From a virus (Duplodnaviria; Caudoviricetes): a stretch of DNA of 64,000 bases. The notes beneath the pieces were generated by a model. That model saw only the letters and a list, made by a program, of their open reading frames with translations. It searched no databases and was not told the origin of the DNA. Position numbers and translations under genes: made by a program. Location of the stretch: positions 201,481 through 265,480 of the IMG/VR virus record IMGVR_UViG_3300031992_000007, one strand, 5' to 3'. Positions 1 to 64,000 of the stretch are shown one piece after another. How positions within the stretch are numbered: position 1 is the first letter of the stretch; every line of letters begins with the position of its first letter.

Positions 1-1732
1 TGTAGGTGTAATAAGCCTTGTCCTTAAGAATACGATTATCCTTGGTCACCACATACTCATCACCATCCTTCTCATACACCTCTTCGACCTTAGCTATCCT
101 AGCATACACGTCAGATATAGGTTCACCCTCAGTAGTCGGGATCTGAACATAGTCGCTAGCGATAGGGTCGAAGTAGTAATAAGTCTTGTCAGTGTTGACA
201 ATAGAGTCTTTGGTGTTGATGTACGAAGGAGCGGTCAGGTCGTACCATCTAGACGGATAGACCTCGCACTGCAAAGGTTTGGCTGTCAGATTAATCGGTT
301 TAGGATTGAGACTGATCACCAACCTGTACTGCGTGTACGGTCTCTGGGCACGAACTATAAGCTTGTCTCCCTTGATCTCGATAACAGGTTTGACGTTGTC
401 TTCGATTTGGGTAGGAGTTCCAAGCTGGTAGTCTTCGGCGAACACAGCTATGTTCAGGTACTTGTTAGGAAGGAGAAGATCTCTTCCGTGACGAGAACGA
501 ATCTCCTGGATGAGATCGTCATTCAACTTAATACCAGGGAGTCCGTGTACCAAGTCTATAACAGTCTCACGTTCAGATACCGTCTCTTCTTCACCTGTCT
601 CTGGATTAGTCCTGGTTGTCGTAACTGGGTCATCCAAGCAAAAAGCAATAACTGCTATAGGTTGGAACCCTCTCTGCATCTGTATAGAGTTAGGAGGAAG
701 ATCCCAGTCGTCCCACCAAGGATAATGAACTGCACGAAGTCTATCCGGATACATGGTAGCCCACAGCTGGGTTACAGCAAGGTTCCTCCACATAACCGGA
801 CTCCCAAGTCCGTTGCTTGCACGAAGCTTGGGATCAACAGGGATGTAGTTGAAATCCACGAACTGGTTGTTGACGATGATGGGGTATTTCAGCATGAGAC
901 GATTAGCTCTTGCGAACTGAACCGTCACATTGAACTGAATGTAAGCACCATCTGGTTCGCCTGGTGTAGGCGCTTCCTGTGTACACTCGATCTGGTAGAG
1001 TGCCTGGAAGTGATTTTTCTTAACAACCAACTCTCTCTGGTCGGGGTTATTTCTGTTCTGAACGATATCGATATTGTTCTCGGACTGTCTGATCATTCTG
1101 TCTGCATAGTCTGAATCACCCATCAGATCAGCAATGTGCTTGTACACACTCTGTAGCAGTGTTGGGATTGGATAGTCGTACTGTACATCAACGTATCCGA
1201 TCATTTCACCATTCTGGAAACACTGGAACATCCTAGTCAAACACTCGAAAGCCATAGCGTCATCTTTGAAGTCCGCTTGTACTTCCATAGTGAGCGTCGA
1301 ACCAACGGAGTATTCCACAAGATCTGTGAACGCATCCACATCAGACATCACCGAAGCGTTGCCTTCTGTATAATGACTTTTAGCAAAAGCCTGTCTCTGC
1401 GTCACATTACCGGGGTTGTTGGTGATCAGGTGGTTGCCGTTACCAAGATCGATAGTGGTTCCGTTTCCCTGCCACTTAACAGTTTGAGGGTTAAGGTTCC
1501 AATTCAGTTTGGCTCTTACACGGTTGTGGTGGATCTCAGGGTTGCCATCTTTGTCAACAGCTTTGGAAGTACCCGTGAAATCCGACACCATGTCAATATT
1601 GCCGTTCCTCCTGAAGAACTCGAGATAACCCAACTTCTCCAGGATGAACTGAAGTACTTGCTTGGCTACAGGCTCGACTATGTGAACATGTTGCTCTGGA
1701 ACGCTGTGAGTTAGACTCAAACGAAAGGACAT
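1..1732 (-). CDS. Large putative virion structural protein, truncated by the window edge (MSFRLSLTHSVPEQHVHIVEPVAKQ...)
   Basis: Not in the ORF track. ATG at 1732 with an AGGAGG RBS and ATTTTATG upstream. The 5' third and the last ~250 nt were translated by hand and are open in the same frame. Contains TKDSIVNTDKTYYY and TKDNRILKDKAYY modules shared with the fibre proteins. Confidence 0.75.
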   Translation of the reverse strand, partial: MSFRLSLTHSVPEQHVHIVEPVAKQVLQFILEKLGYLEFFRRNGNIDMVSDFTGTSKAVDKDGNPEIHHNRVRAKLNWNLNPQTVKWQGNGTTIDLGNGNHLITNNPGNVTQRQAFAKSHYTEGNASVMSDVDAFTDLVEYSVGSTLTMEVQADFKDDAMAFECLTRMFQCFQNGEMIGYVDVQYDYPIPTLLQSVYKHIADLMGDSDYADRMIRQSENNIDIVQNRNNPDQRELVVKKNHFQALYQIECTQEAPTPGEPDGAYIQFNVTVQFARANRLMLKYPIIVNNQFVDFNYIPVDPKLRASNGLGSPVMWRNLAVTQLWATMYPDRLRAVHYPWWDDWDLPPNSIQMQRGFQPIAVIAFCLDDPVTTTRTNPETGEEETVSERETVIDLVHGLPGIKLNDDLIQEIRSRHGRDLLLPNKYLNIAVFAEDYQLGTPTQIEDNVKPVIEIKGDKLIVRAQRPYTQYRLVISLNPKPINLTAKPLQCEVYPSRWYDLTAPSYINTKDSIVNTDKTYYYFDPIASDYVQIPTTEGEPISDVYARIAKVEEVYEKDGDEYVVTKDNRILKDKAYYTY

Positions 1733-1932
1733 GTTAGCCTCCTGATAAAAATAAAAGTCATAAAATTGACGGGCGTATTATACCTATATAAAAGAATGAG
1801 AGTTACCCATGTAATGCTGATCAAAAAAGAGAGGGCCGGTTAGTAGGATAACCGACTCTCTCTTCAACTCACAACAAACATGCACTGAAGTAAAACCCAG
1901 ATTGAGCACTGCTATCGATGATGGTGGACCGA

Positions 1933-2085
1933 CTATCTAACCAGTAAGGCTATTGCCATACCGCGAAGGATAACGGACATTATTGCCACAAACTTCGCAC
2001 GACCGTGAAGACCGTGAAGTTTTGTGTCGCACAGCAAGAGCCAGACGGCTAAAGCTGGTTTACCAAACAAAGAAAGTAGTGCCAT
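1933..2085 (-). CDS. Small hydrophobic protein (50 aa, MALLSLFGKPALAVWLLL...)
   Basis: ATG at 2085 with AAAGGA just upstream, early-type promoter motif at 2163-2172, and a hairpin plus T-tract at ~1823-1862 downstream. Confidence 0.45.
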   Translation of the reverse strand: MALLSLFGKPALAVWLLLCDTKLHGLHGRAKFVAIMSVILRGMAIALLVR

Positions 2086-2227
2086 TTCTGGGTTCCTTTG
2101 TGAATGGTTATGGCTGGACCTGGGAGAACCTCTCCCAGTGTCAATCCAGTCTTTACACTTCAGTAATGTATAAGTGAGCATTTTTGATCAGCACTTTCAA
2201 TTTCTCAAGTAAAGAAAGGAATAACTA

Positions 2228-3664
2228 ATGTTTAGCTTGTTCGCACCTGGAGAAGCTCCGAGGATGACAAATCCGATAAGCTTCAATACGGACACAATGT
2301 TCGACATCATCTCAGGTCAATTCGAACGTGGGTACGATGGCAAGTGGTACCTCAATGGCGGACTTGGTCCTGCTGTAGCTGGCATACAAGGCAGACAGCA
2401 GACATTCAAGTCTACTCTAGCTGGATCTTTTGCCATGCGCATGAGCGCCATCTACAATACCCAGATGGTTGTCTTTGACTCGGAACTTGCGTTTATAAGC
2501 GATCTCAACCGTATCGTCAGACTAGCTGGTTCTCACGCTAGCAAGATCACAACCGACTACATTGTTCCTCTCAACGCTAAGACTGAATATGACCTTGAGT
2601 CCATCCGAAAGATGATTCAGGAACTTGGCGAGAGGAAGAAGGCTGCTGGTAAAGATGTGATGATCACAACTCCTTTCCTTGATCTGTCTACAGGTGAAAG
2701 GATCAAGTGCTTCCAGCCTTCTACGATCTTCATTGACTCCTACTCTGAATGTTTCTCAACTGCTGAGAAGGAGTTGGTCACAGACAAAGGTCTTGATGAC
2801 AGTAGAGCTAACACCTTGATGATGCTTGATGCCAACAAGAAGACTTCTACTCTGCGTAACCTTAGTCGGTATGCTGCTGATTATGGAATGCAGATAGTTG
2901 CTTCTGCTCACTACGGCAAGAAGATGAACATGGACAGCTATGCTCCTCAGCCGAAGTATCTTCCGTGGGCTAATCAGGACGACGCTCCGAAAAACGTTGG
3001 ATCGAAGTGGGGATTCCTGACATCACCTCTGATGCTCATCAACGGCTGTTCTAAACTGATGGATGATGCCAAACAGGCTAAGTATCAGCTGAACAAAGAT
3101 ACGCACGCAACCGATCTGTTTGAACTCGCAGTATTGGCTCAGCGGTGCAAAAAGAACTCCTCTGGCTCCTGTCATCCTTTCGTGGTGTCTCAGGACAATG
3201 GGTTACTTGAAGAAACCTCGAACTACAACTACCTTCGTTCCATGAAGGCCTTTGGTTTCCTTGGCAACAATGTGACTCACCAGAACGTCTTCCTCCCTGA
3301 TGTCAGTATGACGAGGAACTCTTTCCGTGGTATCTGCGAGAAAGATGCCCGTCTGTCTAGAGCTCTTCAGCTTACAGCGCAGCTTTGCTACATCCAGAAT
3401 AACTGGAGTACAGCTGGATGGCAGTTCCCCATGATGGTAGATCCCAAAATGTTGGCTGATGTCTTGTACTCTGACAAGAACAAGATGTCTGTCGACAAGA
3501 TCCTGCATTCGAGAGGGTATTGGCTTCCTGATGAGATCCCATCTGACCAGGAGTACATGAGTATCATCGACGTTCTTGAGTTCGCTGCTAACAACGGTCT
3601 GGTGGATAAAATTCACAAGATCGAAGTTGAAGCAGAACTCAAATACAAGGCTGGAAAGAAATGA
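2228..3664 (+). CDS. uvsX: RecA/UvsX-like recombinase ATPase of jumbo-phage type
   Basis: Walker A-like GRQQTFKST, Walker B-like IFIDSYSE, 478 aa, AAAGGA RBS. Confidence 0.7.
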   Translation: MFSLFAPGEAPRMTNPISFNTDTMFDIISGQFERGYDGKWYLNGGLGPAVAGIQGRQQTFKSTLAGSFAMRMSAIYNTQMVVFDSELAFISDLNRIVRLAGSHASKITTDYIVPLNAKTEYDLESIRKMIQELGERKKAAGKDVMITTPFLDLSTGERIKCFQPSTIFIDSYSECFSTAEKELVTDKGLDDSRANTLMMLDANKKTSTLRNLSRYAADYGMQIVASAHYGKKMNMDSYAPQPKYLPWANQDDAPKNVGSKWGFLTSPLMLINGCSKLMDDAKQAKYQLNKDTHATDLFELAVLAQRCKKNSSGSCHPFVVSQDNGLLEETSNYNYLRSMKAFGFLGNNVTHQNVFLPDVSMTRNSFRGICEKDARLSRALQLTAQLCYIQNNWSTAGWQFPMMVDPKMLADVLYSDKNKMSVDKILHSRGYWLPDEIPSDQEYMSIIDVLEFAANNGLVDKIHKIEVEAELKYKAGKK

Positions 3665-3870
3665 AACTGTGGTGGCTAGCCGTTGTACTGGTTCTGTGTG
3701 GGTGTAGGACTCGTTACTATGACCTGCGATACAATCAGCTTAGAGTAGGTATACTTGAAACTGAGGAGCAGTACATCGACGGGTCCTACTACAGAATCGA
3801 ATCCACTGATGGGGTTACCTTGAAGTGGTTCCCTGAAATACCAGTTCTGGACAAGTTCCTCTATTGGTGA
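3661..3870 (+). CDS. Small predicted lipoprotein
   Basis: MKLWWLAVVLVLCGC signal peptide/lipobox; ATGA overlap with the upstream gene. Confidence 0.6.
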   Translation: MKLWWLAVVLVLCGCRTRYYDLRYNQLRVGILETEEQYIDGSYYRIESTDGVTLKWFPEIPVLDKFLYW

Positions 3871-3884
3871 AAATAAAAGGTTAG

Positions 3885-3916
3885 AGGCAGAGGACCCCGC
3901 AAGGGGTCCTCTGCCT
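3885..3916. terminator. Hairpin between convergent genes
   Basis: AGGCAGAGGACCCC-GCAA-GGGGTCCTCTGCCT, a perfect 14-bp stem. Confidence 0.8.
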
Positions 3917-3920
3917 TCTG

Positions 3921-5015
3921 TTATTTCTTTCTGTTCTTGTGGGTGGTCCATGCCTGCTTAAGAGCTTCTAGAGCTTTAATCCTAGCAGGTTTAGGGATGA
4001 AGCTTATGATGCTAACGATGAACATCACTACCTTCATAACTCCTACCCTTAGTTTCTGAAACCAATTAAGTTCCTTTTCTACAGGTTTAGGAGCTTCCTC
4101 TACCGGAGCAGGTGTGTCTTCATCTATTACCTCATCATCTAGGTGAGAGCCGATGTGTATCTTTTTGCTTTTGGACTTCTTGCGGAAAATGCTCGATAGA
4201 CAAAGTGTCAGGATAATAACACATATGGCTATTGCGGCAGAACCGAACAATATGAGGATGGTTTTCTCAGATCTTGTTAGGACGTGATCCACAACATTCT
4301 CAGCACGATCCATGGTGCCGTTGACTTCATGAACGACTTCTTTGACTTCTTTGACGACGTTAGTGGCGCTGGATATGGTACCTTCAAGGGGATTTACCAA
4401 GTCATGCACCGTATCGGTTACAGGATCAGTAACAGCCTTGATTACCTCAGGGGTTTTGTTGACAACATTGTCCACTCCTGTTGGTTTAAGGTTAGCTACA
4501 GACACCGCATTAGAGGTAACTGCTTTAGCACCCAGTTGCATAACAGCATCTCTAGTCGTCACGATAGAGTCGGGGAACTTAGGAGCTTTAGCAGCTGTAA
4601 CTACACCCTCTGCTAACTTTAGCTTGACCTCCATAGGAACATCAGGATTGACGAAGGCTTCATTCAAGTTACCCTCGTTGAACTGAAGGTTAGACCTAAA
4701 AGTAGTGATCTTATTTTCTGCGCCTGAAGCAGAGAAGATCCCACCGCCAGCAGAGGTAGTGGACTCGAATGAAGCCCCGCCTCTAACAGCAGCAACTACT
4801 TGTTTAGAAGAGCCTATAACAACACCAACATAGTTAGCATCACCTACAGGAACTCTAGCAGCGAAGCCCATGGTCTCGTTCTCGATAAGCATGTTGTGAC
4901 CACACCCAGCATTAAGCAGGATAAGGACAACACACAATAAGACCAACAAAGCTTCCATAACCGGACTTCCTCCCATGAAAATGAGGAAGTCTAACCAATT
5001 ACGTATTCTGTTCAT
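3921..5015 (-). CDS. Membrane protein / possible lipoprotein
   Basis: Hydrophobic N-terminus ending LNAGC, a second TM segment near residues 252-277 and a hydrophobic C-terminal segment. Confidence 0.65.
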   Translation of the reverse strand: MNRIRNWLDFLIFMGGSPVMEALLVLLCVVLILLNAGCGHNMLIENETMGFAARVPVGDANYVGVVIGSSKQVVAAVRGGASFESTTSAGGGIFSASGAENKITTFRSNLQFNEGNLNEAFVNPDVPMEVKLKLAEGVVTAAKAPKFPDSIVTTRDAVMQLGAKAVTSNAVSVANLKPTGVDNVVNKTPEVIKAVTDPVTDTVHDLVNPLEGTISSATNVVKEVKEVVHEVNGTMDRAENVVDHVLTRSEKTILILFGSAAIAICVIILTLCLSSIFRKKSKSKKIHIGSHLDDEVIDEDTPAPVEEAPKPVEKELNWFQKLRVGVMKVVMFIVSIISFIPKPARIKALEALKQAWTTHKNRKK

Positions 5016-5089
5016 TCATTTCTCCTTATTGGGATGAGAGACATAAAATTGAACCCTCCTACCAGCCGAAGCTGGTAGGAGAGTAATGA

Positions 5090-7789
5090 TCACGTTGAAG
5101 GTTCCGGTTGATAGTCCTCAATCGTACATGAGTGGTCGTGCAACACGCTGGCTACTCTAGATAGCTTGAATTGCATTCCAGAGATCACGCGGAAGGTCAT
5201 GTTGCATTCATAACGACCGAAGGAGTTGGTCCCCTCTCCACTATACTTAGTAGTAGAGTGGAAAGTTGCGAGGTAGGTTACCTCAACCCACGAAGCGTCA
5301 AGACCAGGCATCTTAACAGACAACACACCAGGCTGACTCTGAGAACTGGAATCAGTACCGTTGGACGATTCGGCGGCAAACATCAAGTTGATTGTGCCGT
5401 GAGATATACCATTCGGGACTGTCCAGGTCAGGGTCTTCGCAGTTGTGTCCAGAACACCTGTACAAGCAGCGCGAGTATTCCAGTCTGGTACGTGATTGAC
5501 CGTACTCAGTGCGCGGATGAATCGTTGTTCGTATTCCTCGATTTTGTCCGACATCTCAAGGATGGCGTACCTATCGCGGAGTGCAACACCTTGATCCCAG
5601 AATGCTTCTTGATCACAGTCTTCAGGTAGGAAGAACCTAGGAGTGACAAACGACTCATTTGAGATATCAACGAAGTTGTCATCGTTGATAGCCATCTTGA
5701 GATAATAATCATTCGTCTGCATCTTAGGTCCGACCCAAGTCTGGTTCCTTGTAAGCAACTTGAACGGGTGATAACCGGTGTAGGTAGCAACGAAGGTGTG
5801 TACAGGCGGTTCGGTTACATCGGAACACGACTGACCGTTCACGACCCAAGTGTCATCTATCTTGATCCAGTGTAGGTCCTCAACATAACCGCTGAATTTG
5901 ACAGTCTCGCCTTCCTTGAGGTAAATCATACCAAACCAGCCAGCAGTACGTGTAGCCCAGGGATAAGTGCGACTGTTTGCAGCGCTACCAGCCCAGTATG
6001 TCCACGTCTGACCGTTGTACCAGTCGAAGAAGGATGGGTCATCCTGTGTGCAGCACTTCTTGAGCATACTGCAACCATTGGTGATATACGGACCGATGAA
6101 GGAAGTCCACGTACGGGTGTTTCCCTGTGGATTCATATCGCCGTAGAAGTTAGACGACTTCCACTCAAGAAGTTTGAGAGCATCATCACATCTAGCAGGA
6201 TGAGTCCACAAGTTAGGATCGATAGTCTCATCCTGGCTAACTGCAGGACTCTTCCACATTCTCACGAGCAGACCTGGCTTAGGATCAGGACGGTAGTTGT
6301 TGCGATCCCTAACTTCCTCCGTGTAGGTTATCTCTTTCTCACAACCTTCCTTCAAGAAGAAGATAGGCTCAGAGACAGACTCGTTGGAAATAGTAAGGAA
6401 GGTCTCACCACCATCGAGAGACATTCTGAACGGGATGTTCGTACTAAACACATCAGCCTGTGGAGCAGGTTTCGGCCCAACAGTCATCATGCTGTAGATA
6501 GCCATCCTGAAGGTGTACAACCCAGCATTGGTAGCAGTGAACTCATACTTAGGAAGAGTTTCTGAATCGTAACTCTTTTCACGAAGAGTATCTCCGTACC
6601 ACTGCCAGCAGTTGTTTTCATCAGTTCTGGTCAACACGGTATTACCGATCTGCAACAGAACTGCGTCGTCAACTACACCAGCGAAGATGATCCTCTGACC
6701 AGCATTGAGTTTGATGCGGCCTTCCCAGACCATGATCCTAGGAGAATACGGGTCGATGGTTGGATGGTCAGGATCTCCACTGTAGAAATCCCAGTAGAGT
6801 CCATTCGACCAGTCGAAGTATCCAGGTTGATCGATCGTGCAGGTTGTATCCAGGATAGAACAACCCACCGTCAAACACGGACCCTGTACCTTCTTCAGAT
6901 CAGCGTACACCTTCTCGTAGTACGTGACACCTGCCTCGAACTCTTCTCCAGTGAATAAGTAGACTATCTTGTCAACGACGTAGTAGTATACCTTGTTAGG
7001 ATCAGGTTCGGTGTCAGATGTTACCTTGGTGTAGAACACGGCATCTTTGAATGAAGTGTCACTCAGGCTTGGGATGAAGTTCTTGTTCGACAAGGAACCT
7101 CTGTCAGTACCTCCAGGAGAAGTACCGCTAGGAAGCGGAGTGAACTCCGTTGGTACATAATCCGTAGCATACAAAGCAACCTTCAACCCAGGACGGAGAG
7201 GATGAGTCTCGTCATTCGGTTCCACATAGGTGTACATGTACTTAACCCAATCGTAGAACTTACGTTTGAGCAAGAAATCGTTCGGGTTGTTGTACGTGAG
7301 CCAAGGAGCTATGCTGTTCTTGAGCTTGAGGAAGATCTCCCATGTAGGAGCATACAACTTCTCATCAGCAACCTTAGTGTCGTAACTGTTGACAAGGTTG
7401 TTGTAAGTAAGGGCTTTAACAGAACCATCGAGACCAACATCCTGAAGGATCTGGTTGAGGACGAAAGCAGTTATGACATGTGCCTTAATCCCAGAAGGAG
7501 CCAAGTAGTTGGAAGCATCCCTCGAAAGAGAGATGTTCTTGTACTTCTCGTACTCCAGCTTGGAGGTCATCAACTCATCACGAAGAGCATGATTCCGAGC
7601 ATGATCAGTACGGGACTGAAGATGCTCGGTAAGATTCTTGCTCTGCTCAACAGCCGACTTCCTCATGTACTGAGGATGTGGCTGTGGGTTGCTTGTGTGA
7701 TTAGCCAGTGTCTCAACACTCGCTGCTCCCTGAACTGCAGGAGACCCAACGGCTTTAGAAACTCTGAACCTAAAATCAGTTGTTGCCAT
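5090..7789 (-). CDS. Tail fibre-like protein with two tandem PA14-like carbohydrate-binding domains
   Basis: N-terminal HxxxxxPHPQY fibre motif; duplicated domain (WEGRIKLNAGQRIIFAGVVDDAVLLQIG / WFGMIYLKEGETVKFSGYVEDLHWIKID), each followed by ISNES. Confidence 0.65.
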   Translation of the reverse strand: MATTDFRFRVSKAVGSPAVQGAASVETLANHTSNPQPHPQYMRKSAVEQSKNLTEHLQSRTDHARNHALRDELMTSKLEYEKYKNISLSRDASNYLAPSGIKAHVITAFVLNQILQDVGLDGSVKALTYNNLVNSYDTKVADEKLYAPTWEIFLKLKNSIAPWLTYNNPNDFLLKRKFYDWVKYMYTYVEPNDETHPLRPGLKVALYATDYVPTEFTPLPSGTSPGGTDRGSLSNKNFIPSLSDTSFKDAVFYTKVTSDTEPDPNKVYYYVVDKIVYLFTGEEFEAGVTYYEKVYADLKKVQGPCLTVGCSILDTTCTIDQPGYFDWSNGLYWDFYSGDPDHPTIDPYSPRIMVWEGRIKLNAGQRIIFAGVVDDAVLLQIGNTVLTRTDENNCWQWYGDTLREKSYDSETLPKYEFTATNAGLYTFRMAIYSMMTVGPKPAPQADVFSTNIPFRMSLDGGETFLTISNESVSEPIFFLKEGCEKEITYTEEVRDRNNYRPDPKPGLLVRMWKSPAVSQDETIDPNLWTHPARCDDALKLLEWKSSNFYGDMNPQGNTRTWTSFIGPYITNGCSMLKKCCTQDDPSFFDWYNGQTWTYWAGSAANSRTYPWATRTAGWFGMIYLKEGETVKFSGYVEDLHWIKIDDTWVVNGQSCSDVTEPPVHTFVATYTGYHPFKLLTRNQTWVGPKMQTNDYYLKMAINDDNFVDISNESFVTPRFFLPEDCDQEAFWDQGVALRDRYAILEMSDKIEEYEQRFIRALSTVNHVPDWNTRAACTGVLDTTAKTLTWTVPNGISHGTINLMFAAESSNGTDSSSQSQPGVLSVKMPGLDASWVEVTYLATFHSTTKYSGEGTNSFGRYECNMTFRVISGMQFKLSRVASVLHDHSCTIEDYQPEPST

Positions 7790-7803
7790 ATCGTCTTTCT
7801 CCT

Positions 7804-10494
7804 TTAGTTAACGGTGTCAATACGAGTGTATTTCGACGCATCCGCCTTGTAATACCAGTAAGTGCCATCACTCATCAGTTCGAGATTATCGATGGTGATA
7901 CCATCACCGTTGAAACTGCTGTAGATGTAAGCTCTCTCAGTAGACTCATCTACCCTGGTGTAGGAAATACGGACTTTCGATCCGTAAGCTCCGGCTATAG
8001 CCAGGATAAGTTTCTTACCGAAAGGAATACTAGAAGGTTCAGGGAGGTGTATCTCCTGAACTCTCGGCAGCACTTCAGAGTAGAGGGTGATACCACAGAA
8101 CAAAGTCAGTTCTCCGAGCATCATCCAGTTACGGAGTTTCTCGGCACTTAGATCCAAGTTCTGATAAGCATCAGGAGACGTGAAGGACCTAGCGACAGAA
8201 CCTCCAGTCAAGCAAGCCCACTCAGACCAGGTATCATTCCAGTGACTGTACGAGCGCATCCAGATGGTTGTATCCTGGATAAAGAGCTGGGTCACATCAG
8301 CAGTATGTGCAGGAGCACGCGCAGTATCCGACTCGTAGTACACAATGCCAGTCTTGAAGTCAATGAGACCAGGGCAGGCCGTCATCACCTTATTGCAAGG
8401 ATCAAACGTGTAATACGTCTTACCTTCAACAACCGAAGTGTCGCTGGTGATGAAGTACTGATCGAGTTCGTGTGTAACTGACTGCAAGGCATAGTCCTGA
8501 CCGAACACAACAAGTCTAGCTCCCTTCTCCTTGTCAGCGAAGAGAGGATAACCAGTAGGTTCAGACAGTCCTTCAGGGATCCAGTAGACACCACCTTCCT
8601 TGACATCATCGGGATGAATAGAAAGGAAAGCAGCACCCATGAGGAGACCACGCTTCTGAAGTTTGCCAGCCAGATCAGTGTAACCGCTTATGATCGCCTG
8701 CAGATTGGCAGGAGTGTCCTCAGTCGTGGCAGTCTTCGGAAGAAGTCCGTTATCCTTAAGGAGTTCGAACATCTTGGCAGAGAAGCCATACCCATCCATC
8801 TCCTCCTTGGATACATAGGAACCAGGATGAGGATCAGGTACGAAAGACAGCACAGGGAAGATGTTACCACGAGCGTCGATGTGACCCTTGGAGCCATCGC
8901 CCAAACCAGGGGTAATCACAACATACACAATGTCGTTGCGATAGACTTTGTGCTGGTAGTGGACAGGAACACCAGGAGTGAGGCTATCGGAAGTCAAGGT
9001 AAGCAGATCCTCTATACCCGAATCAGGATCGATCTCGTAGTACTGGATCGTGCAGTCGAACCTACCATCTTCGATGATAGCTATCTTGAAGACTCCTTCA
9101 GCAGCTGAGGATTCATAAGGAACCTTGGTGAAGTAGGTCTTGTAAGGATCAGGTGCAACATCCTTGGTGGGGAAGAAGTTGACAGGGTTCCTCGAATCGA
9201 ACCGCTTGATCTGAAGAATCCAGTCTTTGTCCTTGAAGAGGTCATTCTTGCTTATGGTAAACTTGAGGAAACCATCACAGCAGACAGAGCGGTTGATGTA
9301 GAGAGGCTGCTTGGAAGGATGAGAATAAGCTCCACTATCAGCAGAGTACTTCCTGTTGGAATAATCAATGATGTCCCTGATACCCAGTTCAGTGTGAGCA
9401 TCCAGAAGTTCGACTATGCCAGTAGTGAACTCAGTCTCATCAGCATCGACTTTGAGGTGCCAGGTGTTACCGATAATGGTAGCACTGCCAGAAGCATCAT
9501 CCATCCTTGGAGCAACCTCGAAGACGTACTCGGTAGGAACAAGCCCTTCCTTGTAAGCCTCTTCAGTTCTCACAGTGTTCCTACGAGGAGCAGGGGTGCA
9601 AGTGATCTGCATCTTCTCGTAGTCAGCTTCACCTTCCGTACCATACTCGTAAACGACATTGGTTGCCCAGAGCTGTCTATCTTCCGAGTTGGGATCAGGA
9701 TGTTGGATGATCTTGATGGTAGAACCAAGCTTCTGAGTGTTGGCGTCAGGGAGATCGAAACGAGGGATGTTAGTGTGAACAGAGTAGACGGCGTTGGTTA
9801 TCGGGTTGACAACCTCTTCCATACGAGCATCGGTAACTACGATGTACTGGGTTTCTCCATTGAGAGTCATCCAGTTACCCCACTTGTACCTGAACTGTGT
9901 CTGTCCCGTTACATCGACATAACTCTCGTATCTTCCAACACGAGTGTACGACTGAGGTTCATCCTGATCATCGTTGTCTACGAAGAACAACTGACGAATA
10001 GGAGATCCGATAGGAAGCTCGTTCTTGTACTCTATCTCGTGGTCACCATTCGGAGTACCACGATAGGCTTCCACCTCAAGTGCTTTGGAAGTTATCTCGA
10101 TGTCTTCTGCAGTCTTAGGGAATTCCTGCGGACCCCAGTACAGTTCGCCTGTAGGAAGAACACCGAGAGTGTAAAGGAATCCACCATAAGGCGTCTGATC
10201 TCCAGTCTCTTCTTCACGAACTGCATACTTGGGACCGTTGATGTAAGTTCCCTCTGCGATGTGTCTGCAACCCGAGTCGATGATGAGGTCTAAATCGACC
10301 TTGTCGCCATCGAAATACTTGGCGTCGAATGCACTGCTTTTTACGACAGTGTCTCCGCGAAATATATCGGCAACAGCTCTAGCAGTCAGAACAGTCTGCT
10401 GCTGTGCAACATCACCCTTTCTCAGATCACGAATGTCATCAGAAACACGCTGCACCGGCACCGGTTTCATGTTAGGCTGAATGGTCGTGTCCAT
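7804..10494 (-). CDS. Large tail/baseplate-associated protein
   Basis: Long ORF; likely start MDTTIQ at 10494 with AGGAG RBS; TxD...KTYY modules; W-x-x-W fibre-type motifs. Confidence 0.65.
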   Translation of the reverse strand: MDTTIQPNMKPVPVQRVSDDIRDLRKGDVAQQQTVLTARAVADIFRGDTVVKSSAFDAKYFDGDKVDLDLIIDSGCRHIAEGTYINGPKYAVREEETGDQTPYGGFLYTLGVLPTGELYWGPQEFPKTAEDIEITSKALEVEAYRGTPNGDHEIEYKNELPIGSPIRQLFFVDNDDQDEPQSYTRVGRYESYVDVTGQTQFRYKWGNWMTLNGETQYIVVTDARMEEVVNPITNAVYSVHTNIPRFDLPDANTQKLGSTIKIIQHPDPNSEDRQLWATNVVYEYGTEGEADYEKMQITCTPAPRRNTVRTEEAYKEGLVPTEYVFEVAPRMDDASGSATIIGNTWHLKVDADETEFTTGIVELLDAHTELGIRDIIDYSNRKYSADSGAYSHPSKQPLYINRSVCCDGFLKFTISKNDLFKDKDWILQIKRFDSRNPVNFFPTKDVAPDPYKTYFTKVPYESSAAEGVFKIAIIEDGRFDCTIQYYEIDPDSGIEDLLTLTSDSLTPGVPVHYQHKVYRNDIVYVVITPGLGDGSKGHIDARGNIFPVLSFVPDPHPGSYVSKEEMDGYGFSAKMFELLKDNGLLPKTATTEDTPANLQAIISGYTDLAGKLQKRGLLMGAAFLSIHPDDVKEGGVYWIPEGLSEPTGYPLFADKEKGARLVVFGQDYALQSVTHELDQYFITSDTSVVEGKTYYTFDPCNKVMTACPGLIDFKTGIVYYESDTARAPAHTADVTQLFIQDTTIWMRSYSHWNDTWSEWACLTGGSVARSFTSPDAYQNLDLSAEKLRNWMMLGELTLFCGITLYSEVLPRVQEIHLPEPSSIPFGKKLILAIAGAYGSKVRISYTRVDESTERAYIYSSFNGDGITIDNLELMSDGTYWYYKADASKYTRIDTVN

Positions 10495-10598
10495 AGAGGC
10501 TTTTCTCCTTTTAAGAAAGGTCAAATTACATAAGAATGGTTCCCACAAGTAGCCATGTTATGATTTATTTTTTCACGCCTGAAAGGTGGTAAAACGCT

Positions 10599-13500
10599 AT
10601 GGCAACAGATCAAAACACAAAGGTCAGCAAAGCCGTATTCGACCCCTCCAGAAACGATCATGATAACTCGGATCAGAGGACGTTGTACGGTCAGGTGCTA
10701 AGATTTCCTAGTCTGCCACCTGCACACATGGTTTTCGAAGGCGTAACTGTTTTCGACACGTCCACCAAAGACTTCTACGAATGCCAACACATCGTCACTG
10801 AAACTGCAGACTACTACGAGTGGGTAGCTGTTACTTTCGGTGCAGCGAGAGTGTTCCTTGTTCCTGTAGGTAAGCTTACTGAGAATGACATCTCCGACTA
10901 CACCGACAAGAGTGCGATAGATTGTGTGGCCAAGACCATCAACGAAATCATCGCTGGTCTTCACAGGTACGGAAAACATTTCGATTACCTTGGCTACAGA
11001 ACTGTTCATGTAGGAGAAGTCCTTGATCCTAATAAGGACTACTATGGATACAAGAACAACGATCTCATCGACATCGTTGGGAACGAGCTTAACAAGATCT
11101 ACACCGGTGAAGTGAGACTTCTCGATCCTTCCGAGTATGTGGTGTCAGTCCCTGTTGAGGAAGACTACAAGTACTTCCTTAAGTCAGATGAGCCGGATAT
11201 GACCGACTGTGTCAACCGACTCAATGAGATCATCGCTCTGCTCAACAAGCACTTCGCGGATATTCCTCTCATTGACATTCGCGAGACTGAGTACGATGCG
11301 ATAGCTCATGTACTCAACCTGGTTGTTGAAGAGGTCAACCCGTTCGCGGTACCGTGGCAGGTTGTTATCTACCGCATCTGGCATCTCGAACAGAAGGTTG
11401 GTAATGGGACGTTTGTACCGAACCTGGACGAGAGTCCAGTAGACTTCCCATCCTGGCTGGCGTACAAGTGGCTCAACTACGACAGTGATGAATTTGGTGA
11501 ACTCAAGGGAGCTACCGTCTGTCAGATCAACGACACTATCTTCAAGCTCATCGCTTCGATGGATGGGCAGATTGGTGATCTGATCACCTTCTTGTCTGAA
11601 GAGACTACCAAGTACAGACCTGGCAATCCATTCATCAACTTGGTTGACTACCTCAAGTTCGTTGTTGCTCAGATCCCTGAGATCAGAGCTAAACTCGAAC
11701 TGACTCTTGAAGGTATCCGCCAGTTGCGCAACTCTCTCGGCAACCTTGGCTATATCGTTTCCACCCACATTACATTCAGTAGCGATACTGAGTATTACTC
11801 GTGGAACAACGAGAATGCCAAGATGGACAAGCTTACTCGTGGTACAGACTACAACACGGGTGACAACGTAGAGGACTGGTGCACTGCGCATGATGTTACC
11901 CACATCTACACCTGGTCGTCTAATGATACTGCAGAACAACTTATCAAACACAATGCTGCGGAAATTGCAAAGAACCGTGCAGACATCGCTGCGATCAATG
12001 CGATCCTCGGTACGGAGCTTGGTGACAAGTTCTACATCGAAACCATCAGTGTTCCTGTGGTGATCGATGGTGTTGAACAACCTGTCTTTAAGTGTGAGGT
12101 TGGCTCTGACGAGGGTTATGGTGCGAACAAGAACACAGTCTTCGAAGAGATCGACATCTACGATCAGTCTGGAGTGCTCCGTCCCTACGAGGATCTTTAC
12201 AAAGAGTATGGACCTCTCTTCGTACTTGGTACACCCAAGGTCGTGACCAAGATCGTCGAGATGAACAACCGAGAGATAGCTGCCCTCAACAGGCGGATAT
12301 CCAAACGAGTCACGGATATCGAAGAGAACATGAACGTCCGTGCCGAGGCTCTTAAGGAACTGACTGGTGTTGAAGGTAACACCAAGGAAGTTGAGTCCTG
12401 GCATGTCGATGGTTACAAGAAGGTAGTTCTTCCTTGCTCTACCAGGTCCGTGTTCTTCGAGGCTTACACTCGTTATTACAAGAAAGTCGAGGTTGCTGAT
12501 GGAGAGGAATACGAAAACCACTTCATCACGAAACCTAAGGCTACGCTTGATAAGGTGTTCAAGGAGGGCAAGACCTACTACACTCCTATTCGCGGGTCGG
12601 TACATGAGCCGGACTACAACGAACCTATCGGGTTCCGTGAGCTAGTTCCTGGAACAGACTATCAGATCGGTGATTCTATCGTCCCTGGTGAGTTCGGTGA
12701 CTTCATCATGGAACTACAGGAAACCTACACGAACACCAAACCTTTCTTGTTCGTTGAACTTAAGGAAGGCACTGCGGCTCAGGTAGAGGCAGGTGAAGCG
12801 GATTACTGTCTGCCTAACTATGTCCTTACTGCGGACACTGTGTTCCAGAGTGATAAAGAGTACTTCATCAGGAACGTAGCTGGTAACTACATCAAGGCTA
12901 CTGGCGGAACGTGGGAAGAGTACCAGGCTGGAACTGTTTCCTACTGGATCAACTCGTATTACAGGACAAGTGACAAGACGTTCCAGGAGGATAAGGAATA
13001 CTACTCGTACGTCGAAGATACTGGCGAGTATGCCTTGCTGGAAGCTGGTGTCGATTATCAGATCGGCGTTACTATCACTGGCGAGATCTACGAGTACGGT
13101 ACACAGACTGTTCCTCCGAACAGCTTCTACGAGTACGTGGTTCCTGAATCCTCGATCATCAACCGCTACAGCAATGTCTGGGTGAGAGATCGTCAGTGGA
13201 AGGAGTACAACACTCACAGAGGTCTTATCGACAGGAACACTGACGACATCGCAAGGTGTCTGAAGAACTGTGGGTTGTTCCAGGACTGGACCAAGGGTCA
13301 GGTTGCTGCTATCAAGGACTTCATCATGTACATGATGCTTGCTACCTTGGACATCGTGACTCAGGAAAACAGCACCTTCTCTATTCTGCACAACACGACG
13401 GCTAAACTGGTTACCATTCTCAACGCCATTGCCAAGCTTGAAGGTAAAGTTACCTACAAGCATGCTGACGGTGTGTACGACGCTGCTTACGACTACTACA

Positions 13501-14105
13501 GGGCTATCGGATTCGATCTCACGACGGATACGACCTTCGTACCTGGTAAGACGTACTTCGTTCTTGATGGAACCACGTTCCGTGAAGCTACCGTTGAGAA
13601 GTATGCTCCTATCCCTGAGAACAAGTACTACGAAGCTGTCGAGTTCCACAAGCTTGTTCAGGAAGTGGATTACAGTATCGGACTTGAAGTGTCTCCTCGT
13701 ATCTTCACTGTTGACTTGGTTATGCCCACCGTGGAAAACTACACGATGACAGAGATCAAGGATGCAGTTAACAGGATACTCAGGAACTACATGGCTGATC
13801 CAAACCTTCCCGTGTACACTCCGCTACCTGTTGACCAGCCTATTCAGGAGAACATCGTCTACTACAGAAACGTAGATGAAGCGTGGGAGAGGATCGTGCC
13901 TGAGGAGGACGACCCCGACATGATAGGTCAGCTCATCAAGGAATACGATCCTGAACATGTGTGGTACATCAAACTGGATGAGGAAATCCCGGATGACGGC
14001 TACACGATGACTTGGATCCGTGTTCTGATGAACGAGATGATCCGTCTTCACAACAGAGGTGCTGAGACGTTCAACAACGCCTTCCAGAACTTCATAGCCA
14101 GCTAA
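10599..14105 (+). CDS. Large virion structural protein with coiled-coil segments and repeated TxD-F-KxYY modules
   Basis: 1168-aa ORF; TLDKVFKEGKTYY, TADTVFQSDKEYF, TSDKTFQEDKEYY, TTDTTFVPGKTYF. Confidence 0.75.
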   Translation: MATDQNTKVSKAVFDPSRNDHDNSDQRTLYGQVLRFPSLPPAHMVFEGVTVFDTSTKDFYECQHIVTETADYYEWVAVTFGAARVFLVPVGKLTENDISDYTDKSAIDCVAKTINEIIAGLHRYGKHFDYLGYRTVHVGEVLDPNKDYYGYKNNDLIDIVGNELNKIYTGEVRLLDPSEYVVSVPVEEDYKYFLKSDEPDMTDCVNRLNEIIALLNKHFADIPLIDIRETEYDAIAHVLNLVVEEVNPFAVPWQVVIYRIWHLEQKVGNGTFVPNLDESPVDFPSWLAYKWLNYDSDEFGELKGATVCQINDTIFKLIASMDGQIGDLITFLSEETTKYRPGNPFINLVDYLKFVVAQIPEIRAKLELTLEGIRQLRNSLGNLGYIVSTHITFSSDTEYYSWNNENAKMDKLTRGTDYNTGDNVEDWCTAHDVTHIYTWSSNDTAEQLIKHNAAEIAKNRADIAAINAILGTELGDKFYIETISVPVVIDGVEQPVFKCEVGSDEGYGANKNTVFEEIDIYDQSGVLRPYEDLYKEYGPLFVLGTPKVVTKIVEMNNREIAALNRRISKRVTDIEENMNVRAEALKELTGVEGNTKEVESWHVDGYKKVVLPCSTRSVFFEAYTRYYKKVEVADGEEYENHFITKPKATLDKVFKEGKTYYTPIRGSVHEPDYNEPIGFRELVPGTDYQIGDSIVPGEFGDFIMELQETYTNTKPFLFVELKEGTAAQVEAGEADYCLPNYVLTADTVFQSDKEYFIRNVAGNYIKATGGTWEEYQAGTVSYWINSYYRTSDKTFQEDKEYYSYVEDTGEYALLEAGVDYQIGVTITGEIYEYGTQTVPPNSFYEYVVPESSIINRYSNVWVRDRQWKEYNTHRGLIDRNTDDIARCLKNCGLFQDWTKGQVAAIKDFIMYMMLATLDIVTQENSTFSILHNTTAKLVTILNAIAKLEGKVTYKHADGVYDAAYDYYRAIGFDLTTDTTFVPGKTYFVLDGTTFREATVEKYAPIPENKYYEAVEFHKLVQEVDYSIGLEVSPRIFTVDLVMPTVENYTMTEIKDAVNRILRNYMADPNLPVYTPLPVDQPIQENIVYYRNVDEAWERIVPEEDDPDMIGQLIKEYDPEHVWYIKLDEEIPDDGYTMTWIRVLMNEMIRLHNRGAETFNNAFQNFIAS

Positions 14106-14120
14106 ACTTAGGAGGAGAAA

Positions 14121-16298
14121 ATGGCAACTAAGAGTGCAAATTCTGTGGTCAAACCAAGGTGGCCTAAACCTCTTAAAGCAGTATCGGCCAACGATGGTCA
14201 CGTCTATTATCTCATCGGGGACGATGGTGATGAAGGTGTAGCGAATGTAACGTTCGTAGACTTCTACTCATCCCTTAACCAGTTCGCGCCTAAGGCAGCT
14301 AGCGCTCCGTGGAATGACCCTGACGGGTTCTTCTTCGTGCGCGATGCTGCCTCGAGCGGTCCGGATCACTACGGTGATCCGACCGTTCATGCGGGCTGGG
14401 CTATGTACATCTGGGATGGTACGAAGTACAAACCTGAGTCCTCGAATTCCGGATGGATCAAAATCTCCCAACAGGGTGACACCGACTGGGATATCACTGA
14501 TGAGCTAAAAGCGATGTTCGTTCTCAAGACGGTTTACAACGTCAAGATGAACGAAATCGACAAACACTTCCAGAGGGTTGAAGGTTCGATCATCCAGATT
14601 GGCTCTCGAGTCAAAACACTCGAGGTCAAGATGGACAAGATCTATCCCATGGCTCACGTCCATGTCAACAAGGAAGTTCTGGATCAGTTATCTGAACCTT
14701 ATCTCAATGTCCTATATTACAAAGGTCGTCCTATAGGAGGCAACTCCTACATTTACAACCACGTTGAGGATGTTGACGGAACAAAGGAGATCACTTGGTG
14801 CGATCCTACTCTGACTGAGGATAAGTGGACCCACGAGGTAGTTGACAACTCCGAGGCAATAGCCAATAAGTTCACTGAGACCGACCTGGCTAGACTTGGA
14901 CTGACTCTCATCGTTGTTGAAGCAGATGGTTCTCTGTCTCTGTTCAAGTACATCAATAACCCAGATGGTGAAGGTATAGTTCCCAAGTTCGCTCAGACCA
15001 TCGTCAGAGATAACCTCGGTCTCGCTGAATATGTGATCATGCTTCCTCCTGCTGCCAAGCAGTATGTTGGACGTGGTTGCTGGGTACCTGTGCAGGATGA
15101 CGGTGTTCATACCGTCAACCACTTGCACAAGTGTATCAAGGTTACCGATGATGTAGAGACCGGCGCTCATCACTACGAGTGGACTGACGTTACCAACAAC
15201 GGAAGTCAGCTCGGAGTAAAGGGTTCGGAAATCGATATCTGTTTCTCCGAAAACTACACCATGTGGACTAGGAACCATCTCCACTTCACTATCCCTGCCG
15301 ATACTACCAAAGAGGGTAACATCCCTGTTCGGTGGGCTAAGACAGTTATCGTGAGGAAGTTCGGTTCTGCTCCGGAGAATGCCAACGATGGTACTGTGGT
15401 GCTTACCTTGACTGACAAGTCCAAGTACGCAACTGAGTGCTTCATCGATACTGTTCCGTATATCAGTCATCTGAAGAACGATGAACCGATGTACTGGTAT
15501 TACAGGGCGTTTTCTACGACTATGTCTGGTGACACCTATTCTGCTACAGATGCTGTTGTTGCTAAGAAGCTTGACTGGAAGATGATCTACTCTATCCTTC
15601 ATGGAGATAACGCGGATATCGTGTTCCATGTGGGTGATGAAATCTACCTCCCTCATCATGCCGAGTACGGTGACATCCTCTGCGAAATAGTTGGTGTTAA
15701 CACGACTGTCTTCGGTTCTGAGGAACCTGGACTTCTGGTGGTTACTAAGAACGTTCTCTGTGAGAAAGAGATAGATGCTGCTGAACCTGCTAGTGCGTCT
15801 GGTTCTAGTAACCCCGAGTGGATAGGTGAGGCACATGGTAGCAACGGATCGTTGCTGAACAATGTCCACAACCTTACTACCCTGAACATCATCAACTGGC
15901 TTAACAGCACAGAACAAACTGTTACGTACAAGAAGACGGCATTCGATCAGACTCCTTCCTACGGGACGGAAGCTGGTTTCATGTCAGGCTTCGATGTTGA
16001 TGATCGTGCAGTGTTCGGTTATCATCCGTCGTTCGCGACAGGTAACGAACAGATCGATGCAGTTAAGGTATGTTTGCCTAGGTCAGAGATGCGTTCCTGG
16101 GATAACATCACCAAGACCAAGACGATCGGTAACTCGACAACTCCAACTGTCTGGGCTTCGATGACTGGTGTGGACAGTGCTGCATCTAACCGACCCAAGT
16201 TCAAATTCAAGCTTAGCGATGGCAATGATGTTCTGCCTGAGGAAACAACGGGTATCGTCCCGATGTTCTTCTTGGTAGGCATAGATCCTGAAGCATAA
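14121..16298 (+). CDS. Fibre paralog: FN3-like domain plus DUF6273/CLec-like C-terminus
   Basis: WAKTVIVRKFGSAPENANDGTVV motif and FHVGDEI motif shared with neighbouring paralogs; AGGAGG RBS. Confidence 0.65.
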   Translation: MATKSANSVVKPRWPKPLKAVSANDGHVYYLIGDDGDEGVANVTFVDFYSSLNQFAPKAASAPWNDPDGFFFVRDAASSGPDHYGDPTVHAGWAMYIWDGTKYKPESSNSGWIKISQQGDTDWDITDELKAMFVLKTVYNVKMNEIDKHFQRVEGSIIQIGSRVKTLEVKMDKIYPMAHVHVNKEVLDQLSEPYLNVLYYKGRPIGGNSYIYNHVEDVDGTKEITWCDPTLTEDKWTHEVVDNSEAIANKFTETDLARLGLTLIVVEADGSLSLFKYINNPDGEGIVPKFAQTIVRDNLGLAEYVIMLPPAAKQYVGRGCWVPVQDDGVHTVNHLHKCIKVTDDVETGAHHYEWTDVTNNGSQLGVKGSEIDICFSENYTMWTRNHLHFTIPADTTKEGNIPVRWAKTVIVRKFGSAPENANDGTVVLTLTDKSKYATECFIDTVPYISHLKNDEPMYWYYRAFSTTMSGDTYSATDAVVAKKLDWKMIYSILHGDNADIVFHVGDEIYLPHHAEYGDILCEIVGVNTTVFGSEEPGLLVVTKNVLCEKEIDAAEPASASGSSNPEWIGEAHGSNGSLLNNVHNLTTLNIINWLNSTEQTVTYKKTAFDQTPSYGTEAGFMSGFDVDDRAVFGYHPSFATGNEQIDAVKVCLPRSEMRSWDNITKTKTIGNSTTPTVWASMTGVDSAASNRPKFKFKLSDGNDVLPEETTGIVPMFFLVGIDPEA

Positions 16299-16310
16299 AG
16301 CAAACCCTAC

Positions 16311-16336
16311 CCCTAGTGCCCGCGAGGGCACTAGGG
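16311..16336. terminator. Hairpin between convergent genes
   Basis: CCCTAGTGCCC-GCGA-GGGCACTAGGG followed by a T-tract. Confidence 0.8.
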
Positions 16337-16350
16337 ATGGGATTCTTTTT

Positions 16351-16896
16351 TCAGTCCGTAATAACGGCATCCTGATAGGTCATGAACCCAGTCTTGAAGA
16401 TATGGAACAACCTGTAGCAGTAGGAGTCTGGGTTCGAACCGATTCTGTCGAATGGTATCGGATAGCCCATGACTCCGTCCTCAGCAATGGAGCTGAACAG
16501 AGTAGTTCCATCATCGATGTTCTCTGGCATGGAACCCTTCTTGCACACAAGCACATCCCGGTCAAACACATCTACTTCTATTCTGTCAACAGCATTAAGC
16601 ATGTTAGAGATGTGGAGTAGATAGTGTGTACCACTGCGCACGAGGATAACAGATCCTTCTGGGTCGGGGAAGATGTTGCCATCGAAGGTGATGTCAACCC
16701 ACTCCCCTTCCTTCTGCACGTAGTAGTGCATGGCAACATATCCAGCTTGTGTATCGACCAACCTGAAGACGGACCCTGGAGGAAGGGTAGACGGATCAGG
16801 AAGTTCGGTAGTACATCTGACCATGATTGGCATAGCCGAGAGGTTAGCAATGGGCTCGTATGTCTTAACAGAACCTTTAATCTTCATTGTCAGCAC
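16351..16896 (-). CDS. Short fibre-family protein (FN3-like domain only)
   Basis: LVCKKGSMPENIDDGTTL motif homologous to its neighbours. Confidence 0.6.
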   Translation of the reverse strand: MLTMKIKGSVKTYEPIANLSAMPIMVRCTTELPDPSTLPPGSVFRLVDTQAGYVAMHYYVQKEGEWVDITFDGNIFPDPEGSVILVRSGTHYLLHISNMLNAVDRIEVDVFDRDVLVCKKGSMPENIDDGTTLFSSIAEDGVMGYPIPFDRIGSNPDSYCYRLFHIFKTGFMTYQDAVITD

Positions 16897-16902
16897 TCCT
16901 TA

Positions 16903-18654
16903 CTAGGCTACGATACAACACCAGGCAACACCAGGTGCAGTCTGTATCCCATTAACATCTGTTTTGTCAGCCGCTACCTTTGACATACTGCAAGGAGCAG
17001 TGCTCACTACCTCAGTCCCTAGAGGAGGAGGTTCAGTGAACCCTCTGCTCTTGACAGACCATACCGACGAGTCTCCTATTACAGAGTACACGTTAGGTGA
17101 AATCTCTATCATTCCCAAGGATCTGGTGTAATAGCCAGACAACTGTCCGTTCACATCGTACTTGACGTGAGATCTTGTTTCACCCAATTCAGGGATCTCG
17201 ATCTCTGGGTTGAAGTACGTCCAGAACAATCCTTCAGGAACAGTGAAGAAGACCGCACTGTTCTTGCCGAAGAGTTCATAGTACGAAGGAATGAAGATCT
17301 TGTCCTTCGTCACCACTGGAGGATAACGGGGAGTCGATCCAGGATGAGTCAAGTCACTACCAAGAGTTGTGACAGCAGCATCAGCTAGAACATTCCTAAA
17401 CTCTGCTTCTAGGAAGTCGTAGAATCCAGGCATTTCTCGCTTGCCGTATACACAAACCTGTTCACCAGCACCTGCGGGCAGATCATGAGGATGGGTAGGT
17501 TCGAATTCGTAGAACGCCTCGAAATACCCAAGCTCTTTCGGGTTAACTCTGTCCGGCCACGGTGGAATAGGAACTTGGATGTAGTTGCCTTCTTCAAGAA
17601 TGAAGTAGTACTTGTTCAGATCCCACTTGACGTCCTCAGACACCGTGAATCTGGTGTGTTTATTGAGGAACTGTCTCAAGTTGGATGATACCCAATCAGC
17701 TCTTCCTCTTTCACTTGCCCAGTAGGTCTTGTCCGCCTCACTGATGTTATCAGCTGGGTTGACAACTGTCTGCCTGAGTTCATTGATAATGGAATGCTGC
17801 TCCTTGGCATCATAAGTACACTTGGGGAGGCAGTGTCTCGACATAAAGATAACACCTGGTTTCTGAACAACAGTGTCTCCTTGGTACACAGGGATATTAG
17901 TTCCCATATGAACAACTTGGAGATCAAGAGTTCCAAGAAGTCCGTGCTCGATCTCGACACAGTCTCCAACAGCGAAGATAGTTCCGCCTTTCCCAGCACG
18001 GATAATATCCCGAACATCTTCCCAAGTGAGAGTCTTGGAACCTTCTGCATCCAAGCCAGTTGCTACACCGTACTTAGTAACAGCGAAGATGTTGTAGGAG
18101 TAGTTCATCCCTCTAGGATAAGTGTCGAACAGAGGATCCTCCGCAGTGTAGTGATCACGTACACCAGACATGGCAACTATCTCACCATCGTGGATAGTCT
18201 TGGGCTGATAGGCATCAGGGTCTCCACCAGAAGGTACGAACTTGCGTACCACGACAGTATAAGCCCAAGTTGCACTGTCAGCAGCATCTCTGTACTTCTT
18301 GTCCTTAGGATCAGTCCAATACAAAGTTGTGTAACCACTGTAGCTATCGATGGTGATGTTGACATCACTAACCTTATCCAGAGCACCAGCTTCAGAGAAG
18401 GTAGCTATCTCCCAGGAGTAGACGATAACCTTGATACCAGTTGAAGGATCAACCTCATAGTGTGACACGCACTTATAGACATAACCCTTGAGGTAAATGC
18501 GATCACCTACTTTGCAGGACTCTCTTAGGAAGAAACTCTGACCAAAGTTATCCTTACTAGGTGTAGGCAGTTCGTCTACAACATGGATGAGAGAACGAAG
18601 ATCTTCAGGTAAAGCGACCAATTCATCGTTGTCGATCAGTCTGTATTTCTTCAT
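16903..18654 (-). CDS. Fibre paralog: FN3-like plus DUF6273/CLec-like domain
   Basis: WTDP, WAYTVVVRK, FAVGD, WVSSNLRQFLN, DKIFIPS, YYTRS motifs. Confidence 0.7.
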   Translation of the reverse strand: MKKYRLIDNDELVALPEDLRSLIHVVDELPTPSKDNFGQSFFLRESCKVGDRIYLKGYVYKCVSHYEVDPSTGIKVIVYSWEIATFSEAGALDKVSDVNITIDSYSGYTTLYWTDPKDKKYRDAADSATWAYTVVVRKFVPSGGDPDAYQPKTIHDGEIVAMSGVRDHYTAEDPLFDTYPRGMNYSYNIFAVTKYGVATGLDAEGSKTLTWEDVRDIIRAGKGGTIFAVGDCVEIEHGLLGTLDLQVVHMGTNIPVYQGDTVVQKPGVIFMSRHCLPKCTYDAKEQHSIINELRQTVVNPADNISEADKTYWASERGRADWVSSNLRQFLNKHTRFTVSEDVKWDLNKYYFILEEGNYIQVPIPPWPDRVNPKELGYFEAFYEFEPTHPHDLPAGAGEQVCVYGKREMPGFYDFLEAEFRNVLADAAVTTLGSDLTHPGSTPRYPPVVTKDKIFIPSYYELFGKNSAVFFTVPEGLFWTYFNPEIEIPELGETRSHVKYDVNGQLSGYYTRSLGMIEISPNVYSVIGDSSVWSVKSRGFTEPPPLGTEVVSTAPCSMSKVAADKTDVNGIQTAPGVAWCCIVA

Positions 18655-18662
18655 AATTCTCC

Positions 18663-19970
18663 TTAACCGATAGATAGGATAACGTAAGACGTTTTCTTCG
18701 ACTTGGCCACATCCAGCTCAGTGTAGTACTTCCCTAGAGAGTAGTATCTGTACCAGAGTTTGAAAGTGTCTTCGATATTGGGAGTCATTGACCAACCAGT
18801 TAGGTTGTACTGCTCTAGTTCACTAACTGTAGGAAGACGCACTCTATTTGGAACATTGTCCAGGAAGTCATTAGTTTCCAGGATCATGCTCGTGAAGATA
18901 GAGTCTAGTCCATTTAGGTAGTTGATGAATGTACCATTGAGGTAAGCTCTAGATGTGCTAGTGCTCCACTTGTTACTACCATTGGCAACAGCTTCCATAT
19001 CTGTTTCCTTGACATAGATACCCATGCTGGAAGTGATGTGCGTACCAGTAGGAACGGATGTCACAACGAACAATCCATTCTTCTTGATGTAATACACCTT
19101 GGTACCTTTGGCAGGAGCTATCTCATCTGTTACAAGGATGTACTGAGCGTGGGCATTATCGAAGGCAAGGTTTGCAACAGTTGACTTACTCCTGAGTGCA
19201 ACCGACCTAGGTCTAGCTGCATCGGTAGAGTGGAACATATCGAACCCTATAACCTCAAAAGAAAAACGTTTGGAACCATTAACCAAGGTTATCTCATCTC
19301 CGATGTGGAAGATCTTGTCTGCAAATCCATTCTGAATCTGGGTTGACATGATCGGTCCCCACTCGGGAGACTGAGGAATAACCTGACAGGTATCATCAGA
19401 GGAAACTACTCCATCTGCACTGTAAGCGAAGACTTTGTAGCGAGCAGCACCAGAGAGTCGTTCAGGAAGGAGATCAATGAATGCTTCACTCTGTCCCCAG
19501 TACTGATCCCTGATAGTGGATTCAACTACAACCGTCCCGTCATTTTCATTGGCAGGATAGTCCTGGAACTTACGGACGACACGAGTTTTCTTCCACGCAT
19601 ACCTTCCAGTGTTCTCAGGATCTTTCCACCTGAGGATAACAGAAGACTTATCGGGAGACTGAACACATGTGATCTCAGTAGGTATACCAACTCCCTTGGT
19701 AGGAGCACTCAACCTAACCCACTTGGTAACATCAACATTCTTCTCCGTGGTGAGCACTTCCCCCGGCTGGAACGAGCCTATTCTGACTGACGGGATACAA
19801 ATCTTGTGCGGGTAAATACCAACATCAGGAAGTACATCAACGAATTTATACGCCCAACAGATGTCTGTACCATCTGGAATCACTTCCTCGCTACCGATCT
19901 TACCTGATCTCGTACAAAACTCAGCTTCTGGTGGAATATAAGGAACGAACTTCTCCATGATTCTAGCCAT
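18663..19970 (-). CDS. Fibre paralog: FN3-like plus DUF6273/CLec-like domain
   Basis: WKDP, WKKTRVVRK, PANENDGTVV, FHIGDEI, WSTSTSRAYLN motifs. Confidence 0.7.
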   Translation of the reverse strand: MARIMEKFVPYIPPEAEFCTRSGKIGSEEVIPDGTDICWAYKFVDVLPDVGIYPHKICIPSVRIGSFQPGEVLTTEKNVDVTKWVRLSAPTKGVGIPTEITCVQSPDKSSVILRWKDPENTGRYAWKKTRVVRKFQDYPANENDGTVVVESTIRDQYWGQSEAFIDLLPERLSGAARYKVFAYSADGVVSSDDTCQVIPQSPEWGPIMSTQIQNGFADKIFHIGDEITLVNGSKRFSFEVIGFDMFHSTDAARPRSVALRSKSTVANLAFDNAHAQYILVTDEIAPAKGTKVYYIKKNGLFVVTSVPTGTHITSSMGIYVKETDMEAVANGSNKWSTSTSRAYLNGTFINYLNGLDSIFTSMILETNDFLDNVPNRVRLPTVSELEQYNLTGWSMTPNIEDTFKLWYRYYSLGKYYTELDVAKSKKTSYVILSIG

Positions 19971-20051
19971 GGTTACAAATTCCTTTCTTAGCTAGTGAAC
20001 CCCATGGAGGGTTCACTAGCATGTTTAGATTGTGAACAGCATAAGATGGAA

Positions 20052-20411
20052 TTACGTCTTTGCCTGTTCTTGCATCAACTTGTCCCTGTATGCACAATCT
20101 CTTCCTTTGTCTGGATTGACTATACACTTCCTGTACGGGCAGTAGAACTGTTCGGACCTAGGAGTTGGAGGCTGGTTCAACTTCTTAAGAACTCCATCGA
20201 TGATCCTTTCAGCTGGAGAAGGTGTTAGCTTCTGTAGAGCTGGGCACTGGGAACAGGACTTAAGATAGTTCACTATGCCCGTGTGCCACTTCCACCTGCG
20301 CCTGATAGCTAAAGGTGAGTTGTCAGTTAGATCAGGAAGGTCATGATGCTTCTTTCGCAGGGCTTGAGGCATTGCTTTTCTTTCCTTTCTTAGATGGTTT
20401 TGGAGCTTCAA
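20052..20411 (-). CDS. Possible small Cys-rich protein overlapping the end of the Avd-like gene
   Basis: CSQC and CPYRKC motifs; fills an otherwise empty gap; start uncertain. Confidence 0.35.
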   Translation of the reverse strand: MKLQNHLRKERKAMPQALRKKHHDLPDLTDNSPLAIRRRWKWHTGIVNYLKSCSQCPALQKLTPSPAERIIDGVLKKLNQPPTPRSEQFYCPYRKCIVNPDKGRDCAYRDKLMQEQAKT

Positions 20412-21327
20412 TTTCCTCTGTCATCTCGTCAGGTGTATTCCCCGATGAGATCTCAATGGTAGCAGCTAAAGGTTTCTTAGCTTCTTCCTCAGGATCTATC
20501 TTGGGTTGTGGTTCATCTCTGTCATCAGGGAGGATGATAGGTTCAGCTGGAACAACTTCCACTCTAACATCTCTGGCAGGAATAGCTTTCTCAGCGTAAC
20601 CAGGACGATGAGGTGGTTCCAGTTCCTGTTTAGGTTGCCCGAACAAGAACTTGTCATTCTTAAGAGCCGCTTCTCTTTCCTCTTCTGACATCTTCACGTA
20701 CCTTACTTCCTCCTGAGGAGCTTTAGGTAGACTGTCAGCCGGTGGGATATACCTGGGTTTGTCAGGATCAAGATGGTAGCTTGCTGGAGCTTGAGCACGA
20801 ACGTCCTTAATAAGACTATCGAAGTCAACTCTAACAGGAGCTGTTCCCATGATCTCAGCTGCAGTTATCTTGTGTTTGAAGAAAGAAGTGTCAACCTTGT
20901 CTTTCCTGAGGATGTGGAGAGAAGCTCCCTGTCTGGCAGCATCGCTTTCCATCCACTTCTTCAACAGTCTTTCTACCTCGATAGACTTTGTCAAGAAGAC
21001 AGACATCTTCTCACTGTCCATCTGAGTAACTGTATAAAGAACTCTAAGGGCTGCAAGGAGTTTAACCAACTCTCTTCTGCACAATGTCTGAAGTCTTTTC
21101 CTCTCTTCAGCTAGGTCTTTGTCGTAGAGATCCAAGGAGTTAGCAACTGCTATATTCTCGTAGATGTACTGAGTGTGATCAGTAATGCACTTACCCAGAG
21201 TGTCCCTATAGACTCGACTAAGTACATTTTCATCCAAAGTAGCTTGCTGCATCAAGATGTGAAGTTCCCTAGATCTCTCTAGAACAGTAAGTGTAGGAGG
21301 AGTCCTTTGGTCCCTGGTAGTTTCCAT
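20341..21327 (-). CDS. Avd-like four-helix-bundle protein (DGR accessory variability determinant family) with a long Pro/Glu/Lys-rich C-terminal extension
   Basis: N-terminal ~130 aa (YRDTLGKCI...IYENIAVANS...ERKRLQT...EVERLLKKWMESDAAR) follows the Avd-family pattern as I recall it. ATG at 21327 is coupled (TAATG) to the upstream ORF. Confidence 0.65.
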   Translation of the reverse strand: METTRDQRTPPTLTVLERSRELHILMQQATLDENVLSRVYRDTLGKCITDHTQYIYENIAVANSLDLYDKDLAEERKRLQTLCRRELVKLLAALRVLYTVTQMDSEKMSVFLTKSIEVERLLKKWMESDAARQGASLHILRKDKVDTSFFKHKITAAEIMGTAPVRVDFDSLIKDVRAQAPASYHLDPDKPRYIPPADSLPKAPQEEVRYVKMSEEEREAALKNDKFLFGQPKQELEPPHRPGYAEKAIPARDVRVEVVPAEPIILPDDRDEPQPKIDPEEEAKKPLAATIEISSGNTPDEMTEEIEAPKPSKKGKKSNASSPAKEAS

Positions 21328-21599
21328 TATCGTATCCCCCAATTTTTAACAGGTAAGTGTTGTCTTGGAATAGGACTACTGGGAATATAGAGATCAGAAT
21401 AAATGTACCTACGAAACGCTGATTCGAGATATGAAGCATGTCCGTATCTGACTCGTGGTATCTGTGTTTCCAACGACCCAGACAAAACTCTACGTCTCAG
21501 CTGTGCGTTTTCGACTATATCGAGGATCTTCTGTCCGTCTCTATCGGAGAGTTCTACAAGCTCAGATTCGCCACCATTAACGGCTAATTCTAGTAACAT
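21327..21599 (-). CDS. Hypothetical protein, translationally coupled to the Avd-like gene
   Basis: AGGAGG RBS; stop codon overlaps the next ATG. Confidence 0.6.
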   Translation of the reverse strand: MLLELAVNGGESELVELSDRDGQKILDIVENAQLRRRVLSGSLETQIPRVRYGHASYLESAFRRYIYSDLYIPSSPIPRQHLPVKNWGIR

Positions 21600-21611
21600 G
21601 ATTAACCTCCT

Positions 21612-22223
21612 TCATCTACAAAGGTAGGACAGCATAGCTTCTCTACGCCATGTCCTAAGTCTAACTTCCTTCTTAACCAACTTGAGAAGTACCTTGATAG
21701 CTTTGTTCTTCAGCCTTAAGAACTTCTTTAGGTTATACATCTCATTCAGTGTCTTGTCAGACATGGGACCAGATGCAGCCACAGCTCGTTCATAATACTT
21801 AAAGTACTCTGATGGACGGTATGCATTGGAACCACCAGGGAACGCATGACGTACAACGTATTCGCTACAGCTCGGATCAAATGCATAACTAACAACGTAG
21901 ATCATGTCTTCTGCAATGTAGAAGTACACCTCTTCAACTCTGTTCAGTTCAACAATAAATGCCGGCTTGTCTGACTTATAGACTAGCACATTACCACTTT
22001 CGATCTGATAAACAGTTCTCACCATCCCTGTAGCAGCTCCGAAGTGGGATAGTTCACCTACAAAGTTGTAAAGAGATTTAAGACACGCTCTATGATTGAC
22101 ATATTCCTTCAGTATGTTCTCACGAACTTTCTCACTCTTGACTATCAGTCTGCGTTCATGTCTGGCAGACCAATTCTTGAGGTTCTCGAAGAACGATTTG
22201 TTGTTAAATAACCATTTGAACAT
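21612..22223 (-). CDS. Hypothetical protein
   Basis: 203-aa ORF with AAAGGAG RBS. Confidence 0.65.
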   Translation of the reverse strand: MFKWLFNNKSFFENLKNWSARHERRLIVKSEKVRENILKEYVNHRACLKSLYNFVGELSHFGAATGMVRTVYQIESGNVLVYKSDKPAFIVELNRVEEVYFYIAEDMIYVVSYAFDPSCSEYVVRHAFPGGSNAYRPSEYFKYYERAVAASGPMSDKTLNEMYNLKKFLRLKNKAIKVLLKLVKKEVRLRTWRREAMLSYLCR

Positions 22224-22307
22224 CTTGGATTCTCCTTTCGAAATAGTTGATATAACATCTAAAAAGAAAACAAAAAAGAAATCCCCACTGGATGTGGGGC
22301 TCTTTGA

Positions 22308-22757
22308 TCACACTGTACCTTCCATGTAGTGTGCCAGATAGTCATACGGATCTTCGTGACCCTCGTAGTTCGTCAAACGACATATGCTCCCATCAGACAT
22401 AACTCCTACTGGGAATCCACATTCGTTGATGGCTGCTCGGATTATACGATCGAACTGCTCGACTCTGAGCATCTTTCCTGTATACCCCAGACTATCCAAC
22501 CTCTGTGAGAGGTCAGCCCAGATTTTGCGTACTGCACCGAAGAATTCTCTAGGATTCCTGTCAGTGTAAGCAGCGGTAAATTCCATCGGCGGGAACTGTT
22601 TGTAACCTTCGATGGGTTTAAGGGGTGCTACAGACTCTTCCACGGACTGTGGACGGTGGTATAGCTGTTTAGGGAATGTCACCTTCACCTCTAACCAGCT
22701 TTGTGCCAGTGTGTATGATACACGTGCCGACACCAGATAGTTTGTATTTACATCCAT
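22308..22757 (-). CDS. Hypothetical protein (early-type promoter upstream)
   Basis: Likely start MDVNTN with AGGAG RBS; promoter motif at 22795-22804. Confidence 0.6.
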   Translation of the reverse strand: MDVNTNYLVSARVSYTLAQSWLEVKVTFPKQLYHRPQSVEESVAPLKPIEGYKQFPPMEFTAAYTDRNPREFFGAVRKIWADLSQRLDSLGYTGKMLRVEQFDRIIRAAINECGFPVGVMSDGSICRLTNYEGHEDPYDYLAHYMEGTV

Positions 22758-23012
22758 GTTTCTCCTTGAGTTGGTTGTGGTATTATACATCTAGGTAATG
22801 TATATCTAAGGGGTTTCCATTAACATTTTCGGGAAGGCTGCCCTTTCAGGCGTAAGTTAGAAGATTGGAGATTGGGAATTGAAGAGGGGTGGATAGGGAG
22901 AAGGGGGTAGAAGAATTCCAGAAGTTTGTAGAAGTTTGATACAAAGAACATCTTGGAGATAACCAGTTTAGTCTGAAAGAAGGATAAGTTGATTAATGAA
23001 TAGATATGTGAG

Positions 23013-23038
23013 CCCTACCTGCCCGAAGGCAGGTAGGG
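23013..23038 (-). terminator. Hairpin downstream of the variable fibre gene
   Basis: CCCTACCTGCC-TTCG-GGCAGGTAGGG on the - strand; no clear T-tract. Confidence 0.6.
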
Positions 23039-23093
23039 ACTCTGATCTCTTCTTAGATTGTTCACTTCGTGAAGACGGCTGATCCTATCAGGC

Positions 23094-26000
23094 TTACCCA
23101 ATAGTAATCAGCGGGGAGAGCCTATGTTTATTCCATATGAGGTTCTCAGCCATGCCAATAGGGTACTGTTTGTGTGAATACCCTATAGAACTCATAGTTC
23201 CATTACTAGGAACCTTCTGAGTGTCAGCAGGAGTCTGGGCACTGTTGTAAGACCATATTTCACCTCCGGCGGAGCGGAGCCACCAGTACTGGGCAGCAGT
23301 CGTCGAATCGCTGTACCCATTCGCCAGATGCTGCCCAAGAGTGAGAGAATACTTGATGCGACTGTCATTCAAACTCGTGGCTCCGAACACCGCGAAGTTC
23401 TTATTGCACATCGCCCATTTCTTCAACCCGTACTTGTGGCCTTCCTGGTAGGGAATACCGTACCTGTTCTCATCGGCAACACCGAAGGTAATCCAACGAC
23501 CGTTCGCTTCACCCGACCATTCCTCGTAAACTCCGTTGTTGGCGGCGACGCCGCCAACAATCTGATTCGTCGACATGAGCCAGACCTTATCCACGCTCAC
23601 GGTGCCACCGAGGTTGCCCTCTTTCACACCGGCACGAGGATAGAAGTCGAATGCACCAGTCGTACCGTACAGACCGTTGCGGTTGACTACAGGAACGATC
23701 GCGTTGAGGAAGTCATACGCATCTTGGAGATCCGTCTTGTAGTTCGGGTTGACTTCATAGAGTCCGCACGCGTAAGGTTTGTTGGTACCGATATTGGTAA
23801 CCTCCTCATACCTACCATAGAGATTCCTCTTGAAGTACGTCTTCCCTTCTACAGGAGACATATCTGCAGAACGCTTGTACTGACAATCAATGAACCCGTG
23901 GAGGAAGGACTGTCTGGGTGTACGCTGACGGGTGGTAACTGTGACTCCAGTCGTGGTTCCGGATTTTGTACCCTCGACCAGCACTATTCCACTCGCCCAT
24001 CCCTGATTAGTATCAGCGATGTTCGTTTCGTTAGTGTAGGGCGATTTGTTCTTGATCGCTCCAGTAAGCATGTACGTGCTATTCCCAGCAACACCTTTGT
24101 CAATGTAGACCATCTTGTACATTTCAGCAAGCTGATCGTACTTGAGTCCGTTGTTGACAGAAGGCTGTTCCGTCCACCACTGATCACCCTCGGTGAAGAC
24201 AGGCACCCAGTTCCCGTTTTCATACTTGTACTGCATGACTGGAGATGCGCCGTAATTCCAGTATTTGCTAGGCTGGTTGAGATCCAGCTTCACACCTACA
24301 GGAACACCACCATCGATCTTCGTGTAGACAGGCTGTTTGCCGTTGTGAGCAATACTCCAGTCCTTGATGCTTGTGTTCTTCAGCCAGTGGTTGGAGTCAA
24401 CAGCACCAGATGTAGACGTTTCTGTGAGCCTGACATACCCACCAGAGACGAACTTGTAGTAGACTCTGGAAGTTACGAAGTTGACATCAGCAGTTTCGAC
24501 GTACTCCTTGGATGTATCGAAAGGTCCGTTGAGGTAGCAGCGGACATTCGACTGACACCAAACGTGGTTACCATAGGCAACACGTTCCAGGTTGGGAGTC
24601 TTGTTGAACAACCAGACGCGGAAGTTTCCATTGACGTTCTGGATCGGACCTTCGAAGACATCCGTAGTACGGAAGCAGAAGTTGGATCCCGAACCAGCAC
24701 TGCTAGCGGCACTCTTGGAAGGGCTATATGTGCTCCCAGAAGCCCAGCTCGGGGTAGCTCCGAATATGTCCTTAGTGATAGGAATGTACTCGCCACTAGC
24801 GTCGAGCGCACCCATCGTCCAGACATAGTCATTAGCTGTTTTCTTCTTGGCAACGAAGTATCCCTGACCAGCACGAATAGGAACCAGATCACCGACAGAA
24901 TACGTACCCGCGTAGGTAGCCGACTGAGCCGAAGTGATGGTAACGGATGTTGCAGAGGTGAAGTCCATCTTGATCCACGACGGAGTGTAGTAGCCGCTGA
25001 CGGAAGCATTGTGAGCTACACGTACACGACGATACACGTAGGGATCAGAATAGTCACCAACTGTGGTCTCATTAGAACCGCCACCAAGACGTTCATAGTA
25101 GAAGACACCAGGTTCGGACTTCTGACTTGATCCGCACGCCACCCATGTTGCCAGCCAGTACACTTTACCAGCGACGAACGTCTCATCCTGCGTAGGCATT
25201 TTGAGAAGAGGTTCGAGCGTCGGGTCAGCACCGCACACCTTGGAGAGGTTCATGTTCGGCGTTGTGGATATGCTGTAGTCCCCATCAACGTACTGTTGAC
25301 ACTTAGCCTTGACTTCGGCAGTCGCGTTCCGGTTGCCGAATATGCACGCGTAGATGTTGCGCAGATCGTCAGAGCAGTCGCGCATGTACACACGATACTC
25401 CGTGACGTAGTTCGTCTGCTTACTTGCAGCCGCATCTACTACATGCTTGCTGATAAGGGTTTCAGCAGGAACGAAGTACTTGATCAAGGAACTGTAGCTG
25501 GTACCAAAGATCAGGTCTTTCGTATCCTTTACCTTCCGAACTGGCATGAAGTAATCAGCCAGATGATTCGCACGAGGAGTGCAGGAACCGAGGTTCATCG
25601 TACCATCATCGATACAGTTCGCTCCCTTTCCAGTCCTCCGACAACCCGCACCCCAGGCATCCGTAACAGCTTCCAACGCCTCTGGGTTGTACATGCCGTT
25701 CTTTCCGGTGGGGTTAGTCTTGGAGTAGTACTTGTTTGAACCAGTGGATGCTGAATACAGTGCCTGTATGGCGCAGACCTTAGATGCAGACTCATACACC
25801 GTACCAGATACTGCATCACCAACGACTACAGTTTTCACTGTACCAGTATCGTTGGAGTAGTAGGTCTTGTTGGGCTGATACACAACATCCTTAGTGACGA
25901 TGAAGTCGGCAGAACCCGTAGACCTACGAAGGTCGGAGCATATCACATTGCCACCATACTGAATAGAAGTTCCGCCGGGGACAACACGAGTCGCTTCCAC

Positions 26001-27332
26001 GAACGGATTACGATACACAGTAGTGTACGGGAGTTCGCACTCACAAGGTGCGTTGGTAACAGACCACTTACCCCACGTCAGGCTAGCCACACCGTACGTT
26101 TCGGAACTTGCCGAGCCGTACTCATCATTTTCCCGATTAGCATCGAATACTGTCTCGACGTAATGGTTGTAGGCCTGTTCCTGTGCGTACACTTCTTTGT
26201 GGGGAGTCGTAGCTGTATACTCTGTGGTATTCAGCTTTATACAAGCGAAATAGACTCGGTTCAAATCACGAACGCTATCCCGAGTTGCAGCTCCTGCCCT
26301 CTCGTTGGTATCAAATACGTAACCAACGCCGTAGTGATCCCACCAGGAGTAGAGGTACTTAGACTGAAGAGTCATCGTGAACTTGACCTTCGAGTCATAA
26401 GGCTCGACGTTATCGAAGTCAACAACTTCGAAAGCCATGTCACCATAGTCGCCGTGATACGGGAGAGTGAGGATGGTTCCTATAGGGAAGTAGTCTTCCG
26501 CGATACCATTCTGCACCAGTTCCTTGATACCAGCCCAGTTGAGCAGGCAGTTCTGGTACGCGTAGTACGGAACACCCTTCTTGAACTCACGGAAACCAGC
26601 GTCGCCGATGGTCCAGTTGTCGGTGTTGTTCGGATCAACCAGTTCGTATTTGTACAAACCAGTTTCCGTATCCAGCATTCTGAAGTAGTAGTCACGATAG
26701 ACTGGCTGACCTTCAGTGTCCAGAGTGTACGGATGAGCATCACTCGTGATGATGTAGTTAAAACCAGCAACACGACCGTTCTGATCGTCGTTGGTAATAG
26801 CATCATCGTCAGAGTACGGGAAGAGTTTGAAGTAGTGCTTTCTCGCACTGTTGTCCTGGAGTGTCATGCTGAATGAACCAAATGCAGCATAAGCATTCCT
26901 GGACTCGTTCGTGCAGAGAACAGTACCGTCGTTCACAGTCAGAGGCATGTGACCAACCTGATGGACGAGAACAGTCTTCTTCCAGTGGGTGATTTCAGAG
27001 CCGACGATAACATCATCGGGGTCCTCCCAGGCCATGATGACTCGGAGCTGAGTACCATCGTCGTACATGCTGATACGAATGTTCTTGCAGTTACCCACAG
27101 AGAACCGACCAACATGCAGATCCATCCAGTAATAAAGACCAGTTTCGGAGTCCTGAGCGCACTTGTAGAAGTGTGACTTGACGTAGCCGTCCTGGGAACC
27201 ATCGAGCAGGTAAACTATGCCGAAGTTTTCAGCAGAAGCAGTAGGCAACTGCATGGTCACACGAGGCATGTTCTCCAGATCGAACTCAGTTGGAATCCAC
27301 TCGTGATTCCGGATCGTATCCAATTGTTTCAT
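23094..27332 (-). CDS. 1412-aa tail fibre / receptor-binding protein with a DUF6273/CLec-like C-terminus; target of the cassette arrays
   Basis: FN3-like N-terminal domain, WCQSNVRCYLN, DKVWLMS and YWWLRS motifs; tip region identical to cassette 42218-42377. Confidence 0.85.
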   Translation of the reverse strand: MKQLDTIRNHEWIPTEFDLENMPRVTMQLPTASAENFGIVYLLDGSQDGYVKSHFYKCAQDSETGLYYWMDLHVGRFSVGNCKNIRISMYDDGTQLRVIMAWEDPDDVIVGSEITHWKKTVLVHQVGHMPLTVNDGTVLCTNESRNAYAAFGSFSMTLQDNSARKHYFKLFPYSDDDAITNDDQNGRVAGFNYIITSDAHPYTLDTEGQPVYRDYYFRMLDTETGLYKYELVDPNNTDNWTIGDAGFREFKKGVPYYAYQNCLLNWAGIKELVQNGIAEDYFPIGTILTLPYHGDYGDMAFEVVDFDNVEPYDSKVKFTMTLQSKYLYSWWDHYGVGYVFDTNERAGAATRDSVRDLNRVYFACIKLNTTEYTATTPHKEVYAQEQAYNHYVETVFDANRENDEYGSASSETYGVASLTWGKWSVTNAPCECELPYTTVYRNPFVEATRVVPGGTSIQYGGNVICSDLRRSTGSADFIVTKDVVYQPNKTYYSNDTGTVKTVVVGDAVSGTVYESASKVCAIQALYSASTGSNKYYSKTNPTGKNGMYNPEALEAVTDAWGAGCRRTGKGANCIDDGTMNLGSCTPRANHLADYFMPVRKVKDTKDLIFGTSYSSLIKYFVPAETLISKHVVDAAASKQTNYVTEYRVYMRDCSDDLRNIYACIFGNRNATAEVKAKCQQYVDGDYSISTTPNMNLSKVCGADPTLEPLLKMPTQDETFVAGKVYWLATWVACGSSQKSEPGVFYYERLGGGSNETTVGDYSDPYVYRRVRVAHNASVSGYYTPSWIKMDFTSATSVTITSAQSATYAGTYSVGDLVPIRAGQGYFVAKKKTANDYVWTMGALDASGEYIPITKDIFGATPSWASGSTYSPSKSAASSAGSGSNFCFRTTDVFEGPIQNVNGNFRVWLFNKTPNLERVAYGNHVWCQSNVRCYLNGPFDTSKEYVETADVNFVTSRVYYKFVSGGYVRLTETSTSGAVDSNHWLKNTSIKDWSIAHNGKQPVYTKIDGGVPVGVKLDLNQPSKYWNYGASPVMQYKYENGNWVPVFTEGDQWWTEQPSVNNGLKYDQLAEMYKMVYIDKGVAGNSTYMLTGAIKNKSPYTNETNIADTNQGWASGIVLVEGTKSGTTTGVTVTTRQRTPRQSFLHGFIDCQYKRSADMSPVEGKTYFKRNLYGRYEEVTNIGTNKPYACGLYEVNPNYKTDLQDAYDFLNAIVPVVNRNGLYGTTGAFDFYPRAGVKEGNLGGTVSVDKVWLMSTNQIVGGVAANNGVYEEWSGEANGRWITFGVADENRYGIPYQEGHKYGLKKWAMCNKNFAVFGATSLNDSRIKYSLTLGQHLANGYSDSTTAAQYWWLRSAGGEIWSYNSAQTPADTQKVPSNGTMSSIGYSHKQYPIGMAENLIWNKHRLSPLITIG
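23115..23274 (-). repeat. Expressed variable region: exact 160-bp inverted copy of 42218-42377
   Basis: Base-by-base comparison gives 160/160 identity, from CTCCGCCGGAGGTG to AGGCTCTCC. Confidence 0.97.
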
Positions 27333-27439
27333 TTGACGTCCTTCACTTTTTAAGTTAGGGGATTAAACAAGCATAACATAGAGCTAAGTTGGTTCCATTT
27401 TATGTAAACTTTTATTAAAGGAAAAGGAGCAATCCGCTT

Positions 27440-28408
27440 ATGATCCGACAAATGTACGACCCGTTTAATTCGGTCATGTACGGGTTCGATGACTCCATCA
27501 TCTCCATGATGGTTAGTCAGGCCTGTTACACAAAAGCTGAAGTCGACAGCAAGATCTCCTCTGTATTCAAGATCTGTGGTGAGAAAGCCACTGTTTCTGA
27601 ACTACCTGCCACAGGCTCCATCGGCGATGTGTGGATAATCACTGAGACGCATGACGAATACACCTGGGTAAAAGCTGGCAGGTGGGAACAACTCGGACCA
27701 CTTATCGATACCTCTGCTTTCGCCACTGTTGCTTGGGTTAAGGAATACCTTGGACAGCTTCCTTCTCAATACAACTCCTTTGCAGAATACTTAACAGCTC
27801 TTGCTCAAGGTATTACGTCTGCCAACAACAAAGCCCAGACAGCATTGGATAAAGCCAACGCGGCTGTTACCAACGAGAATTTCGAATCGTTCAAGTCTCA
27901 GAACACTCAGGCTATCAATAATGCCAAGAAGGCTGGAACTGATGCGCAAGCAACAGCTAACACTGCCAAGTCTACAGCGGATGCTGCACTGCCCAAGACT
28001 GAATTCGAAACCTTCAAATCCTCTAACACAACTGCTATCAACGCGGCCAAGAAGAGTGGTGATGATGCAGCTGCTGCTGTCAATAGCTTCAAGGAAGCTC
28101 AGTTAGTCTTCGAGACAACCGTCGCTTCTATAGAGAAACTCGATGGTAGTGTCAAGGTTGTTACTCAGGATGCTGTCTTCAGCAGAAGGAAAACTTACTA
28201 TAAGCTTGTTGAGGAAGAATATGTTCCCCTCGTGCTTGGTACAGACTACCTTCCTACTTTGGCAGTTGCTGACTTCGAAGGAACTGTGTACGAAGATCGT
28301 GGTGTTAGTGTGAACGAGCTGATCGGTAAGATCAATGAACTCGTTGATGCTGGCAACATGCTTATTGCGGCTCACAAACAAGAGGCTGCTGCCAACGAAG
28401 GCGAATAA
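27440..28408 (+). CDS. Fibre-associated protein with Ala-rich coiled-coil repeats
   Basis: Tandem FESFKSQNTQAINNAKKAG / FETFKSSNTTAINAAKKSG repeats; WEQLG motif; TQDAVFSRRKTYY module. Confidence 0.7.
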   Translation: MIRQMYDPFNSVMYGFDDSIISMMVSQACYTKAEVDSKISSVFKICGEKATVSELPATGSIGDVWIITETHDEYTWVKAGRWEQLGPLIDTSAFATVAWVKEYLGQLPSQYNSFAEYLTALAQGITSANNKAQTALDKANAAVTNENFESFKSQNTQAINNAKKAGTDAQATANTAKSTADAALPKTEFETFKSSNTTAINAAKKSGDDAAAAVNSFKEAQLVFETTVASIEKLDGSVKVVTQDAVFSRRKTYYKLVEEEYVPLVLGTDYLPTLAVADFEGTVYEDRGVSVNELIGKINELVDAGNMLIAAHKQEAAANEGE

Positions 28409-28469
28409 ACAAGAGGGTGGGTGTTCGCCACCCACCCTCTAACGTCATTAAAAATTAAAGGAGTTTCTC

Positions 28470-31400
28470 ATGGCACTTGAATTCATGAAGATCCCTGGAC
28501 TCCAGAAGATCCTCACGTCTCTGGACTTTAAGTCCTACCTTATCGGTGTGGACAAACTTCCAGACTATCGAGATGCTAGCTTCTGCACCTACTCCATCAC
28601 GGAGGATGCTGAGGCTAGGTCGGGCAAGATCTATTACAATCGTGTTCCTCAGGCTAAGGGTGGTTACTCGTACGACCCTTGCTCTCATACCAAGCTGAAC
28701 GTCGTTGACCACCTCATGGCTGCGAAGCCCTATGAGATCTGCAAGATCAAACCAGATGCTTTTCTGGTCATTGGTAAGGATGGAGCAGGCGATGGGGCAA
28801 GTACTCTCTTCCACTACTGCACCTTCGATAACAGTGGCAAGCTTGAGACTGTCAGTCTTGATTCGATCGTTATCAGCAATGATAAATACCTGTACTATTA
28901 CAGGGATGTCGAATCCAAGTCTCTCAAGCCCCTTACGTTCATTCAGACCAGTTCTGGTTTGATGATTCGTGCTCGTAGGAACTTCTACGGTAGACCTACA
29001 AGTGGCACGGTTGAACCTGGTGGACTTCCATCTCCTGCAGGTAATACATACTGGTATCTCAATGGTGATAAGTGGACTGCAATACCTAGCTCCACTGTTG
29101 GTTCAGTTGCTACCTACGAAGAGACCAACAACAGGGTTGTCTACCTTCGTGTCAAGACAGATGAAATCAACACACTCAATGCTCTCACTCTCTACAACTG
29201 CGGGTGGTACCTTGGTCACGTTAACAGCGAGACGATCTACAATGTTGACTTGAAGATGGGTGCTCTTACTGAGTACAACATCTCTGCTGGATCTCCCATG
29301 GCTGAAAGAGCTCTCAGCTACACCAACGACACTGTCTTCGTCCGTGATAAGGTCTACTACATCAAGAAGACTGACCTTGTTCTCGACAAGGTTACAGTCC
29401 ACAACACTTCCAGCGAACTGGACGTTTCTATCTACAACGTCAACTGGCTGTTCAGCAACTTCGTAGTGTTGTCCAAGTCTGATCCTGAAATTGGTTATGG
29501 TGGTTATGCTTCAGTAGCTGCATGGAAAGCTGATCATCCTGACTACGAGCTCTACGAAGAGACAACCAACTTCTGGATCCAGCCTGATGGGTTCGTTGGA
29601 ACTCTCACTCGTAACCACGACTGGTACGAGCGTGTAGGTGATCGTTTCCCGTACGCTGGATTTGTGGCTATCGCTACTTCCAAGTACAACGGTCAGCAGA
29701 TCGGTGGTTTCTACCACGCCAAGATGAAGGAGTACCAGCTCACTGAGGATACTGTCCATCACTTCAGGTGGTTGGATGAAGATCACACCCAGGCTGAGTC
29801 CAAGACGTACTACGAGTGGAATGATGCCACTAACGTCTACACTCCCAGGGATGGTAGTCCTGGCAATCTGATCTACCGCGCGGTCGATGGAACAGACTAC
29901 TTCCAGAAACCCATGACTTCTGTGTTCGAGGAAGGCGAAACCTACTACACGTACAGCAGCGGTTCTGGTTACACTGAACTCACTGGTTGGACTCCTGTGG
30001 ATCCTATTCCTGGCAATGTCTTCATTGACAACAGACCGTTCTACTACAGGAACGGTTGGACGATCACTGAAGTTGAGACCAGGTATGGTGTGACTACAGA
30101 CACGACAGTTGTTGCTGGTAAGCAGTACTTCATCTCCACTGGCACCAACTCCTTCAGTCAGATCGGTGTTAGGGAAGACGGTTCCGACTTCTTCACTACC
30201 ACCAACGATGATGTATTCAAGGAAGGTAAGCAGTATTACTACTGCGACAGAGACAATGCCAGTAAGACAGGTCTGCAGAAGTTCACCGCTTTCGATTCCT
30301 CTGCGTACATCGGTAAGTCTATCAACTCTCAGTCGAGGACTATCTACGAACGCAACAAGGATGGTGGCATTCCTACTGAGGTCCAGATCTGTGTCAAGTT
30401 CGACAAGTATGATGGAAGATTCGATGGCATAACCATCCCGAACGATGTTGATGTCGTTGTCGAGTCTTTGAATGGTGAACCTATTCTCCAGGATGCTTAT
30501 TACGAAGCCTGCAAGGGCATGTATGTCTGGGAGCAGTACTTCATCGAACGTGGCACTTCGGTTACCAAGCCCTACAATGTTCAGGCTGTTTACATCGACA
30601 GTGAGTCTAAGGTCACTCTGAACCTGATGTGGACCGATCCTAAGTTCATGCTCCACAAAGACGACCCGACTATGGCTCCTGATGCGTGGGCTAAGACGGA
30701 CGTCGACCTGGAGTACGAGAAGGATGAGAACGGAGCGAAAGTCAAACGAGTCATCCGTCTCGTGTCTGAGGTTGCTACCAACGACGTGTATGCGGACAAC
30801 TTCTTTACTGTAGATGGTGATTCTGCTATCACTTTCGATGGTGCTACCATTAGCAGGAGTGAGTTCTCTACTGCTGTCAAGACTGGTGTTATCAGGATAA
30901 CTGCAACCGCTGTGACTGGTATTACCTCTGAGTATGTAGTTCGTCCTAGCAAGGTTGTGTGGGTCAACTCCACGAAGGGGTTCGTATCCCTTCTTGGTGG
31001 TACGGCTGTTACTGGAGTTCGCTACTACACGATCAACTCCGACGGTAACGAAACCGAACTCGCTGATGTTGTTCCCTATGTGACGGATGTAAGCTCTGAC
31101 AAGATCTACATCAAGTACCAGAAGGAGATCGAGACTTACGTTGATGACGACAATGGCGTCAAACGTATGATCATCATCGGTGACAGTGCTCACAAGGACG
31201 GAACTATCGTGCCAGAGAACGTTGGACTCTTCACTCGTGTTACCGAGAACCCTGAAATAACAGTCAGGGAGATCGTTCGTGCTGGTCTGTTCGACAAACT
31301 CTTCGCTTCTGCTAGTGGTGGGTATAACCTAACTGGCGCTCTGCTTGGACAGGTTCCTCTTACAACAGCTGTAGGTAGCAACCCCGATCTAGCCAATGTA

Positions 31401-33182
31401 ACTGTGGTTGACTCTGACGGTGTGTCCCTCGGGTACAACATCGAACAGGGTTACGTTGACGTGCTCCAGGGAGAGACTAGAGAGTACATCACTCTCGATC
31501 CTCACCATGTTTACTACACGAGGCAGAGTGTTACCGAGAAGGCGTGTAATGCTGATGAGGCAGATGCCAACAACGTCTACTACGAGTTCGCTAAAGTTGT
31601 CGACATCACTAAGTTCTACGAGGATACATCGGGTAGGTTCAGCAACACTGAGGCGAACAAGGGTATCCTGTTCTCCAGGTCTAGCGACCTCCCTCACTAC
31701 AGACACTACATCAACTCCAAGAATGTGGTTGTCCGTGGAGCTACCGATCTGTTCGAAGTTGGTGTGACATACAGCGTTCGTAAGGAAGGAGTTGTGGAGT
31801 TCGTGACTCTGCATCCTGACTATCGTGGACCTGACTCTGGTGAACCCAAGGTTACCACTACTCAGTATTACTACTATACTGGAGTGGCAGGTGATCTGTG
31901 GGATGCTATCACAATGAAGTCTGCTGCTATCCAACCGGCCAATGGGGCAGTCTATTTGGATCAGCCTTCCAACGGCAAAGCTAATAGGCTGTACAAGGTA
32001 ACAACTGGTACATTCGAATCCGGCAAGATCTATTACGGAAAGACCAAGACTGTTGGACAAGCTGGAGCACCGTCGACTTACAGTCTTCCGGTCAAACTCG
32101 ATGCAGGGGTGGATTACGAGGTAGATGGTGATATCGCCGATAAAGCCTCTGAGACTAACCTGATCTACAGGGTAGATGTGGAAGACATCGATACTAACGA
32201 GGCTGACTTCTCTGCCTCTTGGGCTAGAGAGGATAGTACTAGTGTCGAAGGGTATGGTCTGTGGAAGTTCATGGGGTGGAAGTTCTATCCTAACAGGAAG
32301 TACTACATCCACTACAACGATACTCCTGGTGGTCCTGCTGAGTACCATATCGGGGAGAATGTGCTTGCTTGGTCCAGCGCTCATGACACTGCTGTGTACG
32401 TTGAACGTCCTGGTGTGAGTGAGTTCCTTGACGTCACTGACTTCGGTATCGATGCCCTTCGTGGTTGTACAGTTCCTCTGTACATCAAGGATAAGGCTAT
32501 CGTCGACAAGAAGAAACAAGACGTCTATGTCGCATTGGACAGACCTAGACACAGTGCTACCTTCAGGTATCAATATCCATTGAACCAACAGGCATTCGTG
32601 CAGGCTTTAGGTGCAGATCCATCTAAGGTATACTGGGATGAGTCTGGCATCAGGTCAACGCTTGCTCAGTTGGAACCGACCCTTGGTGACGATCCTGATG
32701 AAACTATGTTCCAGAAGTACATGGACTATGTGGAGTTCTATGAGAATCACATCATCCCTGCGATCTCCACTGTGTTCAAGAACTGGAGAGTTGTCGGTGA
32801 AGGAGAAGGAACACGAGTTGAATTCGATACTGCTCGAGTATTCGACAAGTTCTGGATACCTTGCTTAGGCAACTTCGTTCAAGATGAAGTCTACGACCAC
32901 GTGAATGGTGCGGTCATCTCTGGTATTCCTTCTGAGGATGGTGGACTTGACTTGTATGCCAAGGGCATAGGTCAGGCTCACAACGCAGAAGCACTGAAGA
33001 TGGCTCGTCAGATCCACTCGTCGGCGTCTTCAAATACACATGTGGTCTGGGCACTTCGTACTTGTCCTAGGTACACTGCAGGCGGAACTCCGGTGGTGAT
33101 TGCTGTTGATGCAGATGGCAACTTCGTCACTCGGAACAAGCTGACCTCTCTGTATATCGTTCCTCACTTCACGATCGCTTAA
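28470..33182 (+). CDS. 1570-aa fibre paralog with a DUF6273/CLec-like C-terminus (no cassette boundaries)
   Basis: WTDP/WAKT, WDESGIRSTL, DKFWIP, WALRT motifs; many TxD...KxYY modules. Confidence 0.75.
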   Translation: MALEFMKIPGLQKILTSLDFKSYLIGVDKLPDYRDASFCTYSITEDAEARSGKIYYNRVPQAKGGYSYDPCSHTKLNVVDHLMAAKPYEICKIKPDAFLVIGKDGAGDGASTLFHYCTFDNSGKLETVSLDSIVISNDKYLYYYRDVESKSLKPLTFIQTSSGLMIRARRNFYGRPTSGTVEPGGLPSPAGNTYWYLNGDKWTAIPSSTVGSVATYEETNNRVVYLRVKTDEINTLNALTLYNCGWYLGHVNSETIYNVDLKMGALTEYNISAGSPMAERALSYTNDTVFVRDKVYYIKKTDLVLDKVTVHNTSSELDVSIYNVNWLFSNFVVLSKSDPEIGYGGYASVAAWKADHPDYELYEETTNFWIQPDGFVGTLTRNHDWYERVGDRFPYAGFVAIATSKYNGQQIGGFYHAKMKEYQLTEDTVHHFRWLDEDHTQAESKTYYEWNDATNVYTPRDGSPGNLIYRAVDGTDYFQKPMTSVFEEGETYYTYSSGSGYTELTGWTPVDPIPGNVFIDNRPFYYRNGWTITEVETRYGVTTDTTVVAGKQYFISTGTNSFSQIGVREDGSDFFTTTNDDVFKEGKQYYYCDRDNASKTGLQKFTAFDSSAYIGKSINSQSRTIYERNKDGGIPTEVQICVKFDKYDGRFDGITIPNDVDVVVESLNGEPILQDAYYEACKGMYVWEQYFIERGTSVTKPYNVQAVYIDSESKVTLNLMWTDPKFMLHKDDPTMAPDAWAKTDVDLEYEKDENGAKVKRVIRLVSEVATNDVYADNFFTVDGDSAITFDGATISRSEFSTAVKTGVIRITATAVTGITSEYVVRPSKVVWVNSTKGFVSLLGGTAVTGVRYYTINSDGNETELADVVPYVTDVSSDKIYIKYQKEIETYVDDDNGVKRMIIIGDSAHKDGTIVPENVGLFTRVTENPEITVREIVRAGLFDKLFASASGGYNLTGALLGQVPLTTAVGSNPDLANVTVVDSDGVSLGYNIEQGYVDVLQGETREYITLDPHHVYYTRQSVTEKACNADEADANNVYYEFAKVVDITKFYEDTSGRFSNTEANKGILFSRSSDLPHYRHYINSKNVVVRGATDLFEVGVTYSVRKEGVVEFVTLHPDYRGPDSGEPKVTTTQYYYYTGVAGDLWDAITMKSAAIQPANGAVYLDQPSNGKANRLYKVTTGTFESGKIYYGKTKTVGQAGAPSTYSLPVKLDAGVDYEVDGDIADKASETNLIYRVDVEDIDTNEADFSASWAREDSTSVEGYGLWKFMGWKFYPNRKYYIHYNDTPGGPAEYHIGENVLAWSSAHDTAVYVERPGVSEFLDVTDFGIDALRGCTVPLYIKDKAIVDKKKQDVYVALDRPRHSATFRYQYPLNQQAFVQALGADPSKVYWDESGIRSTLAQLEPTLGDDPDETMFQKYMDYVEFYENHIIPAISTVFKNWRVVGEGEGTRVEFDTARVFDKFWIPCLGNFVQDEVYDHVNGAVISGIPSEDGGLDLYAKGIGQAHNAEALKMARQIHSSASSNTHVVWALRTCPRYTAGGTPVVIAVDADGNFVTRNKLTSLYIVPHFTIA

Positions 33183-33196
33183 GAGATCAATACTGG

Positions 33197-33225
33197 CCCT
33201 CTCTACCCTTCGTGGGTAGAGAGGG
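33197..33225 (+). terminator. Intrinsic terminator after the 1570-aa gene
   Basis: CCCTCTCTACCC-TTCGT-GGGTAGAGAGGG followed by a T-rich tract. Confidence 0.8.
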
Positions 33226-33247
33226 TTGGTTGCTTTTATTTTTTAGG

Positions 33248-33789
33248 AGGTGTAGGATCTATAAGCAAGATGGCGTTGTGGTTAGTCTTAGGATTTCAGC
33301 ACAACACAATGATAAACAATCAAGATTTTTCGTGGTGGAACAACACTAGATTCAGTCATCTTGCAAACTCAGAACAGATAAGGCTCTCCTGGAGGTGACT
33401 ATATTGGTCCAGAATCAGATAAATTTGAAAACCACCGGAATGCAAATTGTCAACACAAATCTTCAGGACTAGCACAGGGTGTAGAAGTTAATGGATCGAA
33501 TACAAATAAGCTAGCATGGCTCTCCAATGAGGTGGAAACTTCTTAATTGAAATAGGCAAAGGTGGAGGTTGGATACGTGGTGCAACAGACGGCTGGGGAC
33601 TAATGCCACAAATGGAACGCAACACTGAATCCAATGGAACTAAAAGACACGAAAGGCTCTCCAGGTGGATTCGGTATTCTGTCAGCAACTCCTTGGTATG
33701 TCTACGCAGGTGGGAATGAAAATTTTAATGGCGCAGTGGTATCATCATTGATTTCCATTAATATAAACTATTTCCCCAAAGGGCTCTCC
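33248..33789 (+). repeat. Cassette array A: 4 fibre-tip cassettes
   Basis: AGGTG at 33248, 33393, 33530, 33663; GGCTCTCC at 33382, 33518, 33655, 33782; GGT-to-TCC lengths 141, 132, 132, 126 nt, all open. Confidence 0.92.
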
Positions 33790-33820
33790 TCCACTAACTC
33801 CCAAAAAAAAATAAAAGAGC

Positions 33821-33848
33821 CACCAGGGTCCCCGCGGGGACCCTGGTG
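33821..33848 (-). terminator. Terminator hairpin bounding array A
   Basis: CACCAGGGTCCC-CGCG-GGGACCCTGGTG preceded by an A-tract on +. Confidence 0.8.
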
Positions 33849-33865
33849 CTCCAACCCTTTAGTAT

Positions 33866-34009
33866 CTACTTCTTCTTTTCCGGATCCTTGTCCTTCGGAC
33901 CACGGAAACTTTCCACAGCAACTCCGATGCCCAGTATAACTGCACCCGATAGTACAACGAACCCGATGCTCAACCCGAATATCCCCAGTATAACCTTGAG
34001 TGTTTCCAT
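33866..34009 (-). CDS. Small membrane protein (47 aa, METLKVILGIFGLSIG...KDPEKKK)
   Basis: Manual translation; hydrophobic stretch with a basic tail; start overlaps the upstream stop codon. Confidence 0.6.
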   Translation of the reverse strand: METLKVILGIFGLSIGFVVLSGAVILGIGVAVESFRGPKDKDPEKKK

Positions 34010-34368
34010 CAAAATCCCTCCAGTACATACTGTACACCAGCGGGCGCATGCTCGTTGAGTGTAGATTCCAGCTCTTTCGTAATACGCGCTAATGCCTCTT
34101 GACTTATTTCTTGGTTAACTGGCATTGGTTTTCTACCATAACCACCAATTACTTCACACGATAAGATCTGAGGCTGGCTGCACTTCTGATTGAACTGGAT
34201 AACCTCTTGCAGCTGTTTAAGATGCGTTGGATGAAGTCTGCTGGATCCATCGTCTCTCGTTGTCTGTTCCATCATCGACCTACACACAGGACAGAATACC
34301 CCGTGGAAGTCTTTAGTGTCGACCATCTCAAGACCTTTGGGGCTCCCACAGCAGTCACACTTCAACAT
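34009..34368 (-). CDS. Hypothetical zinc-finger-like protein
   Basis: Likely start MLKCDCCG; CxxC...CPVC. Confidence 0.55.
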   Translation of the reverse strand: MLKCDCCGSPKGLEMVDTKDFHGVFCPVCRSMMEQTTRDDGSSRLHPTHLKQLQEVIQFNQKCSQPQILSCEVIGGYGRKPMPVNQEISQEALARITKELESTLNEHAPAGVQYVLEGF

Positions 34369-34738
34369 CGCTACCCTCCCTTCTTTTACCATGATGCTGA
34401 TGACCCCTAGAAGCCTCAGCAAGGATGGCAACGCGAAGGTAGAGCTTGTCATATCCGTTTGCAGCCTCAACCACAGGAACTTCTTTCTTCCAGAAGAGCC
34501 CTCTTTTCAGATAGGTCTCAGGAACGAAGACGTTGTAGTTGATCTCATCGGAACAGTAGTAGACAGGTGTGCCGTCAGCGATCTCCATCAGTGCATCAAG
34601 GTTGCCCTTGACAGTGTCATTAAGATCAGAGTAGTCGTACACATTGCGTATTACATACAGTGAGCCTTCAGCCCTACGATATGGGGTATTGGGCAACAAT
34701 TTAATCGTATCGCCCCTACCGAACTTTGGTATTCTCAT
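34355..34738 (-). CDS. Hypothetical protein
   Basis: AAAGGAG RBS; early-type motif at 34777-34786. Confidence 0.6.
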   Translation of the reverse strand: MRIPKFGRGDTIKLLPNTPYRRAEGSLYVIRNVYDYSDLNDTVKGNLDALMEIADGTPVYYCSDEINYNVFVPETYLKRGLFWKKEVPVVEAANGYDKLYLRVAILAEASRGHQHHGKRREGSDVEV

Positions 34739-34854
34739 TGGTTTAACTCCTTTCAGATGATGAGTTTAACATTGTAGTAATTTATAAATGAAAAATGTAG
34801 CAGACCTCAGGCCCTCTTGCGAGGACCCGAGGATCTAGGAGCTTCCCATTTAAA

Positions 34855-35325
34855 TCATTCTTCAGACGATGTGTCAGTCGAACCTTTACCTTCCCACGGA
34901 CCAAGCTCGTCCTCCCACGCGGTGTACCAACTACGAGGTTCCGCGTAATCATCACCGAGCTGACGGGCCTCATACTCCATCGCAGTATCGTACTGCTGGA
35001 GTTCGAGAAGCACCATGATCAACTGCATATCTCCAGTGGACTTAGCCAAGCCCATAGCGAGAGCAACTTCTTTGGTCTCAGGGTCAACACCATCGCCGAA
35101 CGCGGCACGGAAGGTCTTGAGAGTAGGATGCTCTTCACAGAACTCCGGATACGTGGTGTTGAGATAAGCACGAATGTTCAGAGCCGCATCGTGGAAGGTC
35201 TTCATGGCGGCACGCCAGTCAGTCTCATCCGTCGTATTGGGCACCTTCTTGGAGCGCTTCACAGCTTCCTTGATGAGACGCTCTTCCTCAAGAACCTTTT
35301 GCGCATTTTTGACGATCACTGCCAT
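34855..35325 (-). CDS. Hypothetical protein
   Basis: 156-aa ORF, AAAGGAG RBS, hairpin downstream. Confidence 0.65.
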   Translation of the reverse strand: MAVIVKNAQKVLEEERLIKEAVKRSKKVPNTTDETDWRAAMKTFHDAALNIRAYLNTTYPEFCEEHPTLKTFRAAFGDGVDPETKEVALAMGLAKSTGDMQLIMVLLELQQYDTAMEYEARQLGDDYAEPRSWYTAWEDELGPWEGKGSTDTSSEE

Positions 35326-35455
35326 TTGATTTCTCCTTTGAAATAAGAGTTAGTATATGATAGATCTGGGCAATATTATGCACGCAAATTCTGGTGCACT
35401 ACCCAAAGGGTCTCACTGTCGAGACTCATATGATTTATAAAGGAGAATATCAACC

Positions 35456-36022
35456 ATGACCAAGCTTCTTCCTAATGAGATCGCCTGCAAGATCCCCGGT
35501 GTACAGATCGTCATGACCCTTCCTGTATTCCGTACGTCCAAGATCGAGGAGACGATCGATATCCCTGCCAAGACCTCGTATGGTCTTACTGGCGACAAGA
35601 CCTTCCAGGAAGGGAAGACGTATTACACTGAAGAAGGTTACCGTGACTCCGACCTCACTTACAAAGAAGCTGAGGTTGTTGTCGGCGATCCTGTTCCTGC
35701 CAACACCTACTACGAGGAAACCTCTACTGAGGCTATAAGTGGTGCTCAGTGCTCTACTATCTACGAAAGCTACACGGATGGTGTGTGGGTCGACACTATC
35801 AAACTCCCTGATGGTGGGCATCGTCTCAAGAGCAGAGAGCACGCTATTGAGATCATCAGGACACAGATCTTCACGTACGAACAGAATGGCAAGACGTACA
35901 CAGATTCGACGAAGTATCATGCTCTTGGACTGTGGTCTAACAGAGAGACTTTGAAGTACATCCCGATCCATCTGCGTCTGGACTCTGATGTCTACGGAGA
36001 GAGTCCTCGTTTGTTCCGCTAA
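35456..36022 (+). CDS. Small structural-type protein with a TGDKTFQEGKTYY module
   Basis: AAGGAG RBS; shared module. Confidence 0.65.
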   Translation: MTKLLPNEIACKIPGVQIVMTLPVFRTSKIEETIDIPAKTSYGLTGDKTFQEGKTYYTEEGYRDSDLTYKEAEVVVGDPVPANTYYEETSTEAISGAQCSTIYESYTDGVWVDTIKLPDGGHRLKSREHAIEIIRTQIFTYEQNGKTYTDSTKYHALGLWSNRETLKYIPIHLRLDSDVYGESPRLFR

Positions 36023-36079
36023 GAAGAAAAGAAAGTGGATCCCTAGGTCGCCCTTAGGTGGGCGACCTAGGTTAGCTAT

Positions 36080-36688
36080 TTATTCGTTGAACAGGAACTT
36101 CTGGAAGATGATGACGCACTTCCTAAGATGATCACCGACACACAACCACCCGATGATGGGTGAGACGATGATCATGATAGCAGTTACTTTCCATTTGAAC
36201 TTGTCATCCTCATCTTGCCTCTGTTTGAGACACTCGAGTTCGTCGACTATTTCCTTCTGGTTGTTCTCCAACTTCACGAAGTTCTTAGCCATCCGATTCA
36301 TCTTATCAACAACAGCTGCGTACTCCATTTGATGTTTGACAGCATCCTTCTCATACTTAGAGAGTTTGTTGCCGTAATCATCAAGAAGGTCGATCATCTG
36401 TCTGATGAAGACAGCGTTGTTGGTCATGAGTGAGATGAGCTTGTCTACACGTTGAGCTATGGCAGTATTATCCTTGGCAACTTGATCTTTAAGGGTGCAG
36501 AGCTGCTCCTCTATATTCCGTCTGCCCTGATCATACACACTGAACTTGTCAAGCAGGGCATTCTTGAGAGCATCTGCTCCAAGACTTTCAACAGCTTGAG
36601 TGAAGGACATAGTGCGAAGGGCTTTGGTGAGAGGATCATCAGGAAGCTCTTGCATCTGATCCTGATCCTGATGTTCGAAGTCACTCAT
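36080..36688 (-). CDS. Coiled-coil protein with a C-terminal TM segment
   Basis: Heptad-like middle region; hydrophobic VTAIMIIVSPIIGWLCV. Confidence 0.65.
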   Translation of the reverse strand: MSDFEHQDQDQMQELPDDPLTKALRTMSFTQAVESLGADALKNALLDKFSVYDQGRRNIEEQLCTLKDQVAKDNTAIAQRVDKLISLMTNNAVFIRQMIDLLDDYGNKLSKYEKDAVKHQMEYAAVVDKMNRMAKNFVKLENNQKEIVDELECLKQRQDEDDKFKWKVTAIMIIVSPIIGWLCVGDHLRKCVIIFQKFLFNE

Positions 36689-36707
36689 CTCAGTAAGTCT
36701 TTCGTAG

Positions 36708-37637
36708 TTAGTTCATCGCCTTGTAGATGGCGTTGATGTTGAGGACAGTATTGTGTTCCAGTGACATCTGTCTTGTTGCAGCCAGGGAGTAGCTATCGAA
36801 CACGAGGGCGATCTGTTTGGCAGTTTCACCAAGGTTGACAATATCCTTGTTAGAAACCAGACCAGCCTCTATCTTCCCGTCCTTGACTAATCCAACAATA
36901 CCTCTGATTATAGCTTCCATCTCTGTAGCCATGTCAGCAAGTTTGTGGACATCCTGGAGTCTTGATTCAAGAGCAAGTAGTTTCTTGATAGACGCTCCGA
37001 TATCAGCAACAGCAGCATAAGCCTTAGTGCACTCTATCTGATCAGCTCTATCGGAACCGAAGTCCTTCTGACATTTCATCACAGCTGGTTTGCTGGACTT
37101 GATAACAGTCTGGATGTAGTTGGCTGCAGAGGCAATGTGCTTGGTAACAGACTTGTCTCCATTGCTAAGCTGAGCGAAGACTTCCTGCAGAGCAGTCTGC
37201 ATCGTCCTTGCAGTCTCGATAGCGTTAAGCTGGATGTAAATCAGACCAAGAGTATCGATAGCTTCACAATAGGTGGTTGTCATACCCGCAGGCGCATACA
37301 CCTTGAGGTTAGCGGGGAACTGTCCAAGCGAGTTGCTGACAACACTGACCTTCATCCTGTTGGACTGGACGAACTCACTCAGCTCAGACCTCTTGAGTTT
37401 TTTGTGAAGCTTGGTGACGTTGGTCACGAAGGTTGCCAGAAGCCCAGTGAAAGTATCCGCAACAGCTACCAACGCTCTTCCGAAGATATTGCCAGCAAGT
37501 GATTCCTGAGATTCAACAGGAAGACCACGGATCTCAGCAAGAGCCGCATCGACTTTACTACTGACTTCCGTATAGAGGGGCATAACTCCTAGATAGGGAT
37601 CAGTAGCAGAAGTGATGAAAGATGATTTAAGTTTCAT
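36708..37637 (-). CDS. Putative internal head/virion protein
   Basis: SQE candidate protease site followed by an amphipathic helix; lies in a cluster of similar genes. Confidence 0.55.
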   Translation of the reverse strand: MKLKSSFITSATDPYLGVMPLYTEVSSKVDAALAEIRGLPVESQESLAGNIFGRALVAVADTFTGLLATFVTNVTKLHKKLKRSELSEFVQSNRMKVSVVSNSLGQFPANLKVYAPAGMTTTYCEAIDTLGLIYIQLNAIETARTMQTALQEVFAQLSNGDKSVTKHIASAANYIQTVIKSSKPAVMKCQKDFGSDRADQIECTKAYAAVADIGASIKKLLALESRLQDVHKLADMATEMEAIIRGIVGLVKDGKIEAGLVSNKDIVNLGETAKQIALVFDSYSLAATRQMSLEHNTVLNINAIYKAMN

Positions 37638-37724
37638 AAAACTCCTTGTAAACTTTAGAGTGGACTATAAAATTGCAGAACCATCCTTCTCCCACAAGGG
37701 GAGAAGGACGATCCTAGCATTTGT

Positions 37725-38528
37725 TTAACCTTCAGTGGTAACAGCAGCTTTCTCTTCCTCCTCTTCAGTTGGAGGAATATAGGCTTTGGTGCACCTCTTG
37801 ATCTGGGTGTACAAGAACTTGATGAGAGTGTTTCTAACTGCCACCATGTTCTTGATGTGTTTCACCATGATCTTCTTGTCCACCTTCATGCTATCTTTCT
37901 CTTGCTTGCTGTAGACAGCTTTGATAAGAGTCTGATAGTGCATGTTGATGGAGACAAGCATCTTGGACTTGTTCACGAGATCTATCTGACGGATGAGCTC
38001 TTCTGCCAACTGTTTCCCGTTAGCACTCCAATTCACTTCCTCCACAGTCTTCTTGAACTCTAGAGGAGATGAGACATTGGACTTTCCTTTCCCCATACCC
38101 CAGTCGCCCATCTTGAACTTATCCATGTGAACGACACCATCTTCTCGATACTCGATACCAACATCTTCGAAGTCCTTGCCTATGTACTCTTCCAACTTGA
38201 TAACATCGCCACCACGGAGTTTGGCAAGTATCTCATTGGTAGTCTGAAGTGCGACCATAGCCAAAGCTAAGTCTTTTGGAAGCACAGCCTTGATAACCGT
38301 CTCCTGATCGAGGTGATCGAATACTTCTGCACGAAGCATCTCCTTGAGTTTCTTGGACATAGTTTCCTGATGTCCGAACATCTCAAGAACTCGATCCTTG
38401 GTAGCTTCCCATATTTCCTTAAGGCCTTCTTCTGAACACGTGATCCCGTCGGAAGCCAAGTAGAGTTTAAGGTTCTCTACACTTGGGTTGAACAACTGAA
38501 GTTCTTCATTGAAGTTCATTTTAAACAC
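37725..38528 (-). CDS. Putative internal head protein
   Basis: SEE|GLKEIWEATKDRVLEMF pattern. Confidence 0.55.
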   Translation of the reverse strand: MFKMNFNEELQLFNPSVENLKLYLASDGITCSEEGLKEIWEATKDRVLEMFGHQETMSKKLKEMLRAEVFDHLDQETVIKAVLPKDLALAMVALQTTNEILAKLRGGDVIKLEEYIGKDFEDVGIEYREDGVVHMDKFKMGDWGMGKGKSNVSSPLEFKKTVEEVNWSANGKQLAEELIRQIDLVNKSKMLVSINMHYQTLIKAVYSKQEKDSMKVDKKIMVKHIKNMVAVRNTLIKFLYTQIKRCTKAYIPPTEEEEEKAAVTTEG

Positions 38529-39892
38529 ATTCCTTTCTTGCGTATCTCATTCAGAGCCCTGAAGAATATGGACAGAAGCTCATGCCTGATGGCATACAAG
38601 TTGGCGATGGTGAACAGCAGATAGAACTTGGATGAGTCTCCATGAACCAGGTCAAGCAAGACATTGACATCAATGTTCTTAACCTGTCTGACGTAGATGT
38701 CGACGTACTTAGAGTACGCTTTAGCCCATTCGTGTTCATCTAGAGTCTGTATGTAAGGCAGAGAGTTAATATCCCTGCTCCAGCCAGACTTTCCAGAACC
38801 AAACCAGCCTTTAGTAAGCTTCCTTATATGAAGGTTGGAAGTAATACTCTTATTCAGAGCGACATCCTTCTCCCAATCGTAGTTCTTATCGTACTGGAAG
38901 AGAGCTACACCTTCATCATTAAGAGCCTGGATGTTGGTGATATGCCCGCCTTTGAACGTGTACTGTCCATCCGGAATAGTGTACTGCATACCGTTGTAGG
39001 TAAAGGTATACGGAACAGTTTCGTACTCGTCGTAGGAGAACTCAATGACAGTTGAGTCCTGTCTAGAGAAAGTAGAGGGGAGTCCATACTTAGCCTTGAG
39101 AGTACCAGCTAACAGTTCATCCTTGTAGCTCTGGATAACCTGCTCTCTAGTGGCATTAAGAGGAACTCCAGTTACGAAGTCTACGAAAGAAGGATTGAGT
39201 TCGCTTTCGAGAACAGAGTCTTCATAGACAGTGAATCCGAAGTCTGCTATGATGTCACCAACGTGGTAGTCTTTGTCTTTCTCAAGGATGACATATTCTC
39301 CATCCTTGAGTTCGTAATAGAGTTTGAGATCTTTGAAAGACCCATCCTCAGTTACTACCTTAGCGAGTCCATCGAACCTGAACAAGTTACCTGATGGACT
39401 TTGAACAGAACCACCCATCCACATAGATCCAATTTGACGAATCGTGAACTGTTGATAGGTTCCAATAGTGAAGTCTATCTTGGTATCAGAAACGATAGGT
39501 GTCCACTTACCGATAGTGTTATCACCAGTACCAGCAGCCTTGCCATAGGACTTCTCTAGAGCTATGCCTGCTCTAAGAAGATCCTTGTCCTCACCAAGCA
39601 TTTGCATGGTGACTTCATCACCTTTGAGAATGTGTCTGAGGTAGTAGTTGATCTTATCGATAGCTTTGACTATGTAAGTTGTATCTCGTTTGTCGAGCAA
39701 CCACAAGATCCTCGAATCATCTGCTTCCCAGAGTTTGAGTTTCTCCTGCAGCAAAGTAGCATTCAGCAAGTACTCGTTCTGGAGTTTGGGGAACTGGAGT
39801 TGGAATACTTTCCATGAAGTAGGGAACTCTAACTCACAGGTGATGGAGTGATTGATGAGCTCTTGAACATATAGTCTGACACTGGAGATCAT
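38516..39892 (-). CDS. Virion-type protein containing a TEDGSFKDLKLYY module
   Basis: Likely start MISSVR with AGGAGG RBS; ATTTTATG upstream. Confidence 0.6.
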   Translation of the reverse strand: MISSVRLYVQELINHSITCELEFPTSWKVFQLQFPKLQNEYLLNATLLQEKLKLWEADDSRILWLLDKRDTTYIVKAIDKINYYLRHILKGDEVTMQMLGEDKDLLRAGIALEKSYGKAAGTGDNTIGKWTPIVSDTKIDFTIGTYQQFTIRQIGSMWMGGSVQSPSGNLFRFDGLAKVVTEDGSFKDLKLYYELKDGEYVILEKDKDYHVGDIIADFGFTVYEDSVLESELNPSFVDFVTGVPLNATREQVIQSYKDELLAGTLKAKYGLPSTFSRQDSTVIEFSYDEYETVPYTFTYNGMQYTIPDGQYTFKGGHITNIQALNDEGVALFQYDKNYDWEKDVALNKSITSNLHIRKLTKGWFGSGKSGWSRDINSLPYIQTLDEHEWAKAYSKYVDIYVRQVKNIDVNVLLDLVHGDSSKFYLLFTIANLYAIRHELLSIFFRALNEIRKKGMCLK

Positions 39893-39976
39893 AAGAACCC
39901 TCCTAAAAATAAAAGTCATAAAATTGAGGCACCTCTACCCACACAAGGTGGGTAGAGGGTTCGCAACGTGAGGGAT

Positions 39977-41017
39977 TTATTTCTTGCCAGTTGTTTCGGA
40001 TGCCTTCTTGTTGGCACCATTGAGACACTTGACCTGTTTGCCGAATGCGCGGAGGCACTTGGCGTAGCAGGCGTAGGCAGATGTCTCAGCACGGCACGCC
40101 ATCTTGGCCATACTGAACGCAGAGCCGATCATGTTGCCTTGAACGTTGAGAGACTTGAGTCTCTTCATCAGTTCACCAAGACGAGTAGCTTTACCTTTAT
40201 TGTCAAGGAAGTACTTGGCGAGCTCAACAGCAGCTGTAGCTGTCCAGCCAGCAGTGGAGAGGACTTTCTTCTCGCGCTTGAGAGCCTCGTCCATGATGGT
40301 AACCTTACCGTCTTCAGCCTTGAGGATGTTGTTACTCTTGGCAACGAACGCAGAGATGTCCTTGTTGAGGTTCTCTGCAACGTTCTTAAACTCGTTGGAG
40401 TTGTCACCTTCTGCCGACACACCAGTTATCTTAGCAGTCGAAACCAAGAAGTAGTTCTTGACATCAACATGCTTCGCGACGAATGCATTGAGTCCCTCGC
40501 ATGCCTCCCTCAGATTCTTGACCTGTTCGACAGTGAGCGTCTCCTTCTCAGCAGAGAAGTCGATGTCGTTACCTTTGGTATCGATGATCTTCTGTGCCTG
40601 AGCAGAAGCCATGTTAAACAGTTTGGCGAAGAAGTTGGCAATAGTGTCGATGATGTTGGCGATGAACTTCTTGAGTCCTTCCCAAACTTTGGTCATGTTG
40701 TCCTTGATAGCTTCTTGAGCTATCTGAGGAGTAATAGCTTCCGTGGCATAACCCGTGAGCTGGGTAAGATCTCCACCAGCGTTGAGCTGCTCGATAGCTT
40801 CCTTCGTGTAGAAACCATCAACCAGAGCAGCTGCCAGAGTGTGAAGGTTCTCGAGTACAGCGAAGACCTCATCGCAGGCTTTGTCTTGAGCAACGAGTTC
40901 CTGATAGAACTCTTCTGCAGCCTGGACTTCGTTGAAGATGTCAATAGCTTCCTGAGCAGGTTCGAACTGACGTTCGTTGCTGGGAACAGTAGTTCCAGAA
41001 AGTGCGTATCTGTTCAT
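39977..41017 (-). CDS. phiKZ-like internal head protein paralog
   Basis: ATE and AQE candidate cleavage sites followed by VWEGLKKFIANIIDTIANFFAKLF. Confidence 0.7.
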   Translation of the reverse strand: MNRYALSGTTVPSNERQFEPAQEAIDIFNEVQAAEEFYQELVAQDKACDEVFAVLENLHTLAAALVDGFYTKEAIEQLNAGGDLTQLTGYATEAITPQIAQEAIKDNMTKVWEGLKKFIANIIDTIANFFAKLFNMASAQAQKIIDTKGNDIDFSAEKETLTVEQVKNLREACEGLNAFVAKHVDVKNYFLVSTAKITGVSAEGDNSNEFKNVAENLNKDISAFVAKSNNILKAEDGKVTIMDEALKREKKVLSTAGWTATAAVELAKYFLDNKGKATRLGELMKRLKSLNVQGNMIGSAFSMAKMACRAETSAYACYAKCLRAFGKQVKCLNGANKKASETTGKK

Positions 41018-41021
41018 TGGA

Positions 41022-41498
41022 TTATTCTCCTTGTGAAATTTTGGCAATACCTTTGTCTTTAATTGCCTTGATGAGTCTGTCTACAAATGGTGCAAAGCCT
41101 TTTTCTCCTGCAGTCAGGGTTCCCATGTTCTTGTTGACTTGTACAGCAGAGTCGTCGAAGAAACAAATCATCGAACAACCTTTCTCCGATGTAACCGGAA
41201 GTCGTTCTCCAATGTACTGTTCTGTCCAGTCTTGGATGACTTTCTCAACCTGTTCGAAAGTAAGTCCATCCACAGCTCTAGACTCAGCAGAACATCTAGC
41301 CGTGAAAATCTTGCACTGAATACCAACAGCTCTCAGTTTCTTGATAAGGTTGACCATTGCTGATATTGGGTTGCCGATATGCTGCCAACCTTTGAACTCG
41401 GTGTACTCAGCAACAGTCCCGTCTAGATCAAACCCAACCCACCCTTCAGGAAGCTGTTTGGCATTCGACTCTGTTGATATAGAGTATTTAAAGGACAT
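41022..41498 (-). CDS. HAD-superfamily phosphatase with an N-terminal KYSI leader
   Basis: FDLDGT motif I, FTAR motif II, FFDD motif IV. Confidence 0.8.
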   Translation of the reverse strand: MSFKYSISTESNAKQLPEGWVGFDLDGTVAEYTEFKGWQHIGNPISAMVNLIKKLRAVGIQCKIFTARCSAESRAVDGLTFEQVEKVIQDWTEQYIGERLPVTSEKGCSMICFFDDSAVQVNKNMGTLTAGEKGFAPFVDRLIKAIKDKGIAKISQGE

Positions 41499-41520
41499 AA
41501 GATCCTCCTATCATGAAAAT

Positions 41521-41528
41521 CATAAAAT
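41521..41528 (-). promoter_or_regulatory. Late-type promoter motif ATTTTATG
   Basis: CATAAAAT on + also occurs near 1759, 5042, 39917 and 48401 upstream of - strand structural genes, and ATTTTATG near 27397 upstream of a + gene; contains the phiKZ late TATG core. Confidence 0.6.
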
Positions 41529-41536
41529 GTGTTATA

Positions 41537-42377
41537 AGGTGAAGGATGTAATGTCATGACGTATAAGTGGGATGGGAGTCCGACGATACATCCCTACGAG
41601 AACGGTTTACCAAATGCCGCTGCTGTTCGCAAAGAACTAAAATGGCTCTCCAGTTAGAGAGGTGGAATAGAACAACAAGGAAAACATAGACAGGAAGTAA
41701 ATTGTGTTGCTGGTGCGTGGTGGAACTATGGAGGACTTGATTCATATATGAATCAACCACCATGTGGATTGATCGTACACCCTAGGCTCTCCATCAGGAG
41801 GTGGGTTTCTACAAGTGCAGAAACTAACAGAGACGTATGTAAACGTAATAGCTGGCGGACCTCCTGGAACAGCGGGGTATGCACAAGGCATCTATCCGTT
41901 ATTTGACGCATCGGGTTACAATAGGCTAGGAAGGCTCTCCTGAGGTGAGACTGTAAAAGATGCCAGCAAAGAAAACACTTATTACGTTTGTGAACTATGG
42001 AGGATAGATGATTTAGGTCAACCACAAGCACCTGAAGCATATGGACGAGATTGGGCATCTGGTTCAACTATCCTCACCAGGCTCTCCAGGGAGGTGAATA
42101 CAGAAACGCTGCGAATGGAGAAATACAATGGCACTATGTCCCAACTCTCCTTAAGTGGATAAAGACGGATGGAGATTATTGGAAGTACAGTAACAATATG
42201 TCCTACACGGAATGGCTCTCCGCCGGAGGTGAAATATGGTCTTACAACAGTGCCCAGACTCCTGCTGACACTCAGAAGGTTCCTAGTAATGGAACTATGA
42301 GTTCTATAGGGTATTCACACAAACAGTACCCTATTGGCATGGCTGAGAACCTCATATGGAATAAACATAGGCTCTCC
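41537..42377 (+). repeat. Cassette array B: 6 fibre-tip cassettes; the last matches the expressed tip
   Basis: AGGTG at 41537, 41660, 41799, 41943, 42092, 42227; GGCTCTCC at 41644, 41785, 41933, 42080, 42214, 42370; lengths 114, 132, 141, 144, 129, 150 nt, all open. Confidence 0.95.
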
Positions 42378-42391
42378 GAACAAAAAAAGAA

Positions 42392-42409
42392 AGGACCCGC
42401 AAGGGTCCT
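42392..42409 (-). terminator. Terminator hairpin bounding array B
   Basis: AGGACCC-GCAA-GGGTCCT preceded by an A-tract on +. Confidence 0.7.
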
Positions 42410-42435
42410 CCCTCGGGAGAAGCGAAAGCTTCTCC

Positions 42436-43008
42436 TCACCAGTACGAATCGCCGTCATCTTCGGGCGGCATGAGCGACTTGATCATCTTGGAACGGTTGT
42501 TCTCAATACCGTTTCTCCAGCTGATGTACGTCTCTATGACCTTGTCAGCGAGGTCGATAGATATCGCTGTCTGGGTCAACAGCTCGTACGCATTCTCCAA
42601 CTTGAGAGTCGTATCGATCGCGCCTCCGAATATGTCGACGTTGAACGTGGGATGTTCACCGATCTTGCGGATAAGGCACTGCCGCTCTGCAGATCCGTCA
42701 GGGGAATGAATGTTCTTATACTTGAGATCGAAGCCGTTCCTAGACATGGTTTCACCACCAGGATCGTCTCCAAGTTTCTCAGTTATTTTAACATACCTTC
42801 CACCATCGGCAAAGTGCAGTTCGGAGATAGCCGTCCCACCTTCCATCTCAAAGATTTCGCAGAGCTGCGTATAGCAATCCCGTTCCTTCTCCAGGCAAGA
42901 CGTGAGCTTTTCAACCACGATCTTTCCTAGTTCAGGTATACGATTCGTATACTGCTCGTCGAGCTTCTTGATGTTGTCGAGCGCTTCCTTGAACTTGTTG
43001 CTGTCCAT
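42436..43008 (-). CDS. Hypothetical protein (early-type promoter)
   Basis: AAAGGA RBS; GTAATGTATA at 43054. Confidence 0.65.
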   Translation of the reverse strand: MDSNKFKEALDNIKKLDEQYTNRIPELGKIVVEKLTSCLEKERDCYTQLCEIFEMEGGTAISELHFADGGRYVKITEKLGDDPGGETMSRNGFDLKYKNIHSPDGSAERQCLIRKIGEHPTFNVDIFGGAIDTTLKLENAYELLTQTAISIDLADKVIETYISWRNGIENNRSKMIKSLMPPEDDGDSYW

Positions 43009-43159
43009 CGGTTGTTTCCTTTTCTTTAGGGGGTTAATGTTTATGACACCCTAGTAATGTATATCCAACCAGTTTCGATTAACACAAAAAGTAAAGTACC
43101 ACTCTACCTCCCACCCGGGAGGTAGAGCAGCACTAGACTTTGTAGTCAGTCTAAACTGT

Positions 43160-43600
43160 TTAGCTTTCGAGTCCGTTGATGAACGTGAGGAGCTCGAAGA
43201 GAACCTCTTCCGAAGTCCACTTCTGCTTCTGATCGTTCAGCTCCCGGACCGTCGCATCGTTCGACTCCGCGTCGTGGATGTTGTAATCCCCGTTCTTGTT
43301 GAAGGAGAACTGCACCATGATGGAGTCACCCGTCTTCGACACCTCGACCTTCGAGACCCAGGTCATATCGCAGAAGCGAGCTTTGCTGGCACGAAGGCCA
43401 TTGATGCTCACCTCTGGAAGAGACTTTGGATCACACGGAAACTCGACCATTCCGATCGGGTATTCCGCATCGTCGATGACCGCGTAGTTGGATCCCTTGA
43501 ATTGACCCTGCGCGAGCAGGAGACATTCCTCAGGAAGCCCTTTGACCGTTTCCCGCTTGATGTAACGGGGCTGGTTGAATGTTGACTTGAGTGTTTGCAT
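43160..43600 (-). CDS. Hypothetical protein (early-type promoter)
   Basis: 146-aa ORF; TATATTAC upstream on -. Confidence 0.65.
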   Translation of the reverse strand: MQTLKSTFNQPRYIKRETVKGLPEECLLLAQGQFKGSNYAVIDDAEYPIGMVEFPCDPKSLPEVSINGLRASKARFCDMTWVSKVEVSKTGDSIMVQFSFNKNGDYNIHDAESNDATVRELNDQKQKWTSEEVLFELLTFINGLES

Positions 43601-43653
43601 TTGTCTTTACCTACCTTTCTTGATTTGAATTGGTTAGACTAGACTACACCCAA

Positions 43654-43663
43654 GTAATATATA
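43654..43663 (-). promoter_or_regulatory. Early-type promoter motif TATATATTAC
   Basis: Contains the phiKZ early consensus TATATTAC; variants at 2163, 22795, 34777, 43054 and 61453, each upstream of - strand accessory genes. Confidence 0.6.
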
Positions 43664-43683
43664 AACCAACAAAAACGAATGAC

Positions 43684-44571
43684 TTATTTCAGCATCGTTC
43701 CCCTGCATTTGCCAAATTGCTGTTCGCCTCTGATGAAATTGATCAGCTCTTTCATGGTATTGCATTTGTTGACATCATCTACGAGGAAGCCGATATCGAA
43801 GAACTTACATATAGCTGTGGACAATTCGCTACCGACATTAATAGGCCAGTACTTGCCGAAGACTCCCTTGGTCGTATGATTAGTGAACGTACAACCACTA
43901 AGGTTGTACTTCATACACATTTCCTTAAACTTAGAGATGGCGAACTGATAGTTCTCGTCCTTCTCTAGATCAGGGTCAGCTTGTTCGTCTTTCTCTGACT
44001 CTTCGGGCAGGTGAGCTATCACGTCGTTAACTATCCTCTCTATTGCTTCCTTGGTTCCATCCAAGGTTAGCATTTCCAATTTGTATTGACAGTCTTTTCC
44101 TTCTGTAAAGAAGGTGTAGAGATCCTTGGCTATTTGATCTGACTCCTCTTCTGTCTGCAGTCTGCCTTTTGGATTATACTTCTTCTTGCGGTTGAGGAAG
44201 TAGTTCAAATTAGTAAAACTATTAGCTACGTCATAAACTACCCTGTCAAACGAAGCGAAATCTGTAAGAACCTGATGGTCTTTGCACTGCCTCAAGTAGA
44301 AGCTGTTGAGATAGATAGGAGAATCTGTAATAAGAACATCAGCCCCACCTCTACACCTGTTCATCCTGTAGAACTGTTTGCCTAGAAGATAGAGTTGACT
44401 GCCATCCTTGAATGGAGCAGGATTCTCTTCCCAGACTTTGTCCTTAGCGAACTCAGTAATAAGTTCTGCATTGACCCCTTGCCACTTGAGCTCTTCGAAG
44501 ACTCCTGCTGCGATAGTTGACTTACCTGTACCAGGAGCAGCGATAAGGTTGACTACTATTGGCTTAATCAT
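43684..44571 (-). CDS. P-loop kinase/ATPase of NadR-like (AAA_28) type
   Basis: Likely start MIKPIVVNL with AAAGGA RBS; AAPGTGKST, EFAK, ITDSP, GRLQTEEES motifs. Confidence 0.7.
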   Translation of the reverse strand: MIKPIVVNLIAAPGTGKSTIAAGVFEELKWQGVNAELITEFAKDKVWEENPAPFKDGSQLYLLGKQFYRMNRCRGGADVLITDSPIYLNSFYLRQCKDHQVLTDFASFDRVVYDVANSFTNLNYFLNRKKKYNPKGRLQTEEESDQIAKDLYTFFTEGKDCQYKLEMLTLDGTKEAIERIVNDVIAHLPEESEKDEQADPDLEKDENYQFAISKFKEMCMKYNLSGCTFTNHTTKGVFGKYWPINVGSELSTAICKFFDIGFLVDDVNKCNTMKELINFIRGEQQFGKCRGTMLK

Positions 44572-44624
44572 GATGGTTGTTGTCCTTTCTAAAGGAATGT
44601 CTATCGATGGGAAATAAATACTGG

Positions 44625-45904
44625 AGGTGGAATGGGGGCCAAGATAGTGAACGACAGTGGATACGGACCAAGTCATAATTACAATCCATCACCGTGTGAG
44701 TTGTTTTACGATTGGTATTCTGGTTATTACTTTACAGATAAATTAAGGCTCTCCGTGTTGGAGGTGGCGCAGACGAATCACAGGCTTGTTGGTTATGGCG
44801 GGTGTTCGGAAACAATATGGATGAGATTGTACAACCAGGGCTTGCTTCAACATCCACAAGGTTCGAGAAATCAATATCCTACAAAGCTGTAAATAGGCTC
44901 TCCAGAGAGGTGAGACTTCTCAATCCGATATTCGCCAACAACTGTGGGGAACAAACTGCCTTTACGTAATGGGGTACGATAGTAACTATGGAAGAATAGA
45001 GGGATACTACTGGGCACCACGTATTGAATCAGAGCGGGTTAAATATAGGCTCTCCTTTATCAGGAGGTGGAATACAAAATCAATGGAAGGTAGATTACAA
45101 AGAAGAATGCTCTCAAACGTGGTTGATTTGGGCAAATGGAAATTGGTCTAGTGGTGATCCTGGGAATCATGGTAGACAACCGATGGATAATGTAGTAAGG
45201 CTCTCCGCCGGAGGTATACCTAAAATCTCTGAAGAAAAACATGCTCAGTGGATGTTGACAGTGTGGGGCATTAATGGTATAGTTAGAGATAACTGGAGTG
45301 GGTCTAACAATGGCTCTGGGTACCCTAGTCGTAATGAAGATAGGCTCTCCAGTTTGGTATATAGGTGTATACAACCATCATTCGCAAATCTATTACATAT
45401 TTACAGATATTACGACTCCGTACAGAAATTCTGGAGATGTGTATTATGCTGATGAAATTGGATGGCCCTTAGCTACTAGACAAAATAGGCTCTCCAGGTG
45501 AAGCTACGCATCCAAGTGCTATGAACTCAGCATTTGGTTCCACTGGTGGATATGTAAATTCTAACTACACAATATCAGCTGCTACGTTTGAGCAAATATC
45601 GAACTGGCCAAATGATCCTCTATACGTAAGAGATCATAGGCTCTCCGAGGTGAGCGTAGTGGAGGTCAAGTAGCTGGCAACATCGGTCTTACTCTAACAT
45701 CAGGATTTAGTGCATGGGATAAAACATGGAATATCGATATCGTATCGCGACAATATGGGCTCTCCAAAAGGTGATGGAACTAGGATTCATTACTTTCTTG
45801 AAAGTGTTTGGGTAGCCCAGCCATGTCAAGGTCAATTCGACCAAGGCCTGAGATCCGAAGGAAACAACACATATCCAGCTAATGAAAAATACCACTGGCT
45901 CTCC
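44625..45904 (+). repeat. Cassette array C: 9 fibre-tip cassettes
   Basis: GGCTCTCC at 44747, 44896, 45048, 45199, 45343, 45488, 45639, 45758, 45897; each unit starts AGGTG (one AGGTA); lengths 129, 141, 147, 141, 138, 132, 150, 117, 135 nt, all open. Confidence 0.95.
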
Positions 45905-45922
45905 AAAACAAAAAAATAAACC

Positions 45923-45948
45923 CCTACCCCACCGTGAGGCGGGGTAGG
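45923..45948 (-). terminator. Terminator hairpin bounding array C
   Basis: CCTACCCC...GTGA...GGGGTAGG preceded by an A-tract on +. Confidence 0.75.
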
Positions 45949-45983
45949 TGGTTCGTTCAGATATGCATCACTGCAAGTCTTAC

Positions 45984-47309
45984 TTAGGCATTGAGCGCAG
46001 CCTTCTCAGCGGAGAGAATGAGCGCGTTCTTGCCACGGCACCAGTTGAACTGAGCCTGGAGCTGCGAGGTGACCGTAGCCGAGAACTTCTGGATGTCCAT
46101 AGCGAAATTGGCCGTGGCATACATGAAGTTACGGAAGATCCGGTTAGCATCACTCGAGGCCGCGAAACCAGTACCCTCATCACCCGTCTTCTTCATGTCA
46201 TCGGCGATCTTCGAGATCACAGAATCAGACACGACGTCCGGATTGACGTTAGCCCAAACGCTGATGAAGTCCTGGAGCTGCTTGCGCGAGTTCCAGCCGA
46301 GCTGGGTGTTGGAACCCTTCTGCTCGACCTTGGAGATCGTGAGACGAAGCTTTCCAGCCTCGTTAGCATCCCAGTTCGAGTCAACCTTGACGCCAATACC
46401 GAGGTACACTGCCATGACGTCCTTGATCTTGCGGATCTCGGCATACACAGCATTGAGTTCCTTCTCGGCCATAGCCTCAAGGCTACCCTGACCACCATCC
46501 TTCTTGAGCTGCTGTTCGATAGCAAGCCAGCCCTTCTTGGACATAGCTGCGGCAGCAGAAGCCTGACGACGGCAGAACTCCATATCCTTGGCGTAACGCT
46601 TCACTGCCTCAAGCGCACCCTTGTAGGTGCAAGGAGCAGTGTTCGGAGCCGGAGCCGGAGCAACCTCAACCTTGGCGACTTCCTTAGCGGCAGCCTCCTT
46701 CTTAGCCTCAGGAGCAGCCTTAACGGCCTCCTTAAGCTCGGTCTTGGCCTTCTCGGTCTCCTCAGGGGTCGAAGCAGCAACAACCGCGTCAGCCTGCTTC
46801 TCAACACCCGCAGCAGCCGTCGCCTTGGCAGCGGCTTCAGCCTTGGGAGCTTCCGATTTGTTCTTGGTGAAGAGATTCTTCAGCCAGTTCCAGAAGCGAG
46901 AAGCATAGTCCTTGATCTTGGCCCAGAGTTCCGCGAAGAACTTCTTGATCTTCTCCCAAACGCTGTCACCAGCGGCCTCGATAGCCTTCTCCCACTTCTG
47001 GTCGAGAGCCTCAAGAGCCTCTTCGCCCATCGACTCGAGAGACTCGAGCGAGGGAGCCTGGAGATTGAGCGCAGCCTGGAGCGATCCATCCGAATCGAGA
47101 ATGCCGAGCGACTCCTCACCCACACCGAAGGTAGAGATCGTGTCGAGAGCGGTCTGGAGGGACTCCAGAACCATCTCCGCTTCAGCGAGGTTACCCTGGC
47201 AGGTAGCGATGTCAGCAAGAGCAGCATTCATCCCCTCGACAGAGTCAAGGATCGATTCAGCTGCCGGCTTATCGAACGTAGTGGAGCTGATGGAATACTT
47301 AAGTGCCAT
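45984..47309 (-). CDS. phiKZ-like internal head protein paralog
   Basis: Repeated SLE/ALE/AIE sites, then VWEKIKKFFAELWAKIKDYASRFWNWLKNLF. Confidence 0.75.
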   Translation of the reverse strand: MALKYSISSTTFDKPAAESILDSVEGMNAALADIATCQGNLAEAEMVLESLQTALDTISTFGVGEESLGILDSDGSLQAALNLQAPSLESLESMGEEALEALDQKWEKAIEAAGDSVWEKIKKFFAELWAKIKDYASRFWNWLKNLFTKNKSEAPKAEAAAKATAAAGVEKQADAVVAASTPEETEKAKTELKEAVKAAPEAKKEAAAKEVAKVEVAPAPAPNTAPCTYKGALEAVKRYAKDMEFCRRQASAAAAMSKKGWLAIEQQLKKDGGQGSLEAMAEKELNAVYAEIRKIKDVMAVYLGIGVKVDSNWDANEAGKLRLTISKVEQKGSNTQLGWNSRKQLQDFISVWANVNPDVVSDSVISKIADDMKKTGDEGTGFAASSDANRIFRNFMYATANFAMDIQKFSATVTSQLQAQFNWCRGKNALILSAEKAALNA

Positions 47310-47320
47310 ATTCCACCTCC

Positions 47321-48364
47321 TTACTTCGCCAGATCGGGGTTAGCCTTGTTACCCATGTTCGCAAGCGTCACCATCGTGTTCGCAGCGACCGACACCAGCG
47401 TGTTGTAGATGCCGATGTACTGGTTGGCACGAGAGACGTCTTCCTTGCGAGTCTTCGCGAGCTCACCCGGAGCCTTCTTGGCTTCATCGGACGCACCATC
47501 AGCCTTAGCCGCATCTTCAGCAGCCTTGATAGCATCAGCGAACGCCTTGTCGACGCCACTAACAGCTTCCTTGGCCTTGGAGCCAATAGCGCATGCAGCG
47601 AAAGTCTTGGCGATACCGTCGGCCTGGGAAGCCCAGTCACCAACAGAGATCTCCTTCTTCTCGAACACAGTCGCGTAGTCCTCGGACTTCTCGATCTTGT
47701 TGCCCTCACCGAGCTTGAGACCAGCAGCCTTCAGAACCTCAGCGGACGGAGCAGGGAAGGAAGCCTTAGCAGCCGCCTTCACGCAATCGAGGATCGCGTC
47801 AGCAGCCTTAAGAGCAGCACTAACCTGCGCAGGCGAGAGCATCTTCGCCTTCTTGTCCTTGGGAAGGTACTTGAACACGCCCTTCTTCTGAGCCTCGTTG
47901 ACGATACGAACAGCCTTGGCGTTCTTATCGAAGAGCTCCTTGAACCAGCGCTTGATCTTCGCCCAGAGATCCTTGAGGAACTGGACGAGCTTGCCCCAGT
48001 ACTCCGAGAGCTTGCCCTCGAGGCCAGAGACATAGTTTTCCTTGCGGACCTTCTTAACAGCGGCACCGAGAGACTCAATCGCCTCGAGATCGAGGTTCTC
48101 GAGACCGAGAATCTGATCGAGCTCGTTACTGCCATTGAAGACGGCCATCGTAGTCGCCGTCACGCCGAACTTCTCGATCGACTCAACAGCGGACTTGCAG
48201 TTGTCCATCGCCATCTCAACTTCGGCGACACGACCTTCGGCAGCAACGACCTGCTCGTACGCGTCGCTCAGACGGAGGTACGAATCAGTAAGCGCCTCGG
48301 TCGCAGCAGCGAAGTCGAACTTGGAAGCGACAGGCTTCTGCGTAGAACCGATAGAATACTTCAT
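47321..48364 (-). CDS. phiKZ-like internal head protein paralog
   Basis: Likely start MKYSIG; GLE/AIE sites, then YWGKLVQFLKDLWAKIKRWFKELF. Confidence 0.75.
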   Translation of the reverse strand: MKYSIGSTQKPVASKFDFAAATEALTDSYLRLSDAYEQVVAAEGRVAEVEMAMDNCKSAVESIEKFGVTATTMAVFNGSNELDQILGLENLDLEAIESLGAAVKKVRKENYVSGLEGKLSEYWGKLVQFLKDLWAKIKRWFKELFDKNAKAVRIVNEAQKKGVFKYLPKDKKAKMLSPAQVSAALKAADAILDCVKAAAKASFPAPSAEVLKAAGLKLGEGNKIEKSEDYATVFEKKEISVGDWASQADGIAKTFAACAIGSKAKEAVSGVDKAFADAIKAAEDAAKADGASDEAKKAPGELAKTRKEDVSRANQYIGIYNTLVSVAANTMVTLANMGNKANPDLAK

Positions 48365-48431
48365 TTTACTTGTATCCTTATTGTTGTTTGTGCTGACATG
48401 CATAAAATATAGTAGCTATGTACAGCACCGC

Positions 48432-49760
48432 TTAGGGTTGGTTGACATTAGGCACTTCAAACTTGGGTGAAGGAGGCTCCACAACATCCCACCCTTGTTT
48501 CGAATGGTACTGGAATTTGAATCCCAGCAGTTCGAACATCCTGATGAACTTGAAAATATGCTCGTCACTTCCGTTTGCAGCTTTCACCACACTGTAGAGC
48601 AAGAACCTTAGATTTGAAGTGTTGATCAGCATATCACTGTTCTTCCAGATACAAGCACGAATGAAGTCCTGAACTTTACGTCCAACCTTGATGTCAGACA
48701 GATTGTCCAGCACATCCTGCCAGCTATCTGAGTCGGCAAGATCAATGACGGTGTTCTTCTTGGTCTCGGGTGGTTGTTTCGGTTCAGCAGGAGACGGCGT
48801 CTCTGCAGCAGGTTTCTTTTTCAGCATTTCACTAATACGGATGTCATTCCACCTAGATTGGATAATGTCAAATGCACTGTCTAATGATCTAGTCGGAAGA
48901 CACACATACCTGTTGCACTGAAGACGCACCTTGCTCACATCATCTTTGTCAGTGTATAACTTGCAACCGAAGATCAGACCAATGTCATAATCCGATTGGG
49001 TTCTCTTAACAGTATCGGAGAGTGCTTTGATGAGATCGTTACCTGTCATCAAGTAGGTGTAGATGTCATTAGGACTAAATGGTTTCCTTGTGATTTGTAA
49101 ACCATCTTCAATACCAGGCACCTCGCCTATCTGCAAATCCTCAATGTTCTTCTTGATCAGGTAAACTGTCTTGCAGTTATCGTCGATAAAGACAATGGAT
49201 AGCTTGGAGGTATCGAATGTCACTACCTCACAACATCCCTTCTTCAACGTCACGAAGTCGTTAGGATGTCGCATCTCTACTGGTGATACAGTGACCGTGA
49301 ACTTACGATCATCAGGAATAGTTTCATCTTCCTCATTCTCATCAACACTGACAGCTTCCAGGTGCCTCTTGGCTTCTGACAAGGAAGGTTCTACTACATC
49401 AACCTCGAACCAGTATTGCGGCCAGCTAAGAGAACCTTGTTCCTGTTTGGACCAATATAGTCCGTACACTCTGCAGATAGGTGTTCCTTTAAGCTGTTCT
49501 TCTTTAAGATGAGCTATCGAACCTTTGACCAAGTACAGGTCGTTAAGGTAGAAGTGGATCTTGGATCCCTTCTTGATATTGACATCTGTCGTGTAGTGCT
49601 TGATAATGAAAAGTCTGCGATCCTGGGTGATAACTAGTCTAGCATGCGACATCAAGAACGACTCTGTTGTTACATCTCCTAGACCATATACTCTGGTATC
49701 AGGATTGTACGCTTTGACATTAGCGACCCTAAGCTGGGCTCTGTGGGGATCATTAACCAT
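48432..49760 (-). CDS. Hypothetical protein
   Basis: 442-aa ORF with AAGGAG RBS. Confidence 0.65.
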   Translation of the reverse strand: MVNDPHRAQLRVANVKAYNPDTRVYGLGDVTTESFLMSHARLVITQDRRLFIIKHYTTDVNIKKGSKIHFYLNDLYLVKGSIAHLKEEQLKGTPICRVYGLYWSKQEQGSLSWPQYWFEVDVVEPSLSEAKRHLEAVSVDENEEDETIPDDRKFTVTVSPVEMRHPNDFVTLKKGCCEVVTFDTSKLSIVFIDDNCKTVYLIKKNIEDLQIGEVPGIEDGLQITRKPFSPNDIYTYLMTGNDLIKALSDTVKRTQSDYDIGLIFGCKLYTDKDDVSKVRLQCNRYVCLPTRSLDSAFDIIQSRWNDIRISEMLKKKPAAETPSPAEPKQPPETKKNTVIDLADSDSWQDVLDNLSDIKVGRKVQDFIRACIWKNSDMLINTSNLRFLLYSVVKAANGSDEHIFKFIRMFELLGFKFQYHSKQGWDVVEPPSPKFEVPNVNQP

Positions 49761-49831
49761 AGAAAACTCCTTTTTTCAAAAAAGAAAGAGAGGGGCACGG
49801 GCTCCTCTCTTCCACATATCGCGCTTCTTTG

Positions 49832-50458
49832 TTACGATGCATCCTGAGGATCAAGGACAGCACTGGCAGCCTTGTTGAAGATCATGCAGTTGTGCATAAC
49901 CTTGAGAGCTGCGAAGTGAGACTCCTTGTCGATATCACCACACAGTTCACCTATGACAGTGATTGGAGTATTCGGGAACGCCGCTCTCAACACAAGTGCA
50001 TTAGACACAACACAGATGGATGTGCAATAACCGCAAAGAACGATCTCTTCGATGTTCTCCTGGGTCACACAAGCATTGGATCTAATGATACTAACTAGCT
50101 GATCTGTGCCAAATGCCTCCTTCATGATCTGATGTCCACGTGGGATGTTCACAAAGTGCATTGCGTCAGTGGTACGGCTCAAACCTTCGATCAACCGATG
50201 ACCTTCTGTTTTGATGATGCAGTGTTCAATTGGGAGGTTCTTACCTTCGTACGTTTCAGCGTACGCTGTGTGACAACACCCAGCATCCTTGCTCGGATAA
50301 TGTGTGTCGAGAGTAGCGAACATCGCATATCCGCGTTTACGACACTCATTAGCGAACTCGACGATCTTCTGGTGGTTAGGCTCCTCAGGGTAAGCATACG
50401 GAAGAGCGCCTCCCTTCACGAAGTCATTCTGAACATCGATGAATACGACAACTTTCAT
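49832..50458 (-). CDS. pncA: Nicotinamidase (isochorismatase/cysteine hydrolase family)
   Basis: IDVQNDF, DTH, HC, GYCTSICV motifs. Confidence 0.88.
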   Translation of the reverse strand: MKVVVFIDVQNDFVKGGALPYAYPEEPNHQKIVEFANECRKRGYAMFATLDTHYPSKDAGCCHTAYAETYEGKNLPIEHCIIKTEGHRLIEGLSRTTDAMHFVNIPRGHQIMKEAFGTDQLVSIIRSNACVTQENIEEIVLCGYCTSICVVSNALVLRAAFPNTPITVIGELCGDIDKESHFAALKVMHNCMIFNKAASAVLDPQDAS

Positions 50459-50469
50459 GTTGGTTCTCC

Positions 50470-51270
50470 TTATTGTGGGTTTACGACGTAGTTAGGATAA
50501 TCCTCGAAGAGCACTCCGGGGATATCGATGATATCCGATTTGAACTTGTTCCACTTGTACTTCTCGTTGACGATCTTGACAACCTGTTCATCTACCACGG
50601 AAGCTCCGTAGCGAATGTACTTGTCAACGTCGGCGTACTTGACACCAAGGTTGTCTTCGTCGGTTTTACCAGAGAGTCCATCGGCAGGTGTCTTGTCCAC
50701 CAGATGAGCAGGAAGGCCCAGCTCATGTCCAATTTGAACAACCTCGGTTGCAGTAAGCCCACGCAGAGGAGCGAAACTTCCGGCTATATCACCGTACAAA
50801 GTTCCATATCCGAGTATAGACTCACTGAGGTTACTGGTGTTGACGACTATGCCACCAACCGCCTGGGCAACGTAGTACAGCGTAGCCATACGTATCCTGG
50901 GCGGAAGGTTGGTATCAGCAACAGTTAGTCTCATGCCCCTGATAACATCATTGGTGATGATCTGTTCTCTGAGGTTGTTAGCAGAGGGGCCGATGTTTAC
51001 GGTTATCTTGTCGATACCGAGGGTATCTGCGATCTCGTGAGAGTCGTCGATATCCGGCTGATCCCCGCAGGGCATCAGAACACCAATGACGTTCTCCTCT
51101 CCGCGGTACTTGGCATAGAGTCCCGCAGCAACAGTGGAGTCCTTACCACCACTGATGCCAATGACCCATCTGGTATTCAGAGGGAGATTGTTCTTAACTC
51201 TCCAGAACTCTATTCCTGAACAGATCTTGGTGATAGCTTCTTTTGGATTGAACTTAAACGGTTCTTTCAT
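50470..51270 (-). CDS. nadE: NH3-dependent NAD+ synthetase
   Basis: GISGGKDS, RIRM, NTSNLSE, GYGTLYGD, PADGL, DEDNLG motifs. Confidence 0.92.
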   Translation of the reverse strand: MKEPFKFNPKEAITKICSGIEFWRVKNNLPLNTRWVIGISGGKDSTVAAGLYAKYRGEENVIGVLMPCGDQPDIDDSHEIADTLGIDKITVNIGPSANNLREQIITNDVIRGMRLTVADTNLPPRIRMATLYYVAQAVGGIVVNTSNLSESILGYGTLYGDIAGSFAPLRGLTATEVVQIGHELGLPAHLVDKTPADGLSGKTDEDNLGVKYADVDKYIRYGASVVDEQVVKIVNEKYKWNKFKSDIIDIPGVLFEDYPNYVVNPQ

Positions 51271-52465
51271 TTTGTTCTCCTTGTTTATAATGCGATGGGT
51301 GTTTGCGGTAGTTGTCATAGAGGAACAAGGCAGTGCACATCAGTGCAGGCATAGACTTATCCTCAGATTGATCCGTGTTGTAGGCCCTGCTGAACAACTC
51401 GTCGATGGAGTGTCTAGACACTGACAACTTCTCGTGCTCGTCCAGGTGTTGTGGAACAGTTAAACGTTTCACTTCATCTAGATCGAGGAAGAAGTAGTGC
51501 ATGTAGTTGGTCATAAAGGCAGGATTGGTAGGAACCTTGCCAAGGTAGACCAACTTATCGATGTCTGCAGCTACGATACCAGTCTCTTCTTCCAGTTCTC
51601 TCACCGCAGCCTTTGCTGGCGGTTCGTCACACTCGACCATCCCACACGGGAACTCAACGAATTCCTTCATGAGTCCATAGCGAAGCTGCTTGACAGTGAC
51701 GAACTTGTCTCCATCCTTGACCAGGATAGTTACCCAGTCGTTAGAACGGATTTTGACTGGTTTGAAGTCAAGCTCCTTAACGTAGCTCTGAGTAAGATCG
51801 AAGATGGCTGTCGAATAGAGCAACCTGTCCTCACCTGTTACACTGGAGATGTAATCTCCAACGTTGGAGAACTGCTGTCTGATCTTGGTTGCAGATACTT
51901 CATCGTACTTGGGATCGATAGAGATCTCTTCGTGTTCGATGTCAGCAACAGCTGGGTTGATAGGAAGATTCCCGCGTCTTACGACAACCAGCTTAGCTAG
52001 TTTAAGGATATCCTCCCAGTTCGTCCACATCTTGAACATGTTGAACTCATCAAGTCCAATAACTACCTTGAACTTTTTGGGTATCCTCTCGGTGCCCAGG
52101 AGACTACACGTCGACTTACCGCGTATAAACGAAATCAGACAGTCGATGAATCTTCTCCTGTGCTGGTAGACCTCTTTGAGGGCTTCGTCGTCAATCCTGT
52201 CGAAGTTCATGATCTCGCATTCATCCACCATCCATCTATGGCAAGATAGGGTGGAGGTGTTCTTCATGATCCTGTAGATCGTGTGAATTCTTTCGACTCC
52301 AGTCAACCAAGGTTTCTTGTCAGCTCTATGCCAACAGACCACAGAAGGAACGATGGTCACGTGATCTGCAATACCTTGGCTGATGATCTCTTCTACGATC
52401 GCTCTGTGGGCAACAGTGAACGGATCGGCTGTTACGCCGAATATGGCTTCTGTAAGCATGTGCAC
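51254..52465 (-). CDS. NadD-like nucleotidyltransferase fused to a Nudix hydrolase
   Basis: GVTADPFTVAH (HIGH-type variant), IGLD, VSATKIR; Nudix box GMVECDEPPAKAAVRELEEETG. Confidence 0.82.
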   Translation of the reverse strand: MHMLTEAIFGVTADPFTVAHRAIVEEIISQGIADHVTIVPSVVCWHRADKKPWLTGVERIHTIYRIMKNTSTLSCHRWMVDECEIMNFDRIDDEALKEVYQHRRRFIDCLISFIRGKSTCSLLGTERIPKKFKVVIGLDEFNMFKMWTNWEDILKLAKLVVVRRGNLPINPAVADIEHEEISIDPKYDEVSATKIRQQFSNVGDYISSVTGEDRLLYSTAIFDLTQSYVKELDFKPVKIRSNDWVTILVKDGDKFVTVKQLRYGLMKEFVEFPCGMVECDEPPAKAAVRELEEETGIVAADIDKLVYLGKVPTNPAFMTNYMHYFFLDLDEVKRLTVPQHLDEHEKLSVSRHSIDELFSRAYNTDQSEDKSMPALMCTALFLYDNYRKHPSHYKQGEQNERTV

Positions 52466-52525
52466 TTCCTTTCGGATATAAAAGAAAGAGGTAGAGTCAT
52501 AAGACTCTACCTCCTCTGTAGTTTA

Positions 52526-53755
52526 CTATTCGTGTGTCAGGCGCCAGTCGATGGCGCGTTTGAGATACTCGACGTACTCGGCGTCTTTGCACATTCCCTT
52601 GCCTTCAACATCAGAGAGTTTGGCAACCGGCGATCCGTTGCACTCCGTGACTTTCATCACGATGTTGAGTGCATCGGGAAGTGGGTTGGACCAGAACGTT
52701 CCGATACCGAATGCGACCTTGCACTGATCTTCGAAGTGTTTCTTGATCTCGTGTGCTTTCTCCAAGTTCAAGCTGTCGCTGAACAAGAGAGTTTTGGTCT
52801 TAGGATCGATACCAAGGCTCTTATAGTGAGCGATGATCTTTTTACCCCACTTGAATGGGTCGCCAGAGTCATGACGAACGCCACTGAAGAGAGTTGCATA
52901 GGTCAGGTTGAAATCCCGAAGGAAGGCATTGGTCCCAATAGTGTCGGTGAGAGCAATGCCATTCAGGATCCCGTACTCCTTAACCCAAGCATCCAGTGCG
53001 TACCAGTTGGAGTAAGCAGGGTTGTGTTTGTGGTTACCCTGTCCAACACACATGATGAACTCGTGGGCTTGAGTGCCGACGGCTTTGAGGTCGTACTTGT
53101 GAGCCAGGTATACGTTGGAGGTACCCACGAACCCAGGAAGTTGACCCTCTTGTTTTGCGAACAGCAGTGCGCTGATCAAATAATCCTGCATTGCTCTCGA
53201 ATACCTACGGCGCATTCCGAATTCGGAGAATGTTCCGATGTCGAATACTTTATTCTTGCCAGATATCTGCAAGATGTGTTTCTCCGTAAGATTCTTGAAC
53301 TCTTCGTTCTTCATGCCAGGACCGTACTTGAACGCGAAGTACACTTCATTGACGATAGCCAAGATGGCGATCTCGTACATGGAAGTGTTGAGCCAAGTTC
53401 CACAGGCCTCTATACAGAGACCGCAGTCGTTGTAATCATTGCCAGTTGCGCAGACGATGATCTCCTCACGACGAGGATGCCAATACCTCAGGAAGTCAAG
53501 GTAGTCCTTGTGTATCCACGGAAGATTGACCCCTAGCCACGTCAACTCAACTTCGGTGAACCTGAGGGTGCAGTAGTGTTTGATCTGTTCCCTGATCTCC
53601 TGAACCATCTCCTCGGTGAACTTGACGTTCGGATTTCTACAACGGAACGACCAGCGAGTGGTGTAGTTGTTGAATTGGTGGAAGATGCACTGACCCATGC
53701 TGAACTTGTAAGCATCGGTCTCTAGAAGTGATTTGACGATAGGTTCTAACTGCAT
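52526..53755 (-). CDS. pncB: Nicotinate phosphoribosyltransferase
   Basis: LETDAYKFSM, SEFGMRRR, GTSNV, GTQAHE, LTDT, GVRHDSGDP, FGIGT, KLSD motifs. Confidence 0.92.
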   Translation of the reverse strand: MQLEPIVKSLLETDAYKFSMGQCIFHQFNNYTTRWSFRCRNPNVKFTEEMVQEIREQIKHYCTLRFTEVELTWLGVNLPWIHKDYLDFLRYWHPRREEIIVCATGNDYNDCGLCIEACGTWLNTSMYEIAILAIVNEVYFAFKYGPGMKNEEFKNLTEKHILQISGKNKVFDIGTFSEFGMRRRYSRAMQDYLISALLFAKQEGQLPGFVGTSNVYLAHKYDLKAVGTQAHEFIMCVGQGNHKHNPAYSNWYALDAWVKEYGILNGIALTDTIGTNAFLRDFNLTYATLFSGVRHDSGDPFKWGKKIIAHYKSLGIDPKTKTLLFSDSLNLEKAHEIKKHFEDQCKVAFGIGTFWSNPLPDALNIVMKVTECNGSPVAKLSDVEGKGMCKDAEYVEYLKRAIDWRLTHE

Positions 53756-53787
53756 GATTTAATCCTTTCTGTACTTGATGGTGATAA

Positions 53788-56700
53788 CTACTTTTTGATC
53801 CACTCGTCACGTGTTTCTGAGATCAGTTGAGCAATGTCAACGGCCAGCTTCTTGTACGTCTGGTTCTCAAAACACATTCCGAGGAATTGAGCCTGCTTGG
53901 AATAAGCAGTTAGTGCTGCAATTACACAGGCTCTTTCATCTGTACTGTCGGTATCGAGACGAAGTACAAAATACTTTCCACGCTTTACCTTGCCGGTCTT
54001 AGCGTCGAGTATCGTGTACTTGTTATAAAGACCTTCTGGTTTGGACTTAGGTTTGGGCATTTGGGTTACCATTCCTTTCTTGGGTCGGTGAAACCAGGTG
54101 CGGGTTTCCAGCCAGGTGGGAACAGATCGAACTTCTTCTTAGGTGGCGTCCAAGGTTTGGCTAAGGAAGCTGGAGCTTGCCGGTCAGGAGTCTGTATACC
54201 ATCCTTGAGAAGTTTAGCTTCGACGTCCTTCCTGAGCAGGAGAATAACTCTGGGGAGAGGTCCCCACGGAGTCGGTACGTCGTCACCGAAAGCAACTGAC
54301 GTGTACTCCGCTTTGGGACCATTTCCTTCGCTGTGTTCGATGCTGTGGGTAGGCCACAGTGTCTCGAACGGCGTTCTGGAGATATCGATAACGGGTCTGG
54401 GCTGCTGATCAGGATCATAGCCCAGCTCCTTAATCATATCCATCAGTTCAGCAGGCGAGTTGAACTTGTAGGGATTACCGTCACTCACCGGATACCTCCC
54501 TCAACTCGGGCAGGCGAGATAATTGTCCCACCTTTGTGTGTTGTGTGGCCGTGCCAGTGTTCCATAGCAGCACCGATGCGACGCTGTTCAGCCATCTTGC
54601 GTTCGTTGGTCTCGCAGGCGTTCCACCCAACGTTGAAACCAATAACGAAGAAGACTATTGCAGCGACAATGACAGCGATGATCAGACAGATGGTGAGTGT
54701 GCTCATGATTGAACTCCTTCCTCAGGAATGGTTGCAGCTGTGCTATGATTCAGAATGGCATACATAGGCAGACCAATTTGACCGAACTCAGCTATCAATG
54801 TGTCAGTGTCATGTTGGATTTTAGCCCGAGTTAGCTGGGACACGAATCTGACGAAACTGAGTTTATGACGAAGTCTCCGCAAATATGCAGCACGACCAGA
54901 TAGATCGGCATACGTCTTGAGAGAACAGCCAGTACTCTCAACCAATCCACAGAGCGCCGGGTTGCAAATTTCATTGACGATACGTCCTTCATCAGATAAG
55001 TCGTATTCCACTTCTTCTACCACCGACGGATGATGAAACTCTAGATCGATCAAATACTTCATAGTAGTGAACGAACCGTTTTCATCCTGGTCCCACGGAA
55101 TAGTAGGAAGCTGGGTGTCGATAATCCCAACCCTGACTACATAAATGGGATGCGATTCGCGTCCGAATTTATGAACAGTAACACCATAACGTGCGTCTTT
55201 GGCACCCGGTATTCCGCCAGTTACGAAATGCAAAGTCCATTCGTAGGACGCACCGGTTTTCTCGACACGTTTTATCAGATCTCCAAACCTGAGACGACAT
55301 ATTCGCTCGATGGTTGGAGATGTAGATGTTCCACACACGAATCCGAACGAGAACAAGTGCTTTGCAATATCAAAACACCTGTCGAGCGTGCTGAGCTCCT
55401 GATTTATGTCCCGGACGATACCGAGACATTTCTCAGATGTAAGCTTGTTAATCCCTTCTTGACCAATTTCTTGTTTGGTTTCGCGTTCTATCGTTCCCAT
55501 TAGATTTATAATGTCATTCATGGTTGAGCTCCTTTCGTTATTGACTCCTGACTGTACTCCGATAACGTCTTAAGAGCAACGTCGTTGATGGTGTAGCTCA
55601 AGTAGTTGGCGATTTCGCGGTAGACGACACCGAACTTTATGATCGTGTCTTCTAACCTCTTATCGTGCTCAGACAGTTTCAGGCCGAGGTTAACCAACCC
55701 GTACTGACCAGGCTTAACATCTTCGAGACTACTGAACACCTGCGCAGGATCCTTCTCGAATTCACTTTCGCTAAGGTAGGTCTTGATGTGGTCAAGTTTC
55801 CCATCGGAGCCAGCCACCTTCGTGTCGTACTCAATGTAGTAGCTCCTGGGAGCCTTGGGATTGATATCATGATCGACGGTTGTTTCTGAAACCTGGATGT
55901 TGAAGATGTTCACCTCATGGAAGAGCTCGTAGTTCTCCAGATGAGTGATCGTAAGAACCCTGTCGTTCATTCCACCTTCTTTGATGCTCAGGGTGATGCC
56001 GAACTGTCCGTGGAGTTTGAAGTCGCGGATAGTGTCGATCAGCATTCCCATCCTGGTCATCTCAACTTTGGCGTCCTCAACGAACTTCTTCATGTTGCGG
56101 ACGAAGGTGGAACAGATCTTCTCCATGCATTGAACTCTGGTCGTCTCGATGTTGCGAAGTAGATCGCGGGTCTCGACGATGAACGGGTCGTTAAACGGGC
56201 TAGACATTTGTAGCTCCTTTCGATTGATGTGTTATACGTTCAATGAATTCCTTCTGTTCGTCCGTAAACTCGCAGATAGAAGCGATAGATGGAAATGCAT
56301 ATCTGAGGAAGCTAGCAGCTACGGAGTTGCCGTAGTTTATCCCTCTCAGGAGCAGATCCACCCAGAACTTTCTGTGAGCTAAGGTTCCGGATTTTGGAGA
56401 CCACTGACCAGGATCGTCTGTGAACTCGTCCGGAGTTATGAGCACGTCGCGGCGGCACAGGCCGTTATTTACGACTACCATGTAGTCTTTGACGGTATTG
56501 CCACGGTAGTGGTCCACGTACTGAGTGATTGAGCAACCACCTCTTGGTGCACCATCCACGGCAAAACTCATCCTTCTACGAGACCAGCAAGATGGTTTCT
56601 TGCGCGTGAACCCGGATAGAAGGCCAGGCTCAGAATAAGTCACAAGATCCTGTAGCTTAGGCGACTCGAACATGAGACGGAAGAACTTTAGAAGCTCCTC

Positions 56701-59700
56701 CCTGAACTTGACCTCGGACTTGTAGAAGCGAACGCGGTCCCTGAAGGTGACGCGTTTAGTCTTCTTTTCCTGCTGTTCCTGTTGCATCGGTAACCTCCGG
56801 CAGTTGTCGTGTGGCGAAGATCTCTGTACCTACCCTCTCCATGGAAGTCCAGGTCTCCTTGTACTTGGGACGTATGACGACCCTAGTGTAGCCGTTGGAC
56901 CGGAGAAGCTTCTCAGTCTGAAGAAGCTCGTCTGTCGTGGCTGTTAGCGGACAGAACGAAGAGTACTCCCACTTGTAGAAGTTCTTCTCCAGAGGAGGGT
57001 CCATTGCCTTGTTAAACGAACTCATTCCGTAGATCACGAAGCCGATGATCACAGCTACTATGAGCGCAAGCATCGCGAATTCAAACCTGAACTCTTTCAT
57101 GTCATTCCTCCTTTGATGTGTAGTCAGGAGCATACTGCAGGTCTAGCCAAGGGAAACGATCCCTTATCTTGACGATTTCTTCAACCGTCAATGCATTGAC
57201 CTTGAGTGTGCTCACGACGTAATGCTCAGAATGTATAGGGAGCTGCTCGCCGTACAGCTTCTCTGCCAGATGGATTGCATCTATGATGGTGCACTCGTGT
57301 GAGAAGTAGTTTTTGCTATCCTCACCATCCGGATCACCCTCGTACCAATCATTCGAGCACAAAGTGTCAATAAGAGACTCGATATACACGATGAGTTCGA
57401 ATCCAAGCGAAGTTGCTGAAACAGGTCGTTCGTGCACGATGCTCGCGAACTTACGCAGACCCTCAACATCTTGATCTGTGAATGTTCTAGGTGTTGGTTT
57501 CATTAGGTCTCCTTTCCTTTACCTTCTACCCAGAATGGTAGCGGCTATGGTCCATAGACCAACGATCACACCAATGATGAGTAATGTTTTCATTGATCAT
57601 CCTCCTTCGACTTGGACTTTTCCTCAGGATAGTAGAATGCAGTCAGCAAACCATAAACGATCGCTGATGCAATACCTACGTTTAAGACTAATGCGAGTAT
57701 AGACTTGATGTCCAGATACTGAGCTAGTGCAATTCCCAGTATAACCGGGAAACAGTAAGTGAAGAAGAATATCGTGCGGCCTTTTGCAGCCCTAGTCATG
57801 ATGTGACCTCCTTAACTTTCTGTGAGTTGTTTGATATCCGTGACCAATCCAACAGACTCAACTGTCAGATAGTATTTCTGTCTGTTCCTGATGTCTCGGA
57901 AGAACTTGACCATCAAAGCTGTATTCACTTCCGAAGTTCTGAGATCCACAAGCTTGATGAACGTCTTCCTAGTCCTGCTTGTCCACAACGAACTGATGCG
58001 TTTGAACAAGTAGGCTGATGATTTGCTCATTGCCATGATCGGGTTCCCAGTCTTAGAGTACGTTGGTCTGAAACCATAGAACTCCAACTGCATTGCCAGA
58101 TCTTTGCTGATGTTCTTGCGATCTCTGATAGAAGAAGTTGTTGGGTACGATAGATGTATGAACATATATCACCTCCGCTTTGTTTTGGTGATTTTCATGA
58201 GGAACTCGATGATGTCCTTAACTACCAGACTTGCGATAGCCTGGCCAGACTTCATCAGTTCATTTTCGAGATAGATGGATCTCCTACGGAAGCTTGGAGT
58301 ACCTTCTATCTTAGGCAGCCGCCACTTTCGCAAGTTGCAGTAATAGCTGAAGCTGTTATTGAGTGACGTGATGAGTATACCTGGTAATTTGGTTCTATCA
58401 GAAGCAGGTCTTACGGTGATCACGTACGTATAGTCTGGGCTTTCCGTCTTGACGAAACGTGGTTCAGCCATCTTAAGTACAAAGTACTTCATATCTCCGA
58501 TGAGGAGCTGAATCTTCTGATGATCGAAATCTTTGTCCTTTTCAAGTTTACCGAGTTTCTCGCAGATATTGAGGATATCATCGAGATTCTCAATGAGCAT
58601 CTTCTCATTGCGTTTGAGAGCGTTCCTGAGCTTAACACTTTCTTTGAACGTAGGTAGAATCGAATCGTATTTGGGCATAATTAACCCTCCTTTTAAATCC
58701 CTATGAATTTACTTGGTCCCATCTCCTTGGTGGAGATGGGATCATCACACCGAAAGGAGTCTTTAGTATCAACATCCTGACAGTGGCAACTGTGTTGACG
58801 ACTGAACCTGATTGTTAGAAGAGAAACCACTATGACCACAACTAGGACCACAGCGGCTGACACAAGTAGAGGTATCATTTGGTCTCCGATCCCATTAGCC
58901 AGTTATTGTTTTCCAACAGCTTCAGGTTGTGAGGACCGATTACCAATAACCTATTCGTATCAAGAAGATAACTAGTAACCGATCTGTCCAACTCCTGGAT
59001 ATTGTTCAGAGAGTACTTCTTGTCTCTGGACAGCATATCGCTTAGATGGACTCGCTCAACATTAGCTTTGTCGTATAAGAACAGACCGCAGATATGCCGA
59101 GCGCCGAACGGTTCCGTGTCCAGCACGAAAGTGTAGAAGATAGAAGGAAAGTCCTTCTTGATCATCTCCTCTACATCACAAGCCGGAGCACAGTCGAACT
59201 TGTGCTGTTTACCTTTGTCGAACTGGATAGTCCCGTCGGTATCGAACCTCGTTCTTCCAATATTCATCGACAGAAGTCGGATGTATTCAAAGAACTCTTT
59301 CTTGCCATTGAAGTACTGAACGAACAGTCTGTCGCTAGGAGAGACTGGACTACCTTTACGCAACAGCAAAGGTTCTACACGAGAGATGGTGCACATGCCC
59401 ACTCTGAGGGGCTTTACTTCTTTGGTCGTCTCTTTGATGACTTCATCGAGCGGAGAATCCTTGATGATCTTGAGCAATGTTGAATCTTCGATGTTCTCTT
59501 TGAATGAAAAGAAGTCCATGGTTGGTTTCCTTTTGAGGTTTAGGTTTTAACGTACACTGCGTTTCTTTAGTAGTTCATCGAACTTTTTCAGAAACATTTT
59601 GTTGACTGCATCAGCGTCAGTCTGCAGATCAACGAGATAGTTTACTATCATCTCGTGGACCATGCAGATGTGCGTTAGATGTTGGTACAACTTAAGATTA

Positions 59701-61428
59701 TCGTCGATCAAGTATAGTCTGTACACACCACGATCTTTAAACTTCACACGTGAATAGTTGACTTGGCGTCGACCATCATACTTGTATTTGACTGGAAGGA
59801 ATTCCCTAATGCCAATACGTTCGAGCTTACCGTTGGGTGTGCGTACCAAGGAAGTGAATTGATACTGGGAATAAGCTCCGTAGTGAAATACTTCAAGACT
59901 CGGAATGTTCTTGATAGATTCGATAGATAACCATAACGGCTTTCCACCTTCTTCCCCAAGAATTCTCATATTGCTAGCCAGTATGAAGATCCGTTTAGCA
60001 ATATCCACCTGCATCTTGTACAGCTTGCGCAGGAGTTTATTCTGCGTCTTGAGTTCGTCTGTACTCGCTTGACCCATCATCAAGAAACTAGATTCCTGAT
60101 AAAGTTCCCTAAACTGACAGCAGCAAAGCAGCATGTTGATCGATCTCTGAACTTTGAGCTTTAGGTTTTTGGCATACTTTAAGTTAGTCATTTGCGTGCT
60201 CCTTGTTAAACACAGACTTTCTTAGAAAGAATTCCCACCAAGAGGCGTACACTCTGACAGTCTGGTTGCCAATGTAGTGACGCTTCTGTTCCGACTTAGG
60301 GAGTCTCCAGAAATCATCGTCGTACGGACCAGGTACACTGATCTCACGATAACGTTCTCCGAAGATATAAATTATTAGCAGAGGGACGAGGACTATCGCT
60401 AGTCCTATTAAAACACCGATGACGAGATCAACATTTATCATTTCGCATACCTCCTTTACAGATAGGTTATTTCTCCCATCTCTAGCTCAAGGATGTACTC
60501 CTTGAGCATGAGAATGTGAGTGTGTTTCTTGAGACACTCCATATGCTCTTTGAGGTACTTGGCGAACTCCAACGCTTTGTCCTTATCGTCCCAGTAGCAC
60601 ACTCTCGGGTCCATCGTGTTGGTGAACCTGTACTCAAGACCAGTGCGAACTTCTCCGAGTGGACTGGAGTTGTCGCACTCGGTCTTGGTGCACAGTAGGA
60701 ACGTGTAGAAACATGTTGCGTTCTTGTCACTAACTTCTATCTCAAGAGCAGGGGTGTATAGGGGAAGTCTGAGATGTTCCTTATCCAGGTGTTTGTGACC
60801 TGGAGCAAGTTGTGTCATCAGACGGACGTCAGGAACGACGATGTCTTTGATGTCCTCTTTTGCGCGGTCCAGACACTGTTGATCGAGTTCAATGCTCTTA
60901 GGTGTTTTCATCTTGTTTCTTCAGTATGTAGATTATAACGAGGAGGACAATGATGATAGCTACGTCACCACCAACGAACCACCAGAAGTACTGTTTAGGA
61001 AGTACCTGTGATGCTACAACTCCAATTGCAATGGGCAAGATGTATCGACAAGTGAACAATACGGGCTTCATTAGAAATTTCATTGTCGAACTCCTTTCTT
61101 AGGATTTAAGTGGTAGATCACTACTGTGTAGAACCTCAAGTGCTTCCAGAAGGTTTAATTCCGGGTCAGTATCCGGTCGATTCATCAATTCTCTTACCTT
61201 TCGCCACCGTTCATCACTTTCCCTCTGCATTGTCAGCAATTGCGTCTTATCGCAGAAACGACCGCGTATGTGATGATGAATTGGTGTCATTAGCAGAAAT
61301 TGATCATCGTACTTTTCAACAATAAAACCAGATGGTAGAGGGTGTCTACATTCAGGAAACCCAGCAGCAAGTTCTAAATTCATCCCTCTATATGGCTGAA
61401 GTTGATCAATGAGTTCTTCGACTTTCAT
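53788..61428 (-). other. Tightly packed run of ~19 small hypothetical ORFs, several single-TM (e.g. 54066-54488, 54703-55521, 55518-56207, 56200-56787, 57102-57503, 58169-58678, 58875-59519, 59547-60191, 60456-60911, 61099-61428)
   Basis: Co-oriented ORFs with overlapping start/stop codons and GGAG-type RBSs, downstream of an early-type motif at 61453; no recognisable families. Confidence 0.7.
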
Positions 61429-61487
61429 TGTAAAATGACTCCTTTCACTTAAGTAATTTATATCCCAACCGTGTATGAAAATATGTT

Positions 61488-61632
61488 AGGTGAGATGAAT
61501 CAACCTCGCGCTTATTCAAATTGTCAAACGGGTATACGTATTACTGATGCTGGTGACCGTAGTGGTGGGATGTACGTAGCAACTAAAGATCCATATCTGT
61601 CGAATAAATTTTACGGACCACACTGGCTCTCC
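61488..61632 (+). repeat. Solitary fibre-tip cassette D
   Basis: AGGTG at 61488, GGCTCTCC at 61625; 144 nt open: GEMNQPRAYS...KFYGPHWLS. Confidence 0.88.
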
Positions 61633-61655
61633 ATCTCAAAAATAAATAACCCAAT

Positions 61656-61681
61656 CTCTCAGCCCCTTGCAGGGCTGAGAG
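61656..61681 (-). terminator. Terminator hairpin bounding cassette D
   Basis: CTCTCAGCCC-CTTGCA-GGGCTGAGAG preceded by an A-rich tract on +. Confidence 0.7.
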
Positions 61682-61697
61682 GATTCAATAACGTTCA

Positions 61698-62309
61698 TCA
61701 CGAGACTATCAATTTATCAATTTTTAGCAACTTTAAATCTTCCATATACACACGAGCTGCATTCTGATAATTGGCCCACATGTTGAGATGCTGCTGCATA
61801 CTCAGTCTACGAACCACCGGAGGAGCTTTAGAAAAGTTCTCTATGAGCAGGTGATTGTAATTTTCAAGCGCATAGAAACAAGGAACATAGTCCAGGAACA
61901 AACATTCACCAACCTGCTCATTTCCAGAGAATTCGACGATTAACTGGTAGGCTTTCCTAGGTTTCGCTTTAGAATTGTGTTTGATGAATGTGAGCTCCCG
62001 TACCCGGAAGGTAAACTTGTTACTCGTAACTACGATTTGATGAACTTCGCGACGCATATCGTCGTTGTACCACTTGTCCATTCGTTCTTCTGCCGCAGTA
62101 TCTCTGTTGAAGATATCGGCAGGGGCTTTAGACTTGCGAGCTTTGTCTATGTAACCCTTTAAAGTATGACCAATCGATTTGTCAATCGAAATCAGTTCTT
62201 TTCGTCTCTTACGAAGGGCTGCAAATGTTGGTACATCTGGAATATTCCTAGTTTTCGATGACATACTGTTCCTCCTTGACTTATTAAGTAAAGTATATGT
62301 GAATGTCAT
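61698..62309 (-). CDS. Hypothetical basic protein
   Basis: ORF with AGGAGG before an internal MSSKTR start. Confidence 0.6.
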   Translation of the reverse strand: MTFTYTLLNKSRRNSMSSKTRNIPDVPTFAALRKRRKELISIDKSIGHTLKGYIDKARKSKAPADIFNRDTAAEERMDKWYNDDMRREVHQIVVTSNKFTFRVRELTFIKHNSKAKPRKAYQLIVEFSGNEQVGECLFLDYVPCFYALENYNHLLIENFSKAPPVVRRLSMQQHLNMWANYQNAARVYMEDLKLLKIDKLIVS

Positions 62310-62366
62310 GATTTAAAATATTAATTCGGATCCTTGACCCCAGTGGGGGTCAAGGATCTTAGAAAG

Positions 62367-62723
62367 TTACTTTTCTTCTTTCTTCTTGTTCTCTTCTGCA
62401 AGAGCAGCTATGACCGCCGCCTTGATGGCGTACACAGCGATCTCACGGATGAGGTTGAGGAGGATCGGTCCGACAGCTTTACCTATCTGGATCAAATACT
62501 CCTTCATGATCTCGTTGAACTTAGATGCTTTCTCTGAGCCAGACAAGTCAGTCTTCTCGAGGTCGGATGCGATCTCGATAGCCTTGTCACTAACTTCCTT
62601 GTCTTCAAGGATAGACGATTCATCAGTCTCCTTGTTGGCAACGACTCCGATCAACCTTGAGATAAGACTCTTGGTTTTGCTGGAGGAGAAGAGCTTCTTG
62701 AGCCAATTCCAGAATGCTTTCAT
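62367..62723 (-). CDS. Small protein resembling the LL-H-type holin-like family
   Basis: SGSEK...LLNLIREIAV pattern; weak resemblance. Confidence 0.4.
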   Translation of the reverse strand: MKAFWNWLKKLFSSSKTKSLISRLIGVVANKETDESSILEDKEVSDKAIEIASDLEKTDLSGSEKASKFNEIMKEYLIQIGKAVGPILLNLIREIAVYAIKAAVIAALAEENKKKEEK

Positions 62724-62728
62724 GAGCG

Positions 62729-63865
62729 TTAATCCTCTAACTTGTATTGCTTCTGCACGTTACGATTGAGAATCTTCTGGACTCTGGCATCGAGGGCCGC
62801 ACAGTAACATGCACCATTGACTTGTTTGAGACGGACGGCGATTATCCCAAGACCCTTGGCCATGGTAGTCAGCTGGTCTCTCAAATTCGACGCTCTGAAG
62901 TTAATCCCCTTAGAAGTGAGTTCTTTGAGTTTATCAGAGAGTTTGGCGCACTTGTCCAGATCGCTCTGAATGGTGCTTTGACTACGAAGCCAGTCCTTGT
63001 ACAGATTGTAAGTCGTATTGCAAACAACCGCACACTGATCAGCATACTCAGCAGCACTTGTCCAGCCACCAGCCTTCAAAGTGTCACACTTCTCTAGGAA
63101 GCCTTCGTCCACTTTAGACAACTGCAGACCATCATCAAACGAGAACGTGTACTTCATTCCGAACGGCACAAGAAGGTCTGAACCTGCTCCAGTTGATGTA
63201 GTAACTGTTCCCCAGATATCGCCGAACATGGCGTCAAAGCTATCTTTACCAGTTCCCTGCTCGAGCTCCTTGATGTACTTCTCAGCAGCTGTCACGGTAT
63301 TGGTCATGTTCTTGATGTAACTAGCGATCGGACCCTGAGATCCGCTCATATGACCTGCGTTCTTGTACATGGCAAGAACACACTTCTTGGTGAGTAGACC
63401 AGGCATCTGTTCATCCAGAAGCTTCTTGAGTTCTTCAGGTTCAGCATCCTTGACAGAATCCTTCAGAGCTTTTGATTTGGACGTATCGTCTTCAACCTTC
63501 TTGGATGTTCCAGAGAAGAAGCTCTTGATCCAATCCCAGATCTTCTTGAAGAAAGCTTTGATCTTTTCCCACGCTTCTCCGATCAACCCCTCAAGACCAG
63601 CGGTCGCCTGTTTCGGTGTAAAGGCTTCTAGACCAAGTACAGCCGATAAGCTACCGTCGACATTCAGCACCTCTACAGCCTTAGGATCCGACGAGATAGC
63701 ATTCAATGCATGAACACAGTTGTCGTAGCACTGCAACAGTTCAGCGCATTCGCCACACATATCGTTGAAATCCACGATGCTATCGTGAAGTTCCCGAGCA
63801 GTATCAAGGATGTCTTGAGGAACGACAGAAGACGATTCTTTTTCAAGACTGAATTTAAAAGCCAT
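62729..63865 (-). CDS. phiKZ-like internal head protein paralog
   Basis: SLE/GLE sites, then AWEKIKAFFKKIWDWIKSFF. Confidence 0.75.
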   Translation of the reverse strand: MAFKFSLEKESSSVVPQDILDTARELHDSIVDFNDMCGECAELLQCYDNCVHALNAISSDPKAVEVLNVDGSLSAVLGLEAFTPKQATAGLEGLIGEAWEKIKAFFKKIWDWIKSFFSGTSKKVEDDTSKSKALKDSVKDAEPEELKKLLDEQMPGLLTKKCVLAMYKNAGHMSGSQGPIASYIKNMTNTVTAAEKYIKELEQGTGKDSFDAMFGDIWGTVTTSTGAGSDLLVPFGMKYTFSFDDGLQLSKVDEGFLEKCDTLKAGGWTSAAEYADQCAVVCNTTYNLYKDWLRSQSTIQSDLDKCAKLSDKLKELTSKGINFRASNLRDQLTTMAKGLGIIAVRLKQVNGACYCAALDARVQKILNRNVQKQYKLED

Positions 63866-64000
63866 AAGTTTGTAGGGGGGGGGGTAAAATTCCCCAACCC
63901 CTCCTCCAGTTTTGTTGTTAGATTTATGAAGCCTTCGGTTTACGCAAGCTAGACGACAGATTCTCAGTTTCGAGCCCCATCTCTTCCTGCTTCTTCTTAA

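Follow-up and report, generated by a model that had tools for sequence, protein, structure and literature searches.

The copying of silent cassettes into an expressed gene is known from Borrelia (vlsE/vls) and Neisseria (pilE/pilS). The vls cassettes of Borrelia have the opposite orientation to vlsE, with short direct repeats of 17 bp at their borders; both the vlsE and the pilE systems use longer homologies, yield segmental mosaics and depend on host RuvAB or RecA. In Treponema pallidum, tprK has very short flanking repeats, and its enzymology is unresolved. This gene varies by non-reciprocal segmental gene conversion, in which 53 silent donor cassettes serve one expression site (PMC10063172, PMC8480903). 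The targets of DGRs, for which Mtd of BPP-1 is an example, include DUF6273 'tentaclin' proteins (PMC10743442, bioRxiv 10.1101/2024.10.15.618418). Finally, the DNA-inversion switches of phages and plasmids include Gin of Mu, Cin of P1, Min of p15B, the Rci shufflon of R64 and the Rin shufflons of gut prophages (PMC6109161).

Here we describe what is probably a system by which silent cassettes diversify the receptor-binding tip of a phage fibre. The genome is complete (265,480 bp) and belongs to a phiKZ-like jumbo phage of lytic type from gut or rumen; the coordinates in Table 1 are positions in the window, a stretch of 64,000 nt of this genome. Like tprK, the locus has one expression site, about 50 promoterless donors that are retained, and variable parts that are surface loops between conserved scaffold segments. 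With tprK, vlsE and pilE it shares the combination of a single site with many start-less donors, non-reciprocal transfer and short conserved flanks. However, tprK is bacterial, has seven variable regions, builds mosaics from parts of donors and has its donors clustered at one locus, whereas in the phage only one loop varies and is replaced as a unit, the donors are scattered over ten arrays and one 8-mer is invariant. Unlike in vlsE and pilE, the anchors measure just 8 and 4-9 bp, and it is a jumbo phage of lytic type that encodes the system.

Table 1. Expression site, silent cassettes and associated genes in the window
Feature	Position	Strand	Remarks
Two more DUF6273-type proteins, 583 and 435 aa, same operon	16903..19970	-	Pfam DUF6273, E 8.6e-8
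Avd-like gene	20341..21327	-	PHROG 'Avd protein of DGR', E 1.3e-7
Expression site, tail-fibre-like gene, 1412 aa	23094..27332	-	ORF; homologues keep the flanks and vary the loop
Fixed tail PLITIG*	23094-23114	-	codons differ synonymously between relatives
3' anchor GGCTCTCC in the gene	23115..23122	-	invariant at every expression site and cassette seen
Expressed cassette, 150 nt, 50 codons	23115..23264	-	100% identical to silent 42228-42377
5' anchor region, TCC GCC GGA GGT G	23261..23273	-	invariant core in cassettes is AGGT
Silent array 1, 4 cassettes	33249..33789	+	33249-33389, 33394-33525, 33531-33662, 33664-33789
Silent array 2, 6 cassettes	41538..42377	+	41538-41651, 41661-41792, 41800-41940, 41944-42087, 42093-42221, 42228-42377
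Retained donor copy of the expressed tip	42228..42377	+	upstream linker GCCGGA equals the gene's own flank
Silent array 3, 9 cassettes	44626..45904	+	44626-44754, 44763-44903, 44909-45055, 45066-45206, 45213-45350, 45364-45495, 45497-45646, 45649-45765, 45770-45904
Lone silent cassette	61489..61632	+	

The protein encoded at the expression site ends in the order YWWLRSAGG, variable loop, (R/W/G)LS-PLITIG*, with 37-55 codons between the anchors. The upstream anchor GCCGGAGGT is kept in relatives although synonymous changes have occurred in the Leu, Arg and Ser codons before it. Context and domain evidence hint that the protein is a receptor-binding fibre: an adjoining gene matches a tail-fibre PHROG, and in a comparison of protein-language-model features 29 of 30 matches of the tip domain were DUF6273 clusters (scores 0.95-0.96). 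Together with a Pfam DUF6273 match in one relative (E 0.001, weaker than the cut-off), these features lend indirect support to a CLec-like fold of the tip. The AlphaFold model of the tip domain was unusable (pLDDT 41), and hhalign gave no more than a short match between the tip and the neighbouring DUF6273 proteins.

A sequence-only reading of the window had proposed 20 units in four loci that share both ends, and a fibre gene which carries the same two anchors in frame and an insert equal to one cassette. All of these units are present, each 114-150 nt long, a multiple of 3 and without a stop, and the expressed insert is indeed one cassette of array 2: the identity extends over 150 of 150 nt and runs 13 nt beyond the insert upstream. 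What that reading gave as the extent of the library holds for the window; the whole genome contains 52 silent cassettes in ten intergenic arrays, besides the expressed copy. They start with AGGT(G), end with GGCTCTCC and measure 111-153 nt, again a multiple of 3. In the window the 3' anchor occurs 21 times against 1.9 expected, a count that none of 100 shuffles reached, and a scan of the whole genome found 53 sites, every one of them a cassette end (52 silent, one expressed). Nearly all silent cassettes (50/52) are oriented opposite to the fibre gene, and genes neighbouring most arrays are antisense to them. Array 1 lies directly after the terminator of a gene for a 1570-aa protein; its syntenic counterparts in relatives have 1-14 cassettes each.

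The frame that runs from GGT to TCC is open in 53 of 53 units, while each of the other five is open in 0-13 of them. Modulo 3, the lengths of the linkers are distributed at random (14/12/14), and stops occur in several of the linkers that are in frame; Met is absent from 19 of the 52 tabulated units, and across these 52 we found no consistent in-frame start codon. From this it follows that the frame is kept per cassette and not per array, as had been suggested along with the lack of own starts. Among homologous silent cassettes dN/dS was 0.13-0.46, in pairs that were chosen by protein similarity and are thus biased to low dN. Pooled over six such pairs, pS was 0.58 and pN 0.28 (Fisher P 1.5e-11), which argues that the silent units are under selection at the protein level.

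Related phages have the same DNA anchors around 38-55 unrelated amino acids, and at least eight fibre homologues retain both flanks and differ in the loop; all sequences compared are metagenome assemblies, and the tip differences are seen between samples. Within the same 90% cluster there are fibres with unrelated tips although the last 600 residues of their bodies are 98-100% identical (P0002/P0036, P0005/P0041 and P0034/P0058 are examples). The P0008 cluster has at least seven different tips, and the fibres of P0004 and L034, 93% identical overall, have unrelated ones. The clearest case is the pair L033 and L060, which are 99.6% identical and colinear over 24.7 kb and whose sole difference lies between the anchors (nt 14561-14708). 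Here the L060 tip is a copy of a silent cassette that lies in inverted orientation at a distance of 9.4 kb and persists in both L033 and L060. It matches L060's own silent copy (position 605) in 156 of 159 nt; the three mismatches (silent to expressed A to G, T to C and G to A) follow no single base pattern, and since they exist, the donor could have been the allele of a co-infecting relative. As far as assembled genomes can tell, a stored loop has been copied into the expression site, with the donor kept, the genome colinear and the replacement bounded by the anchors, and the L033/L060 event is a duplicative gene conversion. Retention of the donor is also indicated by L037 and L039: both contigs start exactly where a k-mer first reaches unique flank past the anchor, and this implies that those samples contained the expressed cassette twice. 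The expectation from the window that a whole stored loop is copied, in place of point mutagenesis or inversion, is supported by these comparisons.

At all sites seen the 3' junction is invariant, even in expression sites with 2-3 cassettes. The 5' junctions vary (AGG, VGG, AGE, AGV, AGA); in L061 the conversion took a flank base of donor type along with it (GCC to GTC), and array junctions bear footprints of the gene's upstream flank that a return at CTCC microhomology can explain. Outside cassettes GGCTCTCC does not occur in the whole genome, against about 6 sites expected, and its core GCTCTCC is avoided about tenfold (3 vs 33 expected). Among 7,891 7-mers only one is avoided more strongly than this core, and that one overlaps it. 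Avoidance is also seen in relatives (count 4 vs about 20).

In our reading the one expression site holds its loop between (GCC)GGAGGT upstream and GGCTCTCC downstream, and the 52 promoterless, start-less alternatives with the same anchors in ten intergenic arrays act as its store. Copying would start at the rigid 3' anchor, run through the donor towards the donor's 5' end and, through microhomology, rejoin the recipient at AGGT or slightly past it, by a few bases. Such a process would be template switching or synthesis-dependent repair and not site-specific strand exchange or reverse transcription, and the arrays themselves may also be recipients. Homologies of 4-9 nt are far below those of RecA-type use, so that one has to assume either a special mechanism or very rare events with strong selection. 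More speculatively, the copying may be triggered or guided by the Avd-like protein described below or by an unrecognised factor with the ability to read GGCTCTCC. Swapping the tip would be expected to change receptor specificity, and the presumed pay-off is a rapid change of the host receptor that is recognised.

Downstream of the fibre gene, at a distance of 1.8 kb here and directly in L033, lies the Avd-like gene. Its product is predicted to form a four-helix bundle (residues 15-135, AlphaFold pLDDT >90) followed by a disordered Pro/Glu-rich tail; the top Foldseek matches of the model are 2gsc, 2rld and the DGR Avd structures 4dwl and 8ube, and the family is 43-82% conserved in relatives. 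We regard it as a candidate accessory factor. An Avd-fold protein that adjoins the variable gene in the canonical downstream position, a target that looks DUF6273/CLec-like (putatively here) with its variable part C-terminal, before the last strand, as in DGR targets (PMC10743442; bioRxiv 10.1101/2024.10.15.618418), and a rigid 3' and flexible 5' polarity as in DGR homing could all be explained by a DGR descendant acting via RNA, in which the arrays are transcribed and an unrecognised or host reverse transcriptase, with the Avd-like protein, produces a non-mutagenic cDNA that homes to the tip. However, RVT_1 had no match in the complete 265-kb genome, while control genomes did match, and a scan of all six frames for reverse transcriptase motifs gave no convincing ORF. 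The Rfam search gave no match, and no conserved template-flanking RNA element was seen beside the arrays. Unlike in a DGR, there is no single template repeat and no adenine mutagenesis: a repeat differing from the tip at adenines was not found (the tip's only repeat is the identical cassette), adenines are copied faithfully over 150/150 nt and the L060 differences are without base pattern. Diversity is pre-stored as 52 unrelated loops of differing length and is not made anew. We consider a route via RNA unlikely.

Inversion switches resemble the phage locus in that alternative fibre or pilus tips are stored silent, often inverted, and are used there for a change of host range. One may ask whether a site-specific recombinase exchanges strands at the anchors between the gene and the inverted cassettes, so that two successive inversions install a new cassette. 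The orientation of the silent cassettes would fit, as would the distant relative L059, where arrays alternate in orientation and inverted-repeat junctions stand at both cassette ends, and the contig L062, where an array cassette fused to the fibre tail is the expected product of a crossover at inverted sites. Yet Phage_integrase and Resolvase had no match in the complete genome and no tyrosine or serine recombinase was recognisable there; the Pfam inventory of all ORFs of at least 70 aa contains no more than general genes for replication and repair (family B polymerase, ligase, RuvC-like, SMC/Rad50-like, DHH, RNase H). The flanks of L033 and L060 are colinear over the 24.7 kb, and because the donor is retained, in this pair as well as in the present genome, the event was duplicative and not a reciprocal inversion. 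In the known switches a dedicated recombinase exchanges the entire C-terminal end, stop codon included, through reciprocal inversion at 19-30 bp sites, whereas here an internal segment is overwritten through copying, the 5' junction varies in position and the sites of 8 and 4-9 bp are far shorter than sfx, gix or mix. The odd forms L062, P0058 and the L059 contig end may be assembly chimeras across a duplicated cassette. Inversion is, in our view, quite improbable.

We see even less reason to do without a dedicated mechanism altogether, that is, to assume ordinary homologous recombination between co-infecting relatives with the arrays as passive archives or debris. It is true that no enzyme was found, and that a silent cassette at a syntenic site of L032 and L061 has a pS of 0.54 between 98%-identical flanks; as the cassette is more diverged than its flanks, cassette alleles have been exchanged between lineages. 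But from debris one would not expect 52 of 52 units to be in frame and free of stops, nor a dN/dS <0.5, nor an invariant 8-mer that is absent elsewhere in the genome and avoided in relatives, and the tip that is expressed matches a silent copy in the same genome. Independent small genes or a translated polyprotein, suggested by a 5' anchor that is often GGAGGTG and resembles a ribosome-binding site, have a negligible chance given the Met-less units, the missing consistent start, the random linkers with frequent stops in the in-frame ones, and most arrays being antisense to neighbouring genes.

Templated copying from the silent library can perhaps be placed in an evolutionary frame. Tentatively, it may represent a DGR-derived copying machine free of reverse transcriptase, in which Avd and a DUF6273-type target were kept and the mutagenic retro-step gave way to templated copying from a store of 52 pre-evolved loops, beginning at an 8-bp signal (GGCTCTCC) that the phage keeps out of all other parts of its genome. 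If so, viruses would have a new class of DNA diversification that is programmed and sequence-addressed, and the anchor-reading factor would be a new kind of enzyme or guide. Phages are known to retarget their receptor-binding proteins by point mutation, by DGR mutagenesis, by DNA inversion between a few alternatives and by exchanging modules with other phages. Silent-cassette copying would add a fourth programmed route, in which about 50 complete loops, varied in length and sequence, can be written into one scaffold position. To our knowledge, examples of this strategy have so far come from avian antibody genes and from the antigenic variation of bacteria and protozoa, and in the literature on viruses we found no description of such silent-cassette antigen-switching. 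It would explain how near-identical genomes come to have radically different tips in an uncultured clade of 240-265-kb gut and rumen phages, and it connects DGR-type targets and Avd to a mechanism without reverse transcriptase. The enzymological question that it poses is what reads the 8-bp anchor and copies between homologies of 4-9 bp. Moreover, the scaffold and its natural library of loops form a ready-made display system for the study of loop-receptor recognition.

Two more DUF6273-type proteins are encoded in the same operon (Table 1). A comparison of their C-termini has shown that their tips are conserved among relatives, without cassette swaps.

The tail-fibre-like gene at 23094-27332 (minus strand) has both anchors in frame, with ...YWWLRSAGG followed by a 50-aa loop and then by RLS-PLITIG*. 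As the sequence-only reading had proposed, the insert equals exactly one cassette: the DNA of the loop is identical to 42228-42377, and the identity extends 13 nt into the upstream linker. The context suggests that the product is a putative fibre with a receptor-binding role.

That reading had also described 20 silent units in four loci. All 20 could be verified in the window, running from AGGT(G) to GGCTCTCC, 114-150 nt long, with lengths that are multiples of 3 and without stops; GGCTCTCC itself occurs there 21 times, against 1.9 expected from shuffles. While the count of four loci is correct for the window, it understates the library. In the scan of the whole genome for the anchors, which had been suggested as a check, every one of 53 GGCTCTCC sites ends a cassette, which gives 52 silent cassettes (111-153 nt) and one expressed copy. 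Six more arrays lie outside the window and hold 32 further silent cassettes.

Cassette arrays found elsewhere in the genome
Feature	Genome position	Approximate location	Strand	Relation to window
Cassette array	1424-2268	1.4 kb		outside
Cassette array	10854-11106	10.9 kb	minus	outside
Cassette array	11111-11913	11.1-11.9 kb	plus	outside
Cassette array	56724-57695	56.7 kb		outside
Cassette array	96973-97791	97.0 kb		outside
Cassette array	136018-136719	136.0 kb		outside

Two of the cassettes outside the window have the minus-strand orientation and face a plus-strand array head-to-head; the unit at 11111-11245 has TGGT where the others have AGGT. The cassette frame is open in all 53 units, and each of the other five frames is open in 0-13 of them. 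Only two pairs of cassettes are similar and almost all others are mutually unrelated; the peptides are enriched in Gly, Ser, Asn, Tyr and Trp. An A-run with a GC hairpin lies directly at the array end (window 33790-33860, 42378-42430, 45905-45940 and 61633-61660). It is the intrinsic terminator of a convergent minus-strand gene, also in relatives, and thus the arrays are placed exactly between this terminator and the next gene.

Next, we asked whether the silent units could be genes in their own right. The linker lengths are spread evenly over the three phases (14/12/14 modulo 3), stops interrupt several of the in-frame linkers, and Met is missing from 19 of the 52 tabulated units, which argues against a polyprotein as well as against a set of small genes. 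The frame is therefore kept per cassette and not per array, in agreement with what had been read from the window. Independent micro-genes, a polyprotein, translational bypassing, trans-splicing and integron- or CRISPR-like acquisition were all dropped, given that it is the DNA that changes, that each cassette keeps its own frame, and that there is no integrase or Cas-type gene. For six pairs of homologous silent cassettes, some in this genome and some in comparison with relatives, dN/dS is 0.13-0.46 (pooled pS 0.58, pN 0.28, Fisher P = 1.5e-11), values that are to be read with the caveat that the pairs were picked by protein similarity. The low dN/dS indicates that the silent units are kept as protein-coding loops, though they are not expressible in place.

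The fibre family is a small one, with 9 representatives among 1.8 billion proteins. YWWLR(S/T)AGG and LSPLITIG* are common to all homologues (41-64% identity), and the 38-55 aa between these motifs are unrelated. In the DNA of the relatives, GCCGGAGGT (or GCAGGAGGT) and GGCTCTCC are conserved despite synonymous change of the adjacent codons. The sequences used, of this genome as well as of its relatives, are all metagenome assemblies. The relatives were viewed as stretches of up to 25 kb, in which syntenic silent arrays show 1, 1, 3, 10 and at least 14 cassettes. Homologous cassettes occupy different arrays in different genomes. A search of viral contigs with the fibre C-terminus gave no related locus, and a scan of IMG/VR with the anchor pattern gave 31 loci, mostly single array-pattern matches, and no related array. 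The one locus checked in sequence (L018, with 3 array-pattern matches) is a collagen-like repeat.

Scanning metagenomes with the gene-tail pattern returned one contig, L062 (JGI contig Ga0265298_10027905). At its positions 1-600 a two-cassette array runs straight into the fibre tail PLITIG* and the 3' UTR; the array adjoins a homologue of the genome region 51-56.6 kb, and the cassette joined to the tail is the normal tip in the protein fragment P0031. The join results either from inversion of the genome through the duplicated cassette or from a chimeric assembly. In another relative (L059:1-5700, carrying the fibre P0007) the cassettes alternate in orientation, with tail-to-tail junctions of the form GGCTCTCC-N(5-15)-GGAGAGCC and head-to-head junctions ACACTT-N-AAGTGT. 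In this lineage AAGTGT appears to serve as the 5' anchor, in agreement with its own gene (CGT AGT GTA). The scaffold terminates in a perfect palindrome within the tip, probably an assembly artefact.

The evidence for swapping of tips comes from close relatives. Within clusters of 90% identity, fibres whose final 600 body residues are 98-100% identical have unrelated tips. For example, this identity is 99.8% for P0002 and P0036 and 100% for P0005/P0041 and P0034/P0058, each pair with unrelated tips, and there are at least seven tips among the ten full-length members of the P0008 cluster. The clearest case is that of two contigs, L033 and L060, which are colinear over 24.7 kb and 99.6% identical. 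The sole replaced stretch, nt 14561-14708, is bounded by GCCGGAGGT and AAGGCTCTCC. Comparison of relatives for tips that match stored cassettes had been proposed, and here it gave such a match: the tip of L060 corresponds to a silent inverted cassette 9.4 kb upstream of the gene start, carried by both genomes, and agrees with L060's own silent copy at 156 of 159 nt. Judged from the two sequences, the transfer is duplicative, non-reciprocal and without inversion. The earlier proposal that a whole loop is copied and not inverted is borne out by this pair, as the genomes are colinear and the donor is kept. In the window, too, the donor 42228-42377 is retained, identical to the tip.

A second pair, L032 and L061, has the same anchor-bounded replacement, and one flank base was co-converted (GCC to GTC, Ala to Val), matching the flank type beside a silent cassette. 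Contigs L037 and L039 start at the very point past the 3' anchor from which a k-mer would contain unique sequence, the behaviour expected of an assembler when the expressed cassette exists twice. In the 98%-identical genomes of L032 and L061, the silent cassettes that correspond by position (L032:4094-4225, L061:4102-4225) differ by pS 0.54, pN 0.20 and a 9-nt indel, which means that silent slots are themselves overwritten by diverged alleles. Expressed tips of otherwise identical strains also show in-frame internal duplications of 39 nt and 15 nt (L036:3300-3490 and protein P0044); these may be real variation in loop length or assembly stutter.

What could carry out the copying? We detected neither a reverse transcriptase nor a tyrosine or serine recombinase in the genome, and the DNA enzymes that can be recognised are of general types (polymerase, ligase, RuvC-like, SMC/Rad50-like, DHH, RNase H and one HNH endonuclease). 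The junction on the 3' side is the same in all cases. That on the 5' side takes several forms (AGG, VGG, AGE, AGV, AGA), and the invariant 5' core of silent units is AGGT only. At five array junctions we find GGCTCTCC-GCCGGAGGT, one junction in this genome has a further GCTCC, and one in L042 includes CGCTCCGC. The flank upstream of the gene has thus left its footprints in the arrays, and a return through CTCC microhomology, with the expression site as the donor for the array, can explain both forms present in this genome. In the expression sites of P0006/L043 and P0045 there are two or three cassettes, separated by array-type linkers, and the last junction is correct. Among the sites of L043:15100-15640, P0006, P0045 and P0058 we see either three cassettes (a stop comes after the second, the normal tail after the third) or two joined in frame, and one tip continues into a linker.

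Outside cassettes GGCTCTCC is absent, with about 6 occurrences expected. Its core GCTCTCC occurs 3 times outside arrays against 33 expected, which is rank 2 of 7,891 7-mers by under-representation; rank 1 is the overlapping CTCTCCT (15 against 61). In relatives the core is found 4 times against about 20. The depletion reflects avoidance either of the anchor core or of a coincident host restriction site. Taken together, the junctions, the footprints, the multi-cassette sites and the avoidance fit a scheme, with step order and trigger as we infer them, in which copying would start at a sequence-specific 3' signal, would then run through the donor and would return to the recipient by microhomology on the 5' side.

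By their defining tests, the cassette system matches neither a diversity-generating retroelement (DGR) nor an inversion switch. In its logic it stands nearest to tprK, where conversion is non-reciprocal and draws on 53 silent donors (PMC10063172), and to vlsE and pilE/pilS. The sequence-only reading knew of no described phage system of this kind, and our full-text literature search found no description of one in a phage.

There is a plausible link to DGRs. The gene at 20341-21327 (minus strand) matches the PHROG for the DGR accessory protein Avd. Its product is predicted with confidence as a four-helix bundle followed by a disordered tail, and the best structural matches are of the Avd family, including 4dwl and 8ube. 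The protein is 43-82% conserved across the clade, and in relatives its gene follows a short way downstream of that for the fibre, immediately so in L033 and L060. Two more DUF6273 proteins, with conserved tips, come after it; small ORFs around it gave no PHROG match. The fibre tip domain looks DUF6273-like in language-model features and by one weak Pfam match; hhalign between the fibre C-terminal domain and the neighbouring DUF6273 proteins gave a match of 36 columns only. The predicted structure of this domain, from a 10-sequence alignment, has a pLDDT of 41, too low for use, and a profile search of PDB sequences for the domain gave no match. According to published work, DGR variable regions lie at the C-terminal end of DUF6273/CLec domains, and phages have been noted in which such targets persist without a DGR (PMC10743442; bioRxiv 10.1101/2024.10.15.618418). 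It is plausible that the cassette system descends from a DGR locus. Classical DGR repeats were not found in 14-34 kb of the window, and the conserved sequence 3' of the fibre stop codon was rejected as a DGR-like homing hairpin, as it is a terminator and the next promoter region.

The record of 265,480 bp, of which the window is the final 64 kb, is rated complete in IMG/VR. Its first ~155 nt (1-155) are repeated at its end (265326-265480; G-run of 10 against 11), which points to an assembly that is circular or terminally redundant, despite its linear label. A scan of the window found no Rfam family and no tRNA. Pfam matches, sought in all ORFs of at least 70 aa of the genome, include phiKZ internal head proteins, RNA-polymerase subunits, a divergent family B polymerase, DnaB, NrdD and LpxR; they mark the virus as phiKZ-like, a jumbo phage whose host is anaerobic and probably Gram-negative. 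The sample names of related assemblies, as read from the record names, point to rumen and pig-gut studies. One ORF at genome 155643-166877 (minus strand) encodes 3,744 aa. The sole HNH_3 endonuclease domain of the genome, at 177302-177430 (minus strand), lies within a 283-aa open frame and probably belongs to a homing endonuclease.

Follow-up and report, generated by a model that had tools for sequence, protein, structure and literature searches.

Why should a 160-nt stretch that closes a silent, intergenic array in a giant phage genome recur, base for base, near the end of a fibre gene on the opposite strand? Both copies lie within the 64,000-nt stretch of DNA analysed here (the window), which covers bases 201,481-265,480 of a 265,480-bp IMG/VR virus record that CheckV rates as 100% complete. 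An earlier note, made from the letters of this DNA, had drawn attention to the pair, and we take up its claims where our results bear on them.

An exact copy of a silent cassette in a fibre gene

The pair and the gene that carries one of its members are defined by five features:

42218-42377, plus strand: silent donor cassette B.5, which ends array B and matches the gene tip at 160 of 160 positions
23115-23274, minus strand: installed, expressed copy of the cassette in the fibre gene, with flanks kept in all homologues
23094-27332, minus strand: fibre gene for a putative receptor-binding protein of 1412 aa, which serves as the sole expression site of the 265-kb genome
23261-23270, minus strand: 5' anchor GCCGGAGGTG, codons A-G-G, with GGCTCCGCTCC just before it
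23115-23122, minus strand: 3' anchor GGCTCTCC (R-L-S), followed by CCGCT, with a junction that is exact in every strain

Pairwise alignment and a repeat finder agree that the plus-strand stretch 42218-42377 and the minus-strand stretch 23115-23274 are identical at all 160 positions, and 47 of the 47 adenines are kept, as the earlier note had claimed. The repeat finder describes an inverted pair of 160 nt that is 100% complementary, with arms 18,943 nt apart, and it reports no other long repeat in the 64-kb window. Chance cannot account for an exact match of this length in 64 kb. Identity stops on the 5' side at CTCC, where the gene reads GGCTCCG/CTCC and the array reads ATGGCT/CTCC, and on the 3' side at GGCTCTCC, beyond which the gene continues with CCGCTG and the array with GAACAAAA; both flank readings bear out the limits originally proposed. 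The note had also assigned positions 42218-42377 to the expressed tip. These positions do hold the last cassette of array B, on the plus strand, but the copy there is the silent one, and the expressed copy is that at 23115-23274 on the minus strand.

Cassette B.5 consists of CTCC followed by a unit that begins with GCCGGAGGTG and ends with GGCTCTCC, encodes G-E-I-W...H-R-L-S, and is open in the cassette frame. The plus-strand copy is intergenic and ends a head-to-tail array. The expressed copy is immediately preceded by the codons W-W-L-R-S and followed by the six codons P-L-I-T-I-G and a stop, and only 21 nt of the 1412-aa ORF lie beyond it. Two further descriptions in the note fit these observations: the transfer is of a copy type, given that the donor is still present, and inverted, in its array, and it is faithful, given that each of the 160 bases is the same in both places.

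A library of silent cassettes

The donor is one member of a genome-wide library of 52 silent cassettes at ten loci (nine arrays and one single unit), and 20 of the 52 fall inside the window:

33249-33789, plus strand: array A, four silent cassettes, right behind the terminator of a gene for 1570 aa
41538-42377, plus strand: array B, six head-to-tail silent cassettes, B.0 to B.5
44626-45904, plus strand: array C, nine silent cassettes
61489-61632, plus strand: locus D, a single silent cassette with AGGTG at its start and GGCTCTCC at its end, behind which come an A-rich tract and a hairpin
42387-42414, minus strand: hairpin with T-tail that closes array B, the terminator of a converging minus-strand gene
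33821-33848 and 45923-45948: equivalent hairpins at the ends of arrays A and C

Every unit opens with AGGTG (often GGAGGTG), continues for 37-51 stop-free codons and ends with (R/W/G)-L-S, encoded by GGCTCTCC. The spacers between cassettes measure 0-13 nt, are of random length and often contain stops; 14 of 42 spacer lengths are divisible by three, and a stop is present in 5 of those 14. When the frame is set by the 3' anchor, the last 35 codons are open in all 42 bounded cassettes, versus 1 of 42 in each other frame. Apart from two paralogous pairs, the cassettes resemble one another at their ends only. The anchors together with gene context were found once, which establishes a single expression site, and the sole cassette that matches the tip at this site is B.5.

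The 3' anchor GGCTCTCC occurs 21 times in the window versus 1.9 expected, and 50 times forward and 3 times reverse across the whole record. Outside the arrays and the gene it is missing from both strands, versus 8.4 occurrences expected for the 265-kb genome under a dinucleotide model, and the 7-mer GCTCTCC is seen 4 times versus 19 expected, an about four-fold depletion. We read the depletion of GGCTCTCC as probable avoidance of a site on which some sequence-specific activity would act. Locus D, as the tenth library locus, explains the only 'orphan' GGCTCTCC in the genome.

Silent cassettes also appear to be maintained. The arrays of related phages hold orthologues of C.1, G3.2, G4.6 and C.7 with 51-68% amino-acid identity, located in different arrays and separated by different spacers, and dN/dS is 0.26-0.42 for four orthologous cassette pairs between phages. 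These ratios indicate that silent cassettes are evidently under purifying selection, and cassettes that are kept by selection are presumably cassettes that are used. The start of array A is preceded by a plus-strand terminator and, because terminators bracket the arrays, they look transcriptionally insulated.

Several simpler interpretations of the cassette signals were considered and dropped. The A-rich tract and hairpin are not terminators of array transcripts, as the terminator scan assigns such elements to the minus strand and to converging genes. The GGAGGTG sequence was rejected as a Shine-Dalgarno or small-ORF signal on the grounds that start codons are not consistent downstream and that the copy exists as DNA, and AGGTG was rejected as a splice site given that the copy is present at the DNA level.

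Some cassettes carry traces of the gene itself. Pieces of the gene 5' flank (GCCGG or GCTCCGCCGG) stand before AGGTG in 5 of the 52 cassettes (B.5, G3.2, G4.6, C.4 and G6.4), and likewise in two cassettes of the related locus L029. Such bits inside arrays mean that at some time sequence also moved from gene to array, or was exchanged reciprocally.

Array orientation varies as well. At 10854-11913 of the genome, outside the window (L007, L008 and L036), two arrays stand head to head at a joint that reads CACCT-CA-TGGTG, which suggests that part of an array may have been inverted at the 5' motif. In the more distant relative L031 (positions 1-5600), cassettes alternate in orientation and meet tail to tail through GGCTCTCC-N4-15-GGAGAGCC, with an extended palindrome at some cassette junctions, and this alternation looks like the product of inversion. 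Given the gene-flank remnants, the orientation of cassettes in L031 and the head-to-head pair, sequence has also entered the arrays or been rearranged within them.

Tip switching among related phages

Homologues of the fibre, with lengths of 1553-2010 aa, are present in related giant phages from gut and animal metagenomes. Seven homologous fibres with 41-64% identity have QYWWLRSAGG and LSPLITIG as common flanks, the latter followed by the stop, around a middle that is unrelated, and the 5' anchor is kept at the nucleotide level in relatives despite the use of other synonymous codons just upstream. Scans of IMG/VR for relatives by protein pattern, by three-motif array and by the 3' pattern of the expression site found none. 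The 18 array-pattern matches in IMG/VR were all rejected as collagen-like or ordinary tandem repeats or CRISPR-like arrays, and a search for array-derived ORFs with the P0027 tip likewise yielded none.

The fibre itself has no match in Pfam or PHROG. An AF2 model of its tip domain reaches a pLDDT of 31, and hhalign gives a probability of 3% for a relationship between the tip domain and neighbouring DUF6273 proteins; the WWLRS-type motif is the sole reminder of a C-type-lectin or DUF6273-type fold. DUF6273 is a known type of DGR target. Two more fibre-like genes lie at 16903-19970, downstream of the Avd-family gene described below, and one of them has a DUF6273 domain; the C-termini of both lack the cassette anchors.

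Among close relatives, the tip is replaced as a unit. Four clusters defined at 90% identity contain near-identical fibres (98.5-100% over the 400 aa upstream) with unrelated tips between the same flanks, as in the within-cluster pairs P0009/P0016, P0010/P0018 and P0012/P0021. One 90%-identity cluster has at least seven tips, and seven of its loci are about 99.6% identical over 24.7 kb, tip excepted. Turnover of tips appears from these comparisons to be much faster than the 0.4% background divergence. These seven strains of one related phage display six different tips at the expression site. A single silent cassette, again inverted, sits about 14 kb away from the tip in these loci, and it is constant in all seven strains (0-5 SNPs). 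The installed tip of strain L035 matches this silent cassette at 163 of 164 positions for the closest allele and at 161 of 164 for its own allele, with identity bounded by CCGGAGGTG and GGCTCTCC. By its sequence, L035 is a second, independent pair of donor and copy.

The silent locus is constant, the tips vary and the L035 donor is retained, and this combination argues that sequence flows from array to gene. We agree with the earlier note that direction could not be read from one sequence; it is the comparison of relatives that supplies it. The transfer is copy-type, faithful and directed from array to gene. The view that it was recent is also upheld, as the two copies examined here are identical at 160 of 160 positions, whereas silent alleles are 1-5 bases apart among the 99.6%-identical strains of the related phage.

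The few nucleotide changes in copied tips were not counted as DGR mutagenesis. The single difference between the L035 tip and its closest silent allele is an A to G change, and P0015 and P0036, which share a tip, differ at 5 nt, 4 of which have A in one copy, although these numbers are small. Background differences are also mostly transitions.

Should the arrays instead be regarded as decaying remnants of old tips, and the exchange of tips as ordinary homologous recombination, whether inside one genome or among co-infecting relatives, with no dedicated machinery? Mosaicism is notorious in phage fibre genes, and the conserved motifs WWLRSAGG and LSPLITIG would give some homology. Against such an origin, array and gene share only 5-10 and 8 bp, decay is at odds with 42 of 42 open cassettes and with the dN/dS values, and anchor nucleotides are kept across synonymous choices in fibres that are only 41% identical. 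The avoidance of GGCTCTCC elsewhere in the genome, and tips that turn over much faster than the background diverges, point the same way, and we consider this explanation very unlikely.

Some assemblies end or are joined in unusual ways close to the tip. The contig L051 (Ga0265298_10027905), the single yield of a scan of JGI metagenomes, joins at its positions 1-400 (reverse) a sequence 83% identical to the genome's 51.0-56.6 kb to an array cassette and then to the fibre 3' flank (P-L-I-T-I-G, the stop and beyond). It is either an inversion isomer that arose by recombination between an installed tip and an inverted donor, or an assembly path through the repeat. Three independent assemblies of the seven-strain phage (L053, L054 and L055) end at the same sequence, 21-25 nt past the fibre stop and away from the repeat boundary. 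The 239-kb scaffold L031 breaks off precisely where the 5' junction of its fibre tip lies (16000-16050), in a palindromic artefact.

Breaks of this kind in related contigs, at the 5' junction or shortly past the stop, together with the path that L051 may represent, could be taken to mean that the duplication itself is an assembly artefact, in which a heterogeneous tip caused the array copy to be threaded into the gene or the reverse. We regard this as extremely improbable, given that both junctions fall exactly on functional anchors with the frame kept, and that the same relation of donor and copy is present in an unrelated assembly of another phage. Moreover, another JGI contig, 4,432 bp long, encodes this fibre with a single amino-acid change (V1262D), and its gene carries the same tip, which provides independent support that the tip truly sits there.

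Junction anatomy and a proposed copying mechanism

The two ends of the replaced segment behave differently. Every strain reads GGCTCTCC/CCGCT at the 3' junction. At the 5' junction GCCGGAGGTR is usual, and two strains read GCCGGAG/AGGTCC and GCCGGAG/TTGGTG; at the protein level this 5' junction appears as S-A-G-G, S-A-G-E, S-A-G-V or S-V-G-G. In L030 (15118-15640), three tandem cassettes with array-type spacers occupy the expression site in front of a normal 3' flank. The L030 fibre reads through two of the cassettes and stops in the second spacer, and the third cassette, which keeps P-L-I-T-I-G, is untranslated. Two in-frame cassettes are present in the sister strain P0025, and the first of these corresponds to the third in L030.

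A precise 3' end, a variable 5' end and occasional extension into adjacent cassettes are compatible with synthesis that starts from the 3' anchor and proceeds counter to the coding direction. These features do not agree with a recombinase that cuts at fixed positions. We take the anatomy to suggest that synthesis would be primed at the 3' anchor, with microhomology used to rejoin the strand.

Conservative site-specific recombination at the anchors, of a shufflon-like or integron-like kind in which double crossovers between genome copies mimic copying, has to be weighed here. It would accommodate an GGCTCTCC that is strictly conserved and avoided elsewhere in the genome, arrays that are inverted relative to the gene, gene 5'-flank remnants inside arrays, the alternating cassettes of L031 with their GGCTCTCC-N4-15-GGAGAGCC junctions, the head-to-head pair in this genome, and the join of an array cassette to the gene 3' flank in L051. 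We nevertheless judge it quite unlikely. Six-frame searches with PF00589 and PF00239 at E<=0.1 found no tyrosine or serine recombinase, the 5' junction shifts between strains even though such enzymes cut at a fixed position, and the spacers of 0-13 nt contain no fixed core. In addition, the silent locus is the same in seven strains with six tips, and a reciprocal product was not seen.

Given these observations, we favour the reading, to which we assign a probability of about 0.6, that the 160-bp stretch keeps the original of the installed tip in silent form, and that the tip reached the gene through programmed, non-reciprocal gene conversion of a whole cassette from array to gene. On this reading, the phage would maintain about 52 promoterless, mutually unrelated tips of 37-51 codons for one fibre gene, and the gene segment from GCCGGAGGTG to GGCTCTCC would occasionally be overwritten by a faithful copy of a cassette whose donor stays in place. 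A sequence-specific factor might open the gene at the 3' anchor, whereupon the freed antisense 3' end would pair with the GGCTCTCC of a donor cassette. A polymerase would then copy the cassette toward its 5' end, and the new strand would rejoin the gene via 3-10 nt of microhomology within GCCGGAGGTG. We assume a DNA template because a reverse transcriptase was not found, and the only candidate component would be the Avd-family protein encoded next to the gene. The priming and microhomology steps are those that we infer from junction anatomy alone. Against whole-cassette conversion stand the gene-flank remnants inside arrays and the alternating cassettes of L031, and two further considerations. 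To our knowledge, anchors of 8 and 5-10 bp are very short by the standards of any known homology-directed repair, and we know of no Avd-family protein that acts other than as the partner of a reverse transcriptase.

An Avd-family protein and searches for enzymes

Directly downstream of the fibre gene is the one gene that offers a connection with a known diversification system:

20341-21342, minus strand: Avd-family gene, 333 aa, directly downstream of the fibre gene, assigned by PHROG 3206, predicted fold and synteny

Its product has a predicted N-terminal four-helix bundle followed by an acidic, proline-rich tail. The N-terminal 140 residues match PHROG 3206, 'Avd protein of DGR', with E-values of 1.3e-7 and 2.6e-9, and Pfam gives no match. 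An AF2 model has a pLDDT of 73, with helices at 80-94, and the structures that it matches best (2RLD, 2GSC, Avd chains of 8UB7, and 4DWL) are S23-IVP/Avd proteins, including Avd in a DGR ribonucleoprotein. The gene stands beside the fibre gene in all relatives, with products of 322-347 aa that are 43-77% identical. In INPHARED, the only match to this protein is the phrog_3206 Avd of gut phage MT835491 (23% identical), which is encoded between a target and a reverse transcriptase. The link of the Avd-family protein to DGRs is real but partial.

Enzymes that would complete a DGR were sought in several ways. For reverse transcriptase, a six-frame search of the 265-kb genome with PF00078 (RVT_1) returned 0 candidates, a six-frame search with phrog_1423 at E<=10 returned none, the DGR reverse transcriptase of MT835491 gave nothing significant by phmmer --max and tblastn, and a motif scan of ORFs revealed no YxDD in a reverse transcriptase-like context. 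Pfam searches with another 169 ORFs (100 aa or longer) revealed no reverse transcriptase or recombinase families among the matches listed (which, for one batch, comprise 25 of 42 families). An HNH_3 gene (at 177.3 kb of the genome) and an RNase H gene (at 90.3 kb) lie far from the arrays and the fibre gene. The window has no match in Rfam.

These results bear on the possibility that tips are replaced by an RNA-templated, DGR-like retrohoming process that operates without mutagenesis, wherein array transcripts would be copied by a reverse transcriptase (divergent, or supplied in trans) together with Avd, and the resulting cDNA would replace the tip. Much of the anatomy is what retrohoming would predict: an Avd-family gene kept next to the target as in DGRs, with the precedent of the MT835491 gene order; a variable region at the extreme C-terminus of the fibre with a conserved GC-rich 3' element; an exact 3' and ragged 5' junction that matches the polarity of DGR homing; one-way transfer with the donor retained; and cassettes in sense orientation. 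We nonetheless regard it as unlikely, given that profile, phmmer, tblastn and YxDD searches found no reverse transcriptase in a genome rated 100% complete by CheckV, that 47 of 47 adenines are unchanged, and that the arrays are bracketed by terminators, have no evident promoter and have no Rfam match. The alternative raised in the earlier note, a multi-template DGR that generates A-to-N variants, is not supported, as no adenine bias is seen and a reverse transcriptase was not found.

Returning to whole-cassette conversion, we tentatively propose, at odds somewhat short of even, that giant phages could possess a targeted diversification system of a new class, perhaps derived from a DGR whose reverse transcriptase was lost, in which a factor that acts at the purged 8-bp anchor, maybe one that involves the Avd-family protein, primes faithful copying into one receptor-binding gene, with about 50 unrelated tips in store to choose from.

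The phage and the value of a stored library

Several proteins of this gut-type giant phage match internal head proteins of the phiKZ type, and the genome encodes pieces of a multisubunit RNA polymerase, a divergent family-B polymerase, DnaB, an anaerobic ribonucleotide reductase, LpxR and NAD synthase. The host is anaerobic and probably Gram-negative. The NAD synthase gene adjoins an isochorismatase-family (nicotinamidase-like) gene at 49832-51318, and genes for NAD+ synthesis are described as common in gastrointestinal jumbo phages (PMC11662467). A GC-rich block at 45948-48412 (0.565 versus about 0.47) has long ORFs on both strands, and the ORF at 47321-48403 (minus strand) within it matches phiKZ-type internal head proteins.

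It seems appropriate to ask what a phage would gain from such an arrangement. Phages are known to retarget through mutagenic retrohoming (DGRs), through DNA inversion (shufflons, Gin/Cin) and through sporadic mosaic recombination, and a store of about 50 ready-made tips that are installed by copying would add a fourth strategy. Our findings point to a switch of host range through faithful copying rather than through mutation or DNA flipping. Such a library would provide one virus with dozens of pre-tested specificities, none of which is lost upon use, and it would account for near-identical gut phage strains whose differences are confined to about 50 residues of one protein. If true, the phage would have a viral equivalent of antigenic variation or of pseudo-V gene conversion, accomplished by enzymes that are not yet known. 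The 'write' site that the system offers is programmable and very short, at 8 bp plus about 10 bp. An Avd-family protein paired with no detected reverse transcriptase would also bear on the origin or decay of DGRs. From a practical standpoint, tips of this kind interrupt metagenome assembly and mislead both strain typing and host prediction. Full-text literature searches found no description of a copy-type tip-cassette system in phages, and a 2026 review of jumbo phages does not mention DGR, cassette, gene conversion or shufflon.

Comparison with known systems

Shufflons and invertible fibre segments, such as those managed by Rci of R64, by Rin of Bifidobacterium prophages (PMC6109161) and by Gin of Mu or Cin of P1, likewise offer alternative tips for one adhesin or fibre gene by means of short repeated sites, and the arrays described here are inverted relative to the gene. 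Unlike the present system, shufflons invert DNA conservatively without leaving a duplicate, need a dedicated recombinase of a type that was not found here, and replace the C-terminal end in full. In the present phage the exchanged part is an internal segment, both junctions are restored, the last six codons are kept, and a donor is retained beside its copy in two independent phages. Integrons provide no closer parallel, as no tyrosine recombinase was found and the junctions consist of 8 bp plus 0-13 nt without imperfect inverted repeats.

DGRs, exemplified by the Mtd, TR, VR, bRT and Avd components of Bordetella phage BPP-1 and by DGRs of gut phages (PMC10743442; bioRxiv 10.1101/2024.10.15.618418), share with this locus a C-terminal variable region of a fibre, one-way copying from a template, an Avd-family gene next to the target and an exact 3' but variable 5' boundary. 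They differ in that a DGR uses one near-identical TR, whereas this phage has 52 unrelated templates, none of which is located between avd and a reverse transcriptase gene. Neither a reverse transcriptase nor a repeat pair that differs at adenines was detected, and 47 of 47 adenines are kept.

Chicken immunoglobulin pseudo-V conversion and yeast mating-type switching, initiated by AID and HO, respectively, have in common with the proposed mechanism a targeted lesion at the expressed locus that is repaired from unchanged silent donors in either orientation. Those systems have long flanking or internal homology and known initiators, in contrast to the few bases shared here.

Gene conversion from silent cassettes also underlies antigenic variation at Borrelia vlsE/vls, Neisseria pilE/pilS and Treponema tprK. 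As in those bacteria, a single expression site is served by promoterless silent arrays (52 cassettes in this genome) with short repeats, some of them inverted, and non-reciprocal copying with donor retention diversifies a surface or receptor-binding protein. The present system differs in that it belongs to a virus, its cassettes have no internal similarity, and whole units between short anchors are replaced, rather than segments by homology-driven conversion that uses host functions of the RecA/RuvAB type. Furthermore, the sequence in common amounts to only 5-10 plus 8 bp, library members are scattered across 10 loci, and the 8-bp anchor is purged from elsewhere in the genome. Taken as a whole, these comparisons make silent-cassette and pseudo-V gene conversion the closest functional analogues, and by anatomy and one component the system resembles a DGR.
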